NCBI RefSeq assembly: GCF_964213995.1
Contig: NW_027590121.1
Coordinates: forward strand, 62,001 to 126,000
DNA: 64,000 nucleotides
Source of the DNA: Mustelus asterias
Taxonomy: Eukaryota
Direction: 5' to 3'
Part shown: piece by piece, positions 1 to 64,000 of the stretch
How the letters are laid out: the number at the start of each line of letters is the position of its first letter
Numbering within the stretch: the stretch's first letter is position 1
Notes under the pieces: generated by a model
What the model was told of the DNA's origin: nothing
Databases searched by the model: none
What the model saw: only the letters and a program-made list of their open reading frames with translations
Program-made: the position numbers and the translations under genes

Positions 1-101
1 GTGAATGGCCTCTCCCCAGTGTGGCTGCGCCGATGAGCTTCCAGCAGAGATGGGGCTCTGTATCCCTTCCCACAGTCCCCACATTTCCATGGTTTCTCCA
101 T
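1..101 (-). CDS. C2H2 zinc-finger gene, N-terminal part (runs off the left edge)
   Basis: Minus strand from ATG at 101-99 reads [33 protein letters not shown], a C2H2 finger plus TGERP linker. Upstream 102-700 is an inverted paralogue of 3890-4475. Confidence 0.8.
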
Positions 102-1761
102 GGTGCAGGTGTCCTTGCCGTTCTCTTGGGTGGACAATCAGTTGAAGCCTCGTCCACACACAGAACACGAGTACAGTCTCTCCCCGCTGTGAATGGTGTG
201 ATATTTATTCAGGCTGTGTAACTGGTTAAAGCTCTTTAGTCCATGCACTGGAAGACTCTCACTTGAGTGTGGCAGCGTGTTGGTGCTTTTCCAGTCACAC
301 TGATGTTTGGAATCTTTTCAAATCAACAGACTGGACAATAATTTCTCCTTCTAGATTCAAAGGCCGATGATATTCAGCTCCCAAGGAATATGACTCTGTC
401 AGATCTAGACGTGACGTTTGAGATTTCGGCCTGTGATTCCTCTTTCAGTATCCTGTGAAACAAGTTTACAAAAGTCATCAGTGTCAGTACAGGATGGAAA
501 TTCAGAACAGACAATTCTAGTTTCTATGGAACATTCTTTCCTATTTCAGTCCCAAAACATTGTGAATCTCCATCCCACACACTCTCCCTCCATTCTCACT
601 CTGCTGTATCTAATATTCACCCTCCCAATTCTCCTGAAGGTGCTGATTGAGGCTGATTGACAGATCCATGCTCACTGCTTCCTGTCCTGGACACAGAGAC
701 CATAACAAATAGGAGCTGCAGTCGGCCATTTGGTCCATCGAGCCTTTTAAACTATTCAATGAGATAATTCGTTCATCTACCTCGGCATCATTCTCCCCAC
801 ACTAAACCCATATCCCTTGATATCCTCAATATCTAGAAACCAATCAATCTCTCTCTTGAAAATAGTTGATGACTGAGGCTTCACTGTCCTCAGGGGTTGA
901 GAATTCCAAATCTTTACCACATCCTTGGGTGAAGAAATCCCCCCACGTATTAGCTTCTGCTCCATCTTCTTGTCTGTTCCCCATAACCCTTGTCAGTCAA
1001 AGATCTGTCTAACTGGGATATATTCAATGATCCTCAGCCTCCACTGGTCCCTGTGGAAGAGAAATCCAAAAGACTAACAACCCTCTGAGGGAAGAGACGT
1101 CTGGAAATATATAACGTAGCTACAGTTCCATATTACAAGATATTCAGATCCCAAGGAATATGACTCTTTCTAGATGTGGCGGTTGAGATTTTTGCCTGTG
1201 ATTCCTCGTTCAAAATCCTGTGAAATGAGTTTGCAAAAGTCATCACAGTCAGTATAGGATAGAAATTCAGAACAGACAATTCTAGTTTCTCTGGAACATT
1301 CTTTCCTATTTCATTCCCAAAAAGTTGTAAATCTCCATCCATATCTATGGATTCTATTTACAAATGAAAGTGGATGAGCACTTGAAGGAAATAAACTTGC
1401 AGGAGAATGGGGATATCGAGTGGGAATGGGACTGGAATGTTATACAGAGAGTCAGCCTGGACTCGAGTTACCAAATGGATTCCTTCTGTGCTGTAATGAC
1501 TTTATGACTGGAAGTGTATAACATCGCTGCAGCATTATATTACAATGCATGAAATAATAATAAATGTATTTTATTACAGAAGCATAAAGAATGTATCTAA
1601 TCTGAGTACCATATAACACTAGACATATCTCTGTCCTATATTAATTTACTGTACGCCTGAATGTCAGCCATCTCCTGGGGAAAGCTGCCCTTTAATGTGA
1701 ACATGAGGAAAAAGACCATCCTTTTCGACAGACAAATAAATGTGTCAAGCTGAGGGAGCAA

Positions 1762-2245
1762 AGGATGTTTACCAGGCTGATTCAGGGAATCGCGGGACTG
1801 ATGTATGAGGAGAGACTGACGAGGTTAGGATTGTTTTCGTTGGAGTTCAAATGAATGAGGGGGGAATCTCAAAGAGACTGATAAAATTCTAACAGGTCGA
1901 GACAGGATAGATGCAGGGAGGATGTTCCCGATGGAGTCCAGAACCGGGGGTCACAGTCTGAGGATTCAGGGCAGACCATTTAGGACGGAGGTGAGTAGAC
2001 ATTTCTTCACCCAAAGAGTGGTGAGCCTGTCGAATTTATTACCACAGGAAGTAGTTGGTGCCAAAACATTGAATGTATTCAAGAGGTGGCTGGATATAGC
2101 ACTTGGGGCGAATGGGATCACAGGTTACGGGGAAAAAGCAGGATTAGGCTATTGAGTTGGGTGATCAGCCATGATTGTAATGAATGGCGGAGCAGGCTCG
2201 AAGGGCCAAATGGCCTCCTCCTGCTCCTATCTTCTATGTTTCTAT
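1762..2245 (+). mobile_element. CR1-type LINE 3' fragment
   Basis: ORF 1922-2155 (GHSLRIQGRPFRTEVSRHFFTQRVV) matches the C-terminus of ORF2 at 53733-56609. A CR1-like 3' tail follows. Confidence 0.85.
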
Positions 2246-2469
2246 ATCAATGTCTTTAAGAGAGAGAGAGACCTGGGCCAACCTTCCCAGAGTCTGCAAC
2301 CTCCCTGGATTCACTTCCTTTCCCTTCAGTTGCTGCAAGTCCCCAATTTCCCGCAGAATGAGAAGAGAAACTCACAGATGTTGGCCTCCTTTAGGTCAAA
2401 CTCACAGATGTGAACGACAGGAGAAAGTTTGACTCTCTCTGAATCTCCATCTTCAATCACACAAGGCCC

Positions 2470-2835
2470 GCGCTCTCAATGGCTGGAGGACCAGAGTCCT
2501 TCCGGTCCTCCAAATCTTCCTATTGGCCAGAGCTGGTAAGGGGCCGTGAATCAAAGGTGCGCATGTGCGAGTTTGGGGGGAATGCGCATGTGCGGGTGTG
2601 GGGCGGGGCCCGGGACAAAGTCGGCGCACTGACCATTGTCTGTCCGGCTCTTCCAGCCTTTCCCATTGGACAACAGCTCAGCGCGGCTGGAGGACAAAGT
2701 CCCGCCCACCCCCACGTGGGGCTCCGCCCCTCATTGTCTGTCAACGGGGTTTGACCAATGGAAACTCCGGAGGACCAGAGGTTCTCTGGTCCTCCAGCCA
2801 ATCAGAGCTCCCCATTGCCTGAATGCGGAAGTGGA
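2470..2835. promoter_or_regulatory. Bidirectional CpG-rich promoter between divergent ZNF genes
   Basis: Several CCAAT/ATTGG boxes, GC boxes (GGGGCGGGG), two NRF1-like TGCGCATGTGCG motifs and an E-box CACGTG, bracketed by an inverted repeat (2477-2510 / 2770-2803). Confidence 0.65.
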
Positions 2836-2837
2836 CA

Positions 2838-2918
2838 ATAAGACCATAAGACATAGGAACGGAAGTAAGGCCATTCGGCCCATCGAGTCCACTCCACCAT
2901 TCAATCATGGTTGATTTC
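2838..2918 (-). mobile_element. Very short 5'-truncated young CR1 copy (3' tail only)
   Basis: Reverse complement of 56608-56688 with one mismatch by eye. Confidence 0.85.
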
Positions 2919-3029
2919 GAGCTTGTTCAGCTGCTCATTCCTGCCCAGCGAAGCTGCTGCCGCTCTCTCTCTCTGAATGAAGATTGAGCTTCAGACACAG
3001 ACTCAAGGAAGTGAAAAGAATCAGCCAAT

Positions 3030-3140
3030 GCCTACGACCATACTAGTCTGAAAACGCCTGATCTCGGAAGCTAAGCAGACTCAGGCCTGGTTAGTAGTTG
3101 AATGGAAGACCTCCTGGGAATACCAGGTGTAGTAGACTTT
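3030..3140 (+). pseudogene. 5S rRNA-derived sequence with 10-nt internal deletion
   Basis: GCCTACGACCATAC...GATCTCGGAAGCTAAGCAG...GCCTGGTTAGTA...CCTGGGAATACCAGGTG...CTTT follows vertebrate 5S. One of the two GATCTC repeats is collapsed. Confidence 0.9.
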
Positions 3141-3471
3141 AGGGTGGCATGGTGGCACAGTGGTTAGCACTGCTGCCTCACAACGTCAGGGACTCGGGTT
3201 CGATTCCTGGTTTGGGTCACTGTCTGTGTGGAGTTTGCATGTTCTCCCCATGTCTGCGTGGGTTTCCTCCGGGTACTCCGGTTTCCTCCCACAGTCCAAA
3301 AGATGTGTGGGTCAGGTGGATTGGCCATGTTAAATTGACCCTTTGTGCCAGGGGGACAAGTTAGGTGAAATGCACAGGGGTACGGGGATAGGGCCTGGGT
3401 GGGATTGTGGTTGGTGCAGACTCGATGGGCCGAATGGCCTCCTTCTACACTATAGGATTGTATGATTCTAT
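3141..3471 (+). mobile_element. HE1-type tRNA-derived SINE
   Basis: A box TGGCACAGTGG, B box GGTTCGATTCC, core TGTCTGTGTGGAGTTTGCA, and CR1-shared tail CTCGATGGGCCGAATGGCCTCC...ATGATTCTATG. Confidence 0.85.
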
Positions 3472-4474
3472 GAAGTGAATCCAGAGAGGGTGCAGACTCT
3501 GGAAAGGTTGGCCCAGCTCTCTCTCTCTCCCTCTCTTAAAGACATTGACATTCTTTGCTCCCTCAGCTTGACACATTGATTTGTCTGGTTAAGAGGATGT
3601 TCTCTTTCCTAATGTTCAGAATTAAAGGGCTGCTTTCCCCAGGAGATGGCTGACATTTAAGGGGACAGTAAGTTAATATAGGACAGAGATATATCTCGTG
3701 ATTTTTTTTGTCACAGATTCGATAAATTATTTATGGTTCTGCAATGAAGTAATTTATTCTTATTTATATTCTTGTAATATTGTACTGTACCTATGTTATA
3801 TACTTCCAGTTATAGAGTCATTCCAGCAAAGGGGTCCTTTCAGCCACACAAGTCCGTCCTGACTCTTGGTAAAAGTCTCTTAGTTCTGGAAGCAGTGAGC
3901 ATGGATCTGTCAATCAGCCTCAATCAGCACCTTCAGGGGAATTGGGAGGGTGAATATTAGATACAGCAGAGTGAGAATGGAGGGAGAGTGTGTGGGATGG
4001 AGATTCACAGCTTTTGGGGAATGAGAGAGGAAAGAATGTTCCATAGAAACTAGAATTGTCTGTTCTGAATTTCTATCTTGTACTGACAGTGGTGAATTTT
4101 GTAAACTCCTTTTACAGGATATCCGAAGGTGAAGATTTGCAGGCAGAAATGTCAAACCAAATGTCACACTAAGATCTCACAAATTCACTCTATTTATCGG
4201 AACCTGAATATCATCAGTCTTTCAATTTAGAAGGAGAAATTTTTGTCTGTTCTGTCTTTTTCAGGAGATCTTAAATATCAGTGTGCCTGGAAAAGCACTG
4301 AAACACACACACACCTGAGTGAGCGTGTTCCAGTGCACGGACTGTGGAAAGAGCTTTAACACAGTTGAACAAACATTGCACCATTCACATCAGGGAGAGA
4401 AATTAATTGTGTTCTGTGTGTGGACGAGCCTCAGTAGATCGTGAAACCAGCAGAGTCACAAGGACACCCGCACC

Positions 4475-5286
4475 ATGGAGAAACGGTGGAAATGTGGGAC
4501 TGTGAGAAGGGATTCAATTACCCATCAAAGCTGGAAACGCATCGACGCAGAAACACTGGGGAGAGGCCATTCACCTGCTCTCAGTGTGGGAAGGGATTTA
4601 GCCAATTCTCCCTTCTGCTTACACACCAGCGAGTTCACACCGGGGAGAGGCCGTTCGCCTGTTCTGAGTGTGGGAAGGGATTTAGTGATTTATCCACACT
4701 GCTGAGACATCAGCGAATTCACAATGGGGAGAGTCCATTCACCTGCTCTGACTGTGGGAAGGGATTCATTCAATCATCCCGTCTGCTGGCACACCAGCGA
4801 GTTCACACTGGGGAGAAGCCATTCACCTGCCCTGTTTGTGGAAAAATTTTCAGTAATTCATCCACGCTACTGACGCACCAGCGAGTTCACACTGGAGACA
4901 GACCGTTCAATTGCTCTGACTGTGGAAAGGGATTCATTCAGTCATCCCACTTGCTGACACACCAGCGGGTCCACACAGGGGAAAAGCCATTCACCTGCTC
5001 TGAGTGTGGGAGAGGATTCAGTGATTCATCAAACCTGCTGACACACCAGCAAGTTCACACTGAGAAGAAACCATTCAACTGCTGTGTGTGTGGAACGGGA
5101 TTCAAACATTCAGCAACCGTGATGAAACACCAGCGAGTTCACACCAGGGAGAGGCCGTTCACCTGCTCCATGTGTGGGAAGGGATTCACATTGTTATGCA
5201 ACTTGCAGAGACATGTGATGGGTTTGATGCTGGTGAGAAAGGGGGGAGGGTCAGGTAGAACAAAGAGAAAGTCAGGGATTGGTTAG
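4475..5286 (+). CDS. C2H2 zinc-finger gene (7 intact + 2 damaged fingers), frameshifted just after the family-typical ATG; possible pseudogene
   Basis: ORF 4441-5286 has tandem CxxC-x12-HxxxH fingers with TGE(R/K)PF linkers. ATG 4475 (MEKRWKCG) is one base out of frame relative to the paralogue at 1-101. The last finger is cut off by repeat sequence near 5215. Confidence 0.85.
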
Positions 5287-5999
5287 AGGGCGGGTGGAGA
5301 TTAAATGACAAAAATGTCCCGGAACCCAAGGCAAAGGGAGAGGTAATGGTTGTAATAAAGAAACAATAAGAAGTTTTAACAACAGCAGGTTAAAGTCCAA
5401 GAGGAACCTGGTGTTGTTAAAACTCTTACTGTGTTTACCCCAGTCCAACGCCAACATCTCCACATCGTAAAGAAACAAAGCATTGGCCCAGAGTAAGTGT
5501 GAATGGTAGAATAAAGGACAGCTCTGTCTGGAAGCAAAAAAACATGAAAACAAGATGCAAACTGACACTCAGCAAATAAAAAACAAATCCAAATGGAGGA
5601 GAGAGTTCAGGGTGTGAAGTTGTTGAACTCAACGTTGAGTCCAGAAGGCTGTAAAGTGCCTCATCGGAAGATGAGGGGCTGTTTGTCCAGCTTGTGTTGG
5701 GCTTCTCCGGAACATTGCAGCAGGCCGAGGACAGAAATGTGAGCGTGAGAGCAAGGTGGTGAATTCTAATGGCAAGCGGAAGGTCAGGGTCATGCTTGTG
5801 GACTGAGCGGAGGTGTTCCACAAAGAGGGCAAGGAACAGGCTACAGATGAATTAAAGAGAACCCATTTGTGTCCAGAACATTGTGAACATCCTTTTACTC
5901 TGGTTGTCTTTGATCCTTACAAATGCTGCTAGAACTGCTGAGATTTTCCAGCATTTTCTCTCTTGGTTTCAGATTCCAGCATCCGCAGTAATTTGCTTT

Positions 6000-6660
6000 T
6001 ATAAGGCTGCAGATACCTCCTCCCAAGTAACATGCGTGTGCCCAAGACATCATCACTTGTTTCCCTTATTTCTTTAGCACCCATGGTGCTCTCCGCAGTA
6101 AACACAGAGGAGAAGTATTCATTAAAAATCTCACCCATCTCCTGTGGCTCCACACACAGATGGCCATACTGATTTTTAAGGGGATCTATTCTCTCTCTAG
6201 CCACCCTTTTACTCTTAATATAGCTATAGAACCTCTTGGAATTTTCTTTAATCTTACCTGCCAGATCCATATCAGACCCTCTTTTTGTCCTCCTGATTTC
6301 CCTCCTCAGTATTTTCTTACACTTTTTATAGTCAGAGTGATTCACTTGTCCCCGATTTCCTAAACCCAATGTATGCTTCCTTCTTTTACCTGACCAGAGC
6401 CTCAATGTCCCTTGTCTGCCAGAGATCCCTAAATTTACCATTATTTCCCTTCACCTTAACAGGAATATACTGCCCCTGGACTCTTGATATCACACTTTTA
6501 AAACCTTCCATTTGCCAGTCATTCCTTTCCCTTCAAACAAACTCACCGAATCGACATCTGCTCGATCCTGCCTAATGCCCACAAAAGTGGCCCTGCTCCA
6601 GTTTAGGGCCTTGACCTGTGGACCTGTCCTATTTTTTTCCAGAACTATTTTGAAACTATT
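6000..6660 (-). mobile_element. CR1 LINE ORF2 internal fragment
   Basis: ORF 5929-6441 (KIKENSKRFYSYIKSKR...EIFNEYFSSVFT) is homologous to ORF2 of 53733-56609. Confidence 0.85.
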
Positions 6661-6934
6661 GGTGCTCCCAATAGTGCTCCCTGACTGACACTTCAGTCAC
6701 TTGCTCCACCTCGTTTCTTAACTGTCTAATAGAAAGTGAGTCCAGGAATTGATGATGAAAAATAAGGGGCTGGGAGATGAATTGAACAAGTATTTTGCCT
6801 CGGTGTTCACAATAGAGGATACAGTTAAAACTCAGAAACAGCTGGAAATCAGAAAACAGAAGTGTGGGATGAACTCTGAAAAAGCACAATTCCCAGGGAA
6901 GTGGTCCTCAGCAAACTGTTGGAGCTGTGGGCTG

Positions 6935-7092
6935 ATGAGTCCTCGGGTCCTGCTGGGCTGGTGAGTCCTCGGGTCCTGCTGGCCTTCATTCTCGGGTCCT
7001 GCTGGGCTTCATTCTCGGGTCCTGCTGGGCTTCATTCTCGGGTCCTGCTGGGCTTCATTCTCGGGTCCTGCTGGGCTTCATTCTCGGGTCTT
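6935..7092 (+). repeat. 23-bp minisatellite (CTCGGGTCCTGCTGGGCTTCATT), about 6.5 copies, inside a CR1 fragment (6720-7095)
   Basis: Units start at 6942, 6968, 6991, 7014, 7037, 7060 and 7083. Confidence 0.9.
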
Positions 7093-7129
7093 AACAGAGG
7101 GAGATCGTTGATGTTGTTCAATTTTCTTA

Positions 7130-7370
7130 ACCGTCCGTCGCCATTACCCTCACTGCGCATGCTTCAGGTCCCGCCCCTCATTCACCCCGATTGGTTGGAG
7201 GACCAGCCGCTCCCGCTCGGTCATCCAGCCCCGCCCCCTCTTCCTATTGGCCCGGAGCTGCCGTCAATCAGTCCCGGGGCATTGTGATGTGGAGCATGCG
7301 CAGTGTCATTGCTGTCCTTGGCGCTTGTTTGTCCCGGAGAAGCGGAGTCAGCGTTCGGCGGTGGCTGGGA
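7130..7370. promoter_or_regulatory. Second CpG-rich promoter-like segment
   Basis: ACTGCGCATGC / GCATGCGCAGT (NRF1-like), CCGCCC boxes and ATTGG boxes. It resembles the 2470-2835 promoter (GGAGGACCAG, CCTATTGGCC). No linked CDS identified. Confidence 0.5.
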
Positions 7371-8839
7371 GGATTTGGAAACACTTTGTGGATCCGCAAA
7401 CCCTTCAGAATCATTGTCAGCTCCCTGGTTTGCAGCTGCGGGGCTTCTCCCTCCCTCCCTCCCGGGAACAGGCCCAGGTTAACGGCCCCATCCTGGCTCA
7501 GCCACTGGAGGATGGTTCACATCAGAGGATGGGGGAGGGGGACAATAAATAAGAGGTTACACTTTGGCCTCAAATCAATGAGGACTCTGATCTCTGGGAA
7601 GGGACCAGGAGAGAAAATAATTAATTGATTTTATTTTCACTCTGTACAAAAGAGAACTGAACTCAGCCAGAATCGAGGGTGGGAGAAAAGATTTGTGAAG
7701 ATATTTCACACTGGGTTTGCCAGGCTGACCAACTCTCTCAGAGAAAATGAAAGGACATCCTTCATGAGTCTGTCGGAGCAGGTGAGCAGTATTGTGTGCG
7801 GTGCTGCTGGAACTGCGTGGGTGGGCAGGGGCTGGTTGGCAGCCAGAACAGTTGGAAGAGGGTGCTGCACACATCCATCTTATGGGTGAAACAGCACCCA
7901 TACACCATGCAGCCGAGCACAGTGGACTCAAACACGGGACAATCCATTGAAATATGAGATGGTTAGTCAATGTGGGAGTTGGTGGCAGGACAGGGAGGAG
8001 GGAAAGTGTTCAGGATGAGGATTTACTGCTTTACAGGAACAAGTGAGGAAACGATGTTCCACAGAACATAGTTTCAAATTCCAGCATCCGCAGTAATTTG
8101 CTTTGATTCCAAATAAACTTATTGGACTTTAACCTGGTGTTCTGAGACTTCTTACTGTGCAAACTCCACAGAGACATTCACCCACCGCTGGAATCGAACC
8201 CAGACTCAGTGAGGCAGCAGTGCGAACCACTGTGCCACAGTGAAGGTAATTTCGGGTGATAACAATGGACTGGATGTTGCTCAGAATGTGGAGCACTGCA
8301 GCAAAGTACAGAGAGACAGAGACAGAGCAGCAGACTGGACTGAGAAATGGAGTCTGCAGACTGGAACTGGCAGCATGAGGAGAGGTTATTTAGTCTAACA
8401 CCCACAACAATCTACAACCCACCCCCATTACCGAGACAGTGAGACAGAGATTACAAACACTCACCAACACAGCTCCACTGAAACGTCCCAGGAAAAAGAG
8501 GGAATCTGTGGCAGTTTCTGTCCTGAAATAGCCCCAGGACTGTCACTCAACCCCCCAACCCGGCCCAGTTCACAGCTCAGCCTCTCAGCTTGCAGCTTCC
8601 TGCACCTTGAGCCAACCCTGCCCAGGTGTCGGAGGGATGTGGAACCACAGAGTGGGGGAAGGGGTGACCACCTGCGGTGCCCCAAATAGTTTCTCCTTCC
8701 CCTCCCCCTTGGCTCTCTAAGGTCTGAATGTGGATGTGTTGATGGACATTGCAGAGCCTCACTGAGCTTTTCCTGGGTCACCCCTCCCCCTGGGTTCAGT
8801 GTGTTCAGTTCGCTGCTTCTTTCCCTGCTGAACTTTCAG

Positions 8840-9012
8840 TTAATCAAAAACAGAAAGTGCTGGAAAACCTCAGCAGGTCTGATCGCATCTGTGATCATCC
8901 AGACTGGAAGCAGTAACTCCATTCTCTCTCCACAGATGCTGTCAGACCTGCTGAGATTTTCCAGCATTTTCTGTTTGTTTCAGATTCCAGCATCCGCAGT
9001 ATTTTGCTTTTA
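8840..9012. repeat. Palindromic dispersed repeat (Penelope-associated/MITE-like)
   Basis: Arms AAACAGAAAGTGCTGGAAAACCTCAGCAGGTCTG / CAGACCTGCTGAGATTTTCCAGCATTTTCTGTTT. Related copies near 5920, 18320, 26990, 35225 and 51840. Confidence 0.75.
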
Positions 9013-9504
9013 TCTTCATTTAAACAAGCATTCTTTCATGGCCTTTACCCCCATTGCTCCTTTCCAGAGCTTCCCACCTTCTGCTATTGTCCCTGACTCC
9101 CACATTAACTCTGTCATTCCTTCCCTTTATCCCGCTCACATCCCGCTCGAAACTCAGGCTCAGAGTTTTAGCGCCATCTCCCCCTCCCCCAGCTCCCACA
9201 TCCCAACACCCGGAATCTCTAACCCAGCGGTTCCAGTTTGTCTGGTTTGAGTTCAGATTTGCCGCAGCACCGACAGGATTTCACTTCAAACCAGCCGGGA
9301 CTGACTGCTCACAAATCCCAAAATGTTTCTCCAGCAGCCCGGACTTGTTAATGTTGTTTAAAGTCAGCGCCCAAATGCAGTTACTCTCCTCAGTTTAAAA
9401 AACTTCTCCGTTTAATCCAAAGTATTATTCGCACCAGACATAAACACAAAATTGTGAACGTTACCCTCCCGCGCCCCCCCCCCTCCGAACTCCCCCCCCC
9501 CCCC

Positions 9505-10110
9505 CTGCTCTGAAAGCTTCCCCAACAAGTGGAATGTAGCTTAAGAGCGAGGGAGCTTTGTCCCGATTCTCACGGTATAGCTGCAATGAGTAGAAAGTAG
9601 CAGTGGTGGAATAGCTGAAATTGATGATCACAGAGTCGCCTTCGAACTGTGTCGCTGTAACCGGCCCCTGTGCGACCGAGTCTGCAGCAGGAATATCTGT
9701 CCTATTTCAGAAATAGAGAACATTTTGTTATCATTTTATTACAACCAAGATTATCAAATTAACAGAACATATTGTAGATGCAGGAAGCACACGGTTAAAA
9801 GTAAAAATACTCTGTGAGTAACATTAACAACAGATAATTGTTTAACTTGGGAGCTCCCAGTTAGGAGACCAGTAGCTGTGAAGAATGAGTAAAAGGTCCC
9901 AACATGTTCACAGAGCTGATGCTGGATCTGAACTCAGTGAGTTTGAGCTCAATAGTTTTAGGTAAGAGTTCAGAAGATGTGCAGTGACATCCGGTCCGGC
10001 AACCCGATTGGTCTATTCCTGACAGAGCGACAGGTGACAACCAATCGGTTCACTGCTCCTTTGTCCCATATTTCATCCAATCAACACGTAGTTTGTGACG
10101 TCAGTGAGCT
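9505..10110 (-). pseudogene. TCR alpha/delta-like V gene 'A1', 5' half: promoter, degenerate leader, intron, FR1-CDR2
   Basis: After acceptor ACAG (exon starts 9696) reads IPAADSVAQGPVTATQFEGDSVIINFSYSTTATFYSLQLYRENRDKAPSLLSYIPLVGEAFRA, colinear with 59781-59970. Promoter has TGACGTCA (10096-10103) and three CCAAT boxes. Confidence 0.8.
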
Positions 10111-10139
10111 GGGCAGATGAAAGACCAGCAGTGGCCACT

Positions 10140-10369
10140 TTGCCTTTGGAACATGTCCCTTCTACCCCTCTACCGCGGCTACGTTCGCGGCCAGGTGTCC
10201 CTGGAGAGGGAGCATGTGGTGTCCACGGGCGAGGTTGACGCTTTCCGCGCCCGCTGGGCACCGCAGGGGTTGGGGTGCATTATTGACCCTAATAATCACA
10301 TTTTAATTTGATGTTTTTTAAGTTTCCTTTGTGCTTTGATTTCTGTTCGGGCTGTTCCCCCTCCTTTTT
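10140..10369 (+). mobile_element. Non-LTR retrotransposon (Tx1/L1-like) 3' fragment
   Basis: ORF end LPLYRGYVRGQVSLEREHVVSTGEVDAFRARWAP followed by a T-rich 3' UTR. Family assignment is from recall only. Confidence 0.45.
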
Positions 10370-10516
10370 GGGGATTCGATTTTCTTCATCTTTAGACACT
10401 TGAAAAAATGAGGGGAATTTGACTATCCGTGAGCTGCGGCTGATTGACAGCGCGATGTATTTCTGCGGACTGAGATGTACAGTGACAGGAAGCTGAGGGA
10501 CCCTCGTACAAAAACA
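10370..10516 (+). pseudogene. TCR V gene 'A1', 3' half (FR3) with 23-RSS
   Basis: RFSSSLDT*KNEGNLTIRELRLIDSAMYFCGLR, then TACAGTG (10478-84), a 23-bp spacer and ACAAAAACA (10508-16). In-frame TGA and a mutated heptamer. Confidence 0.85.
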
Positions 10517-11216
10517 CTTCCGCAATGTGACAGGGTGTGTGGGATAGGGGCAGGGTGGGGAGAAACCTTGTCTTTCTAACCTATCAGCAGAATGTGCTGG
10601 TTTCAAATAAACGTCAATAAATTCCAAGCCGAGAGTAACAGATTTGGGGAAGGTTTCCGCTATTTCATTTACATCAAACACATTTCGGACATAATCCAAA
10701 CTGTCTGAGAGAATTTGCACAATTTTGTAAAATTTGCAATATAGACATGGGCATGGCCTGAGACCAGTAACAACCAGCAGCGTCTCTAATAGTTTACAAG
10801 GCAAGTAAAGTTGAAGGAAGGAGACAACCCGAGTGTAATATAAACAGGCACCGGATCCAGTGACATTAGGACAGACATATGGGCTCAGTGTAGTAATAGC
10901 TGAGACACTAGTTTGTGCCCTGTGAGAAGAGGCATGGTCTGGACAGTTGTTAGCCAAGGCATGGCCTTGTGTATTCGAAAAAAGGAGATTATCTAATAAA
11001 ATAATACATGAAACATAGTTTAATGTTACAATAGCAAAAAAAGAGCATAAAGTATTATAAATAGAGATAAAGTTCAGTACAGCACTTATACCGAACAACG
11101 CAATTATTTAATGATAAGACAGCTTTGGTGTAATCTTTTGAATTTCTTGCAAAAGTAATTCCTGAACAATAATGTTCTGAACTGAACTGAACATCACGGG
11201 GATGTTCTGAACTCTC

Positions 11217-11231
11217 CCACAAGGTGGCAGC
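11217..11231 (+). promoter_or_regulatory. Candidate CTCF site
   Basis: CCACAAGGTGGCAGC resembles the CTCF core CCASYAGRKGGCRS (one mismatch) and lies between convergent V genes. Confidence 0.55.
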
Positions 11232-11634
11232 AAACGCTCAGAATCTGCTGACATCGCAGCGCAATGTTTGGTTAATATTTTCATGTTATTTCACACTGAA
11301 GGACAATTAACACGTTTCATTTAATTATCAACATTTTCACCTGATGTAACCCGTCTCCATTGCGGATGATATTTTAAACCGAGTGTTACTTTCCTTTTAA
11401 CACATTTCACTGCATCGACAGAGCGGCAGGAGTTTGTGTTGTTCATGGTGGGCAGCAAATGTTGCAACCACGCAGTAAATGTAATAACCATGTAAAATCC
11501 CACCGTTTCTGGTGGGATTTCTGCTGATTGATCTTGGGATGTGTGCGCAGGAAACTATTGATGTGCCAGTGTGTGTGACCGGCTGTTATAAACAGCCCTC
11601 AGCAAAAACGGGCTGTGACCCAGAAACCTGTGGC

Positions 11635-12677
11635 CGTTTTTGTACGAGGACTAAACTCGTTCCCATCTCCGCGAGACTCTGTGCACGGTAATAGACCGCG
11701 GTGTCAGACAGCCGCAGATCCACGATTGTCAATCGGTACAACTTGTCTGACTGTTGGACTCTATCAGAAAACCGGTTCTGAGCGAAATCTGCTTTGAATT
11801 CAGAACTGCCGCCAGTGTCCCTGCGGACTGCAAACTCGGGCTGCCTGCCTGGGTACTGACGGTACCAGAATAAATAATCGGTATTGTCGGTAAAGGTGCA
11901 GCTTAAAGTGACATATTTTTCCTCTGGCGGTGTGAGTGAGGAATCCCGCTGAGTAACAGAATCTCCATCGCTCTGATCTGGAACACATGGTTAAAAAAAC
12001 GGAAATAATCAACTGAACTGAACTGAAAGTGACAATTAGTGGTCAGTATTACATTGAATAAAATGGAGTTCAGACCTTTGAAAAAAAACTTGCCACAAAA
12101 TTGATCTCTGTCGGTATTACATCCGAAAGAGCGCAATTCGCCTGACTTCATCTCACTCAGAGTTTTCATCCATTTCTTTCTCCATCATCTCTATATTTGG
12201 CTTCCCTTGTGGTCATGATGTACAGATTATAAACACACGCTGTGTAGGGAGACATGTCCACAATGCCCTTTTGCATCCATTTGGACCATTACATTTATCA
12301 TATTCAATGATCCAGAAGTGAAAACAACTCTGCAGCACTAACCTATTAACCACCTTTCAATCACATTTGAAGACCTCTGTCAGGCTGTCCCTCCAGCGTC
12401 GCTTTGCGAGATCAAATAACCTCAGCCAGCACAACTATTTCTGATAGCTATTTCATGTCACTTGCGGTATCACCTTCGAAAAGATTTTTTCTCATTTACT
12501 CCTGTGCCTTTACATCTTTTCCTAACAATCCTCATGTGGTCGGAACACGTTTCAATACAAGTGTTAAATAGACTATTCACTTTTCAAATCCAATTCTCTG
12601 AAATTAATCTTAGAAGTTTTAAATTTCTCACCGACGCTGAAAGCTGCCCAGAGCACAGCGAGAACGGGGATCCACAT
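11635..12677 (-). pseudogene. TCR alpha/delta-like V gene 'B': leader exon 12677-12632, V exon 11977-11674, 23-RSS
   Basis: Leader MWIPVLAVLWAAFSV-G|GTGAG (phase 1). Open V exon QSDGDSVTQRDSSLTPPEEKYVTLSCTFTDNTDYLFWYRQYPGRQPEF...RFSDRVQQSDKLYRLTIVDLRLSDTAVYYRAQS (Cys104->Arg). RSS CGCGGAG-23-ACAAAAACG. Confidence 0.88.
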
Positions 12678-12769
12678 CGCTGCTGCTGTGTCAGAACGGT
12701 GCAGAATAGAGATTTGCAAAAGAGCAAATGTCACCTGCTGCACGACAACACAGACTCAGACCACATTTC

Positions 12770-12779
12770 TGATGTCACT
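12770..12779 (-). promoter_or_regulatory. TCR V-promoter CRE decamer AGTGACATCA
   Basis: Matches the AGTGAYRTCA decamer, about 90 bp upstream of the leader ATG of V 'B'. Confidence 0.6.
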
Positions 12780-13289
12780 TCCTGCAGGGTGTCACACGGA
12801 TGGAGCTGTCGGAGTTGCCTCTCACCAATTTGATGTTTCTTAACCAGGGGTACGTGTTTATATAGGGGAACGCAAACATAACGCCATATCCCACTGATCA
12901 TAGGTAAAGGTTTCTGAGTGCAGACAGCTGGATATCCAAGATATATAAGCGGGAAAATCACAAATATGCGCTCCCACACTAACACAACAAAAGCGATAAT
13001 TCAACGACCACCTAAAGATACAATGACCAGCAAAGGTCTATGAAGTGACGTATAAGAGCTAGTAAAAGGGATTATGAAAGGAGACTTGCAAAGCGGATCG
13101 AGATCAATAAGATAAATATTGGTTACATAAAGGAAAAGAGGGGATCAGGAGCAATTTCAGTCCATTGGAGACTGAAAGTGGTGATATTGTTATTGACTGT
13201 GGGAAAAGGGGATCCGTAGTTGCCCTTTAGAATATGGCGCTGAGCTGCTGACTTGCACCGCTGCTGTCCGAATTACACAAATAGAAATC

Positions 13290-14350
13290 GTAAGTAATCT
13301 CACAGCACCAGGTTAAAGTCCAACAGGTTTATTTGGTAGCACGAGCTTTCGGAGCGTTGCCCCTTCATCAGGTGAGTGAAGAGTTCCGTTCACAAACAGG
13401 GCATGCATAGACACAAACTCAATTACAAGATCGTGATTGGAATGGGAATCTTAACAGGTTATCAAGTCTTCACCGGTGCGGACAATGTGAGTGGAGGGAG
13501 GGTTAAGCACAGGTTAAAGAGATGTGTATTGTTTCCAGACAGGACAGTTAGTGAGATTTTGCAAGCCCAGGCAAGTCGTGGGGGTTACAGATAGTGTGAC
13601 ATGAACCCATTATCCCGGTTGCGGCCGTCCTCATGTGTGCAGAACTTGGCTATCAGTCTCTGCTCAGCGACCCTGCGTTGTCGTGTGTCATGAAGACCGC
13701 CTTGGAGAACGCTTACCCGAAGATCAGAGGCTGAATGCCCTTGACTGCTGAAGTGTTCCCCGACAGGTAGGGAACTCTTCTGCTTGGTGATTGTGGAGCG
13801 GTGTCGATTCATCCGTTGTTGTAGCGTCTGCATGGTCTCCCCAATGTATCATGCCTCGGGGCATCCTTTCCTGCAGCGTATCAGGTCGACAACGTTGGCC
13901 GAGTCGCAAGAGTAGGTACCGTGTACCTGGTGGATGGTGTTCTCACGTGAGATGATGGCATCCGTGTCGATGATCCGGCACTTCTTGCAGCGGTTGCTGT
14001 GGCAGGGTTGTGTGGTGTCGTGGTCACTGTTCTCCTGAAGGCTGGTTAGTTTGCTGCGGACAATGGTCTGTTTGAGGTTGGGCGGTTGTTTGAAGGCAAA
14101 TAGTGGAGGTGTGGGGATGGCCTTGGCGAGATGTTCGTCTTCATCGATGGCATGTTGAAGGCTCCGGAGAAGATGTAGCTTCTCTGCTCCGGGGAAGTCT
14201 GTCATGTCCGGTATTTCTCTTCTGAGGAGGTCTGTGTGGTTCTTCACTGTGGCGTGTCGGAACTGTCGATCGATGAGTTGAGCACCATATCCTCTTCTTA
14301 CGAGGGCGTCTTTCAGCGTCTGTTGGCGTCTGTTGCGATCCACCTCATCT
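13290..14350 (-). mobile_element. Penelope-like element 3' part (GIY-YIG endonuclease), degenerate
   Basis: TYSCDSANVVDLIRCRKGCPEA*YIGETMQTLQQRMNRH...PVGEHF is a GIY-YIG signature. The terminal repeat carries a hammerhead-like core. Confidence 0.85.
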
Positions 14351-14354
14351 GAGT

Positions 14355-14577
14355 AGCAAACTATCCAGCCTTCAGGAGAACAGTGACCACGACACCACAC
14401 AACCCTACCATAGCAACCTCTGTAAGACGTGCCGGATCATCGACACGGATGCCATCAGCTCACGTGAGAACTCCATCCACCAGGAGCATGGTACATACTC
14501 TTGTGACTAGGCCAACGTAGTCTACCTGATAGGCTGCAGGAAAGGATGGCCCGAGGCATGGTACATTGGCGAGACCG
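14355..14577 (+). mobile_element. Inverted partial copy of the same Penelope-like element
   Basis: Near reverse complement of about 13830-14055, ending ...PEAWYIGET. Confidence 0.8.
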
Positions 14578-14712
14578 TGGTTCGAATTGGAACTTTCCAC
14601 TGCGGGCAAACGGGGCCAGTTGGTTATTGAAAACACGGAGAGCGCGGACGCTCTGTATTACTGTGCGATACAGCCCACACTGAGGAAAGACGCTAGTCAC
14701 TGTACAAAAACC
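14578..14712 (+). pseudogene. TCR V gene 'C', 3' fragment with RSS
   Basis: FELELSTAGKRGQLVIENTESADALYYCAIQP, then CACACTG (14676-82), a 21-bp spacer and ACAAAAACC (14704-12). Confidence 0.8.
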
Positions 14713-14974
14713 TCACGCCTGTTTTCAGTTGCTGCCGCAATCCCACAGATAGTACAGCAGGCAATAGCTGCCAGAACCAGAGCAGGAAATGGAGCATATG
14801 AGCGGGGTTGCCCGGGGCTTTGCAATTCCCGACAGCGACTTTACTTTTCTCACACATATTGACAGTCATGATGTAACTCATCCGATTGAAGAAACAGTCG
14901 CTCAGTGAGTGTGGGCTTTATGGTGAGGAAATCATCCGCATTCTTTAATTTAAGCATGATACTCCACTGTTTCG

Positions 14975-15770
14975 AATCAGACATTTGGTCTATGGCCAAA
15001 TACAGAAAGACCTGGACAATATTCAGGTTTGGACTGATAAGTGGAAGCAACGTTCAGGTCACACAAGTTCCAGGCAATGACCATCTCCAAAAAGAGAGGA
15101 CCTGATGAACTTTCCTTGATATTCAAAGGCATTACCATCGCTGAATCCTCCCCCTGCTCTCCCCTTCCTCTCCCCCACCCCCAACAACATCCTGGGAGTT
15201 GACCGAAAACTGAACTGGACCGAGGAATATGAATATCGTGGCTACCGGAGCCGATCAAAGGTTAGGAATCCTGTGGTGAGTAAATCGCCTCGTGACTCCC
15301 GAAAGCCTGTCCGCCACCTACAAGGTGCAAGTCAGGGGTGTAAATGGAATGCTCCATACTTGCTGGATCAGTGCAGCTCCAACAACACTCATTATGCTCG
15401 ACCAGATACAGGACAGGGCAGTCCGCGTGATTGCGACCCATTCCATAAACATCTCTTCCAGTCACCACCGACGAACAGTGGCAGCTGTGTGCAATATCTA
15501 CGGATATACTGCAGCAACTCAACAAGGATTTTTAGGCAGCACAATCCGAACACATGAACACTGCCATGTAGGAGGACAAGGGCAGCTTTCACATGGGAAC
15601 ACCTCAATCTAGCGGTTCCCTTCCAATTATTCCACATCCTTACTTTGAAATATATCGCTGTTCCTTCACGGTCAATGAGTCAACACCCTGGACTCCCTCA
15701 CTAACAGCACAGTCGGTGTACCTGCACCTCGGGACCGCAACGCTTCAAGAAGGCAGCTCACTACCACACA
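14975..15770 (+). mobile_element. Degenerate CR1-clade LINE 3' fragment
   Basis: Q.DLDNIQVW.DKW and YK.QVR motifs typical of the post-RT region. Multiple frameshifts. Confidence 0.65.
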
Positions 15771-15777
15771 ATACACC

Positions 15778-16005
15778 ACGGATTGTCCCGGATTTACAAT
15801 AACAGTCGTGTTGCTGGGTAAGTCTCTGTGGCAGTTATTCTACATCTCATTTGTTAAATACGGCAACAGATTTTGATCCGTTTTGCATTTCGTTTCAGGA
15901 ACGAGTGCCGAGGAGTCGGTGTCCGTGGGCTCATTTGAGTTAACGATGCTGAAAGAACAGCCTGTAATTTTCTGCCATACTTACTCCACTTCTGAGTCCA
16001 TCCTC
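15778..16005 (+). pseudogene. TCR V gene 'D', 5' fragment: leader (start ACG), 81-bp intron, FR1-CDR1
   Basis: CACC-ACG-G...(T)DCPGFTITVVLL-G|GTAAGT (15817/18). Acceptor TTTCAG (15898), then TSAEESVSVGSFELTMLKEQPVIFCHTYSTSES. No WYRQ or RSS follows. Confidence 0.65.
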
Positions 16006-17262
16006 AGCTCATGTTTTTTTGTTTATTACATAAATTGCGGCATGGGAAAATCAGCAATATTCCAGCCCCCACTGTCCAAACCCCCTGCCAGCAGAAAGCA
16101 CTGGATATTTTGCTCTGTGTGTTTTCTTAGAAATGGTGAAGAGTAAATATTCAATATTTTGATTGATACCCAGTTCCGTTCACATTCAACAATAACTTGA
16201 TTTCGGAAACATCGGAGCAGTGAGTTTTGATAATGTTTCTGCCCCGTGACAGTGACAGTGATTTTTCTAATCAGCTGACCATCGTCATTTTAGCCATTGT
16301 CTTCCTTCAGGTCCGCCACCCGAAAGACATGTTCCTCATTTTTTAAAAATCTCCGTTTAATTCCAGATTTGTCACATGCCAGCGAGCCCATTGTCCTGAA
16401 AACAATGTCTCTGAACCATTGGACCACCCGGGCTCCGCCATCACCAGCTCAGTGTTGCCTTTTCCATCATTCCTTGCGTCAGATAATCCATCCTCCCTTG
16501 TAGTCTGTGACGAACCATATCTTCTGCCATTTTTAAGAAGTGACCCCGATTTACAATCTGAAAATGCAGAGAAAACTCAGCAGACTAGTTGAGATTTAAC
16601 AAATATATGAATAATATAACTCTTCCCTTAGTCGGCAATGAAAAGGATTTGGAAATATTTCTGCCCAGTTTCCAGCCATGGGAGGCGGACGTGATAACTG
16701 CAGTGGAATGTTTGCTGTCATTGGTTGAACACATCACTGGTGTTAGATCCAGAAGGGGCCATTTTGCAGGATAAGTTTGTGGTGAAAGCGGTCTGGTGTG
16801 AAAATTAAAATAACAAAAAGGTCATGAAAAAAGCAATTGTAAAACACGCTGTAATCTGCTGCTCTGGCGGTTAGAGTTTGACACTTTCGCTGCTGTGTTG
16901 ATTGCAGGGCAGGAAATGAAGATTTATTGCTCTCCTCCAACCACGAAAACAGTTATTTCCCGGGAGAACACAGAAATCCCAGTCTCGCCTTGTATCCTAT
17001 TATTTCTGAAGTGAATACCCTGAACAAATTCAACAGCAAGTCATGGTGTCCTTTCTGGGAACCAGACAAAGTTAAGGACAATTTAAATGGTGCCAGCGCT
17101 TCACTGCAGTTCATTGCGTTTCTAACTGGAGATGATCGTTGTTTGTTACAGAGTTCAGGATCATCTGATTCGGTGAAGATTTCCTGCTGGCCCATCTCCA
17201 CGGATTCTGGAATATTTCAGTATCAATACAAGAAAAGGACATGATTGCTACGTCTGCCTCGT

Positions 17263-17344
17263 GGTAGTGTGGCCGAGCGGTCTAAGGCGCTGCATTTGGG
17301 TTCTAATCTCTTCGGGGCCGTGGCGTCGAATCCCACAGCTACCA
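17263..17344 (+). pseudogene. tRNA-Leu pseudogene (anticodon position TGG)
   Basis: Paralogue of 22805-22886 with broken anticodon stem and T-arm. Confidence 0.85.
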
Positions 17345-19115
17345 GAATTGATTTCAATTTTTGTCCTTACAGTTGAAGTCCAACAGCTCACATTGAATGC
17401 AGGAGTGTGTGCAGTGTGTTTTTGACAGACGCCTTCGTAAGAACAGGATGTGGCTCTCGACTCATCGATCGACAGTTCCGACGCGCCACAGCGAAAAACC
17501 ACACCTATCTCCTCAGAAGACAAACACGGGACACGGCCGACAGAGTGCCCTTCGTCGTCCTGTACTTCCGCGGAGTGGAGGAGCTACAACATCTTCTTCG
17601 GAGCCTTTAACATGTCATTGATGAATACGAACATCTCGCCAAGGCCATCCCCACATCCCCAAAACCAGACAGCAATATTTCCAAATGCCATTCAATACAG
17701 AGTGAGGGAAAAGTTTCATAATTTATGTTTTTGCTAAATGTTAACTGATATACTGAGTATTTCCAGCATTTTCTGATTGCGAAGTCAGGAGTCACTCGGT
17801 AAAAACAACAAAAGTGAAGGTCTGTAGCAGAGAGCAAGGTAGGATGGATCAACGGACAAAGGAATGCTGGACAAAGCAATATTGAGCAGGTGATGCTGGA
17901 GGCCGGGTGGTCTAGTTTTTCAGAGTGAAGGCTTTCACCGCCAGGGCCCAGGCTCAATGACTGGGGACAAATTGTGAAAATAGAATTTGTGATGAAAATA
18001 TTGTCTCTTTCTCATTCCTGATCAACTAATCACAATTGCTGTTTAAAAGCAGCATGCCAGGACGAGTAACCTCTTCCTGTGCTGTAATGTTCTATAATTG
18101 TTTCATTTTCATCCACACTGCTGCTGCATTTAAAGTTTAGTAGTTTATTTTTTTATTGCCACAAGTAGACTTACATTAACAGTGCATGAAGATACTGTCA
18201 AAATCCCCTAGTCGCTTCACTCCGGCGCCTGTTCGTGGACACTGAGGGAGAATTTAGCATGGCCAATGCACCTTTCCAGCAAGTCTTCGGGCTGTGTGGA
18301 AGGAGTGGAGCAAGTTAGTGTGGATGCTGGAATTGGAAACAAAAAGGGAAAATGCTGGAAAATCTCAGCAAGTCTGGCAGCATCTGTAAGAAGAGAAGAG
18401 AGCTAACGTTCCGAGTCCAGATCACCCTTTGTCAAAACTGGGCGGAGTGGAGTTGCTCCGATAGAGAATACAAACGGGAACACAGGCTGAATGGTTGTCT
18501 GCTGATATAAACAACAGATCGCAAACATTGAGTCTGCAGTCCCGGCCCAGGGGATAGATTGGGACTTTCTAACTGAGGCTCAAATCTTGTCATGTCCGCT
18601 TCCCGTCATTCCTCATTGTGACTTATTTTTATTGAAAGTTATTCAAAATAAAGCAATGAATACGGAGATGATCAACTCATTGCAAATCTCTCACATCAGC
18701 GTCACTGAGGGTCCAGTGATCAGGATCAGCGCCGTGACGCGGTTTAGATTCCCAGTCACGGAGTGAATAACTTTTTGTTCAATTCTTCATTTAATGAAAA
18801 CACGCCTCAGAGCGTCTGTGAAGGGAGCAACATCTAAATCTTTCAGCCGGATGAACTTGCATCTCAGTTGGAAAAGTCAGAGATGTAACACTAACGATAA
18901 ACTCTGAAGAAGATTCACATGGCACGCACAACATACATGTCAGATACACACACAGCACACATGTCAAATCATGTCACTTTCAAGTTCCGTCTTTTAACCT
19001 CCTGCTCTCCACCTCAGACATTTCCACATTCATCAAAAATCTCCAACCTCAAACCCCATCCTGTTCCTTAATCCATTGATAATGCTACCCGTACCGCAAG
19101 CACTTTGCAGCATTT

Positions 19116-19188
19116 GGCTCCATAGCTCAGTGCTTGGAGCACTGGTCTTATAAACCAGGAGTCGCGAGTTCAATTCTCACTGGAGCCT
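19116..19188 (+). tRNA. tRNA-Thr(TGT)-type body with TAT anticodon; probable pseudogene
   Basis: GGCTCCATAGCTCAG...CTGGT-CT-TAT-AA-ACCAG...TGGAGCCT. D-loop GG mutated and one T-stem mismatch. Confidence 0.75.
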
Positions 19189-21088
19189 GCCGACAAAACT
19201 TTGCTAATATGAGCTGTCGGGAAAAGGCAGATCGAATGGGAGGCAAAACAGAGTGCTTTTATGGGTCGAGGGGCAGATTGGGTGCAACTTTGGAAAACAA
19301 AAACATATTCTCATTCGTGAAAAAATAGAAAGAGCAGAACATACTTGACGAGCTAAAAAATGTAAATATTGATATTAAGAATAGAATAGATGCGTTGTCC
19401 TCGGAATGCATGAAGGTGAAGCAGATAATTGGAAGGGAAATTACATTTTGGTCTTTCTTGCCGGCAGACTGGAGTTCAAGAATAACAAGGTGTTTCTGCT
19501 GTTGCATTGGGTTTTGTTGAGACCAGGTTGAATATTCTGTGCAGATGTGATAGTCACATTTAAAAAGGGATATGCTTGCATTGGAAGCGGTAAAGAGAAG
19601 TTTCACCAGATTGCTCCCTGGGGTGAGGGAGTTGTCCTGTGATGAAATTCTCTGGAGTATAGAAGAATAAGAGGCGATCTATTTAAACCTACACAGTTCT
19701 GATTAGGTTTGACAGGATGGAGACTGAGATATTGTTTTTTCTGCTGGTCGGGAATCTAACCCACTGCGGCACAGATAAGGGGCTGCTCATTTAGTGCGAA
19801 GATAAGGAGCAATTACTTCACTCAAAGGGCGAGAATCTTTGGCATTCTCTGTACCTGACAGTTATGTATGCCCCCTCATCGAGCACATTTAACGTTGGGA
19901 TAAACATGGTTCTGATCTCTTGAAGAATTTAGCGATATGGGGAGCTGGTGGAAAAACAAAGTTGCAGCCCAACATCAGCCATGATGGTATTGAATGGTGG
20001 AAATCTCGATGGACCGAGTGGTCTGCTCCTCCTCCTATGATTCATGTTAGAATAAAAACAGAAAGGACTGGAAGTTCTCAGGAGGGCTTGCAACAAATGT
20101 CGAGCAAAACAGAGAGTTAAGTTTCCGAATTCAATATGACTCTTTTCAAACCAGTAGCCAAGTGTGAGTTATAACAACTAGCACAAGGTCCAGACTGCGA
20201 ATTGAATTGGATCCAGGCAGCCTTGAATTTAAACTGCTGCAGGATTTATGTTGGAAAATTGTTCAGGAAAGTGAGCTGCCAACTGAAAGTTTGGAGGTTT
20301 GAGAGCACCCCGAGCCAAATAGACTCCCTCTATTTCTGTTTCTACTTATATTCCGACATAGATATTCTTTGTATCCTTCTGCAATAGGGAAATATTGTCC
20401 AAACTTTGCCAGTCTTGCTAATATTCGCTAAATTGTCATACAAATCGATCGATGAATATTCATTTCAAATAAAACGAGATACATTAGGTCATGCTGTTGT
20501 ATATTTCCAACCTATTAGAAATATGGGATTCACAGTAACTGAGAGAAATTGATGCTGTAGTTGCAGATATAGAACTGGAACGCACCATCACACCGAGTGA
20601 ATCCACTGTCTGTTTAAATGTTGATCAGTGAAAATTTCAATCATCCTCTGCTGTGTAACACACGGCCACTGAGTCAATGAGCAATAGCCAGTCAAAAAAA
20701 TCCTGTATCAGTCAATCTTTCTCGCAACTTTCAAACATGTTGTTATTCTCTGTACCATTTGCCATTGAGGTATATGAAGAAGTGAACGCAGTTTGTGATG
20801 GTAAAAGATGTGTTCATCCCTTCTGGGAAATGAATCACATTGATGCACAGAGGAACACACACCGACACCGAGAGTCACAGAGGGGTGACGAGACACAAAC
20901 ACATGTCACTAACTGGGTTCAGTTTTGTTCCATTTCTGGCTGGGGTTTTGGTGAATTCTCGCTGATGAACAGAAATGAAGGAACGTGGAAGTGAAACAGG
21001 AAAAACAGATGGGAATATTTGAAAGATTTTGATTCCATTGAACGAATAATTAATCCTGCTGTCACCTAAAGGAATGAATGCGGAGCAG

Positions 21089-21166
21089 CGCAGTGGGTGA
21101 GGATCAAATCTTCGTGAGAAAACAGCAATTTCAAATCCACCGCCTGAGCCGCTTGGCCACCACTGC
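21089..21166 (-). pseudogene. tRNA-Ser(TGA)-like pseudogene
   Basis: Minus strand GCAGTGGTGGCCAAGCGGCTCAGGCGGTGGATTTGAAAT...; heavily decayed. Confidence 0.55.
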
Positions 21167-21327
21167 AACCGGTGTCAATGTGTTAGTGTTACTCATATTA
21201 AATCATTGAATAGTGACAGCAACAAAAGGGAACATTCGGTCCCAGGAGGTCACGCTGCACCTTTCATCCCTCTTTTTTCTTCCTTACAAAATGCCACACG
21301 CCGAACAGACAAACAAGCTGCACATTT

Positions 21328-21408
21328 TGGCAGTGGTGGCATTTAAACCCACAACTTTTGAGATATTGAAGATTTGATTTAGCAACTAAAACCATTCGGC
21401 CCCACTGC
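21328..21408 (-). pseudogene. tRNA-Leu-like pseudogene
   Basis: Ends GGCAGTGGGGCCGAATGG ... CCACCACTGCCA resemble Leu; interior decayed. Confidence 0.5.
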
Positions 21409-21699
21409 CAGTCGAAGCCACGTGCTAACTGTTGCGCAGAGTGATATCTGCAACGGATTAGAATATAATTGGGATTTTGGATGGAATATTTCGCCCCTTA
21501 AGCCCCTCACAATATTTTGGAATCATAGCCAAACACTTGTTTTCCATCTGTTACATTTCTGACTTTTCCAGCTCTGATGAAAGATCCAGATGCAAGATTA
21601 GCTTTGTTTCTCACTCCACAGACGCTGCCAGATCTGGTTTCATTCAATGAAGGTTTCCTTTTCATGGTGTGAGTTCACACAGCAACACAAACGAATTAC

Positions 21700-21770
21700 T
21701 CTCTGGCTGGGGATTGAATCCAGTCCATAGTGAAGAAAGTGCCAAATCCAAACCACTGGTCCAGCAGGGA
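21700..21770 (-). pseudogene. tRNA-Glu-like pseudogene
   Basis: Minus strand TCCCTGCTGGACCAGTGGTTTGGATTTGGCACTTTC.... Similar remnants near 28500 and 34900. Confidence 0.55.
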
Positions 21771-22804
21771 AGCTGACAGTGACTTTCCCAATCAGCGGAT
21801 CATCGTCATTTTAGCCATTCTCTTCCTTCTCTTCCGTCACACAATAGACAGGTTCCTCATTTTTGAAAAACAATACTCTGCTTCTTACCACATTTGCCAC
21901 CTGCCATCGAGTCCATGGTCGTGAAAACGATGACTTTGCACCATTGGAATACCCGAGTTCCACCATCACCAGCTCAATGTTGCCTTGTCTATCATTCCTT
22001 GTGTCAAATAATACATCCTCCTTTGTTTTCTGTGCCGAACCTCACCTTCTGTCCTTTTTATTGAGTGGCCCCTGACTTAGCAATTAGAAAATGCAGGGGA
22101 AACCCATCAGACTAATTAAAATGTGCAAATATATGAATAAAATAACTTTTCCCTCAGTCTGCAATGAAAATGATTTGGAAAAAAAAATCTGCCCAGTTTC
22201 ATACCGTGGGAGGCGGACGCGATAACTGTCGTAGAATTATTCCTGTAATTGGCTGAACACTTCTCTGGTGTTGAAACGGAAGGTGCCATTTTGCAGGAGA
22301 AGTTCGTGGTGCAAGTGGTCTGGCGTGGAAATTAAAATAACAAAAGGATCGTGGGCAAAGCAAATAGCAAAACACGCTGCAACCTGTTGGTCTGATGGTT
22401 AGAATTTGAAACTTTCACTGCTGTTTTGATTGCAGGTCAGGAAATGAAGATTTATTGCTCTCCTCCAAGCCGTGAGAACAAATATCAGCTATTTCCCGGC
22501 AGAACGCACAAATCCCAGTCTCGCCTTGTGTCCTGTCCTTTCTCAAGTGAAGACCCTGAGCAAATTCAACAGGAAGCCATATTGTCCTTTCTGGGAGCTA
22601 GACGAGGTTAAGGACAGTTTAAATGGAGCCGGCCCTTCACTGCAGCTCATTGTGTTTCTGACTGGAGATGATTTTTGTTTGCTGCGCATTTCAGGATCAT
22701 CTGATTCGGTTACGATTTCGTCATGGCCCATCCCAACTCCACAGGTTTTGATATATTTCAGTATTAATGCAATGGAACGACATGATAAGGGCACTTTCTT
22801 GTGT

Positions 22805-22886
22805 GGTAGCGTGGCCGAGCGGTCTAAGGCGCTGGATTTAGGCTCCAGTCTCTCTCGAGGCGTGGGTTCGAATCCCACCGCTGCCA
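22805..22886 (+). tRNA. tRNA-Leu(TAG), apparently intact
   Basis: GGTAGCGTGGCCGAGCGGTCTAAGGCGCTGGATTTAGGCTCCAG...GTGGGTTCGAATCCCACCGCTGCCA. All main stems pair, A and B boxes are intact, and a TTTTT terminator lies about 14 nt downstream. Confidence 0.95.
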
Positions 22887-22964
22887 GAGTTGATGCAAGT
22901 TTTTGTCCTTGGAGCTGAAGTCCAACAGCTCAGGTTGAACGTCGGAATCTGAGCGGTGTCGTTT

Positions 22965-24205
22965 TTGACAGACGCCCTTGCGAGAACAGGATATTGCGCT
23001 TGACTAATCGATCGACAGTTCCGACAAAAAAAAAAATTGCCCCTTAGAGTCCTGGGATGTGTAGGTTAGAGAGATTAGCGGGTAAATATGTGGGGGTAGG
23101 GCCTGGGTGGGATTGTGGTCGGTGCAGACTGGATGGGCCGAATGGCCTCCTTCCGCACTGTAGGGTTTCTATGATTTCTATGACACGCCACAGCAAAAAC
23201 ACGCACCGACCTCCTCAGAAGACAAGTAGGGGACACGGCCGTCAGAGTGCCCTTCCTCCTCCAGTACGTCCCCAGAGGGCAGAAGCCAAGACATCTTAGG
23301 AGTGGAGAAGCTATGACATCTTCTTCGGAGCCTTCAGCGTACAATCGATGAAGACGAATATCACGCGAAGGCCATCTCCACGCCCCCACTACTTGCCTTC
23401 AAAAAACAGAGCAACCTTGAACAGACCATTGTTCACAGAAAACTACCCAGCCTTCAAGAGAACAGCGACCACGACACCACACAACCCTGCCAGGGCAACC
23501 TCTGTAAGATGTGTTGGATCATCGACCCGGATGCCACCATCACACGTGAGAACAGAATCCACCAGCTAGACGATCCATACACATACAACTCGGCCAACGT
23601 TGTCTACCTCAAACGCTGCAGGAAAGGATATCCCGAAGCATGGTACATCGCCGAGACCATGCAGACGCTACGACAACAGATGAATGGACACCGCTCGACA
23701 ATCACCCGGTAAGAATATTCCCTTCCTGTCGGGGAACACTGAAGCAGTCAAGGGCATTCAACCACCGATCTTCGGGTAAGCGGTCTCCAAGGCGGCCTTC
23801 AAGACGCACGACAACGCAGAATCGCTGAGCAGAAACTGATAGCCAAATTCCATACATGAGAACGGCCTCAACCGGGACCTTGCGGTCATGTCACACGACT
23901 TGTAACCCCCACCATTTGACCTGGTCTTGCAATATCCTACCAACTGGCCTGGCGTGAGCCAATTCACACCGCTTTAACCTGTCATTGTCCCCCTCTCCAC
24001 TCGCATTGTCTGTACCTGTAAAGACTTGATTCGCTGTTAAGACACGCATTCCAACCATTATCTTGCAATTGAGTCTGTGTCTTTCTATGCCCTGTTTCTA
24101 AACCCAACTCTCCACTCACCTGATGAAGGAGCAGTACTCCGAAAGCTCGTGCGACCACGTAAACTGATTGGACTTGAACCTAGTGTTGCGAGACTTCTTA
24201 CTGTG
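22965..24205 (+). mobile_element. Penelope-like element 3' part, interrupted by a SINE tail (about 23035-23182)
   Basis: YNSANVVYLKRCRKGYPEAWYIAETMQTLRQQMNGH. Terminal CTGATGA...GAAA at 24120-24144. Confidence 0.85.
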
Positions 24206-24344
24206 AGGGAGATCAACAATGATTTTACTGAATCACGGAACAGGCCCTAATGAAGGAGCAAATGGTTCATTGCAACACCTCTTCCCTATTCTCTGATGTT
24301 CTTCTGTTCAGCTCATTGTTCTGAGAATAGATTCAAATTGTTCC

Positions 24345-24541
24345 TGCTCCTCTCTCTGACGTCATGAATTGAAGAATGAAGACACTCGGAGCTGATTGGG
24401 TGAAATATAGGATAAAGGAGCTGTGAGCTGATTGGGTGTCTCCTGCTGGATAGGAATGAACCTCTCACCATTGGGGCCGGATATTACTCAACATTTTCTG
24501 AACTTTGAGCTAAAACAATTGAGCTTTAACTCATTGAGTTC
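24345..24541 (+). promoter_or_regulatory. Orphan copy of the family-A TCR V promoter
   Basis: Colinear with 59345-59540 and rc 9930-10110 (TGACGTCA at 24357, GCTGATTGG x2, GGCCGGATAT). It stops just before the leader exon. Confidence 0.75.
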
Positions 24542-24574
24542 CCTTGGGCATTTACTGGAGGAACGCTTTTTAAT

Positions 24575-27500
24575 TTGGAATTACAAGATGAGTTGATACA
24601 TCAGGTTGAAAGTAACGAGTGTTTTCTTGTATTAAGTGGCATGGGGGGTTCTGAATCTAACCATGCCGACCAGCACGAACACAGTGCAGTTGAGCATTGT
24701 AGTCAGGCCGATTGGGGGCGATGTGCTGTCATTTGTTTCTGTAGTGCAGTGCTTGTAAAGGACCCGGGTCCGAAACCGGGCAGAAGAAAACATTAAGATG
24801 TTTCATGTCGGGTGAGAGAAATCTGAATTAATTCAGTTTGTTGCTGAACATTATCCGAGTCTCGATTCATGTTATCTTTGCTTGACGTCGGCCTCAAATG
24901 CTTCCTGTAAAATAAATGCTGAATATTTTGACGCACTGACAGGAAAGAAACGTTTCTATTTTGACAACATGCGCATATTAGCATTTCGTTCAGTCTACAA
25001 CAGAATTTAATGGGTTAATAGGTGCAGACTAACAGAGTTAATCACCATCTGAAACATACCTAATCGTAGTGTGTGCTCAAAAAGACAGATACAAGTGAAA
25101 CGATAAGTGAGCACTGTCAGCTGTTCCTGTAGTGTAGTGGTTATCACGGTCGCCTCACACACGACAAATCCCCAGTTCGAAACGGGTAGAAATGCTGTTG
25201 GATCGTTCGCGTTAAGCGTGAGCGGAGTCTGCACGATGTAGGTTCGTTGCTCAACGTCATGCGAATCCGATATAATCTTATATGGTCATGTTATATGGGC
25301 TTTGACGTCGGCCTCAAATGCATTTACGAAAATCGGAACTGATGCATTTTAGGACGCAGGGAATGAAGAACTCTATTGTTTGTTCATATATTCGCAACTC
25401 GTGCAGTCCACAAATGAATTCAATGGGTTTTTGGTGCAGACTAACATAGTTAATCAACATCTGAAACATATCAAATTGTATTGTGTGCTCATAAAGAGAG
25501 ACACAATTGAAATTGGAACTGAATTGGAGTAAATGGCGCGCATTTCGCAGAAGCACGTTTTTAAAATTGCTCTTCACAATAAAGAAATAGCTAAAACCAC
25601 TCAGACCCATGTGGAAATCGAGATTCAGTGCGGACCTCCTGGACTTCCGATAGATGAACGTGATTTAGGCGCCAGAATACTTCACAAACAGAATAGCGGG
25701 GATTCAAGTATATTTTAAAGGATGAATGTTGTCAATCTCAAATAAGCACCATGGCATGTGCATTACGCAGTGACTCTATTTATTTTGTTGGTCAGTCATG
25801 TTTGCAAGAAAATGTTGTATATTTCAGAGGTATCCAATTCAGAATGAGGACATCTGTGTTAAATAAACGTACTGAAATTAAATATTGAATAACTACAAAT
25901 ATTTGATATAACTGTTTGAAATTATTTGACGGGAGATGAGAATGATGTATTAATGATTGAGCGGAATTCGTTGCCGCCTGAGACATTTGCCAGACGAAGT
26001 TCAAGATAAGTTGAGACATCAGGTTGAAAAATCGGATTTGTTCTTCTATTAAGTGACATGGACCCTCAATGTGACCATGAGAACCTGCAGCAACACAATG
26101 TAGTTCAACATTGTAGTCAGGCCAATTGGCGGCGTGGCGCATTCTCTTGTTTCTATAGTGTAGTGGTTATCACATTGGCCGAACACGTGAAAGATCACCG
26201 CTTCAGAACCGGGCAGAACATTCATCAGCTTTCCCATGTCGGGTGAGGGAAGTCTGTATGATTTCAGATCGTTGCTGGACATGATCCAAATCTCGATGTT
26301 ACAGCCACCTTATCTTTGCTCTGAGCTCGGCCCCAAATGTTTTCTGCAAAATATGAAATGCTGATTCTTTTGACGCACTGACAGGAAATTTTCAATTTTG
26401 ACAACCTGCACATATTAGCATCTCTTTCAGCCTATAACAGAATTTAATGGGTTTATAGGTGCAGACTAACATAGTTAATTACCATCTGAAACATGTCTAA
26501 AAGCAGTGTGCGCTCAAAAAGACAGACACAAGACATAGTGCAAGCGAACTAGAGGAAATGACGCACGTGTCCTACAGCTTTTATTTGAAATCGTTCTTCA
26601 TAACAAAGTAATAGGAAAAATCACTCAGCCAGATGAGGAAATCGAGACTCAGTGCGGATCTATTGGACTTTCCTAAAGATGGCCAGAATTTATGCGCCTG
26701 AATGTTTCACACCCATAATTAAAAGGCTCAAGTGCAACTAACAGATATCTTTTCAATCTCTTCCATTTAAATGTAGTTGATTTTATTTAACATCAGACTA
26801 TGTTCAAGGTCAAAATTGCGATCTGCATTGCCCGGAGACTCGCTTCCTTCTGTTGGTCAGTTATGTTTGCAATTCATGATATTCAATTTCAGAGATATTC
26901 AAATCATAAAGAAGATCTATGTGTTAAATAACGTCCTGATATTAAATATTGGATAATGAAATACATACTGAGTACAATTGTAAAATGAGCTTTGACGAAT
27001 GTCATCTGGGCACGAAACGTCAGCTCTTTCTTCTCCTTACAGATGCTGCCAGACCTTGCGAGATTTTCCAGCATTTTCTCTTTTGGTTTCAGATTCCAGC
27101 ATCCGCGGTAAATTGTTTTTATTACTGAGTACAATTGGTTGAGATTATTCGAAGCAAGATGAGTATGATGCATTAATGCATGAGCAGAAATCATTGCTCC
27201 CTCAGATATTTTCCAGACGAACGCTTCTAAGGTTTGAAGTTCAAGATAAATTGAGCAATCAGATTGAAAGTAACGGCTATCTTCCTGAAACATGGGGGGC
27301 GTGGGGGGGGGGGTGGAGGGCGGGGGCGTGGGGCGGAAGGGGGGCGGAGGAGATGGGGGGCTCTCTGTCTAACCATTTGAACGTGCAGCACCATAGCGCA
27401 GTTGAACATTGCAGACAGGCCGATTTGCTATCGGCTAGATCAGCTGTTTCTGTAGTGTAGTGGTTATCAGGTTCACCTGACACGTGATAAGTCCCTGGTT

Positions 27501-27800
27501 CAAAACCAAGCAAAAACGTTCATTAAGCTTTCTCATTAAGGGTGAGGGAAATCTGTATCATTTCCGTTCGTTGGTCAACATTATCCGAATCTCGAGATTA
27601 CAGCCACCTTACCTTTGCTCTGACCTCGGCCTCAAATGTTTTCTGTAAAATAAGGGATGCTGATATTTCTTTGACGCACTGACAGGAAAGAAACGTTTCG
27701 ATTTTGACACCGTGCACATATTCGCATCTCGTCGTGCAGTGGTTGTCATGTTTGACTCACACGCGAAAGTTCCCGCTTCAAGACCAGGGAGAAATATTTC
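24575..27800 (+). repeat. Tandem about 1.3-1.4 kb duplication units carrying decayed tRNA-Val genes (24735-24788, 25123-25194 CAC, 26149-26220 AAC, 27446-27518 GAC, about 27726-27797 CAC)
   Basis: Repeated GTTTCYRTAGTGTAGTGGTTATCA heads. Shared flank CAAGATRARTTGA...TCAGRTTGAAA near 24584, 26002 and 27242. Confidence 0.8.
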
Positions 27801-29093
27801 CAAATAGTTTTATTTCAAAATGATTCAGATTTCAGAATTATTCTCGTTTCTCACGAAACATTCATTGAGCTGTTGAGTTTTTGCGGGATTTAAGACGGGA
27901 AACACTCAGTAAAGATATTAAATGGAAGGTCTGTGATAGAAAGCGTCACAGGATGGATTAACTGACACAAAGAATGATGGACAAGGGCAACATTGGCTGC
28001 TTCTCATTATATTTGAACTTTTGCTGCTTTCCTGGGTGAACTCCAGCTCCCCATTCATCTGGCAATGTCACCGCTCAAACTGAATCTTTCTCCATCCCGC
28101 TTTGTTAATCTCACTGTTCCTGCTTTCTGAATGAAAACTGCTTGCAATTAGTCGAAGACAAATAGTTTACTGGTGAATTCAGTGAGAAGCTTTCTTGTCA
28201 CTTAGCCCGAGTTTTTGTCCAGAAATGAATGATATTTCTGTCAGTGGAAACGGTTCAACCTGACAATTACCACCCAGATTTGCCTTGTATCACCATTTCC
28301 ATCATCAGCACTTTGCGTCCGATCAATGTCCTTCACTATCTGTGTTTGTTCTTGACCTGTTGTCCACGTGACATTTCCAATTCGGAAACAAAACTGCAAA
28401 TCTCACTCCACTGATTCTGGCAGAGCTGCTTTGGACCAGGAAGTATTGCTGGTTTGTTTGTAAAAAATATTAAATCTTAATATATCGATGGCAGTCTGTA
28501 ACCCTGAAAGTGCCGAACCCCTAACCACGAGGCCACCAGGATCTCATTTGCCCGATTCTCCCAGATACTGATTACAGGAATGTACACAGCGCCCAATTAT
28601 CCACAGCCACACTATCCTTCCTTTCTGTCCCGATATGAAATTGTTCACATTTTCACACTGGTGTGACGAAGGCAGAGCTGTGATAAGCTGATGTTGTTCA
28701 GCATTTTTACCACAATAAGGTTTCCATCAGTTCGACGCTAACATTGCTCTGTGAATGTGGTGAGCACAGTAAGAGTTTTAACAACACCAGGTTAAAGTCC
28801 AACAGGTTTATTTGGTAGCAAATACCATTAGCTTTCGGAGCGCTGCTCCTTCGTCAGATGGAGTGGAAATGTCTTACTGTGTTCACCCCAGTCCAACGCC
28901 GGCATCTCCACATAATGTGGTGAGCGACAGTGAAATGTATTGCAGTTGAAGGTAGAGTACACATTTTGACAGGAGGAAAAGGTAAGGGAAATGTGGGTAA
29001 TTGACGGGCTTGTGGAATGGGGCTGATATTTCTGCCTGCTGTTCAAATTGGTACAGGCATTGAACGACCACTTTCAGATGCTGTCGCCCGCTG

Positions 29094-29165
29094 TGTTCCG
29101 TGGTGTAATGGTGAGCACTCTGGACTGTGAATCCAGCTACCCGAGTTCACATTTCGTTGGAACCT
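29094..29165 (+). pseudogene. tRNA-Gln body with GTG anticodon
   Basis: GTTCCGTGGTGTAATGGTGAGCACTCTGGA-CT-GTG-AA-TCCAG...GGAACCT. Position 1 and T-arm are mutated. Confidence 0.8.
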
Positions 29166-29479
29166 CTCTTTTTGTTTGCCAATGCTGATGATTGATTTGC
29201 TGAAGGACATTTCGTTTAGTTTTCTCACGAAGTTCGAATTGAGAGGACAATTTGTCAGCCAGTTCAACAGCTATTACAATGTACATTGCTGAGCCCCTGG
29301 CGTCAGATACCTGCAACACCAGCATTTGTTTTTCATCTTTTCGCTACTCTTTAACCCCTAAGTTGAAAGAAAGGAGAAGTTGGTTTCATACAATAACAAT
29401 TATTGGCAGTTATTGAGCATGTGTGTGTGTGTGTGTGTTTCTGATTTGAGAGAAAGGCCTAGTGTCTGAGGTCAGTGTG

Positions 29480-31734
29480 CTGTCGGTTGCATGGTGTAAC
29501 TGTTAGCACTCTGGACTCTCGCATTCAAACTCTTTCTAAGCTTGTGACATAACTGAGTGACTGACACCTGTGGATGGACCTCATGCCCACTGTGGCTCCC
29601 CTGCCTCTCAACGCTTTGTATTCTTGAGCAGTCGTCCTCTGGTGCTGAAGCAATGACGCCAAGAGAGTCATTCGGTGCATTGGGCGCAAGTGCGGTGGAA
29701 TTTGTTGAAGTTTCCTCAGTGTTTAGATGTGCACTGACTGAGAATTTTAAATAAAATGCCAACAGCAAACCCATCAGCGGCTTAAGCAAAGCAACGCAAG
29801 TCTCTGCCGCTATTTGAACTCGAATCGCTGGATTCCGAGTCCAGAGTACTCAGCTTCACATCACAGATCCCAGAACAGAGTGACCACCAAAATGGTCCCT
29901 CGAAGAATTTGACCTATTTCATTCAATGTGACAGCAACAGCAAGTGCGACAACAACGTGTCGTTATTTGCCACCATTGATAGGAGCGAAGCTCAGAAGAC
30001 ATAATCCCCCAATCTACAGCAAATCATTTCCTTTGCAAGCGTTGGACTGGGGTATTTTTATTCACAAACACGACATAAACAGACAGAGACGCAATTGCAA
30101 GATAATGGTTGGAATGTGAATCTTTAGAGGTAATCAAGCCCTTACAGGTGCAGACAATTTTCTTTTTCATCTTTTCGCTGCACTTTAACGCTCTGTCGAA
30201 AGAAAGGTGCAGTTGCTGTCAAAGAACAACAACCCTTCGACTGCATCCTGACTATTATTGAGCAAGAATGTAGATGTGTGAGATCTGGGTGAAATGCCTC
30301 CTGCCTTCGACGGACGTCCTGTTGGTTCTGTGATGTAACGGTGAGCATTCTGGACTGTGTATACAAAAATGAGAGTTTGAATCTCGGTGGAATGAGTATT
30401 CTCATCGGACCAACTCTTGCTTAACTTGGGAAGATGACTCAGTGAATGGTATCGGTAGGGGAACCGTTTTCTGCCACGGTGGCACAGTGGTTAGCACTGC
30501 TGCCTCACAGTGCCAGGGACGGGGGTTTAGTTCTGTGAGGCTTCGGGTGACTGTGTGGAATTTGCACTATCGCCCCATGTCTGCAATGCTTCATCGAGAT
30601 CTGAACTCGGACTACTGCATTCAGAGACCAGAGTGCTCAACATCACGCTACAGAACCAGGAACACAGCCGCGGAGCTGCAAATGGTCACTCAAGGACTGC
30701 GACCTCTTTCATTCAATGTGGCAGCAACTGCAAGTGGGTCGAATGCGTTGAGCGACGATTTGCAGCTGGCTGCTGTATTCTGGGTTCTCTGGTCTAATGG
30801 TGAGCATTTGAATCCAACCAGCCGAGTTCAAATGTAGGCCGATCCTTGCTCTCCTTTGCCGTTGCTGGGGATTGATTTTTTGAAGAACCTTTTGTTTAAA
30901 TTTCCCACAAAGCAGGAAATGGGGAGAGGAATTTTTCAGCCAGTTCAGCTTCTTTTACAATGCACATTGCTGAGCTTCTGGCGACAGACGCTTGCAGCAG
31001 CAAGGTGAAGGGGGGGAGGTTTAACACAGATATCAGAAGGACATATTTCACACAGAGGGTCGTGGGGGCCTGGAATGTGTTGCCGGGCAAGGTGGTGGAG
31101 GCGGACACACTGGGAACGTTTAAGACTTATCTAGACAGCTATATGAACGGAGTGGGAATGGAGGGATACAAAAGAGTGGTCTAGTTTGGACCAGGGAGCG
31201 GCGCGGGCTAATTGTTCCTTGTTTCTCGTGGAAGTGGAAATGACTAGGGTTGGGAAGCATTTTCCGATCAGGGCCATTGTGATCTCCTGGACTCGTTTCG
31301 ATCGCCTCAGGGGGTCGGAGAGGAATTTCCCAGATTTTTTTTCCCCATATTGGCCCTGGGGTTTTTCACTCTGGGTTTTCGCCTCTCCCTGGAGATCACA
31401 TGGTCTGGAATGGGGGGGTGGGGGTGAGTTAATAGGTTGTAATGAACAAAGCATCGTAGCTGTGGGGGACAGCTCGGTGGATAGGATATTGGTATGTAGA
31501 TAGGCTGGAAAATTGGGCGGGGATCCTGGATTCAGGATTCAATCCTGGACCGGGGAGCGGCGCGGGCTTGGAGGGCCGAAGGGCCTGTTCCTGTGCTGTA
31601 TTGTTCTTTGTTCTTTGTTCAATGTCCTTTTCATTTTTGCCGCTCTTTAACTCCTCTTCTGAAAGAAAGGAGCGGTTGGTGTAACACAACAACAACTATT
31701 CGACGGGAAACTGGCAATTATTGAGCAAGTCTGG

Positions 31735-31766
<32 letters not shown>

Positions 31767-31900
31767 ATTTTGGGAGAAAGGCTTAGTGTCTTTGGTCAGA
31801 GTGCTGTCGGTTCCATGGGGTAACACTTACCACTCTAGACTCTCTCCGTCCCACTTTCTGTTGAAATTGGAACAGATGAGTGACTGAATGTCACCCGGAG
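29480..31900. repeat. Cluster of decayed tRNA-Gln copies in both orientations (29485-29520, 29800-29870, 30323-30395, 30585-30660, 30783-30845, 31809-31844) with SINE and CR1 insertions
   Basis: Recurrent GGTTCYRTGGTGTAA...CACTCTGGACT motifs with shared flanks and (GT)n. Confidence 0.75.
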
Positions 31901-32577
31901 GTTGACCCCCTTCAAAATATATATTGACTTAGTAACGTCTTTTGAAATGAATAAGCCTCATTTTGTTTCATTTTATGTCAATCAGGGTGACACACCTTAC
32001 TATTCAAAACCTCAACCCCTCAACTATTTGAGCAGGTAAGGTTCAGTCGAAGAAAACTGATCCACATTGAACCAAACATTGTTACTGGAGTTGTTGCAAA
32101 TCGCAACTCAAAATAGACCATGTTGGCAACACTCAGCAGGTCAAACAGCGTCTATTGAGAGAGGAACAGAGTGAATGTATAGGGTCGCTGACCTTTTAAC
32201 CAACTTGGAGAATTTAGAGATTTAATGTTTTACTAACAAATACAAAATAAAGGGAAATAGAGAGCGAAAGGACGAAAAGTCAAACGTCCTTGTGATAGGA
32301 CGTAAGGCTGGAGTGATTAGATGACAATGGGGATTGTTGTTTCCATTGACACAATCTCCCAGGTCTGGGTTCCAAATTCGAGCAAAATGAGAAGAAACCT
32401 TCTCGCTGAATTAAGCACTAAACACTTCGACTGCCAGGGAAGCAAAGATAACTCAGAAAGCAGTAACTGTGAGATCAACAAAGCGGGATGGAGTAAGACT
32501 CAGTTTGAGCGGTGGCAGTGCCGGAGGAATGATGAGCTGGCGTTTACCCAGGAATGGGGCAAGTTTTAAAATAAGAA

Positions 32578-32642
32578 CGCCCGACGTGGGACTCGACCGT
32601 GAGATTATGAGTCTCATGCTCTACCGACTGAGCTAGCCGGGC
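32578..32642 (-). pseudogene. tRNA-Lys(CTT) body with CAT anticodon and 8-nt T-arm deletion
   Basis: GCCCGGCTAGCTCAGTCGGTAGAGCATGAGA-CT-CAT-AA-TCTCACGGTCGAGTCCCACGTCGGGCG. Confidence 0.85.
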
Positions 32643-33482
32643 ACATGTGGGCCCCAGCACTCCATATCCAAAAATGTGTGGAGGCAAATAAAGCGTTTCC
32701 ATCTGGTGTCTCAGCTTGTTCTGATTACAAAGTTTATAATTATTCAATCTACGGAATCCCTGAGGTTACAATGCATTCCTCTCAATCATCAATAACTTCA
32801 TTCACATCTTCCACTTCTTAGCTTCACCTCTTTTCAAACATTGCACAAACACTCTTATATTTTTCACCTGAATATTTTTTGAACTGAATATTCCAACCAC
32901 TTGGGAAAAGAGCGTTTCAGTGTGTCCAAAGTCAAACTGTCTCGCCATTGTCAGACTTTCCAATCCGTCACCTCTCATTATTCTAATCTACAGAGCAAAC
33001 AGATTCATTCCACTGAATCTCTCCTCCCAGGACAACCTCGTCATCACAGAAATCAATTCAGTGAACCTTGATTGAACACAGACAACGAAAGAATAAAGGG
33101 AATAGAGAGCAAAAGGGGGAACAGTGATTGATGAACTGACGGAGAGACAGAGAGTAAAAGAGCCTGAGACAGGTATACAGCAACAAAAAAGACACGGAGA
33201 GGGACAGAGAGTGCGGCAGAATCGACTAAACACAAAGCAGCTGTCTGAAACCAGAAGAATGCGGTCCTCCGAGTTGGTGAATAAGGATTAAGTGAATGTC
33301 CGAAAGCATAGTCACCTTTTGAAAATGTCTTGATTCTTTGTGTGTGTGTAGTGCTGACAGAATCCCTGCATTGTCTGCTCAGGTTCTCAAATCATACCCC
33401 ATGTAAACCAATCCTGCCATGTGCACTGGAAATAAACTAACAAAATCCTCCTCTTGTCCAATGCGAAACGACAGCTTAATGA

Positions 33483-33571
33483 GGGCTTACCCAGAATTTG
33501 AAATGGGACCTCACGCAGGCTTGCGGATTTTAGCACCCAAAGCGAGAATCATACCCCGAGGCGAAATAGCA
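33483..33571 (-). pseudogene. tRNA-Pro(TGG) pseudogene with 18-nt intron-like insert (33535-33518)
   Basis: GGGGTATGATTCTCGCTT-TGG-G|TGCTAAAATCCGCAAGCC|TGCGTGAGGTCCC...TTCAAAT...AGCCC. Confidence 0.8.
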
Positions 33572-33844
33572 ATCGTGATAAATGCAAGTCAGCTAAATGT
33601 ATTTTCACTGCCATCCAAAGCGGATCATACACCTGCACTGAACGGTGATAATGCTGGAAAAATCTCAGGAAGTAATACAGAGTGTGCACAGGAAACAAAG
33701 CTCATCTTTGAATCCCAAGGCTTTTCATTAACATTGGGAATGGTTAGAAATGTAGGAAGTTTAAAACAAGTGAAATCCAGCAGGGAGGAAACATATCTGA
33801 GCTGTTCGAATTCTGCCGAAAGGACCACAACTTAAATTGAATTT

Positions 33845-33931
33845 GGCAGCGGTGGGATTCAGACTCAAACTCACACCGCCTCAGAAACTGAAGCCTTAAT
33901 CCAGCGCCTTAGACCGTTCGGCTACGGGAGC
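33845..33931 (-). pseudogene. tRNA-Leu(AAG) pseudogene
   Basis: GTAGCCGAACGGTCTAAGGCGCTGGATTAAGGCTTCAG...GAATCCCACCGCTGCCA. Flank 33930-34600 is an inverted paralogue of 16600-17260 and 22140-22800. Confidence 0.8.
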
Positions 33932-36043
33932 AGAAAAATAATCATTCTAATCCTGCAATTTACTGATATTGTTACTGAAATACATTGGAAGCAACTGAGT
34001 TGGGAACGGCCGTCAGGAGCCTGCACCTTCACTGAGTCAACTCATCCTGAACTGTTCAACAAACAGAAATCATCTCCAGTCAGAAACACAATGAGCTGCA
34101 ATAAAGGCCCAGCACCATTTAAATTGTCCTTAGCCTCGCCTGTTTCCCAAACTCCTGACAGAAATGACAAAAAAACTTCCTGTTGGAAGTCTTCACTTCC
34201 GGACACGAGGCGAGATTGTGTTTGATATGTTCCACCAGGCAATAACTGACATCTGTTTTCACGGTTTGGATGCGAGGAATAAATCTTCATTTACTGACCT
34301 GCAATCACAACATCAGTGAAAATGTCAATCTCTAACCCCCAGAGCAGCAGTTTACAGTGTGTTTTAGAATTTGCTTTATCCACGCTACTTTTGTTATTTT
34401 TATTTTCATACTTTCACCACAAACAAGTTTTTCCTGCAAAATGGCACATTCTGCTTCAACACAGTGATGTGTTCAACCAATGAAAACACACAGCAATCAA
34501 TCCACTGCAGTTAACACTTTCGCTTCCGACGGTTCGGAACTGGACAGAAACATTTCCAAATGTTTTTCAATGCAGAGTGAGGGAAACATTTCATATTTCG
34601 CTGACAGTGTAATCGGTAAAAATCTGGCCAATCATAATCCAGATTTTCCCTTGCATCACCATCTCTATTGCTCGTGCTTTGCAGACCATCACTGCCCTTC
34701 TCTTTCTGTGCTTGTTCTTGAACTGTTGAACATGTGACATTTCCAGCTCTGATGATGTAAACTTACAATCCTTACTCGGCTGATTCTAGTAGATCTGCTT
34801 TCGATCAAAGAGTAAATCACCTTATTTTTAATCGTTTGCTGAGAATATTTTCTTCTTGAGCGAGAGTTGAAACCAAATATCACTGGGAGAGTGCTAAACA
34901 CAAACCAGTGGACTACCAGGGTAACTGGTGAACTGAGGTTTTCGAATTATATCCCTTTGCTTATTATTTTCATCCCTGATCGTTTTCACTCGATAGAAGT
35001 TTCTCCTTCAAAGTGTCCTGTTTGTATGGAACAGAGGTACTTCCTTCAGCCAGTGAGGACACCAATTAAGTTCGCTGGGACAAGAAATTGACAGTGAGTG
35101 AAATCGTCCCACCAGATGCTGAAGTGATCGAGGTATATAAAATTGTAAAAGAATTGATCGAATAAATGTAGACTAAATGTTTCATCTTTTCGGGCAATCG
35201 AGAAGAAGAGGTCACATGTATATTAAAGCAAGATACTGTGGGTGCTGGACTCTGAAAACCCCCCAGGAAAAGCTGGAAAATCTCAGCTGGTCTGACAGCC
35301 TCTGTGGGGAAAGGATAGAGCCAATATTTCGAGTCGAGATGACATTTTGTCAGAGCTAGTGTTTCATATATAGGTTGAGAGGCGGTGGACGTAAAACTGA
35401 GATGCTGAGTAACCACGTATTGCTGACAGTCGTGGATTTGTGGAATTTCCTGCCCCATAGCATGGTGGATTCTGAATCTTTAAACGTTTTCAAGAAAGAG
35501 AACAGGTGGGGACGTAGATTTGTGACCAGGGAGAGATCAGTCATGAACTGATTGAATGCAGGCTCGAAGAGCTGTATTTGCCTACTTCTGATCTTAGTTC
35601 CTATGTTCTTAAGTGTAATTGTCAATTTTCAAAACCCACAACCACATCAATGTGACAGGTGTGCAATCTATGTACAGCACATCCACAGGTTCCCCTTTAG
35701 CCCTTGACTCCTGTAAAGAACTTTGGACTGGCCTCATTCTATGGTGGAATCACTTTGTGATTTTTTTTTTGTGTCTCCCATCTAATCTCTCCTGACTTCC
35801 ACCTCATCAGCTGTTGTTATGTTTCTTCCCTCCTGGATGTCACTTGTTTAAAACGTCGTACATTTCTAACCATTTCCAGTTTAAATTACACGTCACGGAG
35901 GTGAAAAATTGAACTTTCTTTCCCTGTGCACACAAGAGTCCTGACTTCCCGCCTTTTTTTCAGCACTTTCACTTTCACTGCAGATGTCTGATCAGATTTT
36001 GATGGCAATGGGAATGTAATGCCGAAACTGCTTTCCTCACGGT

Positions 36044-36121
36044 GGCTCGTAGGTCTGGGGGTACCATTCTGGCTTTGGGTATTAAGATCCACAAAGTCGC
36101 AAGAGGTCCCGAACAAGTCCT
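36044..36121 (+). pseudogene. tRNA-Pro(TGG) pseudogene with 18-nt intron-like insert (36080-36097) and T-arm deletion
   Basis: GGCTCGTAGGTCTGGGGGTACCATTCTGGCTT-TGG-G|TATTAAGATCCACAAAGT|CGCAAGAGGTCCCG. Confidence 0.8.
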
Positions 36122-37410
36122 CATTTAGCTATTGTTTGCGATAGGGTTTGTGAACGAACCGTTGGGTTTGTTAACTTATTTCCCGTGCACACGGCAGGAT
36201 TGGTTTACATGGGGTTTGGTTTGAGAATCCGAGCACACGCTGCAGGGATTCTAACAACATAACATGCTCACAAATAAATCAAGACATCTTTAAAAGATGC
36301 TTGTGGATATTCACTTTATCTCGATTCGCCAATTCAGAGGAACCCATGCCTGTGGGTTCAGAAAGATGACGTGTGTATAGCCATGATGTGCAGATATGAC
36401 GTTGAACAGGTGTGGGCACATTAGAGGTCTCAGAACACCAAGCTAAAGTCCAATCGGGTTTTTTTTGTTATCACAATTTTTCAGAGCGCTGCGCCTTCAT
36501 CTAGTAAGTGATATGTATTGGGGTATCACGGTGGCAGAGTGGTTATCACTGCTGCTTCAGGGACCTGCATTCGATTCCCCGCGAGGGTAACTGTCTGTTT
36601 GGAGTTGGCAAATTCTCCCCATGTCTGCCTGTGTTATTTCTGGGTGATCTAGTTTCCTTCCACAGTCACAAGATTTGCTGGTTAGGTGCATTGGCCATGC
36701 TAAATTTCCTCTTAGAGTCTGGTAAATGCATGGGGTTATGGGGATAGTGTCTATGCGGGACTTTGGTCGATGCAGACTCGATGGACCGAATGGCGTCCTT
36801 CCGCACTGCAGGAATTCTACAGGACTATTCATGGATTGTTGATGTCTGCTCTGTCTCTTTTTGTCACTCCATTACCGTATCAGTTTGTTTCAGTCCCTGT
36901 CTGTGCATCTATCATTGTTTGCTCTTTGCTCCTTCTATTCTCTCGCTGTATGTGTGTAACCAAGGTCCTCTGGATTGATTTCTATGATGAGGCTGTTGGA
37001 TGAATATGTTCCCTCTGTAGTTTAGAATGAGATGTGATCACAATGAAAAGTCTGCAACTGGGAGACAGTTTGACAGTGAACATGCTGTGTGGCTTCACGC
37101 GCTGACTGGAGTATTTCGAACAAGAATATTAAGTTGACATAGAGTCATAGAGGTTTACAGCATCGAAACAGGCCCTTCGGCCCAGCTTGTCCATGCCGCC
37201 CGACAGATGTAAGAGGAGTTTGCAATGTTTGGAAGGACATGAATCTAAGACGTGAAAGATGACAATGATGTTAATGATTATTGAGAGGAATGCATTGTAA
37301 CTTTCAGGATTCTGTAGGTCGATTCATTGTAAACTTTGTAATCAGAACAAGCTGAATGGAAAAAGAAACACATATTTGTTTTGGAATCTGGAGCATCAGC
37401 GTCTCAATGT

Positions 37411-37483
37411 GCCCCGCTAGCTCAGTCGTTAAAGCATGAAACTCTTAATCCCAGGATCATGGGTTCGAGCCACACTTTGGGCG
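37411..37483 (+). tRNA. tRNA-Lys(CTT), full length but with several stem mismatches (probable pseudogene)
   Basis: GCCCCGCTAGCTCAGTCGTTAAAGCATGAAACTCTTAATCCCAGGATCATGGGTTCGAGCCACACTTTGGGCG. Confidence 0.75.
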
Positions 37484-38016
37484 CAGCTCTGTTTAAACTT
37501 TGCCCTTTTCCTGGGTGAACGACAGTTTTCTATTCCTCTGGTGCTGTCACCGCTCAAACTGAGTCTTTCTCCATCCCACTGTTAATCTTAAAGTTTATGG
37601 GTTATGACTGAGAACTGCCTCATCTTCACTGGAAGGCGAGGAGTTTCGTGCATAATTCAGCGAGAAGTTTTCTTCTCATTTAGAGTGAGATTTGCATCCA
37701 GATCTGGGTGATTGCGTCAGTGTAAACATTAATCTTCCCCATTGTCATTCCATCACTCCAGCCTTACATCCTATCACGAGACAGTTTGTTCATTCGTCCT
37801 CACCCTTTCTACTTTCCTTGACTTTGTATTTGTTTGTAAGTCGTTAAATCTTTAAATTCTTCCAGTTTGGAGAGTAGGTCAGCGACCGGAAATAATAATT
37901 CCGTTTCCCTCTCCATAGACGCTGTTTGGCCTGTTTTGTATTTTGAACATTTTCTGCTATGATGTGGGAGTTGCAGCAACTGCAGTATGTTGTTTTTGGG
38001 TCACAGTAGATCAAGT

Positions 38017-38975
38017 AACAAAGAACAAAGAACAGTACAGCACAGGAAACAGGCCCTTCGGCCCTCCAAGCCTGTGACGCTCATTGGTCCAACTCGACCA
38101 TTCGTTTGTATCCCTCCATTCCCAGCATGCTCATGTGGCCATCCAGGTAAGTCTTAAACGATGTCACGGTGTCTGCCTCCACCACCCTACTTGGCAGCGC
38201 ATTCCAAGCCCCCACCATTCTCTGTGTAAAAAAGTCCCTCTGATATCTGAGTTATACCTCGCCCCTCTCACCTTGAGCCCGTGACCCCTCGTGATCGTCA
38301 CCTCCGACCTGGGAAAAAGCTTCCCACTGTTCACCCTATCTATACCCTTCATAATTTTGTACATCTCTATTAGGTCTCCCCTCATTCTCCGTCTTTCCAG
38401 GGAGAACAAGCCCAGTTTACCCACTCTCTCCTCATAGCTAAGACCCTCCATACCAGGCAACATCCTGATAAACCTTCTCTGCACCCTCTCTGAAGTCTCC
38501 ACGTCCTCCTGGTAGTGCGGCGACCAGAACTGGATGCAGTACTCCAAATGTGGCCTAACCAGCGTTCTATACAGACGCAACATCAGACTCCAGCTTTTAT
38601 ACTCTATACCTCGTCCTATAAAGGCAAGCATACCATATGCCTTCTTCACCACCTTCTCCACCTGTGTTGCCACCTTCAAGGATTGTGGACTTGCACACCT
38701 AGGTCCCTCTGTGTTTCTATACTCTCGATGGCTCTGCCATTTATTGTATAACTCCCCCCTATATTAGTTCTTCCAAAATGCATCACTTCGCATTTGCCTG
38801 GATTAAATTCCATCTGCCATTTCTCCGCCCAATTTTCCAGCCTATCTATATCCTGCCATATGTCCGACAATGTTCATTGCTATCCGCAAGTCCAGCCAAC
38901 TTCGTGTCATCCGCAAACTTGCTGATAACAGCAGTTGCACCTTCTTCCAAATCATTTATATATATCACAAATAGC
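38017..38975 (-). mobile_element. CR1 LINE 3' fragment
   Basis: ORFs 38164-38679 and 38676-38870 (LYRTLVRPHLEYC, WQMEFNPGKCEVMHFG). (TTTGTTC)n-type tail near 38017-38033. Confidence 0.9.
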
Positions 38976-39214
38976 AGACTTTTCTCTGACTGAACCTTAC
39001 CTGTTTAAGTAGTTAAAGTGCTGAAGTTTTAAATAATAAGACACCAGGATTCGCCACCCTGTTTGACATGAAATGAAATAAAATGAGATTAAATAATTTC
39101 ATAAAACTTTGCTAATGCAATATATATTTCATTGACAAGGCCAGTATTTGTTGGCCATCCCTCTTTCCCCTTCAACTGAATATTTTGCTGGGCCATTTCA
39201 TAGCATATTTAACA

Positions 39215-41590
39215 GTCATAGATTCATAGAATCATACAGGTTTAAAATGTGGAAACAGGACCTTCGGCCCAACATGTCCATGCCACCCTTTTTTAATGAT
39301 TAAGCTAGTCCCAATTGCCCGTGCTTGGGACGTATCCCTCAATTGCCATCTTATCCATGTAACCGCCTAAACGCTTTTTAAAAGGCAAAATTGTACCTTT
39401 CTCCACGACTACCTCCGGCAGCTTGTTCCAGACACTCACCATGCTCTGTGTGACAAAATGCCCATCTGCACTCCTTTGTACCTCTCCCCTCTCACCTTAG
39501 AACTATGCTCTCTAGTTTTAGATTCCGCTTCCTTTGGAAATATATGTTGCCTATCTAGCTGATCTATGCCCTTCAATATTTTATAGACCTCTGGAAGATC
39601 ACCCCGAAGCATCCTCCGCTCCAGAGAAGAAAGTCCCAGTCGATCCAGCCCCTCCTTGTAACTCAAACCTTCAAGTCCCGGTAGCATCCTCGTAAATCTT
39701 TTCTGCACTGTTTCTGGTTCAATAATATCCTTTCTATGATAGGGTGACCGGGACTGTACTCAATATTCCAAGTGTGGCCTTACTTGTCTTGTACAACTTC
39801 AAGAAGACGTCCCAACTCCTGAATTCAATGTTCCGACCAATGAAACCAAGCATACCGAATACCCACTTCACCAATCTGTCCGCCTGTGACTCCACTTTCA
39901 ATGAGATATACCCCTGGATCTCTTTGTTCTGTAACTCTCCCCAACGCCCCACCATTAACTGAGTAAGTCCTGCCGTGGTTCGAGCTACCAAAATGCATCA
40001 CCTCACATTTATCTGAAGTAAATTCTATCTGCCATTCGTCAGGCCACTGGCCCAATTGATCAAGATCCCGTTGCAGTCCTTGATACCCTTCTTTACAGTC
40101 CACTATGCCACCTATCTAGATGTCATCTGCAAACTTACAAACTATGCCTCCTAAATTCTCATCCAAATCACTAATATAAATGACAAAAACGGTGGACCCA
40201 ACACCGATCCCTGAGACAAACCGCTGGTCACAGGCCTCCGGGTTTGGAAAACAACCCTCGACAACCACCCTGTGTGTTCTTTCATCAAGCCAATTTTGTA
40301 CCTATTTGTCATCTCACCCTGGATACCGTGAGAATGAACCTTATGCAACAACCTATCATTTGATACCTTGTCGAAGCCCTTGCTAAAGTCCGTGTAGTCA
40401 ACATCAACTGCATTGCTCATGTACCTTCTTGGTTACCCCTTCAAAAAACTGCATTAAATTTGTGAGAAATTATGTTCCACTCACAATGCCATGCTGACTC
40501 TCCCTAATCAGTCCTTGCCTCTCTAAATGCCTATCGATCCTGTCTCTCAAAATGCCTTCTAAAAACTTACCCATTACAGATATGAGGCTCATCTCCCTGT
40601 AGTTTCCAGGCTTTTCCGTGCAGCCCATTTTAATCAAATACACAACATTTGCCACCCTCCAGTCTTCAGGCGCCTCACTATGGCTGGCCATGATTCAAAT
40701 ATCTTTGCAAGGAGAAAGTCAATTTCCTCTTTCGCCCCCCACAACGTCCTGTTATACACTTCATCAGGTCCCTGGGATGTATCTAGCTTGATGCACTTTA
40801 AGACATCCAGCACCTCCTTCTCTGTTGCACGCCTCAAGACATCACTATTTATTTCCCTAAGTTCCCGAACATTTTTTGCCTTTTACAACACTAAATACCG
40901 ATAAGAAATATTCATTTATCATTTCACCCTTCTCTTGTGGATCCGCACATAAATTACCTTGTTGATTGTTAATAGGTCCTACTCTCCCCTAGTTACTCTT
41001 TTACCCTTCATACATTTGTAGAAACTCTTTTGATTCTGCTTTGCCTTATCTGCCAAAGCATTCTCGTGTCCTCTTTTTGCTCTCCTGAATCCTCTAATCT
41101 CTGCTTCTACACCCTCTATATTCTTCAAGGATCCATTTGATCCAAGCTGCCGGTGTATGACATATCTCATTCTTCTTCTTGACCAGGGCCTCAATATCGC
41201 CAGTTATCCAGCATTCCCTCGTTCTACGTGCCTTGCCCTTCACGCTAAGAGGAATGTGCTTATCCTGATACCTGGTTAACAGACTGTTGAAAGCCTCCCA
41301 CTTACCAGACGCCTCTTTGCCTGCCAGCAAATTCCCCACTTAACTTTTGAAAGTTCCTGTCTGATAACATTAATATTGGCCTTGCCCCAATTTAGAATTT
41401 TAACTTTTGGGCCAGACCTATTGTTCTCCATAGCTATCTTAAAACTAATGGAATTATGGACACTCGTCCCAAAGTGACCCCTAACTCTCCTTGTGTCACC
41501 TGCTCTTCCATTTTTCCCAAGAGACGGTCAAGTTTCTCCCCCTCTCTAGTCGGAACATTCACATACTGAATGAGAAGTTCCTCCTGAATA
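39215..41590 (-). mobile_element. Decayed CR1 LINE (ORF2 EN end to RT to 3' end)
   Basis: Fragmented ORFs with PEDWRVANV, DFSKGFDKV and QGSVLGP motifs. Confidence 0.9.
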
Positions 41591-41599
41591 AACTCGAAA

Positions 41600-42940
41600 T
41601 GAAGGCAACATCGCCAAATTTGCAGATGACTCAAAAATAGGCGGGACAGTAAGTTGCAAGGAGGAAATAAGAAACTTACTAATGAAAAAAGTAGGTTAGG
41701 AGAGTGGGCGAAAATGTGGCAGCTGGAGTTTAAGGTGAATAAGTGTGAAATCATGCATTTTGGTCAGAAAAATGGGAAGACGACTTACTATCTAAATGGA
41801 GAGAGACTTTGGGATACTCCGGTGCAGAGGGATCTGGGTGTCTTCCTTCATGAGTCACAGGAATCTGCCATGCAGACAGCAGACAAATAAAGCGAGAGGA
41901 ATGTTGGCAGTTGTAGCTAAAGGCAAAGAATATAAAGACAAGGAAGTATTGCTGCAAATACACAAGGTATTGGTGAGGCTGCGCCTGAAGTATTGTACGC
42001 AGTTTTGTTCCGCTTATTTGAGGAAAGATGTCGTGGCATTGGAGGCAGTCCAGAGGAGGTTCACAAGATTGATTCCAGAGATGAAGTGATTGTCGCATGC
42101 AGAGAGATTGAACAGTTTAGGCCTATACTCTCTGGAATTGAGAAGAATGAGCGGAGATCAAATTGAGGTGTACAAGTTGATAAAAGGCATGGATAAGGTA
42201 GACGTGGAACGAATGCATCGGCTGTTGGGGCATTCTAAGACGAGATGTCATGGACTTAGGATGAGGGGTAGCAAATTTAAACTGAGTTGAGGAGGAACTA
42301 CTTCTCCCAAAGGGTTTTGAATCTGTCGAATTCGCTAACCCAAAGTGCAGTGGATGCTGGGACAGTGAGTAAATTTAAGGAGGAATGACACAGATTTTTA
42401 ATTGGTTGAAGAGTTCTGGGGAGAAGGCAGGAAAATGCGGATGAGGACCATATCCTCCATGATTGAATGGCGGAGCGGATTCGATGGGCCGAATGGCCTA
42501 ATTCTGCTCCGATATCTTGTGACCTCTTATGGCAGGGAGCAGACGGTGATGGTTGTGACAGATTTTCAGAGTGGAAGAGTATTTTTTCTGAGGGCCCCAA
42601 GGGATCAGTGTTCTTGCATCTGCAGTTTGCATGAGTGATTTCGATTTGAATGTTCGAGGCTTGAGCAATAAATTAGCATTTGATACAAACATTTGCGAGG
42701 TGGTAGATAGGGCGGAGGTAATCTTGGTTCACAGAAGGATATAGATGATCTGGTAAGATAGGCTGGTCTATTGCAAATGGAATTCGATCCGGATCAGTGT
42801 GAGGTGATGTGCTCGGGCAGGACAAACAAGGCAAGGGAATACATGATAAACGCAGGACCCTGGGAATCTCAGAGGGACATTAGTGAGCATGTATAGCGGT
42901 CCCTGAATGTCGCACGACAGGTGGATAAAACGGGTAATTG
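41600..42940 (+). mobile_element. Two adjacent decayed CR1 fragments
   Basis: AKFADD / WQLEFKVNKCEIMHFG, with a 3' tail near 42530 and a second RT fragment to 42940. Confidence 0.85.
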
Positions 42941-42997
42941 AATGAAAGAGGTCAAACTGTTTGTGTGTCCTCATTTGGAGCTAGTGGCCATGTTCCT

Positions 42998-43069
42998 GGA
43001 TCGATGTTGTAATGGTGAGCACTCTGGACTCTGAATCCTTTGATCCGAGCTTAAATCTCGATGGAACCT
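42998..43069 (+). pseudogene. tRNA-Gln(CTG) pseudogene
   Basis: ...GTAATGGTGAGCACTCTGGACTCTGAATCC...AAATCTCGATGGAACCT, with acceptor and T-loop lesions. Confidence 0.8.
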
Positions 43070-43719
43070 TTCCTTCCTTTCCCAAAGCCGATAATGATTT
43101 TGCTGAAGGGACTTTTATTTAAAATTCTCAGAAAATCGAAATCTAAACACTGAGGTAATTTCGGCAAATTCCACCGCAATCACTTTGCAGATGATGCAAC
43201 GAATGACGACCCTGTCGTCATTGCATCAGGCCCAGAGGACTGTTGCTCTAGAATAAAAGGCGCTGAGAGGCAGAGAAGCCACAGCGGACAGGGGTCCACC
43301 TACGGGTGCCATTCAGTCACCCACCTGTCCCAATTTAAACAATTGTCCGGATGGCGAATGTCCAGAGTGTGAACCGTTACACCATGGAACCGACAGCACT
43401 CTGACATAAGACACTCTGGTCTCCCAAAACGCACCTATGCACAGGCACACACACACACACACAGAGAAACTCACACAATTGATCAATAATTGCCGGACTC
43501 CAGTCCAATGGTTGTGGTTGTGTGACACCAACTGCCCCTTTCTTTCAACAAAAGAATTAAAGAGTCGCGAAAAGATGAAAAAAAACCACTGATGGTGCAG
43601 GCATCTGTCGCCAGAGGCTCAGCAATGTGCATTGTAATAGCAGCTGAACAGGCTGACAAAATTGTCGTCCGCATTCCTGCTTTGTGAGAAATTTAAACGA
43701 AATGTCCATCAACAAATGT

Positions 43720-44060
43720 GGCGGCACGGTATCACAGTGGTTAGCAATGCTGCTTCACAGCTCCAGAGACCTGGGTTCGATTCCCGTCTTGGGTCACTGT
43801 CTGTGTGGAGTTTGCACATTCTCCTCGTGTCTGCGTGGATTTCCTACGGGTAGTCTGGTTTCCTCCCACATTCCAAAGATGTGCGGGTTAGGTTGATTGG
43901 CAATGCTAAAATTGCCCTTAGTGTCGCGTGATGCGTAGGATAGAGGGATTAGTGGGTAAATGTGTAGGGATGTGGGGGTAGGGCCTGGGTGGGATTGTGG
44001 TCGGTGCAGACTCGATAGGCCAAATGGCCTCTTTCTGTGCTTGTAGGGTTTCTAAGATTC
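43720..44060 (+). mobile_element. HE1-type SINE (others near 8150, 18140, 30475, 36525, 44520, 45930, 48060, 48960)
   Basis: Same head, core and tail as 3141-3471. Confidence 0.85.
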
Positions 44061-44245
44061 AAATCAATCCTCAGCAACGTCAAAGAAAAGCAAGGATCAG
44101 TCTGGTTCAGAGTGCTCACCATTGGACCAGAGAACCTCCAACATTGGAGCCGGCTGCAAATGGCCGCTTAAAGGATTTGACCTTCCTGCTGTTGCTGCCA
44201 CATTGAATGAAAGGGCTTTGAGTGACCACTTGCAGCTGGCTTCTG

Positions 44246-44317
44246 GGTTCTGTGTTGTAATGGCCAGAACTCTGGACTCTGAATCCAGCGATTCAAGTTT
44301 AGATCTTGGTGGGATCT
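44246..44317 (+). pseudogene. tRNA-Gln(CTG) pseudogene, divergently paired with a remnant at about 44100-44136
   Basis: GGTTCTGTGTTGTAATGGCCAGAACTCTGGACTCTGAATCCAGCGATTCAAG...GGTGGGATCT. Confidence 0.75.
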
Positions 44318-45099
44318 TGCTTTTCTTTGCTGAAGCCGCTGATTGTTTTTACTCAAGGGCATTTTAATCAAAATCCTCAGAACGTGGTACACTGAGAGAA
44401 ATTCACCAAATTCCACCAGAATCACGTTGCAGACGATGCAGCGAATGACTCTCCTGGCGTCATTGCATCAGCCCCAGAGGACGATTGCTCAGAATACCAA
44501 GAGCTCAGTGGCAGAAACATAGATAGCCTTACAGTACAGAAGGAAGCTATTCGGCCCATCAAGTCTGCACCAACAACAATCCCACACAGGCCCTATCCCC
44601 GTAACTGCACATATGTTCCCTGTTTGCTCCCTGCCACTGCGGGCAATGCAACATTGTCAATCAACCTAACCCGCACAACTTTGCATTGTGCGCTGGGTGC
44701 TCGGTTTCTCTCCACACACGGAGACACGGGGGGAATGTGCAAACTCCACACAGACAGTGACCCGTATTGAATTCTGCACCAATGCGCTGTGAGCCAGAAA
44801 TGCTACCTAATGTGCCACAGTGTCAGAAAAGACACAGAGGGCAGGGAGTCTCCCTACCGATGTCACCCACTGAGTTATCGTTCACAATTTAAACAAATAT
44901 TAGGGCGATGAGAGTCGTGGTTCCTGTGGATTGAAGGAAACCATCGGTTAGGTTTTTGGAGTCGGACAGAGAAAGGACATGTCCCCTTTTGTTTGTTTTT
45001 TGCCATTTTGCTTTCAGCCCACGTCCAATCCTTGATGCCCCTTGTGATCCCTTGCCCTTATATTTTGGCTTATTGTCTTCTTGTCACCTGGACCTTTTC

Positions 45100-47950
45100 C
45101 TTTTTAAAAAATGAATATGATTACTCTTGTTAGTTGTGAATGGCGACGCCGTCAAAGTGTTTAAAATAACGCCGTCAAATGCAATGAAAATCTCGTGTGA
45201 GTGGAATTAAGATGGGGTTGTGGGGTAAGATGGAGAGGAGGAAGACAGAGTGATGGTCGAGTTCTGCCGTATTTTAGGTGGTTGGGGGGAGGTAGTTGTT
45301 GAGGTCGTGTGTGTGTTGGGGGAGGGGGCGGTTAGGTTGGGGTTTCTGTGTTTCTGTGGGTTTGGGGTAAATCTTAAGGTAATGTGTGCGCTGGAGAGTT
45401 TTTTGTGGCTTTCCTGGCTGGGGAGGTTTTGTGTCTGTTGCGGAGTGAGACTCTGTTTTTTGTTTTCTGGCCAGACGGGGGCGGGGGCGGGGGCGGGGGG
45501 GGGGGGGGGGGGAGGGGGGGAGGTGTGGTTTGGTGGTAGCAGGTGGGCTACTGAGGGGAGCTCAGGAGGTTGTGGGGGGAATTCTTGGGGCTTTCCTGAT
45601 CAGAAAATTGGTGGTTATGTTGTGGTTTGAAGGGTGGTTTGTTGTCTTCCCATGCCTTGACACTTTCGCCGCCCGTGTGTGTCTCCAAGGGTGGACGGGG
45701 TGAGGGGGCTCCCGGACCACTTGGGATAGAGTGACCTTTTATTTCTGAATGTTCAATGTTGTGGTGGGCAGGATGGTGTTGTGTGGATTCGGGTGGTATG
45801 TGTCGGATTGGTGTGGAGGCATTGGTTGGCGGAGCGAGGGAGTCTACGGGCATCCTCGTTTATTTGGGTGGTTCATGGGTTTGTCATGAGGCAAGAACTT
45901 TTGGCAGGACAAAAATGACTTCTGTTACCATTTATTTATTTCTTAATTAGTGTCCCAATAGGCTTACATTAACGATGCAATTAAGTTACTGTGAAAGGGT
46001 ACACTGAGGGAGAATTTATCACGGACAATCCACATAACATACACATCTTTGGAGTGTGGGAGGAAACCGGAGCACCTGGAGGAAACTCACGCAGACACGG
46101 GGAGAACGTGCAAACTCTGCACAATGGTCCAAGTCAAGCCGGGTCTCTGACGCCGTGAGACAGCACTGCTTACCACGGTGCCACCGTCCCGGCCCATAAA
46201 TTAATGATTTCACATGTATTGTATCATTTTAAAGTGATCCAGTGGGTTAGTTGTTGCCCTTCTTAGGAGAGTTTCATCTGTCAGTTATTGTGTGTTACTC
46301 TGTGACCAGGGTTCGTTCCATTGTTCAAGGTGATTCAAAGAATATAGACATTCGCATGTTTAAGGGAGAGCCCGTTTGTTAGTTGCGACAAGCTATCCTG
46401 TGTCCAGGTTTGTCCTATTGATTCGGGTGATCGAATACTTAATGATTGATATTTTTCCGAGACCTGCCCGTGGATTGTACAGAGTCGCCATGTGGCCATT
46501 CTGTCCTCCATTTTATATCTTACATGAAAAAAATACAGATTTATATTTTGTTTTAGTGGTTTACACTTCGCCGAGTCGATTATTTCTACCGTTCTTTTAG
46601 GTCCCAATGTGTTTTGGATTAGCCCCATTGATTAAGGTGAACCTATGTCAATCCGCGGACCGTGTCCAGGGCACACGGTCTGAGAGTCTTTATTTTTGTG
46701 TGGATGTGGAAAATTCACTCACCCTAGGGCTGTAGGATGCCAAGGCCAGATCCAGCTGAGGTTCATTTAGCTCCCATTCGTCCCACTTCCAAGGCTGGCG
46801 GTGGATAGTGTCAGGCCATTCTTACATTTCCTCTCCAGTAGAGTCCCAACTGGGGTTTAATCTTGCTTATTTAGCTTGCATCCCGACCGGTTTCGCTGCT
46901 TCCTTACGCTTCATCAAGGGAAGGGAGAGTTGTTCTCACTGTCCTGTCCTTCGTGTGCTTTTCGTGGCCTTTTCGGATAGTGTGTCGTCCAGCAATTTTG
47001 GGGTGAGTGAGTGCTCTGTGTTCAGCTCGTGTTCCGTGCTACCTCTGCGGGTAAAGGAAGTTTCCCCTCTCCACCTGTACTGCATATGGGCTTAAGTAGC
47101 GCCAATTCTTGTCCCGGAGTGACAGGAAGCTGTTGAAACGCATTGGTTCTCTGTAGCTTTTGAATTCACCCCCTCCCAATCATTGACTGACAGGGAAACG
47201 GTGTGCTGTGTTCTCTGTTTTGTGTTCCCTCAATCTATGGTTCTGTGGTTAGGGCGGGTTGAGGATGTTTTTTGCTTGGATGGGCGGGTGTTTGTTTTTT
47301 TGGTTCTGCTTTCGAATCTCTGTTGTCCCCTTATGCCCTGTGTGGTAACCTCTTTTAATATTTTGGTTCCTGGTTCAGTCCTTGCGTTGCATTCCTGGTA
47401 TTTGTGGGGGAGGGATATTCCTTTTTCCCTCTGTGATATTCTGTGCCAGTGGTGGTCTCTTGGTCTCTTTTTGGAGGCTTTGGCAGTGTCTGGCAGTCAA
47501 TAAGTCTTCAAGTGTGGTTGCCTCTCGTCCTTGTATATGGTCTGGTCAGGAGCGTGGAGGGTAAGGGAGCGAAGCTTCTTCCTGGTTTTTCTTATTGATT
47601 CGTGAGGGGGAAAGTGGGACGGTCGAGGTGAACCAAGCAGAGGGTTGGTGGGACATCTTTTGTAATGGTGTTGGGCTTGGGTAGTGGGGTTTTATTTGTG
47701 GGGCAGGGTGTCTTTTTGATGGTTTTGGGTACGTGTAGTGCTGTGGGGGGGGGCGTGGGGGTGGGTGCTTCGTATCATCTGGGTGGTGTTGTGTTCTGGG
47801 GGATGCAATGAATCTTTTTGTCTGTAGCTTAGGGAGAGATTATTCTCTGTCGACGAGACTATTTGCTTTTTAAGTGGTGGAATATCTTCTTTGTTTCATT
47901 TTGGATTATTTCCTTTCCCCTTTTTAAAGTCCGTATTCTTGTTTTTTTTA
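45100..47950 (-). mobile_element. Probable old decayed L1-clade LINE
   Basis: About 3 kb of strongly G/T-skewed sequence (A/C-rich on minus) with no intact ORF. Assignment is mainly compositional. Confidence 0.3.
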
Positions 47951-47967
47951 TTGGCTTTATGTCACCG

Positions 47968-48058
47968 AGGGTTAGGGTTAATGTTAGGGTTCGGATTAGT
48001 TAGTTATTTCGGGTTGGGGTTAGTTTTAGTGTCAAGGTTAGAGTTAGGGTTCGGGTTA
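47968..48058 (+). repeat. Degenerate (TTAGGG)n interstitial telomere-like tract
   Basis: GGGTTAGGGTTAATGTTAGGGTTCGG...GTTAGAGTTAGGGTTCGGGTT. Confidence 0.7.
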
Positions 48059-48302
48059 CAATGTGCAAACTCCACACAGACAGTGACCGGAGGCCGGAAT
48101 TGGACCCGGGTCCCTGGCGCTGTGAGGCAACAGTGCTAACCATTGTGTCACCTTGCCGTTGTTGCAATAATCTCTTTGTTCTTTTAAATTTAATTAATGC
48201 GAAAGATCAAGCAACCTAATTATCTCCCTGGAGCATGACATCGCGTATAAATGTGACAATTTTTCAATGTAGTGCAGACCACGATCAGCGCTTCTGTAAG
48301 AA

Positions 48303-51008
48303 ATGCATGGAATACCAGAAGGTCTGGTGTTTGCCATTTATTATCCAGTCATAGCAGCTATCGGAGTTTCAGGTAAAATATCTCAGTTATTTAGTTGCTG
48401 CCGAAAAATATTGTTTGGTTGCATTAATTCCTCCACTTTATTACCACCTTATCTCAACAGCACCAAGTTCCTCCTCTCATTGAAAGGGATATAGGTTTCC
48501 CCGTCAATGTTCTGTTTTCTGCCCTTTAACGTATTCCTCGAAAATGTCCCGTTTCTACTTCAGTAGACAATTCCTTATTTGGCATTATAATTTAGCTATT
48601 CCCTGACATAATTTTTCGATGTTCATTCCATAAATTCTACAAATTTAACGGTATAATTTTACGTCTTTCCTACCGTAGTTCCTTCACATTAAATACATGG
48701 TTTCACCGTGTTAACCTTATACAACCGTGCTGTGACAGGTACCATTTCATCAATTGGTAATATAACCTGTCCCATTCACCAGTAACATCTGACAGTCGAG
48801 GTTTTATTGTGTTACTCATTCTGATTTACATTTCCGTTCTGTTATAATGGTTAAACACAATTCAATGTTGTTATTTATGTTTTGTTATTTATGTTTGTTG
48901 TTTATAAAGTTATTATGATTGTTGTGTTGGCGTTGACAGTATTCCTCTGGGCGAATTCTCAAACTGAGCAGCAGAGGTACACTGTGGTTGGCACTGCTGC
49001 CTCATAGCACAATAAACAGGGGTCAATTCCAGAGATGTGTTGGCTGAGTGGAGTTTGCATATTCTTCGCATGTGTGCGTGAGGGTTTTCTCCAGGTGCCC
49101 AGAATACAAAACTGCGCAAGTTATGTAGATTTGCCGCGTAAAGAAGCACCTTAATGCCCATGGACGTGTATGTTAGTTGGATTTGCAATGGTAAATGCGC
49201 GGGATTACAGGGACAGGGCAGACAGAAGGGCATGGATGGGATGTTCTGGCCGAACGTCAGGGATGGATATGTAGAAGGCTGAAATAATGCAAATAGTTAT
49301 CCTTTGATGAATGATTGTTATTAATCCCGAACTCACAACAATTTGTGCCTGCTCCCAGTGCCAAACACTCATTGGCTCCGCCCGGGAATCCTATTTCACA
49401 TTTGCTGCTCCTGATTGCTTGATTCCTTTCTGTCCCAGAACCCAGTATCGTTTCAAATTGTTCTGTTCTCTGCAAAGAGTCAAGCAAAATAACTCGTTAA
49501 ATCTCTCGTTTTATATTTCACCGGATATTTCAGATGATTATCAGGGATACAATTCAGTCTTGGCGCTGCTTCCTAAATCTGCAAGTTCCGACAACTGCTA
49601 ACAATTGTCCTTTTATTTGCCTTTGTTTGAGGATTTATTCGAGAAAATTCACTGCAAACGTTTCCAAAAGTAAATAATTTTGCTGTCATTCATGGAGCCA
49701 TATTTAATACCCATTGAAATATAATCCGCGACCATATTAACTTCCGCACTTATTATTGGATATTTTCCAATTTATCTTCTCCAATATGTTTTAATTAGTT
49801 GTTTACATGTCATTGTATTGTGCATTTAATTATTCAGTTTTGGTTTTGATATGCTTTCCATTTCGCATTATTCCTCTCACAGTTCTCATTAAAAATGCAA
49901 TCACTTTCGTTAACATTCCTTATTATTAATAAAGATATTGTTATTAAGCAGAAACAAGTGTCCCTGAGATCAGGTATAAATGTTGCACCTATCACACAGA
50001 ATTCAACATCATGGATTGTTTTGTTGCGATGAATGTTCCACTTCCCATGCTTCGTCATGCACAAATTCTCACAATCTCTTTCCCTCTATTACAGCTAACA
50101 CAGCAGTGATTATGGTCCTCGCAAGAAAAAGTTGTGGTCTCTCCAGATGTATCACGTATTACCTTGTTTCCATAGCGGTGGTGGATCTCCTGCACATAAT
50201 ATCTGCTGTAATATTAAACCGGATTGCGGGAATCTTTTTTCCATTGAGCTTCTTGTCTGTCACACCAGTTTGCAGCGTCCGTACAGTCCTACATTCTACC
50301 GCCATGGACAACTCTGTCTGGTTAACCGTCGCTTTCACGTTTGATAGATTTGTGGCTATTTGTTGCCAGAAGCTCAAAGTTAAATATTGTAATGAAAATG
50401 TGGCCACGTGGGTCATTGGAATCGTGTCCACACTCGCCTGTGTAAAAAATGTCTTTGTGTACTTTGTTTATGAACCCCTGTACATAATTGACGATGTACC
50501 CTGGTTCTGCAATGTAAAGTTAATATTTTACACATCCCCTTTCTGGGCTGCTTATGACTTGATGCGTTGTATTGTAACTCCTATCCTTCCATTCATTTTG
50601 ATTTTGCTGCTGAATGCTCTTACTGTAAGACACATTCTAGCGGCCAATAGAGCCCGCAGGAGACTCCGGGCCCAGAACAATGGAAAGAATCAGAGTGACC
50701 CAGAGGTGGAGAAGCGGAAAAAGTCCATTATTTTACTCTTCACCATTTCAGGAAATTTCATCCTGTTATACTTGTTATTTTTTATAACTATCATCTATGT
50801 CCGAATTGCGAAAGTTACTTATTTCTCAGGTTCTGGTTTCAGTAATACATTTAATCTTGAGGAAACTGGATATATGCTTCTGTTTTTGTGTTCCTGCATC
50901 AACCCATTGATTTATGCTGGGACCCAGAGTAAAATCAGAGCCGAGTTAAAGAATTTGGTGAAATATCCACTCAAACAATTTGTTAATTTTTTAAAATTTT
51001 GCGCATAG
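48303..51008 (+). CDS. Class A GPCR, GPR139/GPR142-like; exons 48303-48372 and 50095-51008 (327 aa)
   Basis: Exon 1 MHGIPEGLVFAIYYPVIAAIGVS-G|GTAAAA. Acceptor TTACAG|CT joins in frame to ANTAVIMVLARKSCGLSRCITYYL...SVWLTVAFTFDRFVAIC...NPLIY. Seven hydrophobic segments. TATAAA near 48247. Confidence 0.9.
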
Positions 51009-51057
51009 GCTGAACTAAGGTGAATGTTACTTATTCTCAGTCAGTGAAATGTTCCTT

Positions 51058-51410
51058 TCCGTCCGTTCATTCCTCCGTCCGTCCTTCTCCCTCTCCTCAT
51101 CCATCCATCCGTCCGTCCGTTGGCCCGTCCATCCGCCCATCCATTCATCCGNNNNNNNNNNNNNNNNNNNNNNNNNNNNNNNNNNNNNNNNNNNNNNNNN
51201 NNNNNNNNNNNNNNNNNNNNNNNNNNNNNNNNNNNNNNNNNNNNNNNNNNNNNNNNNNNNNNNNNNNNNNNNNNNNNNNNNNNNNNNNNNNNNNNNNNNN
51301 NNNNNNNNNNNNNNNNNNNNNNNNNNNNNNNNNNNNNNNNNNNNNNNNNNNTTCATCTCTCTCTCTCTCTTTTCTCTCTCTCTCTCTACCTCGCTATCTA
51401 TCTATTTGTC
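51058..51410. other. Assembly gap (200 N, 51152-51351) flanked by (TCCR)n and (CT)n microsatellites
   Basis: Direct observation. Confidence 0.98.
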
Positions 51411-52054
51411 TGTCACATTTCACCATCATCGAGTGAGAGTGTGCAACATTTTAAGAGGAGAGATTGCCTTTGAAAGCAACGCAGTGCTTTGGATAGTGGT
51501 GCAGCGTGCTTCTGGGTGTGGAACATCTCTTGTGAATTAAGACTGCAAAGTACGAACGATTGAGATGTTGTTGCAAGGTAAAATCTGTCTGGTAATAGGT
51601 CAGATTTTACCGTTTACACTGCCACTGAATTACGAAACTTTTCCCTCACTCCGAATTGTAAAATATTTGGAAATATTTCTTTCCTGTTTCGAACCATCGG
51701 AAGCGAAAGTGATAATTGTACTGCAACGTTCGTTGTTTGAAAATGATCCACAGGTCAGTTTCGTGACAAATGTGCGAAAAATTCTGAAAGCCCAATCACT
51801 CTGAAATTGATAACATTTGGAAATGTTTTTGTAAAAATAAAGTACTAGTGATGCTGGAACCTGAAACACAAACAGAAAATAATGGAAAATCTCAGCAGGT
51901 CTGCCAGCACTTGTGATGAGAGAATCGAGCCATTGTGTCGAATCAAGAAGTCTGACGAAGGGTCATCCAGACTTGAAATGTTGGTTCCACTCTCTCCCCA
52001 CAGATGCTATCATACCGGCTGAGTTTTTCCAGAAATTTCTGTTTTTCTGGTAAA

Positions 52055-52127
52055 TATTCCTGCCCCAGATCCAACAGGAACCCTTTTGCGTGTAAAGCGA
52101 CCGTGATACCCACTACACTACAGCAAC
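52055..52127 (-). pseudogene. tRNA-Val(TAC) pseudogene
   Basis: GTTGCTGTAGTGTAGTGGGTATCACGGTCGCTTTACACGCAAAAGG.... Confidence 0.7.
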
Positions 52128-52641
52128 GCTGCGATGCACTGATATTCGGAAACTGACGCCACAAACACGTCAATTGCCCACAGCAACTGTGATTTACATT
52201 GTGTCTGCTGGTATCTCAAATTAATCAGGTAACGGGGAAGTGGTGGAAAGGATATTGAAAGAAGGAACATTGAATTAAAATTGTATCGAAATTAAAGACC
52301 AGTACACCATTCCTATGTTACTGACTCTGAAATACAAATGGATGCCATCATTTAAAGACTTCATTAAGGAATGGAACTAATTTGGAATTACCCTGTATTA
52401 TTGCAGTGCTGTTAATAAAGTCAGTAATAGACTAGTTTCGGGAGCTGTTCGGAGGAGGAGGAGCAGTCTCTGGGTGAGTATAAAAACCTAACGGTAACTT
52501 CCTGTTTTCCACTTTTTCTTTCTTCAAAAGTGACGTCAGAGGGAAGCTGTGATCTGATTGGTTGATAGCAAATCTGCCCCAAATTTAAAAAAAACACAGC
52601 TAAACTCGTAAACTTAAATTAAACTAATTAATTAATTAGAG

Positions 52642-53598
52642 ATGGCTGGTCAGGTGATGTGCTTGAGCTGCTTGATGTGGGAGCTGGCAGATCCCATTGC
52701 GAGCTACAGCGACCACATCTGCAGTAAGTGTTGGCTGCTTGAAAAACTCCGGCTCAGAGTTGATGAGCTGGAGTCTGAGCTTCAAACACTGAGGCACATC
52801 CGGGAGGGGGAGACTTACCTGGACACTGTGTTTCAGGAGGCAGTCACACCTGTCAGAGTAAATAGTTTAAATCCTGCCAGTGGCCAGGGACAGCAGGGTG
52901 TGACTGCAAGTCAGGCAGGTAAAGGGAACCAGCAGTCAGGAACTCAGGAGCCTCAGCCCTTGACCCTGTCCAACAGGTACGAGGCACTTGCTCCCTGTGT
53001 GGATGGCAAACAGGGCTGCAGGAAGGATGAGTCAGCTGACCAAGGCACCATGGTTCAGCAGGCCATTCAAGGGGAGGAAGTAAATAGGCAAGTTGTAGTT
53101 GGAGGGGATTCTATTATCAGGGGGATAGATAGTATCCTTTGTGAGCAGGATAGAGTGTCCCGCATGGTATGTTGCCTGCCCGGTGCTAGGGTGCGGGACA
53201 TCTCTGACCGGCTTGAAAGGATACTGGAGAGGGAGGGGGAGGATCCAGGTGTTGTGGTCCATGTTGGTACCAACAACATAGGCAAGTCTAGGAAAGAGGA
53301 TCTGTTTAGAGATTATAAAGAGCTAGGATTCAAATTAAAAAACAGGTCCTCAAGGGTCATAATCTCCGGATTACTGCCCGAGCCACGTGCTAATTGGCAT
53401 AGGGAGACAAGAATAAGGGAAGTTAACACGTGGCTGAAAGAGTGGTGTGGGAAAGAGGGGTTCTTTTTCATGGGACACTGGCATCAGTTTTGGGGCAGGG
53501 GGGACCTATACCGTTGGGATGGTCTCCACCTGGACCGAGCTGGGATCAGTGTTCTGGCGAAGAGAGTAAATAGGGTGGTCAATAGGACTTTAAACTAG
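52642..53598 (+). CDS. CR1 ORF1p: Cys-rich zinc knuckle, coiled coil, SGNH esterase
   Basis: CxxC...CxxC, heptad leucines, and SGNH blocks GDS / PGA / GTNN / DGLH. Confidence 0.92.
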   Translation: MAGQVMCLSCLMWELADPIASYSDHICSKCWLLEKLRLRVDELESELQTLRHIREGETYLDTVFQEAVTPVRVNSLNPASGQGQQGVTASQAGKGNQQSGTQEPQPLTLSNRYEALAPCVDGKQGCRKDESADQGTMVQQAIQGEEVNRQVVVGGDSIIRGIDSILCEQDRVSRMVCCLPGARVRDISDRLERILEREGEDPGVVVHVGTNNIGKSRKEDLFRDYKELGFKLKNRSSRVIISGLLPEPRANWHRETRIREVNTWLKEWCGKEGFFFMGHWHQFWGRGDLYRWDGLHLDRAGISVLAKRVNRVVNRTLN

Positions 53599-53732
53599 AG
53601 ATTGGGGGGGAAGGGAAAGTCAGGGAACCAAGAGGTGAAGGAATCAGTGGGAAGCGTAGCTGTTTAGGATTACAAAAAATCACGAAAAGACAGCGCTCAG
53701 GAGAGGTTACGATAGTCCCCATCTCACAAAAT

Positions 53733-56609
53733 ATGACACAGTGTCTGGAAAGGCTCAGTAAACCAAGGTCCACCACACTACGAAAACAAAAAGGGACGGT
53801 CAATAGTGAATTAAAGGTGCTATATTTAAATGCCCGCAGTGTCCGGAACAAGGTAGATGAGCTTGTGGCCCAGATTGTGACTGGCAGGTATGATGTGGTA
53901 GGCATCACAGAGACGTGGTTGCAGGGGGTTCAGGACTGGCAGTTAAACATCCAGGGATTCACAACCTATCGAAAAGACAAAGAGGTGGGTAGAGGGGGCG
54001 GGGTTGCCTTGTTAATTAGAAATGAAATTAAATCAATAGCACTAAACGACATAGGGTCAGACGATGTGGAGTCTGTGTGGGTAGAGTTGAGGAACCACAA
54101 AGGCAAAAAAACCATAATGGGAGTTATGTACAGGCCTCCTGACAGTGGTCAGGACCAGGGGCACAAAATGCACCACGAAATAGAAAGGGCATGTCAGAAA
54201 GGCAAGGTCACAGTGATCATGGGGGATTTCAATATGCAGGTGGACTGGGTAAATAATGTTGCCAGTGGATCCAAAGAAAGGGAATTCATTGAATGTTTAC
54301 AGGATGGCTTTTTGGAACAGCTTGTGATGGAGCCCACGAGGGAACAGGCTATTCTGGACTTAGTGTTATATAATGAGCCAGACGTGATAAAAAATCTTAA
54401 AGTAAGGGAACACTTAGGAAGCAGTGATCATAATATGGTAGAATTCAGTCTGAAATTTGAAAGAAGGAAGGCAGAATCAGATGTGAAGGTTCTACAGTTA
54501 AATAAAGGTAATTACAGGCGCATGAGGGAAGAACTGACAAAGATCGACTGGAAGCAGAGCCTAGTGGGAAAGACAGTAGAACAGCAATGGCAGGAGTTTC
54601 TGGGAGTAATTGAGGACACAGTGCAGAGGTTCATCCCAAACAAAAGAAAGGTTATCAGAGGGGGGATTAGGCAGCCATGGCTGACAAAGGAAGTCAGGGA
54701 ATGCATCAAGGCAAAAGAGAGAGCCTATAATGTGGCAAAGAGTAGTGGGAAGTCAGAAGATTGGGAAGGCTATAAAAACAAACAGAGGATAACAAAGAGA
54801 GAAATAATGAAGGAGAGGATCAAATATGAAGGTAGGCTAGCCAGTAACATTAGGAATGATAGTAAAAGTTTCTTTAAATACATTAAAAACAAACGGGAGG
54901 CAAAAGTAGACATTGGGCCGCTCCAAAATGACGCTGGTAATCTAGTGATGGGAGACAAGGAAATAGCTGAGGAACTTAATAAGTACTTTGCGTCAGTCTT
55001 CACAGTAGAAGACATGAGTAATATCCCAACAATTCAGGAAAGTCAGGGGGCAGAGTTGAATATGGTTGCCATCACAAAGGAGAAAGTGCTAGAGAAACTA
55101 AAAGGTCTGAAAATTGATAAATCTCCGGGCCCAGATGGGCTACATCCTAGAGTTCTAAAGGAGATAGCTGAAGAAATAGTGGAGGCGTTGGTTATGATCT
55201 TTCAAAAGTCACTGGAGTCAGGGAAAGTCCCAGAGGATTGGAAAATCGCTGTTGTAACCCCACTGTTCAAGAAGGGAACAAGAAAAAAGATGGGAAATTA
55301 TAGGCCAATTAGCCTAACCTCAGTTGTTGGCAAAATTCTAGAATCCATCGTTAAGGATGAGATTTCTAAATTCTTGGAAGTGCAGGGTCGGATTAGGACA
55401 AGCCAGCATGGATTTAGTAAGGGGAGGTCGTGCCTGACAAACCTGTTAGAGTTCTTTGAAGAGATAACAAATAGGTTAGACCAAGGAGAGCCAATGGATG
55501 TTATCTATCTTGACTTCCAAAAGGCCTTTGACAAGGTGCCTCACGGGAGACTGATAAGTAAAATAAGGGCCCATGGTATTCGAGGCAAGGTACTAACATG
55601 GATTGACGATTGGCTGTCAGACAGAAGGCAGAGAGTTGGGATAAAAGGTTCTTTCTCAGAATGGCAACCGGTGACAAGTGGTGTCCCGCAGGGTTCAGTG
55701 TTGGGGCCACAGCTGTTCTCTTTATATATTAACGATCTAGATGACGGGACTGGGGGCATTCTGGCCAAGTTTGCCGATGATACAAAGATAGGTGGAGGGG
55801 CAGGTAGTATTGAGGAGGTGGGGAGGCTGCAGAAAGATTTAGACAGTTTAGGAGAGTGGTCCAAGAAGTGGCTGATGAAATTCAACGTGGGCAAGTGCGA
55901 GGTCTTGCACTTTGGAAAAAAGAATAGAGGCATGGACTATTTTCTAAACGGTGACAAAATTCATAATGCTAAAGTGCAAAGGGACTTGGGAGTCCTAGTC
56001 CAGGATTCTCTAAAGGTAAACTTGCAGGTTGAGTCCGTAATTAAGAAAGCAAATGTAATGTTGTCATTTATCTCAAGAGGCTTGGAATACAAAAGCAGGG
56101 ATGTACTTCTGAGGCTTTATAAAGCACTGGTTCGGCCCCATTTGGAGTACTGTGAGCAATTTTGGGCCCCGCACCTCAGGAAGGACATACTGGCACTGGA
56201 GCGGGTCCAACGGAGATTGACACGGATGATCCCAGGAATGGTAGGCCTGACATACGATGAACGTCTGAGGATCGTGGGATTATATTCATTGGAGTTTAGG
56301 AGGTTGAGGGGAGATCTAATAGAAACTTACAAGATAATGAACGGCTTAGATAGGATGGACGTAGGGAAGTTGTTTCCATTAGCAGGGGAGACTAGGACGC
56401 GGGGGCACAGCCTTAGAATAAATGGGAGTCACTTTAGAACAGAGATGAGGAGAAATTTCTGCAGCCAGAGAGTGGTAGGTCTGTGGAATTCATTGCCACA
56501 GAGGGCTGTGGAGGCCGAGACGTTGAGCGTCTTCAAGACAGAAATTGATAAATTCTTGATTTCTCGAGGAATTAAGGGCTATGGGGAGAGAGCGGGTAAA
56601 TGGAATTGA
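53733..56609 (+). CDS. CR1 ORF2p: APE endonuclease + reverse transcriptase (958 aa)
   Basis: YLNARS, ITETW, GDFN, SDH (EN); NYRPISL, DFQKAFDKV, GVPQGSVLGP, FADD (RT). Confidence 0.97.
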   Translation: MTQCLERLSKPRSTTLRKQKGTVNSELKVLYLNARSVRNKVDELVAQIVTGRYDVVGITETWLQGVQDWQLNIQGFTTYRKDKEVGRGGGVALLIRNEIKSIALNDIGSDDVESVWVELRNHKGKKTIMGVMYRPPDSGQDQGHKMHHEIERACQKGKVTVIMGDFNMQVDWVNNVASGSKEREFIECLQDGFLEQLVMEPTREQAILDLVLYNEPDVIKNLKVREHLGSSDHNMVEFSLKFERRKAESDVKVLQLNKGNYRRMREELTKIDWKQSLVGKTVEQQWQEFLGVIEDTVQRFIPNKRKVIRGGIRQPWLTKEVRECIKAKERAYNVAKSSGKSEDWEGYKNKQRITKREIMKERIKYEGRLASNIRNDSKSFFKYIKNKREAKVDIGPLQNDAGNLVMGDKEIAEELNKYFASVFTVEDMSNIPTIQESQGAELNMVAITKEKVLEKLKGLKIDKSPGPDGLHPRVLKEIAEEIVEALVMIFQKSLESGKVPEDWKIAVVTPLFKKGTRKKMGNYRPISLTSVVGKILESIVKDEISKFLEVQGRIRTSQHGFSKGRSCLTNLLEFFEEITNRLDQGEPMDVIYLDFQKAFDKVPHGRLISKIRAHGIRGKVLTWIDDWLSDRRQRVGIKGSFSEWQPVTSGVPQGSVLGPQLFSLYINDLDDGTGGILAKFADDTKIGGGAGSIEEVGRLQKDLDSLGEWSKKWLMKFNVGKCEVLHFGKKNRGMDYFLNGDKIHNAKVQRDLGVLVQDSLKVNLQVESVIKKANVMLSFISRGLEYKSRDVLLRLYKALVRPHLEYCEQFWAPHLRKDILALERVQRRLTRMIPGMVGLTYDERLRIVGLYSLEFRRLRGDLIETYKIMNGLDRMDVGKLFPLAGETRTRGHSLRINGSHFRTEMRRNFCSQRVVGLWNSLPQRAVEAETLSVFKTEIDKFLISRGIKGYGERAGKWN

Positions 56610-57439
56610 AATCAACCATGATTGAATGGTGGAGTGGACTCGATGGGCCGAATGGCCTTACTTCCGCTCCTATGTCTTATGGTCTTATTGCTGGGAGTTT
56701 GATTATCTGCTGTCTGAAACCAAAATATTCAATATTTCGAGTGAAAAAGATGAACAAGGAAACACATCAGTGCCGAATATTCCAGCTGGATATTCACAGG
56801 AGAAAGTATGTTTTCTAACGCTACCAGTAGAAAGAACAGAGAAAGATCCATCTGGAAGAAACCCTCCAATCATTTGTAAATATATTTCAAATGTTGACAG
56901 GTTCCAACAGTCAGTTTCCATCACATTGAAGTCAATTGAAGGTGGGAGAAAGAGTCATAGAGTCATAGAACATGGAAACAGGCCCTTGGGCCCAACTTGT
57001 CCACGCCGCCATTTTTTTAAAACCCTAAGCTAATCCAAATTGCCGGCATTTGGCCCATATCGCTTTATACCCATCTTATTTTCAACATTTTCAACAAAAT
57101 ATTTTCAACCAAAACAGAATGGTTCAAAGTTCCAGAGTGAAATGTAACTTGATGTTACTTACATTAGTAGATTCAGGAAAGTCACACAAACATTTTCAGT
57201 CTGGAAACTTAAACCTGCCATTTCACTCTCAGGAACAGCCCAATTTTACAACAACCTCTGATTTTACAGCACGTTTGCAGTATTCAACATTGCTCTCCTG
57301 ACTCCGAACACAATTGCAAAGGAGCTTCTCTTCCGTGTCTCGGAGCTCTGAACCATGGAAGAGAGCGGCTCGCACACATTCCTTACACACATCAGGATTA
57401 ACCTCCAAGTTCAGTCCTGGGCGTGAGTCACTGCAGCAA

Positions 57440-58020
57440 TGTAAGAAGTCTCACAACACCAGGTTAAGATCCAACAGGTTTATTTGGAATCACGGGCTTT
57501 CGGAGCGCTGCTCCTTCATCAGGTGCGTGAAGGTTAGTTCGCAAGCACAGAATATATAATCAAAGACACAACTGCAAGATAGTTACAGATTGGTATGTGA
57601 AGAGTGATTTAATATGAGTCTTTATAGGTAACTATAAAGTAAATAATCAAGTTTTTATAGGTGCGAAGTGTGAGTGGAGCGAGGGACAATTACAATTTAA
57701 AGGGGTGTGAATTGTCTCAAACCAGGTCAGTTCGTAGGATTTTGCAAACCCAGGCAGTATGGTAAGGGTTACAAGTAGTGCGACATTCACCCAAGATCCC
57801 GGTTAAGGCCGTCCTCATGCATGTTGAACTTGGCTATCAGTTTCTGCTCGGCGATTCTGCGGTGCCATATGTCTTGAAGGCCGCGTTGGAGAACGCTTAC
57901 CCGAAAACTGGAGGCTGAATGTCCTGGACTGCTGAAGAGCTCCCCAACTGGAAGGGAACACTCCCGCCTGGCGATTGTTGTGCAGTGTCCGTTCAACCGT
58001 TGCCGTCATGTCTGCAATGT
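57440..58020 (-). mobile_element. Penelope-like element 3' fragment
   Basis: MNGH...LPVGELF...AEQKLIAKF, homologous to 13290-13830. Confidence 0.85.
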
Positions 58021-58024
58021 CCTC

Positions 58025-58546
58025 CGCTCATTTGTGTGTGCCAGGAAGTGGCTGGAATCCCTTCCCACACTCAGAGAAGGTGAACGGCCTCTCCTTGGTG
58101 TGACGTTGTTGGTGTGTGAGCAGATCGGATGACTGAATTAATCCTTTCCCACTTTCCGGGTATATGAACCGTCTCACTCCAGTCTGAAGCTGTTGTTTTA
58201 TTCACAGATAGTTCTTGTTTTAAAGCTCTTTTCACAATCAGAACATTTAAAAGGACTCTGATCACTGTGATCAAGTTTATGCTTAGTGAGCTGGGATGAC
58301 TAAGCGAATCCTTTCCCACAAACAGAGCAGGTGACTGTATTCTCCTCAGTGTGAACTCATTCATGTGCCAGTAGGTCAGATGAGTAAGCAAATTCCTTCG
58401 CACATTTAAAACATCAGAACAGCTTCTCCCCAGTATGAACTTGCTGGTGTGTTGACAGAAGGGACAACTGATTAAATCCATCTCCACACTTCGAGACGGT
58501 GAATGACCTCTCCCCAGTTTGACTGCGTTGATCATTTCCCAGTTCA
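58025..58546 (-). pseudogene. C2H2 zinc-finger pseudogene
   Basis: CSVCGKGFA*SSQLTKHKLDH, FKCSDCEKSF and other fingers with stops and frameshifts. Confidence 0.85.
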
Positions 58547-59344
58547 AGGAATAAAGAGTATAAATAGGGAAAATATTTTAATTTAATATATTTTCCTTGA
58601 AGTTCTGTCTTTTTATTACAATGCCGTTTTAAGAGGATTTCAACAAGTTTATCAGTTCATTTGTTTTACTAGTATATGAAAAATAGAAAACCGCTCTCAG
58701 ACCTCACTGATTTCTATCCAAAGTGGAACCACAGGAAGAGGAGGCTCCACAAACATCCCCACTCTCAATGATGGGCTCCAGCACATCACGGCCGTGTTTT
58801 GTGTTTACTGACCCGGATGTGTTATCAATGGCTTCCCTGGTTCCCAAGGCTTGGAAAGACATTTTGGAAGGCATGAGTTCAAGAGAATAGCTGAAGGTCC
58901 AAGAAATGAAATGATCTGGACAGTTAGAAAGGAGAAAATAATAAAGATGAAGCATTGAGTGACAGTCAGTGACAGGTTAGCAATTAATCTGCTCCTATCC
59001 TGGAGAAATGAAGGAACTGACCCTGTGCCTGAAACAATATTAGTTCATTTGACACATATCGGAATATTCAAAAGCAGCAAGTTATGGAGATTATTAACGT
59101 CAGCATGAAGAAACTCCAGCTCTCAGATTGAACATTTTTCAGGTTTTGATGTGATTAATCTGGAATTAAAAGTGTAATGATGACCATGAAACCATTATCG
59201 ACTGTTGCAAAACCCCATCCGGTTCACTAATGTCATGGGGGAAGGAGATCTGCCGTCCTTAGCTGGTTTGGCCGACATGTGACTCCAGAGCCAGAGTAAT
59301 GTGGTTGATCCTTAAATGTCCTCTCAAATGGAGGGCAATTAAGG

Positions 59345-60124
59345 CTCCTCCGTCTGACGTCATGGATTGGTGAGCGAAGGCACTCTGAGCTGATTGGATG
59401 AAATGGAGGGTAATGAATCTGTGAGCTGATTGGGTGTCTCCCGCTGGCTCTGTCAGAAACGAGCCAATCGCTTGAGGCCGGATATTTCTCAACATTTTCT
59501 GAACCCTGAACTAAATATGGAGCTTGAACTCACTGAGTTCAGATCCAGCATCATCTCTATGAAGACTTTGTGTGTTAGTCTTTACCAGTTCCTCACAGCT
59601 TCAACTCTTTTAACTGTTCCCAAGTTGCACATTCTGCCGCTTGCTCGCGATACTGACATAGAAATCTTTCCATTGAACTGTTTTTCCATCTATTTGTAAT
59701 ATATTCAATTACCTAAATCCCGTTGTTTCTGACAAAGTGATAAGAAAAATTAAGTTTCGTATTTCTATTCTTTTTTGCAGGTGTGAGTGCTGCAGGTTTT
59801 GTCTCCCAGGGTCCGGTTACAGCGATGAGGTTTGAAGGAGAATCGGTGTGTATTGATTTCAGCTATTCGACCACAGCGGCTGCATATTCTTTTCAGTTTT
59901 ACCACCAGGACCTGGATATAGTCCCCACATTCTTGATCTACATCCCCAGTTACGAAGATGTTGTCAGAGCAGAGGGCGTGGGGGCTCGATTTTCTGCATC
60001 TTTGAACACTTCGAAAAAGCAGGGAAATTTCACCACGTGAGCTGCAGCTGTCTGACAGCGCGGTTTATTACAGCGGACTGAGAGACACAGTGACCAGAAG
60101 CAGAGGAAGCCTCGTGCAGTGTGA
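59345..60124 (+). pseudogene. TCR V gene 'A2': promoter, leader (ATG 59559), V exon 59781-60085, RSS heptamer
   Basis: MKTLCVSLYQFLTASTLLT; TTTTGCAG|; VSAAGFVSQGPVTAMRFEGESVCIDFSYSTT...RFSASLNTSKKQGNFT/RELQLSDSAVYYSGLR (2-nt frameshift). CACAGTG (60086-92) and 23-bp spacer present, nonamer deleted. Confidence 0.85.
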
Positions 60125-60734
60125 CAAAGGGAACAGCTGGGCAGAAGGGGAAAACCTGGAATTTCCAAACCTACCTGTAGATTGCTCTGATTTAAAATGA
60201 ACCCAAATTATTAGCAAGTCGAGAGCAACAGGTACTGCCCTGGGAAACGTTTCCTCTGTCCCATTTTTGTCGAATACATGAACATAACGTGAAGATGAGT
60301 TTGAAATAATCATTGTTTTTAAAATTAAAGATATTGTTATAAAAGAGCTGTGGAAAATATTTGATATTTGACATGTCGCAAGGAGAAATACGACACAAGA
60401 ATTGAAGCTAAGTAAATGGAAAGACAGTGAGTGAATCAAAAGCAGAGACCGTGGTAGATATAGGTACATAGATAGGGAGAGACTGATTGAGATTTGGGGA
60501 GGTAAAGAGGAAGCGGAATGATAGAAATGAGCGAGAAACAGAGATAAATAGTGGGACTGACACGGAGTGAAAAAGAGGCGGAGGCAGGAAGGGAATTCGA
60601 TGAAGAAACGGTGAAGAAACAAAGAGAGACAAGAAGGCTGTGAACACGACAAACAGAAAGCTATACAGTGAGATAAACGCAATGTCCAAAATTGAATCAG
60701 GAATTCCAGATGGAGAAATAAAATAACATAATAT

Positions 60735-61295
60735 AGAAACATAGAAACATAGAAAAACTACAGCACAATACAGGAAAGTTGTGTCGAACATGTCCCCACC
60801 TTAGCGATTACTAGGCTTACCTATAACCCTCTATCTTACTAAGTTCCATGGACTTATCTAAAAGTCTCTTAAAAGACCCTATTGAATCCGCCTCCACCAC
60901 CGTTGCTGGCAGCCCATTCCACGCACCCACCACCCTCTGAGTGAAAAACTTACCCCTACATCTCCTCTGTACCTACTCCCCAGCACCTTAAACCTGTGTC
61001 CCCTAGTGGCAACCATTTCAGCCCTGGGAAAAAGCCTCTGACTATCCACTCGATCAATATCTCTCAACATCTTATACACCTCTATCAGGTCACCCCTCAT
61101 CCATCGTCTCTCCAAGGAGAAAATGCCGAGCTCACTCAACCTGTCATCATAAGGCATGCTGCCCAACCCAGGCAACATCCTTGTAAATCTCCTCTGCACC
61201 CTTTCTATGGCTCCCACATCCTTCCTGCAATGAGGCGACCAGAACTGAGCACAGTGCTGCAAGTGTGGTCTGACCAGGGTCTTAAAGAGCTGCAA
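60735..61295 (-). mobile_element. CR1 LINE 3' fragment
   Basis: LFKTLVRPHLQHCAQFWSPH...; (TTTCTATG)n tail. Confidence 0.88.
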
Positions 61296-61444
61296 ATAGT
61301 TATATAGTCTTATATAACATAACACGTGATAAGGAAAGGGTGATTTCGGACAGCCACTTGTCCCTCTGGAATACTAGACTAGCTGCAGAACCACAATATT
61401 ATCGTTCCAGTACCCGCTGCAGTAAACAAACAAACATGGTGAGA

Positions 61445-61461
61445 CACCGCCATCTGGTGGC
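61445..61461 (-). promoter_or_regulatory. Candidate CTCF site
   Basis: Minus strand GCCACCAGATGGCGGTG. Confidence 0.6.
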
Positions 61462-61987
61462 TATGTGAGGCTAATTCCTGGAAAATCACCGAATTCTCAA
61501 GTTCCTGAAATATGTTGTTACAAGACTCTGCCGCATTATTCTTGCAAATATTGTTATTGTTGCAATGCAATGAACGTATACATGAGAGCCAATTCCACTT
61601 TTATCTTAAACACTGCCGATTTATTGTAATGCCTCAGCCACTCTGGATCACGAAGCTTGCTTTAGCGATATGAATCCGCCAAGGTCCCAATGAAATCCAG
61701 ATTTTAAAACAACAACACATGCCAATTATGTAAATATACCCCCTGTTCACACATTCGTTCGAGATTTAAATGGTACTGTTTCAATTTTGGTTTCCTCGGT
61801 TGGCAGCAAACTAGGAAAATAATGTCGGAATTAATATTAAACAGTAAGCGTAACAAAAGTGAAATTATGAAAAAGGCATAAGCATCAGGAATAATAAAAT
61901 AAAAACAATAACATCCGTAATAATCTGGCATGGTAATATTTTAGTATGCTGCAGTATTCGAGAATAATTGGGTTTACGCAGATCATT

Positions 61988-62002
61988 CCACTAGGTGGCG
62001 CT
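61988..62002 (+). promoter_or_regulatory. Candidate CTCF site
   Basis: CCACTAGGTGGCGCT, a consensus match. Confidence 0.65.
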
Positions 62003-63478
62003 CCAGAAACTTTTATTTGACCGAAAGTACGTAAAACTGCAGTTCACCGCTCTCACATGTGACAGCTGTAAATTACAGGAAATAATGTTGTGGTGTGACA
62101 CTTCACTGTGAACAGTGGTATATTTAGGACAAGCACCCGTCGATGAATTGTCAATGTTATGGCAAAGGAGACTTGGAGAGTGAACTTTGCCAGCCATTGC
62201 ATTTCATGGTGCACGGTCACAGGGTTTACTGAAGGAAAAAATCAGCGCAATGTTTCTAATTAATAGCGTTGATCAGTGAGGAGGACAGCAAAAGAGAGAG
62301 AGGGAGGGTATGTCTGTGAGAGAGAGGTCGTGCGGGTTCCCATGCTTGTGATGTAAGATTTTGGTTACGATTGTTCACAAACACAAAGTATCCAGAAAAT
62401 ACAAGGACTTGAAAATCTCTTCATTTCGCTATGAGCGCCAGAGAGACAACTCTTTGTGGCGGTGATCCACAATGCCCCGTGTCCTCTGTATAAATAATGT
62501 TTCAAACAGCACACACAGCGGCTGCACTGGAAATAAACTTCCATCATTTGTAAAGTGCTTTCAGATGTCCAGAATCCATCAAGGGCGCGAGACCAGTAAA
62601 AAAAACTTTTATTTCCCTTGAAGAGTAATAGTTTATTCCAAAGGTTAAACATGTTATCCGGCCGCTTCCATCAGGACGCGCAAAGGTTGCTGCTTTAAAT
62701 TTCCGTTTCTTTATTTTAATCCATGATTGGGTGGATGAACAGTCACTAACTCCCGGGATATCCAGGATTCAGTCTTCAGTCTATTCCGAGATTCTTTCCT
62801 CCCCACAAGACACACGGATTCTTTCAGGAAAAACAATGCCAGAAGGTACTTGGGTGACGCTGATGGAAAGTGACTGAGGCATCGAGAGGTTGCTCCTATC
62901 TATCTCTCAGTTATCAGGCTGATCACCTCGATTAACCGTTGCATCAATCCGGCATGTGTAAATATAAACTATATATAAATTGTCAAAACAGTGTAAATAC
63001 CTCAGAATTAACAATATACGCGCTAATCTACACACAACGCTTGCCAGGCTAGGTTCCGTTGTTATTTTTACCGCCGATGAAGCAGAAGATTTGAGGAGAC
63101 TCTAGTCACAGGATCCATTCAGATGCGGCCGTGCACTCCGCGGCGGATGGTGAATTGTCAAAGGTGCCGAATGAGATGTTAAATCGAGGGCACCGACTGC
63201 CTTCTCAGATGGACGTGATAGTGCGCAAGGACACTATTTCGAAGAAGAGCAGTAGAGTTGCTCTAGTCAATAACTACCCAAGAATAAACGTCCTGAAACA
63301 GGCTATGCATAATAATGTTGTTTGAAGGACCATGGTGGGGGCCAAATTGGCTTGTGTTTTTTTCATTCATCGTATGAGTGACATTAAACACATTGTGTGA
63401 CATCCGGTAAATCGGCATATAAATATTCTATAATGATTCACTCAACTGCCACATTGGAATGTTGAGTAATGCTCTGAC

Positions 63479-64000
63479 AGTTTTTGTACAGGTTCAGCCC
63501 ATTTCTGTGTCTCTGTGGGTCTCAGTGCGCAGTAATACACCCCGGAGTCTGCCAGCTCTATCTTAGACACATTCAGCGGAATGGTGCTCTTCATAAAGTC
63601 AAACTCTGCAGAGAAACGGTCCCCTCGGAATCTTTCTGTGTTCCCGCTGTACCTACTTTTCTGATACAGAAACTCCATGGACCCGCTGGGATACTGACGA
63701 TACCAGAATAGAATACGTGAATTTTACCAGAAAGCCTAATGTCTGCAGTACAAATCTTGAGAAATACTTAGCTAGTCTGACAAACTCCGGTAAGATGTTA
63801 CTTGAGATTTGCTGGCATTGTATTAAAATCAGAAGGGAAGATTAGATAATTTTTAAATGTTGACACTTTCTCTTATTTTCTGGCTCATCGCTGGGTCGTT
63901 GCTGGTTGCAGCTGTAAAGTTACAGAACAACTGACCGTCACGTCCTTCACTCACTGTGACTGCAGCTGGTGTCTGTGTAACAGAGTCTCCTCCACAATAT
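63479..64000 (-). pseudogene. TCR alpha/delta-like V gene 'E' with 23-RSS, CDR1 interrupted by about 180 bp; leader beyond the right edge
   Basis: CGGDSVTQTPAAVTVSEGRDGQLFCNFTAATSND [63894-63715] ILFWYRQYPSGSMEFLY...RFSAEFDFMKSTIPLNVSKIELADSGVYYCALRP, then CACAGAG-23-ACAAAAACT. Confidence 0.88.

What the first reader, a model, noticed from the sequence alone, without database searches (positions are those of the whole stretch)
9505..64000. TCR alpha/delta-like V segments interleaved with a tRNA cluster, ZNFs and a GPR139-like gene, in mixed orientation and without J/C
Seen: six V genes or fragments (9.5-10.5, 11.6-12.7, 14.6, 15.8, 59.3-60.1, 63.5-64 kb) with leader/intron/V/23-RSS architecture and CRE-type rather than octamer promoters. 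They sit among more than 25 tRNA-derived sequences, three ZNFs and a GPCR. Most are invisible to the ORF track. Known: TCR alpha/delta V use 23-RSS, and mammalian TRA/TRD and extended MHC regions neighbour GPCR, tRNA and ZNF clusters. Inference: either the distal edge of the shark TRA/TRD locus or a V-orphon field co-amplified with Pol III/ZNF/GPCR cassettes.
Basis: partly seen in the sequence, partly recalled or inferred. Interest (0 to 1): 0.75.

Follow-up and report, generated by a model that had tools for sequence, protein, structure and literature searches.

The report
Shark multiplies its TCR-delta gene cassette
The window holds only dead T-cell-receptor variable genes carried along in recently duplicated DNA, but tracing them shows that this shark's assembled genome has 19 intact copies of the delta-chain joining-and-constant unit, where other sharks are reported with at most one, which would likely give these T-cell receptors an antibody-like multi-cluster layout.

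Summary
The V segments, tRNA cluster, ZNFs and GPR139-like gene are real. The six V pieces are five genes, all broken; one is split by a local 874-bp inversion. No J or C lies in scaffold bases 1-266,000. The block is a recent segmental duplicate (96-97% copies on three other scaffolds) inside the shark antigen-receptor complex, where scattered, mixed-orientation alpha/delta Vs are already published (PMC12227049) and were noted earlier in this scan. The new result lies outside the window. The assembly holds 19 TCR-delta (D)-J-C cassettes, all with three open C exons, 88.8-99.9% identical (at least 10 loci even if haplotypes are doubled). It also holds two TCR-alpha J-C loci, neither preceded by C-delta. 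The window's scaffold starts 5.5 kb behind the place where a paralogue carries a C-delta, so the nearest J/C is probably a delta cassette just off the scaffold end. Six cassettes carry V already joined to D-delta, three sharing one junction (germline). One carries an IgM VH-D1 joined to D-delta, unconfirmed in other samples. Expression is untested.

The parts
9501..10374 (-). V1, 5' half (CRE at 10096, decayed leader, intron, FR1-CDR2) inside an 874-bp inversion specific to this copy
   Evidence: C88 and C124 paralogues carry the same V uninverted
10375..10516 (+). V1, 3' half with in-frame stop; RSS TACAGTG-23-ACAAAAACA (heptamer lacks CAC)
11635..12780 (-). V2 pseudogene: intact leader, open V exon, second Cys changed to Arg, heptamer decayed to CGCGGAG
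   Evidence: intact family member at C89:22.4 kb
14585..14712 (+). V3, 3' fragment beside a retroelement; RSS CACACTG with a 21-bp spacer (23 in the C88 paralogue)
15760..16110 (+). V4, weak leader/intron/V relic without RSS
   Evidence: best tblastn E 0.04
17262..44312 (.). Cluster of tRNA genes and pseudogenes (Leu, Ile, Val, Gln/His-like) mixed with tRNA-derived SINE heads; a 1.1-kb tRNA-Leu unit is repeated at about 80%
19116..19188 (+). tRNA-Ile(TAT), intact-looking (62 bits)
22804..22887 (+). tRNA-Leu(TAG), intact-looking (60 bits)
50092..51008 (+). Open main exon of a GPR139-like class A GPCR, with a predicted splice acceptor at its start; 13 copies at 96-100% in the assembly
52434..56681 (+). 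Full-length LINE (esterase-type ORF1, 1007-aa endonuclease-RT ORF2), absent from the C71 and C124 paralogues
58046..58557 (-). C2H2 ZNF pseudogene (stops)
59355..60124 (+). V5 pseudogene: CRE at 59355, leader, intron, frameshifted exon, second Cys changed to Ser, heptamer CACAGTG with destroyed nonamer
63479..64000 (-). V6 pseudogene: stop-bearing insertion of about 150 bp in CDR1; intact FR2-FR3; RSS CACAGAG-23-ACAAAAACT; leader lies beyond the window
   Evidence: a family member is joined to D-delta at C71:11.02 Mb
4438..5286 (+). C2H2 ZNF array, open frame (outside the finding's range)

Best explanation
The window is a recently duplicated stretch of a shark antigen-receptor complex whose five TCR alpha/delta V genes are pseudogenes, and the same assembly holds 19 intact TCR-delta (D)-J-C cassettes that were likely spread by the same segmental duplications. 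Shown: the V decay; the duplication of the V-tRNA-GPCR-ZNF block; the 19 cassettes with open C exons; two alpha J-C loci with ZNFs, not C-delta, upstream; IgM clusters on the same scaffolds. Inferred: a 20th-type cassette sits just beyond the start of this scaffold, about 70 kb before the window. Inferred mechanism: intact Vs near the window (C89:22.4, 139.5, 163.7, 196.5 kb) join by RAG, through deletion or inversion, to whichever cassette or alpha J array is within reach, so mixed orientation costs little. The tRNA, ZNF and GPCR genes are passengers of the duplications, not parts of the receptor system. RAG-type joining in germ cells, known for shark Ig clusters, likely fixed V-to-D-delta joins in some cassettes.
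For: C-delta search: 19 Ig exons plus 18 separately listed TM exons with a database delta C. The same 19, and no others, with the genome's own exon, all 115 candidates scored. The database chain's best PDB hits are human TCR delta chains. All 19 cassettes have three C exons with GT-AG and an open frame, giving 15 distinct proteins; each has 4-7 J. 11 of 19 have an unjoined 12-RSS/D/23-RSS. A 10.4-kb segment is 88.8-99.94% identical between copies, median 96.3%. Three copies lie at 7.14, 11.04 and 12.27 Mb of one 20-Mb scaffold. In another sample of the same organism label, a contig differs from the C71 exon by 34 letters and 2 gaps, as the divergent C96 copy does, beside near-identical contigs. 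Alpha: 35 J at C71:18.37-18.41 Mb and 147 J on C546, C exons 84% identical, ZNF clusters upstream of both. C89:1-26,703 matches C71:7,147,292-7,174,004 at 98.8%, starting 5.5 kb behind a C-delta TM exon. Complete IgM cluster at C89:1.497-1.514 Mb. An identical V-D junction occurs in C436, C119 and C96, which differ by up to 2.8%.
Against: 16 of the 19 cassettes are on scaffolds of 2.9 Mb or less, and 10 pairs exceed 99.5% identity, so some may be the second haplotype (floor 10 loci). No cassette was found on C89 itself, so its link to the window rests on homology only. No RNA run was laid, so use of several cassettes is untested. The C138 IgM/delta junction is not bridged by any listed contig in four other runs; both unjoined forms are seen there instead (15 pieces not shown). 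C850 is 99.95% identical to C71:12.25 Mb downstream of its junction but only 81-91% upstream, as a somatic join caught in assembly would also look. Four primary papers on the nurse shark locus could not be read.
Confidence: 0.8

Rival explanations
1. Ordinary shark locus: one translocon with Vs scattered over megabases, and the extra C-delta copies are assembly duplicates (haplotigs, mis-resolved repeats).
For: Published layout in four elasmobranchs (PMC12227049 text and Table S1). Many copies are on small scaffolds; 10 pairs above 99.5%.
Against: Divergence up to 11%, 15 distinct proteins, three copies in different surroundings on one scaffold. The divergent lineage is present in an independent run. 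Neither alpha J array has C-delta upstream.
Confidence: 0.08
2. The cassettes are real but mostly silent by-products of a recent amplification; one or two serve the whole delta repertoire, and the window's region is an inert orphon-like field.
For: Copies are young (median 96%), so open frames need not reflect selection. Variable codons in the Ig exon are mostly amino-acid changing. Only 4 of about 22 V hits in 264 kb look intact.
Against: 19 of 19 keep all splice sites and frames while most neighbouring Vs and 6 of 13 near-identical GPCR copies carry stops. Every cassette keeps at least one J with a good 12-RSS.
Confidence: 0.3
3. The V-to-D joins in single copies (C850, C401, C71:11.02 Mb, C138) are somatic rearrangements from lymphocytes that entered the assembly, not inherited genes.
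For: C138 junction not seen in four other runs. C850 looks like a V from elsewhere on a near-identical twin of a C71 cassette. Extra letters at the C138 and C401 junctions could be TdT additions, which are rare in germline Ig joins (PMC2193156 passages).
Against: C138 and C401 have no unjoined twin closer than 97.6% and 98.5%, although the unjoined form should dominate the reads. The C436/C119/C96 junction is shared and so inherited. Three of the four runs laid are shallow.
Confidence: 0.3
4. The window is an assembly chimera, or its Vs are non-rearranging IgSF genes.
For: The scaffold is small and repeat-rich; the 874-bp inversion is seen in this copy only (1 of 3 compared).
Against: The same order of V, tRNA, GPCR, ZNF and V recurs on C124, and in part on C71 and C88. 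The Vs carry RSS remnants and no J-like G strand, and relatives are joined to D-delta.
Confidence: 0.03

Closest known systems
Elasmobranch antigen-receptor complex, AgRC (PMC12227049; read: text parts 1-4 of 8 and Table S1; supplementary PDF not read)
   Same: TCR alpha/delta Vs of both orientations lie between IgM clusters over about 9 Mb (great white shark chr27, Table S1), with NAR-TCR pairs and Ig-like Vs. Same picture on C71 and C89.
   Different: The paper calls TCR alpha/delta a translocon, and its table lists at most one alpha and one delta constant per species. Here there are 19 delta cassettes and 2 alpha J-C loci, none adjacent. The table lists no tRNA, ZNF or GPCR genes.
Shark Ig miniclusters with germline-joined segments (PMC2193156, passages; PMC6795676, passages)
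   Same: Many units each with its own D, J and C; some joined in the germline with trimmed ends and loss of the RSS.
   Different: Here the chain is a T-cell receptor; each cassette has 4-7 J and several upstream Vs, and a large shared V pool lies between cassettes.
Newt TRA/TRD separation (PMC12698447; passages and first part of the Discussion)
   Same: TRD detached from TRA, two TRA loci, a germline-joined V.
   Different: Newts have one or two TRD clusters, no D and no Ig Vs; here 19 cassettes with D, embedded among IgM clusters.
Marsupial and monotreme TCR-mu clusters (PMC7615758, abstract only)
   Same: A delta-related TCR in cluster organisation, expanded by lineage-specific duplication.
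   Different: TCR-mu is a separate chain type beside a normal TRA/D locus; here the delta chain itself is multiplied and no nested delta was found.
Somatic IgM/IgW-to-TCR-delta trans-rearrangement in nurse shark (seen only as cited in PMC12227049 and PMC6795676)
   Same: IgM VH and D1 joined to D-delta by the 12/23 rule (C138).
   Different: Here the join stands in an assembled genome; whether it is inherited is unresolved.

Membership tests
TCR alpha/delta V gene segment | V-set exon nearer to alpha/delta Vs than to beta, gamma or IgH Vs | tested here: met
   Best blastp hits of V1 (via paralogue), V2, V5, V6 are alpha/delta-type Vs; none groups with TRB or TRG rows (deep branches weak). V3 and V4 were too short or decayed to include.
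TCR alpha/delta V gene segment | Split leader and 3' 23-RSS | tested here: met
   Leader and intron in V1, V2, V4, V5, V6; RSS or its remnant in V1, V2, V3, V5, V6
Functional TCR alpha/delta V | Open frame, both Cys, Trp, and CAC heptamer with 23-bp spacer and nonamer | tested here: not met
   0 of 5 genes in the window pass
Functional TCR alpha/delta V | Found in rearranged transcripts | not testable with these tools
   The one run search, made with the C-delta exon, listed no RNA holder
Elasmobranch AgRC | IgM clusters linked to alpha/delta Vs | tested here: met
   VH-D-D-J-C cluster at C89:1.497-1.514 Mb; C1-set hits along C71
Elasmobranch AgRC | TCR alpha and delta constant genes in the same linkage group | tested here: inconclusive
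   Met for C71. For C89 only by 97-99% paralogy with C71.
Elasmobranch AgRC | PSMB5 linkage | tested here: inconclusive
   A proteasome gene with large exons lies on C185 among Ig C exons; its subunit identity was not tested and C185 is not joined to C71 or C89
Elasmobranch AgRC | UrIg2 linkage | not tested
   No search made
Canonical TRA/TRD translocon | One D-J-C delta unit directly upstream of the alpha J array | tested here: not met
   ZNF clusters fill 125 kb upstream of the C71 array and 56 kb upstream of the C546 array; no C-delta on C546, nearest on C71 is 6 Mb away
Cluster-type antigen receptor genes (shark Ig type) | Many units, each with its own D, J and C | tested here: met
   19 cassettes
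Cluster-type antigen receptor genes (shark Ig type) | One V and one J per unit | tested here: not met
   4-7 J and several Vs per cassette
Cluster-type antigen receptor genes (shark Ig type) | Rearrangement confined to the unit | not testable with these tools
   Needs repertoire data; joined copies use Vs of different families
Cluster-type antigen receptor genes (shark Ig type) | Some units joined in the germline | tested here: met
   One junction shared by three diverged cassettes; four single junctions unresolved
V orphon field | Outside the antigen-receptor locus, with no usable J/C in cis | tested here: inconclusive
   No TCR J/C on C89, but IgM in cis and a scaffold start just behind a homologous C-delta site

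The most novel reading that the evidence does not exclude
In this shark lineage the TCR-delta chain has moved from a single translocon to an Ig-like multi-cluster system: ten or more expressed D-J-C cassettes, detached from TCR-alpha and interleaved with IgM clusters, draw on a chromosome-wide V pool, and germ-cell RAG activity has fixed pre-joined receptors, including an inherited IgM-VH/TCR-delta hybrid gene.
Probability: 0.4. Interest if true: 0.88.

Novelty: new variant of a known kind. Interest (0 to 1): 0.66.

Why it matters
The window itself is ordinary for a shark antigen-receptor complex. The cassette multiplication is not. Reviews read here state that shark TCR genes are translocons and only Ig genes are clusters. 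A living vertebrate with ten or more intact delta cassettes, none nested in the alpha locus, makes three open questions testable. First, how a gamma-delta T cell keeps to one receptor with dozens of targets. Second, whether deletion of delta by alpha rearrangement matters for lineage choice. Third, whether cluster and translocon layouts interconvert by ordinary segmental duplication. An inherited IgM/delta join would be a direct intermediate for the origin of Ig-like Vs in delta loci.

Tried and rejected
Pfam PF09291 (mammalian-type alpha constant) found nothing in the genome; a strict RSS-plus-J pattern found nothing. Both were too strict: the J and C genes were then found with shark proteins. 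Run search with the C-delta exon: no RNA holder listed. C138 junction: no listed contig bridges it in X1-X4; three runs are shallow and 15 pieces were not shown. Depth in run X24 (33 million letters) covers much of the J-C intron, which hints at high copy number, but contig depth is not a copy count. Long frames beside the tRNA-Leu units match no Pfam family (0 of 4 below E 0.2) and are treated as non-coding. PDB sequence search does not name the GPCR. First splice check of the C exons failed through a string error of mine and was redone. Literature searches that found no report of multiple shark delta constants; the library lacks most subscription journals. Not held: PMC1458790, PMC3222143, PMC7039070 (also by DOI) and a 2021 Immunogenetics review whose DOI was recalled. 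PMC11372145 and PMC5931798 (passages only) gave nothing on copy number. The supplementary PDF of PMC12227049 was not read and may bear on novelty. Earlier-notes look-ups by sequence and by words returned nothing.
Full report
Setting. The window is G000:C89:62,001-126,000, on a 2.83-Mb scaffold of a 3.68-Gb assembly. Database relatives of its genes are from sharks and rays. [quoted passage not shown]

What the window holds. V-type pieces lie at all six places named. They make five genes, none functional. V1 is one gene: its promoter, leader and 5' exon half lie in an 874-bp inversion (9501-10374) that paralogues on C88 and C124 lack, and it has a stop in either orientation. V2 has an open exon but Arg for the second Cys and a heptamer without CAC. 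V3 is a 3' stub with a 21-bp spacer. V4 is a weak relic. V5 is frameshifted and has lost its nonamer. V6 has a good RSS but a stop-bearing insertion in CDR1. By blastp and a 30-row tree, V1, V2, V5 and V6 are nearer to alpha/delta Vs than to this genome's beta, gamma or IgH Vs; deep branches are weak. A full CRE precedes V1 and V5, and no octamer is near a V. tRNA-like hits number 25 against 0 in four controls; 8 are SINE heads; ARAGORN and Rfam passes 8. The GPCR exon is open and nearest to clusters named GPR139. One ZNF pseudogene lies inside the finding's range and two ZNFs lie upstream. No J or C occurs in C89:1-266,000.

The block is a segmental duplicate. 47,141, 31,546 and 22,608 of the finding's 54,496 bases recur at a mean 96-97% on C124, C88 and C71, in the same order. 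The GPCR has 13 copies at 96-100%, 6 with a stop. V2 alone gives 150 scored matches of 1,456 candidates, on both strands of C71 (7-19 Mb) and dozens of small scaffolds. This argues against a chimera and explains the mix of genes: they were copied together. A full-length LINE at 52.4-56.7 kb is private to this copy.

The region belongs to the antigen-receptor complex. C89 carries a complete IgM cluster at 1.497-1.514 Mb, and Ig constant exons lie on many of the same scaffolds as the Vs. PMC12227049 (text parts 1-4 of 8, Table S1) describes this complex in four elasmobranchs, with alpha/delta Vs of both orientations between IgM clusters. So scattered Vs without nearby J/C are known. Earlier notes of this scan reached the same view for other windows.

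Locating J and C gave the unexpected result. A shark alpha constant found two loci: C71:18.42 Mb with 35 J, and C546 with 147 J; their C exons are 84% identical. Both arrays start at a homologous first element and have ZNF clusters upstream, not C-delta. A delta-type constant, whose full chain best matches human TCR delta chains, found 19 loci. The genome's own exon found the same 19 with all 115 candidates scored. Each has 4-7 J; all 19 have Ig, connecting-peptide and TM exons with GT-AG and an open frame, giving 15 distinct proteins. A search for the D 3' RSS found 18 of these cassettes and one further site on C973 without a C hit; the C3311 contig ends before its D. Over 10.4 kb the copies are 88.8-99.94% identical, median 96.3%; 10 of 171 pairs exceed 99.5%. 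Two haplotypes can at most double the count, so the floor is 10 loci. Three copies lie on C71 in different surroundings. A run from another sample holds a contig with 34 differences and 2 gaps from the C71 exon, the same distance as the C96 copy, beside near-identical contigs. Upstream of the cassettes examined lie NAR-type V-D-J plus supporting V pairs and Ig-like Vs. Table S1 of PMC12227049 lists at most one delta constant per species.

Link to the window. C89:1-26,703 matches C71:7,147,292-7,174,004 at 98.8% and begins 5.5 kb behind that copy's TM exon; C123 shows the same. I infer that a delta cassette lies just beyond the scaffold start, about 70 kb before the window. No cassette was found on C89 itself.

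Pre-joined cassettes. 11 of 19 have an unjoined 12-RSS/D/23-RSS. Six have a V fused to the D with both inner RSS gone and trimmed ends. C436, C119 and C96 share one junction while differing by up to 2.8%, so that join is inherited. C401 shows two bases palindromic to an untrimmed D end. In C138, 1.67 kb matching an IgM VH-D1 at 91.5% is joined to a trimmed D-delta, followed by 97% delta sequence; the 22- and 12-bp spacers obey the 12/23 rule. Against: no listed contig bridges that junction in four other runs, which show both unjoined forms. C850 is 99.95% identical to a C71 cassette only downstream of its junction. These single joins may be recent, polymorphic or somatic. Germ-cell RAG joining is described for shark Ig light chains (PMC2193156, passages).

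How it likely works. Shown: decayed Vs in the window, 4 intact-looking Vs among about 22 hits in 264 kb, many intact delta cassettes, detached alpha loci. Inferred: intact Vs of either orientation join by deletion or inversion to a reachable D-delta or J-alpha, so orientation is loosely constrained. Inferred: tRNA, ZNF and GPCR genes are passengers of the duplications. Untested: expression of any cassette, range of joining, exclusion.

Novelty. The window's own arrangement is known in kind. Multiplied delta cassettes have partial precedents: newts separate TRA from TRD and have up to two TRD clusters (PMC12698447), and marsupial TCR-mu is clustered (PMC7615758, abstract). A review states that cartilaginous fish TCR genes are translocons (PMC6795676). 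Ten searches of the held library found no report of many delta constants in a shark. Four primary nurse shark papers were not available, so this is not proof of absence. Verdict: new variant of a known kind, interest 0.66, earned almost wholly by what lies outside the window.

Noticed in passing
L189:1-10000 (G000:C6:115,030,001-115,040,000; matches from 115,021,956 to at least 115,041,553): A 37-bp satellite, 271 copies in 10 kb, whose unit reads as a near-consensus 23-RSS (172 units match CACAGTG-23-ACAAAAAC exactly). All 100 listed of 105 exact matches of one variant are in this array; no V or J in the 10 kb read. Possible RAG target far from antigen-receptor loci.
   Followed up: partly
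L109:6860-7670 (G000:C138:217.66-218.47 kb, minus strand): Intact IgM VH and D1 joined to a TCR D-delta in front of an intact J-C delta cassette; not bridged in four other runs.
   Followed up: partly
L042:1239-1338 (C71:7,091,239-7,091,338); also C71:12.2297 Mb, C87:2.1808 Mb, C90:1.131 Mb: The supporting V-delta of NAR-TCR pairs is followed by 2-4 tandem 23-RSS at about 61-bp spacing.
   Followed up: no
L184 and L185-L186 (C24:52.55-52.83 Mb; C22:52.99-53.11 Mb): TCR beta-like V segments of the same families on two different large scaffolds, with D and J seen on C24; possibly a second beta locus.
   Followed up: no
L100-L140 (C546:137-237 kb): An alpha J array of 147 segments built from repeated units, four times the size of the C71 array.
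   Followed up: partly
G000:C973:96,866-96,895: A D-delta 3' RSS on a scaffold without a C-delta hit: a possible 20th, truncated cassette. Not fetched.
   Followed up: no
window 3030-3340: A 5S rRNA copy (79 bits) directly followed by a tRNA-derived SINE head at 3142.
   Followed up: no
window 52434-56681: Full-length LINE with both frames open, absent from two paralogues; a 1.3-kb piece is 98.7% identical to a copy at C71:14.107 Mb, so the family is recently active.
   Followed up: partly
L194 (C71:19.36 Mb) and L021 (C89:1,489.8 kb): A family of short V segments lacking most of CDR2, with perfect 23-RSS, in a 2.46-kb tandem array downstream of C-alpha on the opposite strand.
   Followed up: no

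Follow-up and report, generated by a model that had tools for sequence, protein, structure and literature searches.

The window analysed here, a stretch of 64,000 nucleotides from Mustelus asterias, belongs to a shark TCR alpha/delta V field, in which the segment at 63993 is similar to nurse shark aV1. Two damaged V segments of a single family, designated A1 and A2, lie within it. The features delineated at these segments, together with two others that bear on the family, are as follows.

9501..9696, minus strand: A1 V exon, 5′ two-thirds (FR1 to start of FR3), 99% identical to the uninverted copies L013 and L014
9501..10374, no strand assigned: inverted block of 874 bp with the A1 promoter, leader and 5′ exon part, from blastn to L013 and L014
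9858..9905, minus strand: A1 leader exon, donor GG where copy L013 has GT (by eye)
10371..10477, plus strand: A1 V exon, 3′ part, with a TGA stop at 10401-03 and Cys104 at 10464-66
10478..10516, plus strand: A1 23-bp recombination signal, heptamer TACAGTG defective, nonamer near-consensus
15899..16045, plus strand: fragment D, a decayed V of another family, outside the A1/A2 family
24346..24541, plus strand: orphan copy of the A1/A2-family promoter, with no family exon detected in the following 3 kb
59355..59610, plus strand: A2 promoter and leader exon, TGACGTCA at 59355, ATG at 59559
59781..60085, plus strand: A2 V exon, with Phe23, Phe41, a 2-nt deletion near 60036 and Ser104
60086..60124, plus strand: A2 recombination signal, heptamer intact, nonamer lost

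Two other V segments were observed in the window, both on the minus strand. The one at 11677-11960 is a canonical V with Cys23 and Trp41 and with Arg at 104, and is likely a pseudogene; the one at 63500-64000 is aV1-like, with a CDR1 insertion and a near-consensus 23-bp signal.

In A1 and A2 alike, the leader exon, intron, V exon and 23-bp recombination signal are all present though damaged, and both fail the IMGT functional criteria of an open frame and intact splice sites and signal. The promoter element TGACGTCA of A1 is located at 10096, inside the 874-bp block (9501-10374) that, judged from the 99% identical uninverted copies L013 and L014, is inverted relative to the 3′ part of the exon. 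This inversion of the 5′ half of A1 relative to its 3′ half was overlooked in the original prediction. Its left boundary is a poly-C tract (window 9472-9504), and the DNA to the left of it (1-9500) was unmatched in the 20 kb and 10 kb upstream of the two uninverted copies, which suggests either a duplication breakpoint or an assembly join at this point. In three sequencing runs, their kind unrecorded, the uninverted joint 9501/10369 was present and the inverted-form joint absent, a result compatible with either a real inversion or a mis-assembly; the GT form of the leader donor at 9856 was seen in one sequencing run. The TGA stop is common to L013-L017. With its stop, dead heptamer and 874-bp inversion, A1 is a pseudogene.

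The leader donor site of A2, compared by eye with L110 and L030, is seemingly part-deleted. Its frameshift and Ser104 are common to all 12 copies L001-L012. Frameshift, Ser104 and the lost nonamer make A2 a pseudogene as well. Elsewhere in the genome, the family promoter, leader and exon start were found directly before an unrelated canonical V exon (L110-L112, L117), a possible deletion chimera.

The substitutions that define the family were read directly from both copies. A1, read from 9696 down on the minus strand, carries the motif VIINFSYST...LQLYRE, with TTC (Phe23) at 9619-9617 and CTA (Leu41) at 9580-9578; A2 carries VCIDFSYST...FQFYHQ, with TTC (Phe23) at 59858-60 and TTT (Phe41) at 59897-99. 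Both motifs agree with those originally predicted, as does the state of position 104, which is TGC in A1 (10464-66) and AGC, hence Ser104, in A2 (60072-74). Numbering was assigned from spacing relative to canonical V exons of the same genome and from the nurse shark authors' alignment, in which, by a by-eye count, the CTA codon of aV10.1 stands in the TGG column of aV1.1 (PMC5931798). The Phe of A1 and A2 is residue 22 counted from the mature start, the place occupied by Cys in the canonical V exons L075, L077 and L078. Canonical shark TCR alpha/delta V genes (nurse shark aV1 and aV4; L075-L078) keep Cys23, Trp41 and Cys104, whereas the A1/A2 family does not keep this set; the two have in common the TGACGTCA promoter element, a leader plus V exon, the 23-bp recombination signal and the locus itself.

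Trp was present at position 41 in 203 of 210 V-like domains drawn from 150 listed profile-search matches, which argues that loss of both residues is not common noise. Among the matches listed, only two of the 210 domains were without both Cys23 and Trp41 but with Cys104, and both belong to the A1/A2 family; several rows that seemed to have no Cys23, P0022 and P0127 among them, were rejected as alignment slips. Two other departures at position 23 were noted. P0058, P0124 and P0145, the first two from Callorhinchus milii, are a chondrichthyan V group in which Ser23 occurs together with Trp41 and with an additional Cys immediately ahead of FR2; they may be one more disulfide variant. P0051 and P0052 (Scyliorhinus canicula), L083 and L085, some V segments of the NAR-TCR supporting V type, have Trp or Phe at 23, with relatives in other species that keep Cys; L083 and L085 also carry a stop. 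Fragment D, for which the original prediction had noted His at the same site, belongs to a different decayed family: it gave no blastn match to 88 loci and an E of 0.65 to A1, and in 14 of 14 examined relatives a Cys stands one place before the "His", followed by a variable residue (H, Q, Y or S).

The family was searched for in the Mustelus asterias genome by protein, DNA and pattern, and the best 40-150 candidates of each search were scored. This gave 121 scored loci, with 75 rows above the family threshold (some places entered twice), and delineated a TCR-alpha V family of about 15 diverged lineages. Neither Cys23 nor Trp41 was found in any of the 75 family loci scored, and both are absent in all family members read, which thus depart from the IMGT set of Cys23, Trp41 and Cys104. 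No intact member occurred among these 75 rows, which comprise the best candidates per search; L023-L025 have an open frame, but with Trp104 and no CAC heptamer, and a promoter-led search returned additional decayed fragments only. Four lineages (L023, L050, L061, L062), all copies of which are dead, form a sub-branch in which a Cys stands at the second place past 23 (F/L-N-C-S) and could offer Cys104 another partner.

Fifteen representatives were picked, each a distinct lineage, and thirteen could be read at the key positions. The codons at 23 were TTC in 11, CTC in 1 and TAG in 1, with Cys23 in 0/13; those at 41 were CTG in 6, TTG in 3, TTT in 2 (that of L023 read by hand), CTA in 1 and CGG in 1, with Trp41 in 0/13. 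Cys104 was kept in 11/13. The original prediction had argued against decay from the 2-3 changes that separate the codons at 41 from TGG. This argument is weak, as CTG or TTG occupies position 41 in 9 of the 13 lineages, and because a single change separates TTG from TGG and TTC from TGC, codon distance alone is insufficient against an inherited lesion. One could picture a single dead ancestor (TGC to TTC, TGG to TTG) that was copied many times: one mutation suffices per change, and this genome has dead copies only. The lesions themselves speak against such an ancestor, since most are lineage-specific and none that is disabling is common to all lineages. So does the pattern of divergence, which was 0.36 at third codon positions vs. 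0.23 and 0.25 at first and second (permutation p=5e-5; 14 lineages, L081 omitted).

The dN/dS check that the original prediction had called for gave a concordant picture of purifying selection across lineages. Median dN/dS was 0.57 over 103 pairs with at least 50 codons, and 100 of the 103 fell below 1; neutral simulations had means of 0.73-0.89 and a lowest value of 0.59 over 300 runs. The margin is small (0.57 vs. minima of 0.59-0.63 in CpG- and transition-rich simulations), and the pairs are non-independent. The mostly different lesions, the third-position excess and the dN/dS value together suggest that the lineages likely diverged as working genes in which Cys23 and Trp41 were already lost.

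Expressed relatives are found in the nurse shark. We examined TRA V10 cDNAs from supplementary file 3 of PMC5931798 (rows 404-448, 45 in all; 44 examined, row 407 left out), reading the V region by eye to the start of the junction; these rows are absent from the trees described below. All 42 of the aV10.1 rows examined (of 43) carry TAC/Tyr23, CTA/Leu41 and TGC/Cys104 (PMC5931798). The two aV10.2 rows have TTT/Phe23 and TTC/Phe41, one with Cys104 and the other seemingly losing it at the junction (PMC5931798). Nurse shark V10 thus combines an aromatic residue at 23, Leu or Phe at 41 and a retained Cys104, as in the A1/A2 family, the difference being Tyr23 in aV10.1 vs. Phe23 in A1 and A2. By eye, V10 and the A1/A2 family also have the same CDR lengths and family motifs in common, and aV10.1 is about 54% identical in amino acids to the A1 lineage (52/96, ungapped, by-eye count). 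Whereas the Mustelus asterias copies are dead, TRA V10 is intact and expressed, rearranged and spliced to C-alpha (PMC5931798). The TAC codon of aV10.1 differs from that expected of copies of one dead TTC ancestor, and the presence of the trait in expressed clones makes inherited pseudogene lesions hardly credible as its source.

Open V exons were also detected in a second shark genus. Profile searches matched two predicted proteins of the bamboo shark Chiloscyllium punctatum, GCC45228.1 (F23/L41/C104) and GCC20152.1 (F23/V41/C104). Word-indexed protein searches gave no further family members, and no bamboo shark V sequences were found in the 12 of 19 supplements of PMC10322711 that were searched. 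Intact and expressed relatives of A1 and A2 do not, then, all possess Cys23 and Trp41: the nurse shark aV10 clones and the bamboo shark exons are without both. The central inference of the original prediction, a rearranging V lineage without the disulfide/Trp core, is supported by these clones and exons and stands.

Could the family rearrange and be transcribed, yet yield an unstable protein that contributes little, V10 being a passenger destined for loss? In this genome each of the 75 scored family loci is broken, and a V10-specific primer, listed in PMC5931798, may have enriched V10 clones; for this reason 45 of 539 clones is not an unbiased measure of V10 usage. The clones themselves point the other way. 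The 45 V10 clones have 27 unique CDR3-J junctions (Table 1 of PMC5931798), and the 41 clones that were analysed, V10 accounting for 13, all kept the reading frame and had no stop (PMC5931798). Their sources were thymus and gut, and three heavily mutated gut clones (rows 404-406) retain all three V10 residues (PMC5931798). These in-frame, diverse and clonally grouped transcripts, the open exons of a second genus, and the purifying signal among lineages in all of which both residues were already gone render a passenger status unlikely.

Taken together, the nurse shark clones, the open bamboo shark exons and the purifying selection argue that the substitutions are a family trait and not decay. 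We put at roughly 0.8 the probability that A1 and A2 derive, as dead copies, from an elasmobranch family of TCR-alpha V genes that is likely orthologous to nurse shark TRA V10, and that those members of it which are rearranged and transcribed have neither Cys23 nor Trp41 and have a predicted V fold without the B-F disulfide. Whether the family is already described in shark TCR alpha studies, as the original prediction had asked, has a divided answer. The sequences are public, and in the main text of PMC5931798 the words "tryptophan" and "disulfide" do not occur, "cysteine" occurs in a primer table only, and the oddity of V10 goes unremarked. A literature search with several shark TCR papers outside its coverage likewise returned no remark on the double loss in the shark V10 family.

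In line with the structure prediction originally proposed, an alignment-guided AlphaFold model of the bamboo shark protein gave a V-type (V-set) sandwich, with pLDDT 92-96 over residues 11-100 and positions 23, 41 and 104 on strands B, C and F. Model confidence leans on an alignment dominated by canonical V domains, and single-sequence pLDDT was 42. V-type domains naturally without the canonical disulfide, such as the antibody ABPC48 VH and CD2 domain 1, show that the V fold can be stable in this state; these are a single somatic variant or a non-rearranging receptor, whereas the shark family is germline-encoded and rearranging.

The original prediction had left Cys104 as free or re-partnered. 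The first of these is upheld as the most likely state, a buried free Cys104, because no partner Cys exists in the mature V region of aV10.1 or of the bamboo shark members. A non-canonical disulfide of Cys104 with a Cys in CDR3/J or, in one sub-branch, with Cys25 would draw on the F/L-N-C-S motif of four lineages, on two extra Cys in nurse shark aV10.2 (by eye) and on the retention of Cys104 in 11 of 13 lineages. We consider it decidedly improbable, given that the mature V regions of aV10.1 and the two bamboo shark proteins contain no other Cys, and that the junction starts of V10 clones (the starts only) are variable, with no fixed Cys. With Cys104 as a buried free thiol, the aromatic residue at 23 (Phe/Tyr) would, we think somewhat probably, fill the core space left by the disulfide and the smaller Leu41. 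Such a chain would be expected to pair with TCR-beta like any ordinary alpha chain.

Loss of Cys23 has a precedent among teleost TCR-alpha V genes. Salmonid TRAV1, a subgroup that is expressed, has Tyr in place of Cys23 and relatives in several teleost families; that report concerns teleost species only and gives no other structural peculiarity (PMC8559430). We infer that the teleost Tyr23 domains found in our searches are this TRAV1 (PMC8559430). Salmonid TRAV1 and the shark family are alike in an aromatic residue at 23 (Tyr; Phe/Tyr) and in having no B-F disulfide, whereas the teleost Tyr23 domains found here keep Trp41 where the shark family has Leu, Phe or Val. As Tyr23 coexists with Trp41 in these domains, the aromatic swap is not forced, and the core packing proposed above is not the sole solution.

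Phylogenetic analysis placed the family and the bamboo shark proteins in one clade (SH-aLRT 98 in a 42-row tree; 84 in a 185-row quick tree, one mis-framed row, G_winB, being disregarded). In these trees the teleost Tyr23 domains sit within canonical teleost V, and the shark family is a clade of its own. Forced union of the shark family with teleost Tyr23 V was rejected at p-AU 0.0153 (12 rows vs. 30, quick tree, 108 columns), the groups for this test having been picked after a first tree had been inspected; orthology of the two is rejected on this basis (p-AU 0.015). Placement of the nearest canonical neighbours of the family is weak (V of coelacanth, reedfish, paddlefish and turtle in one tree, with a partly different set in the other). 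In the same weakly supported region of the tree lies P0013 of Callorhinchus milii, residues 55-109 of which are a V fragment with Cys23 and Leu41, a state that could mark loss of Trp41 before Cys23. The family would descend from a canonical TRAV ancestor, with both residues lost once and independently of the teleost Tyr23 lineage. In Mustelus asterias it would have diversified under selection and then decayed, its dead copies being multiplied by segmental duplication.

In the Mustelus asterias window the trait is carried by pseudogenes only, and part of the picture is already known: the nurse shark sequences became public in 2018, and teleosts are on record as having a TRAV subgroup without Cys23 (PMC8559430). 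Beyond that subgroup, the shark family is also without Trp41 and is likely of independent origin. The domain likely functions without the usual lock, given that its counterpart in the nurse shark undergoes rearrangement and transcription. A further step, for which we see the balance as even, is that an old, unremarked shark TCR-alpha V lineage works at the cell surface without the disulfide and core Trp, a second, more extreme and independent loss relative to that of teleosts, kept in some sharks and extinguished here after ~15 lineages.

Whether a V gene counts as functional is judged on Cys23, Trp41 and Cys104 (IMGT criteria, PMC8559430). Standard annotation would wrongly class as non-functional a family that is without two of these three residues but is found in transcripts that are in-frame and clonally expanded. 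Such a family would also offer a natural example of a V domain free of the disulfide, relevant to folding and to domains that have to work inside cells, and the shark and teleost cases suggest that the disulfide was shed at least twice in TCR-alpha V domains.
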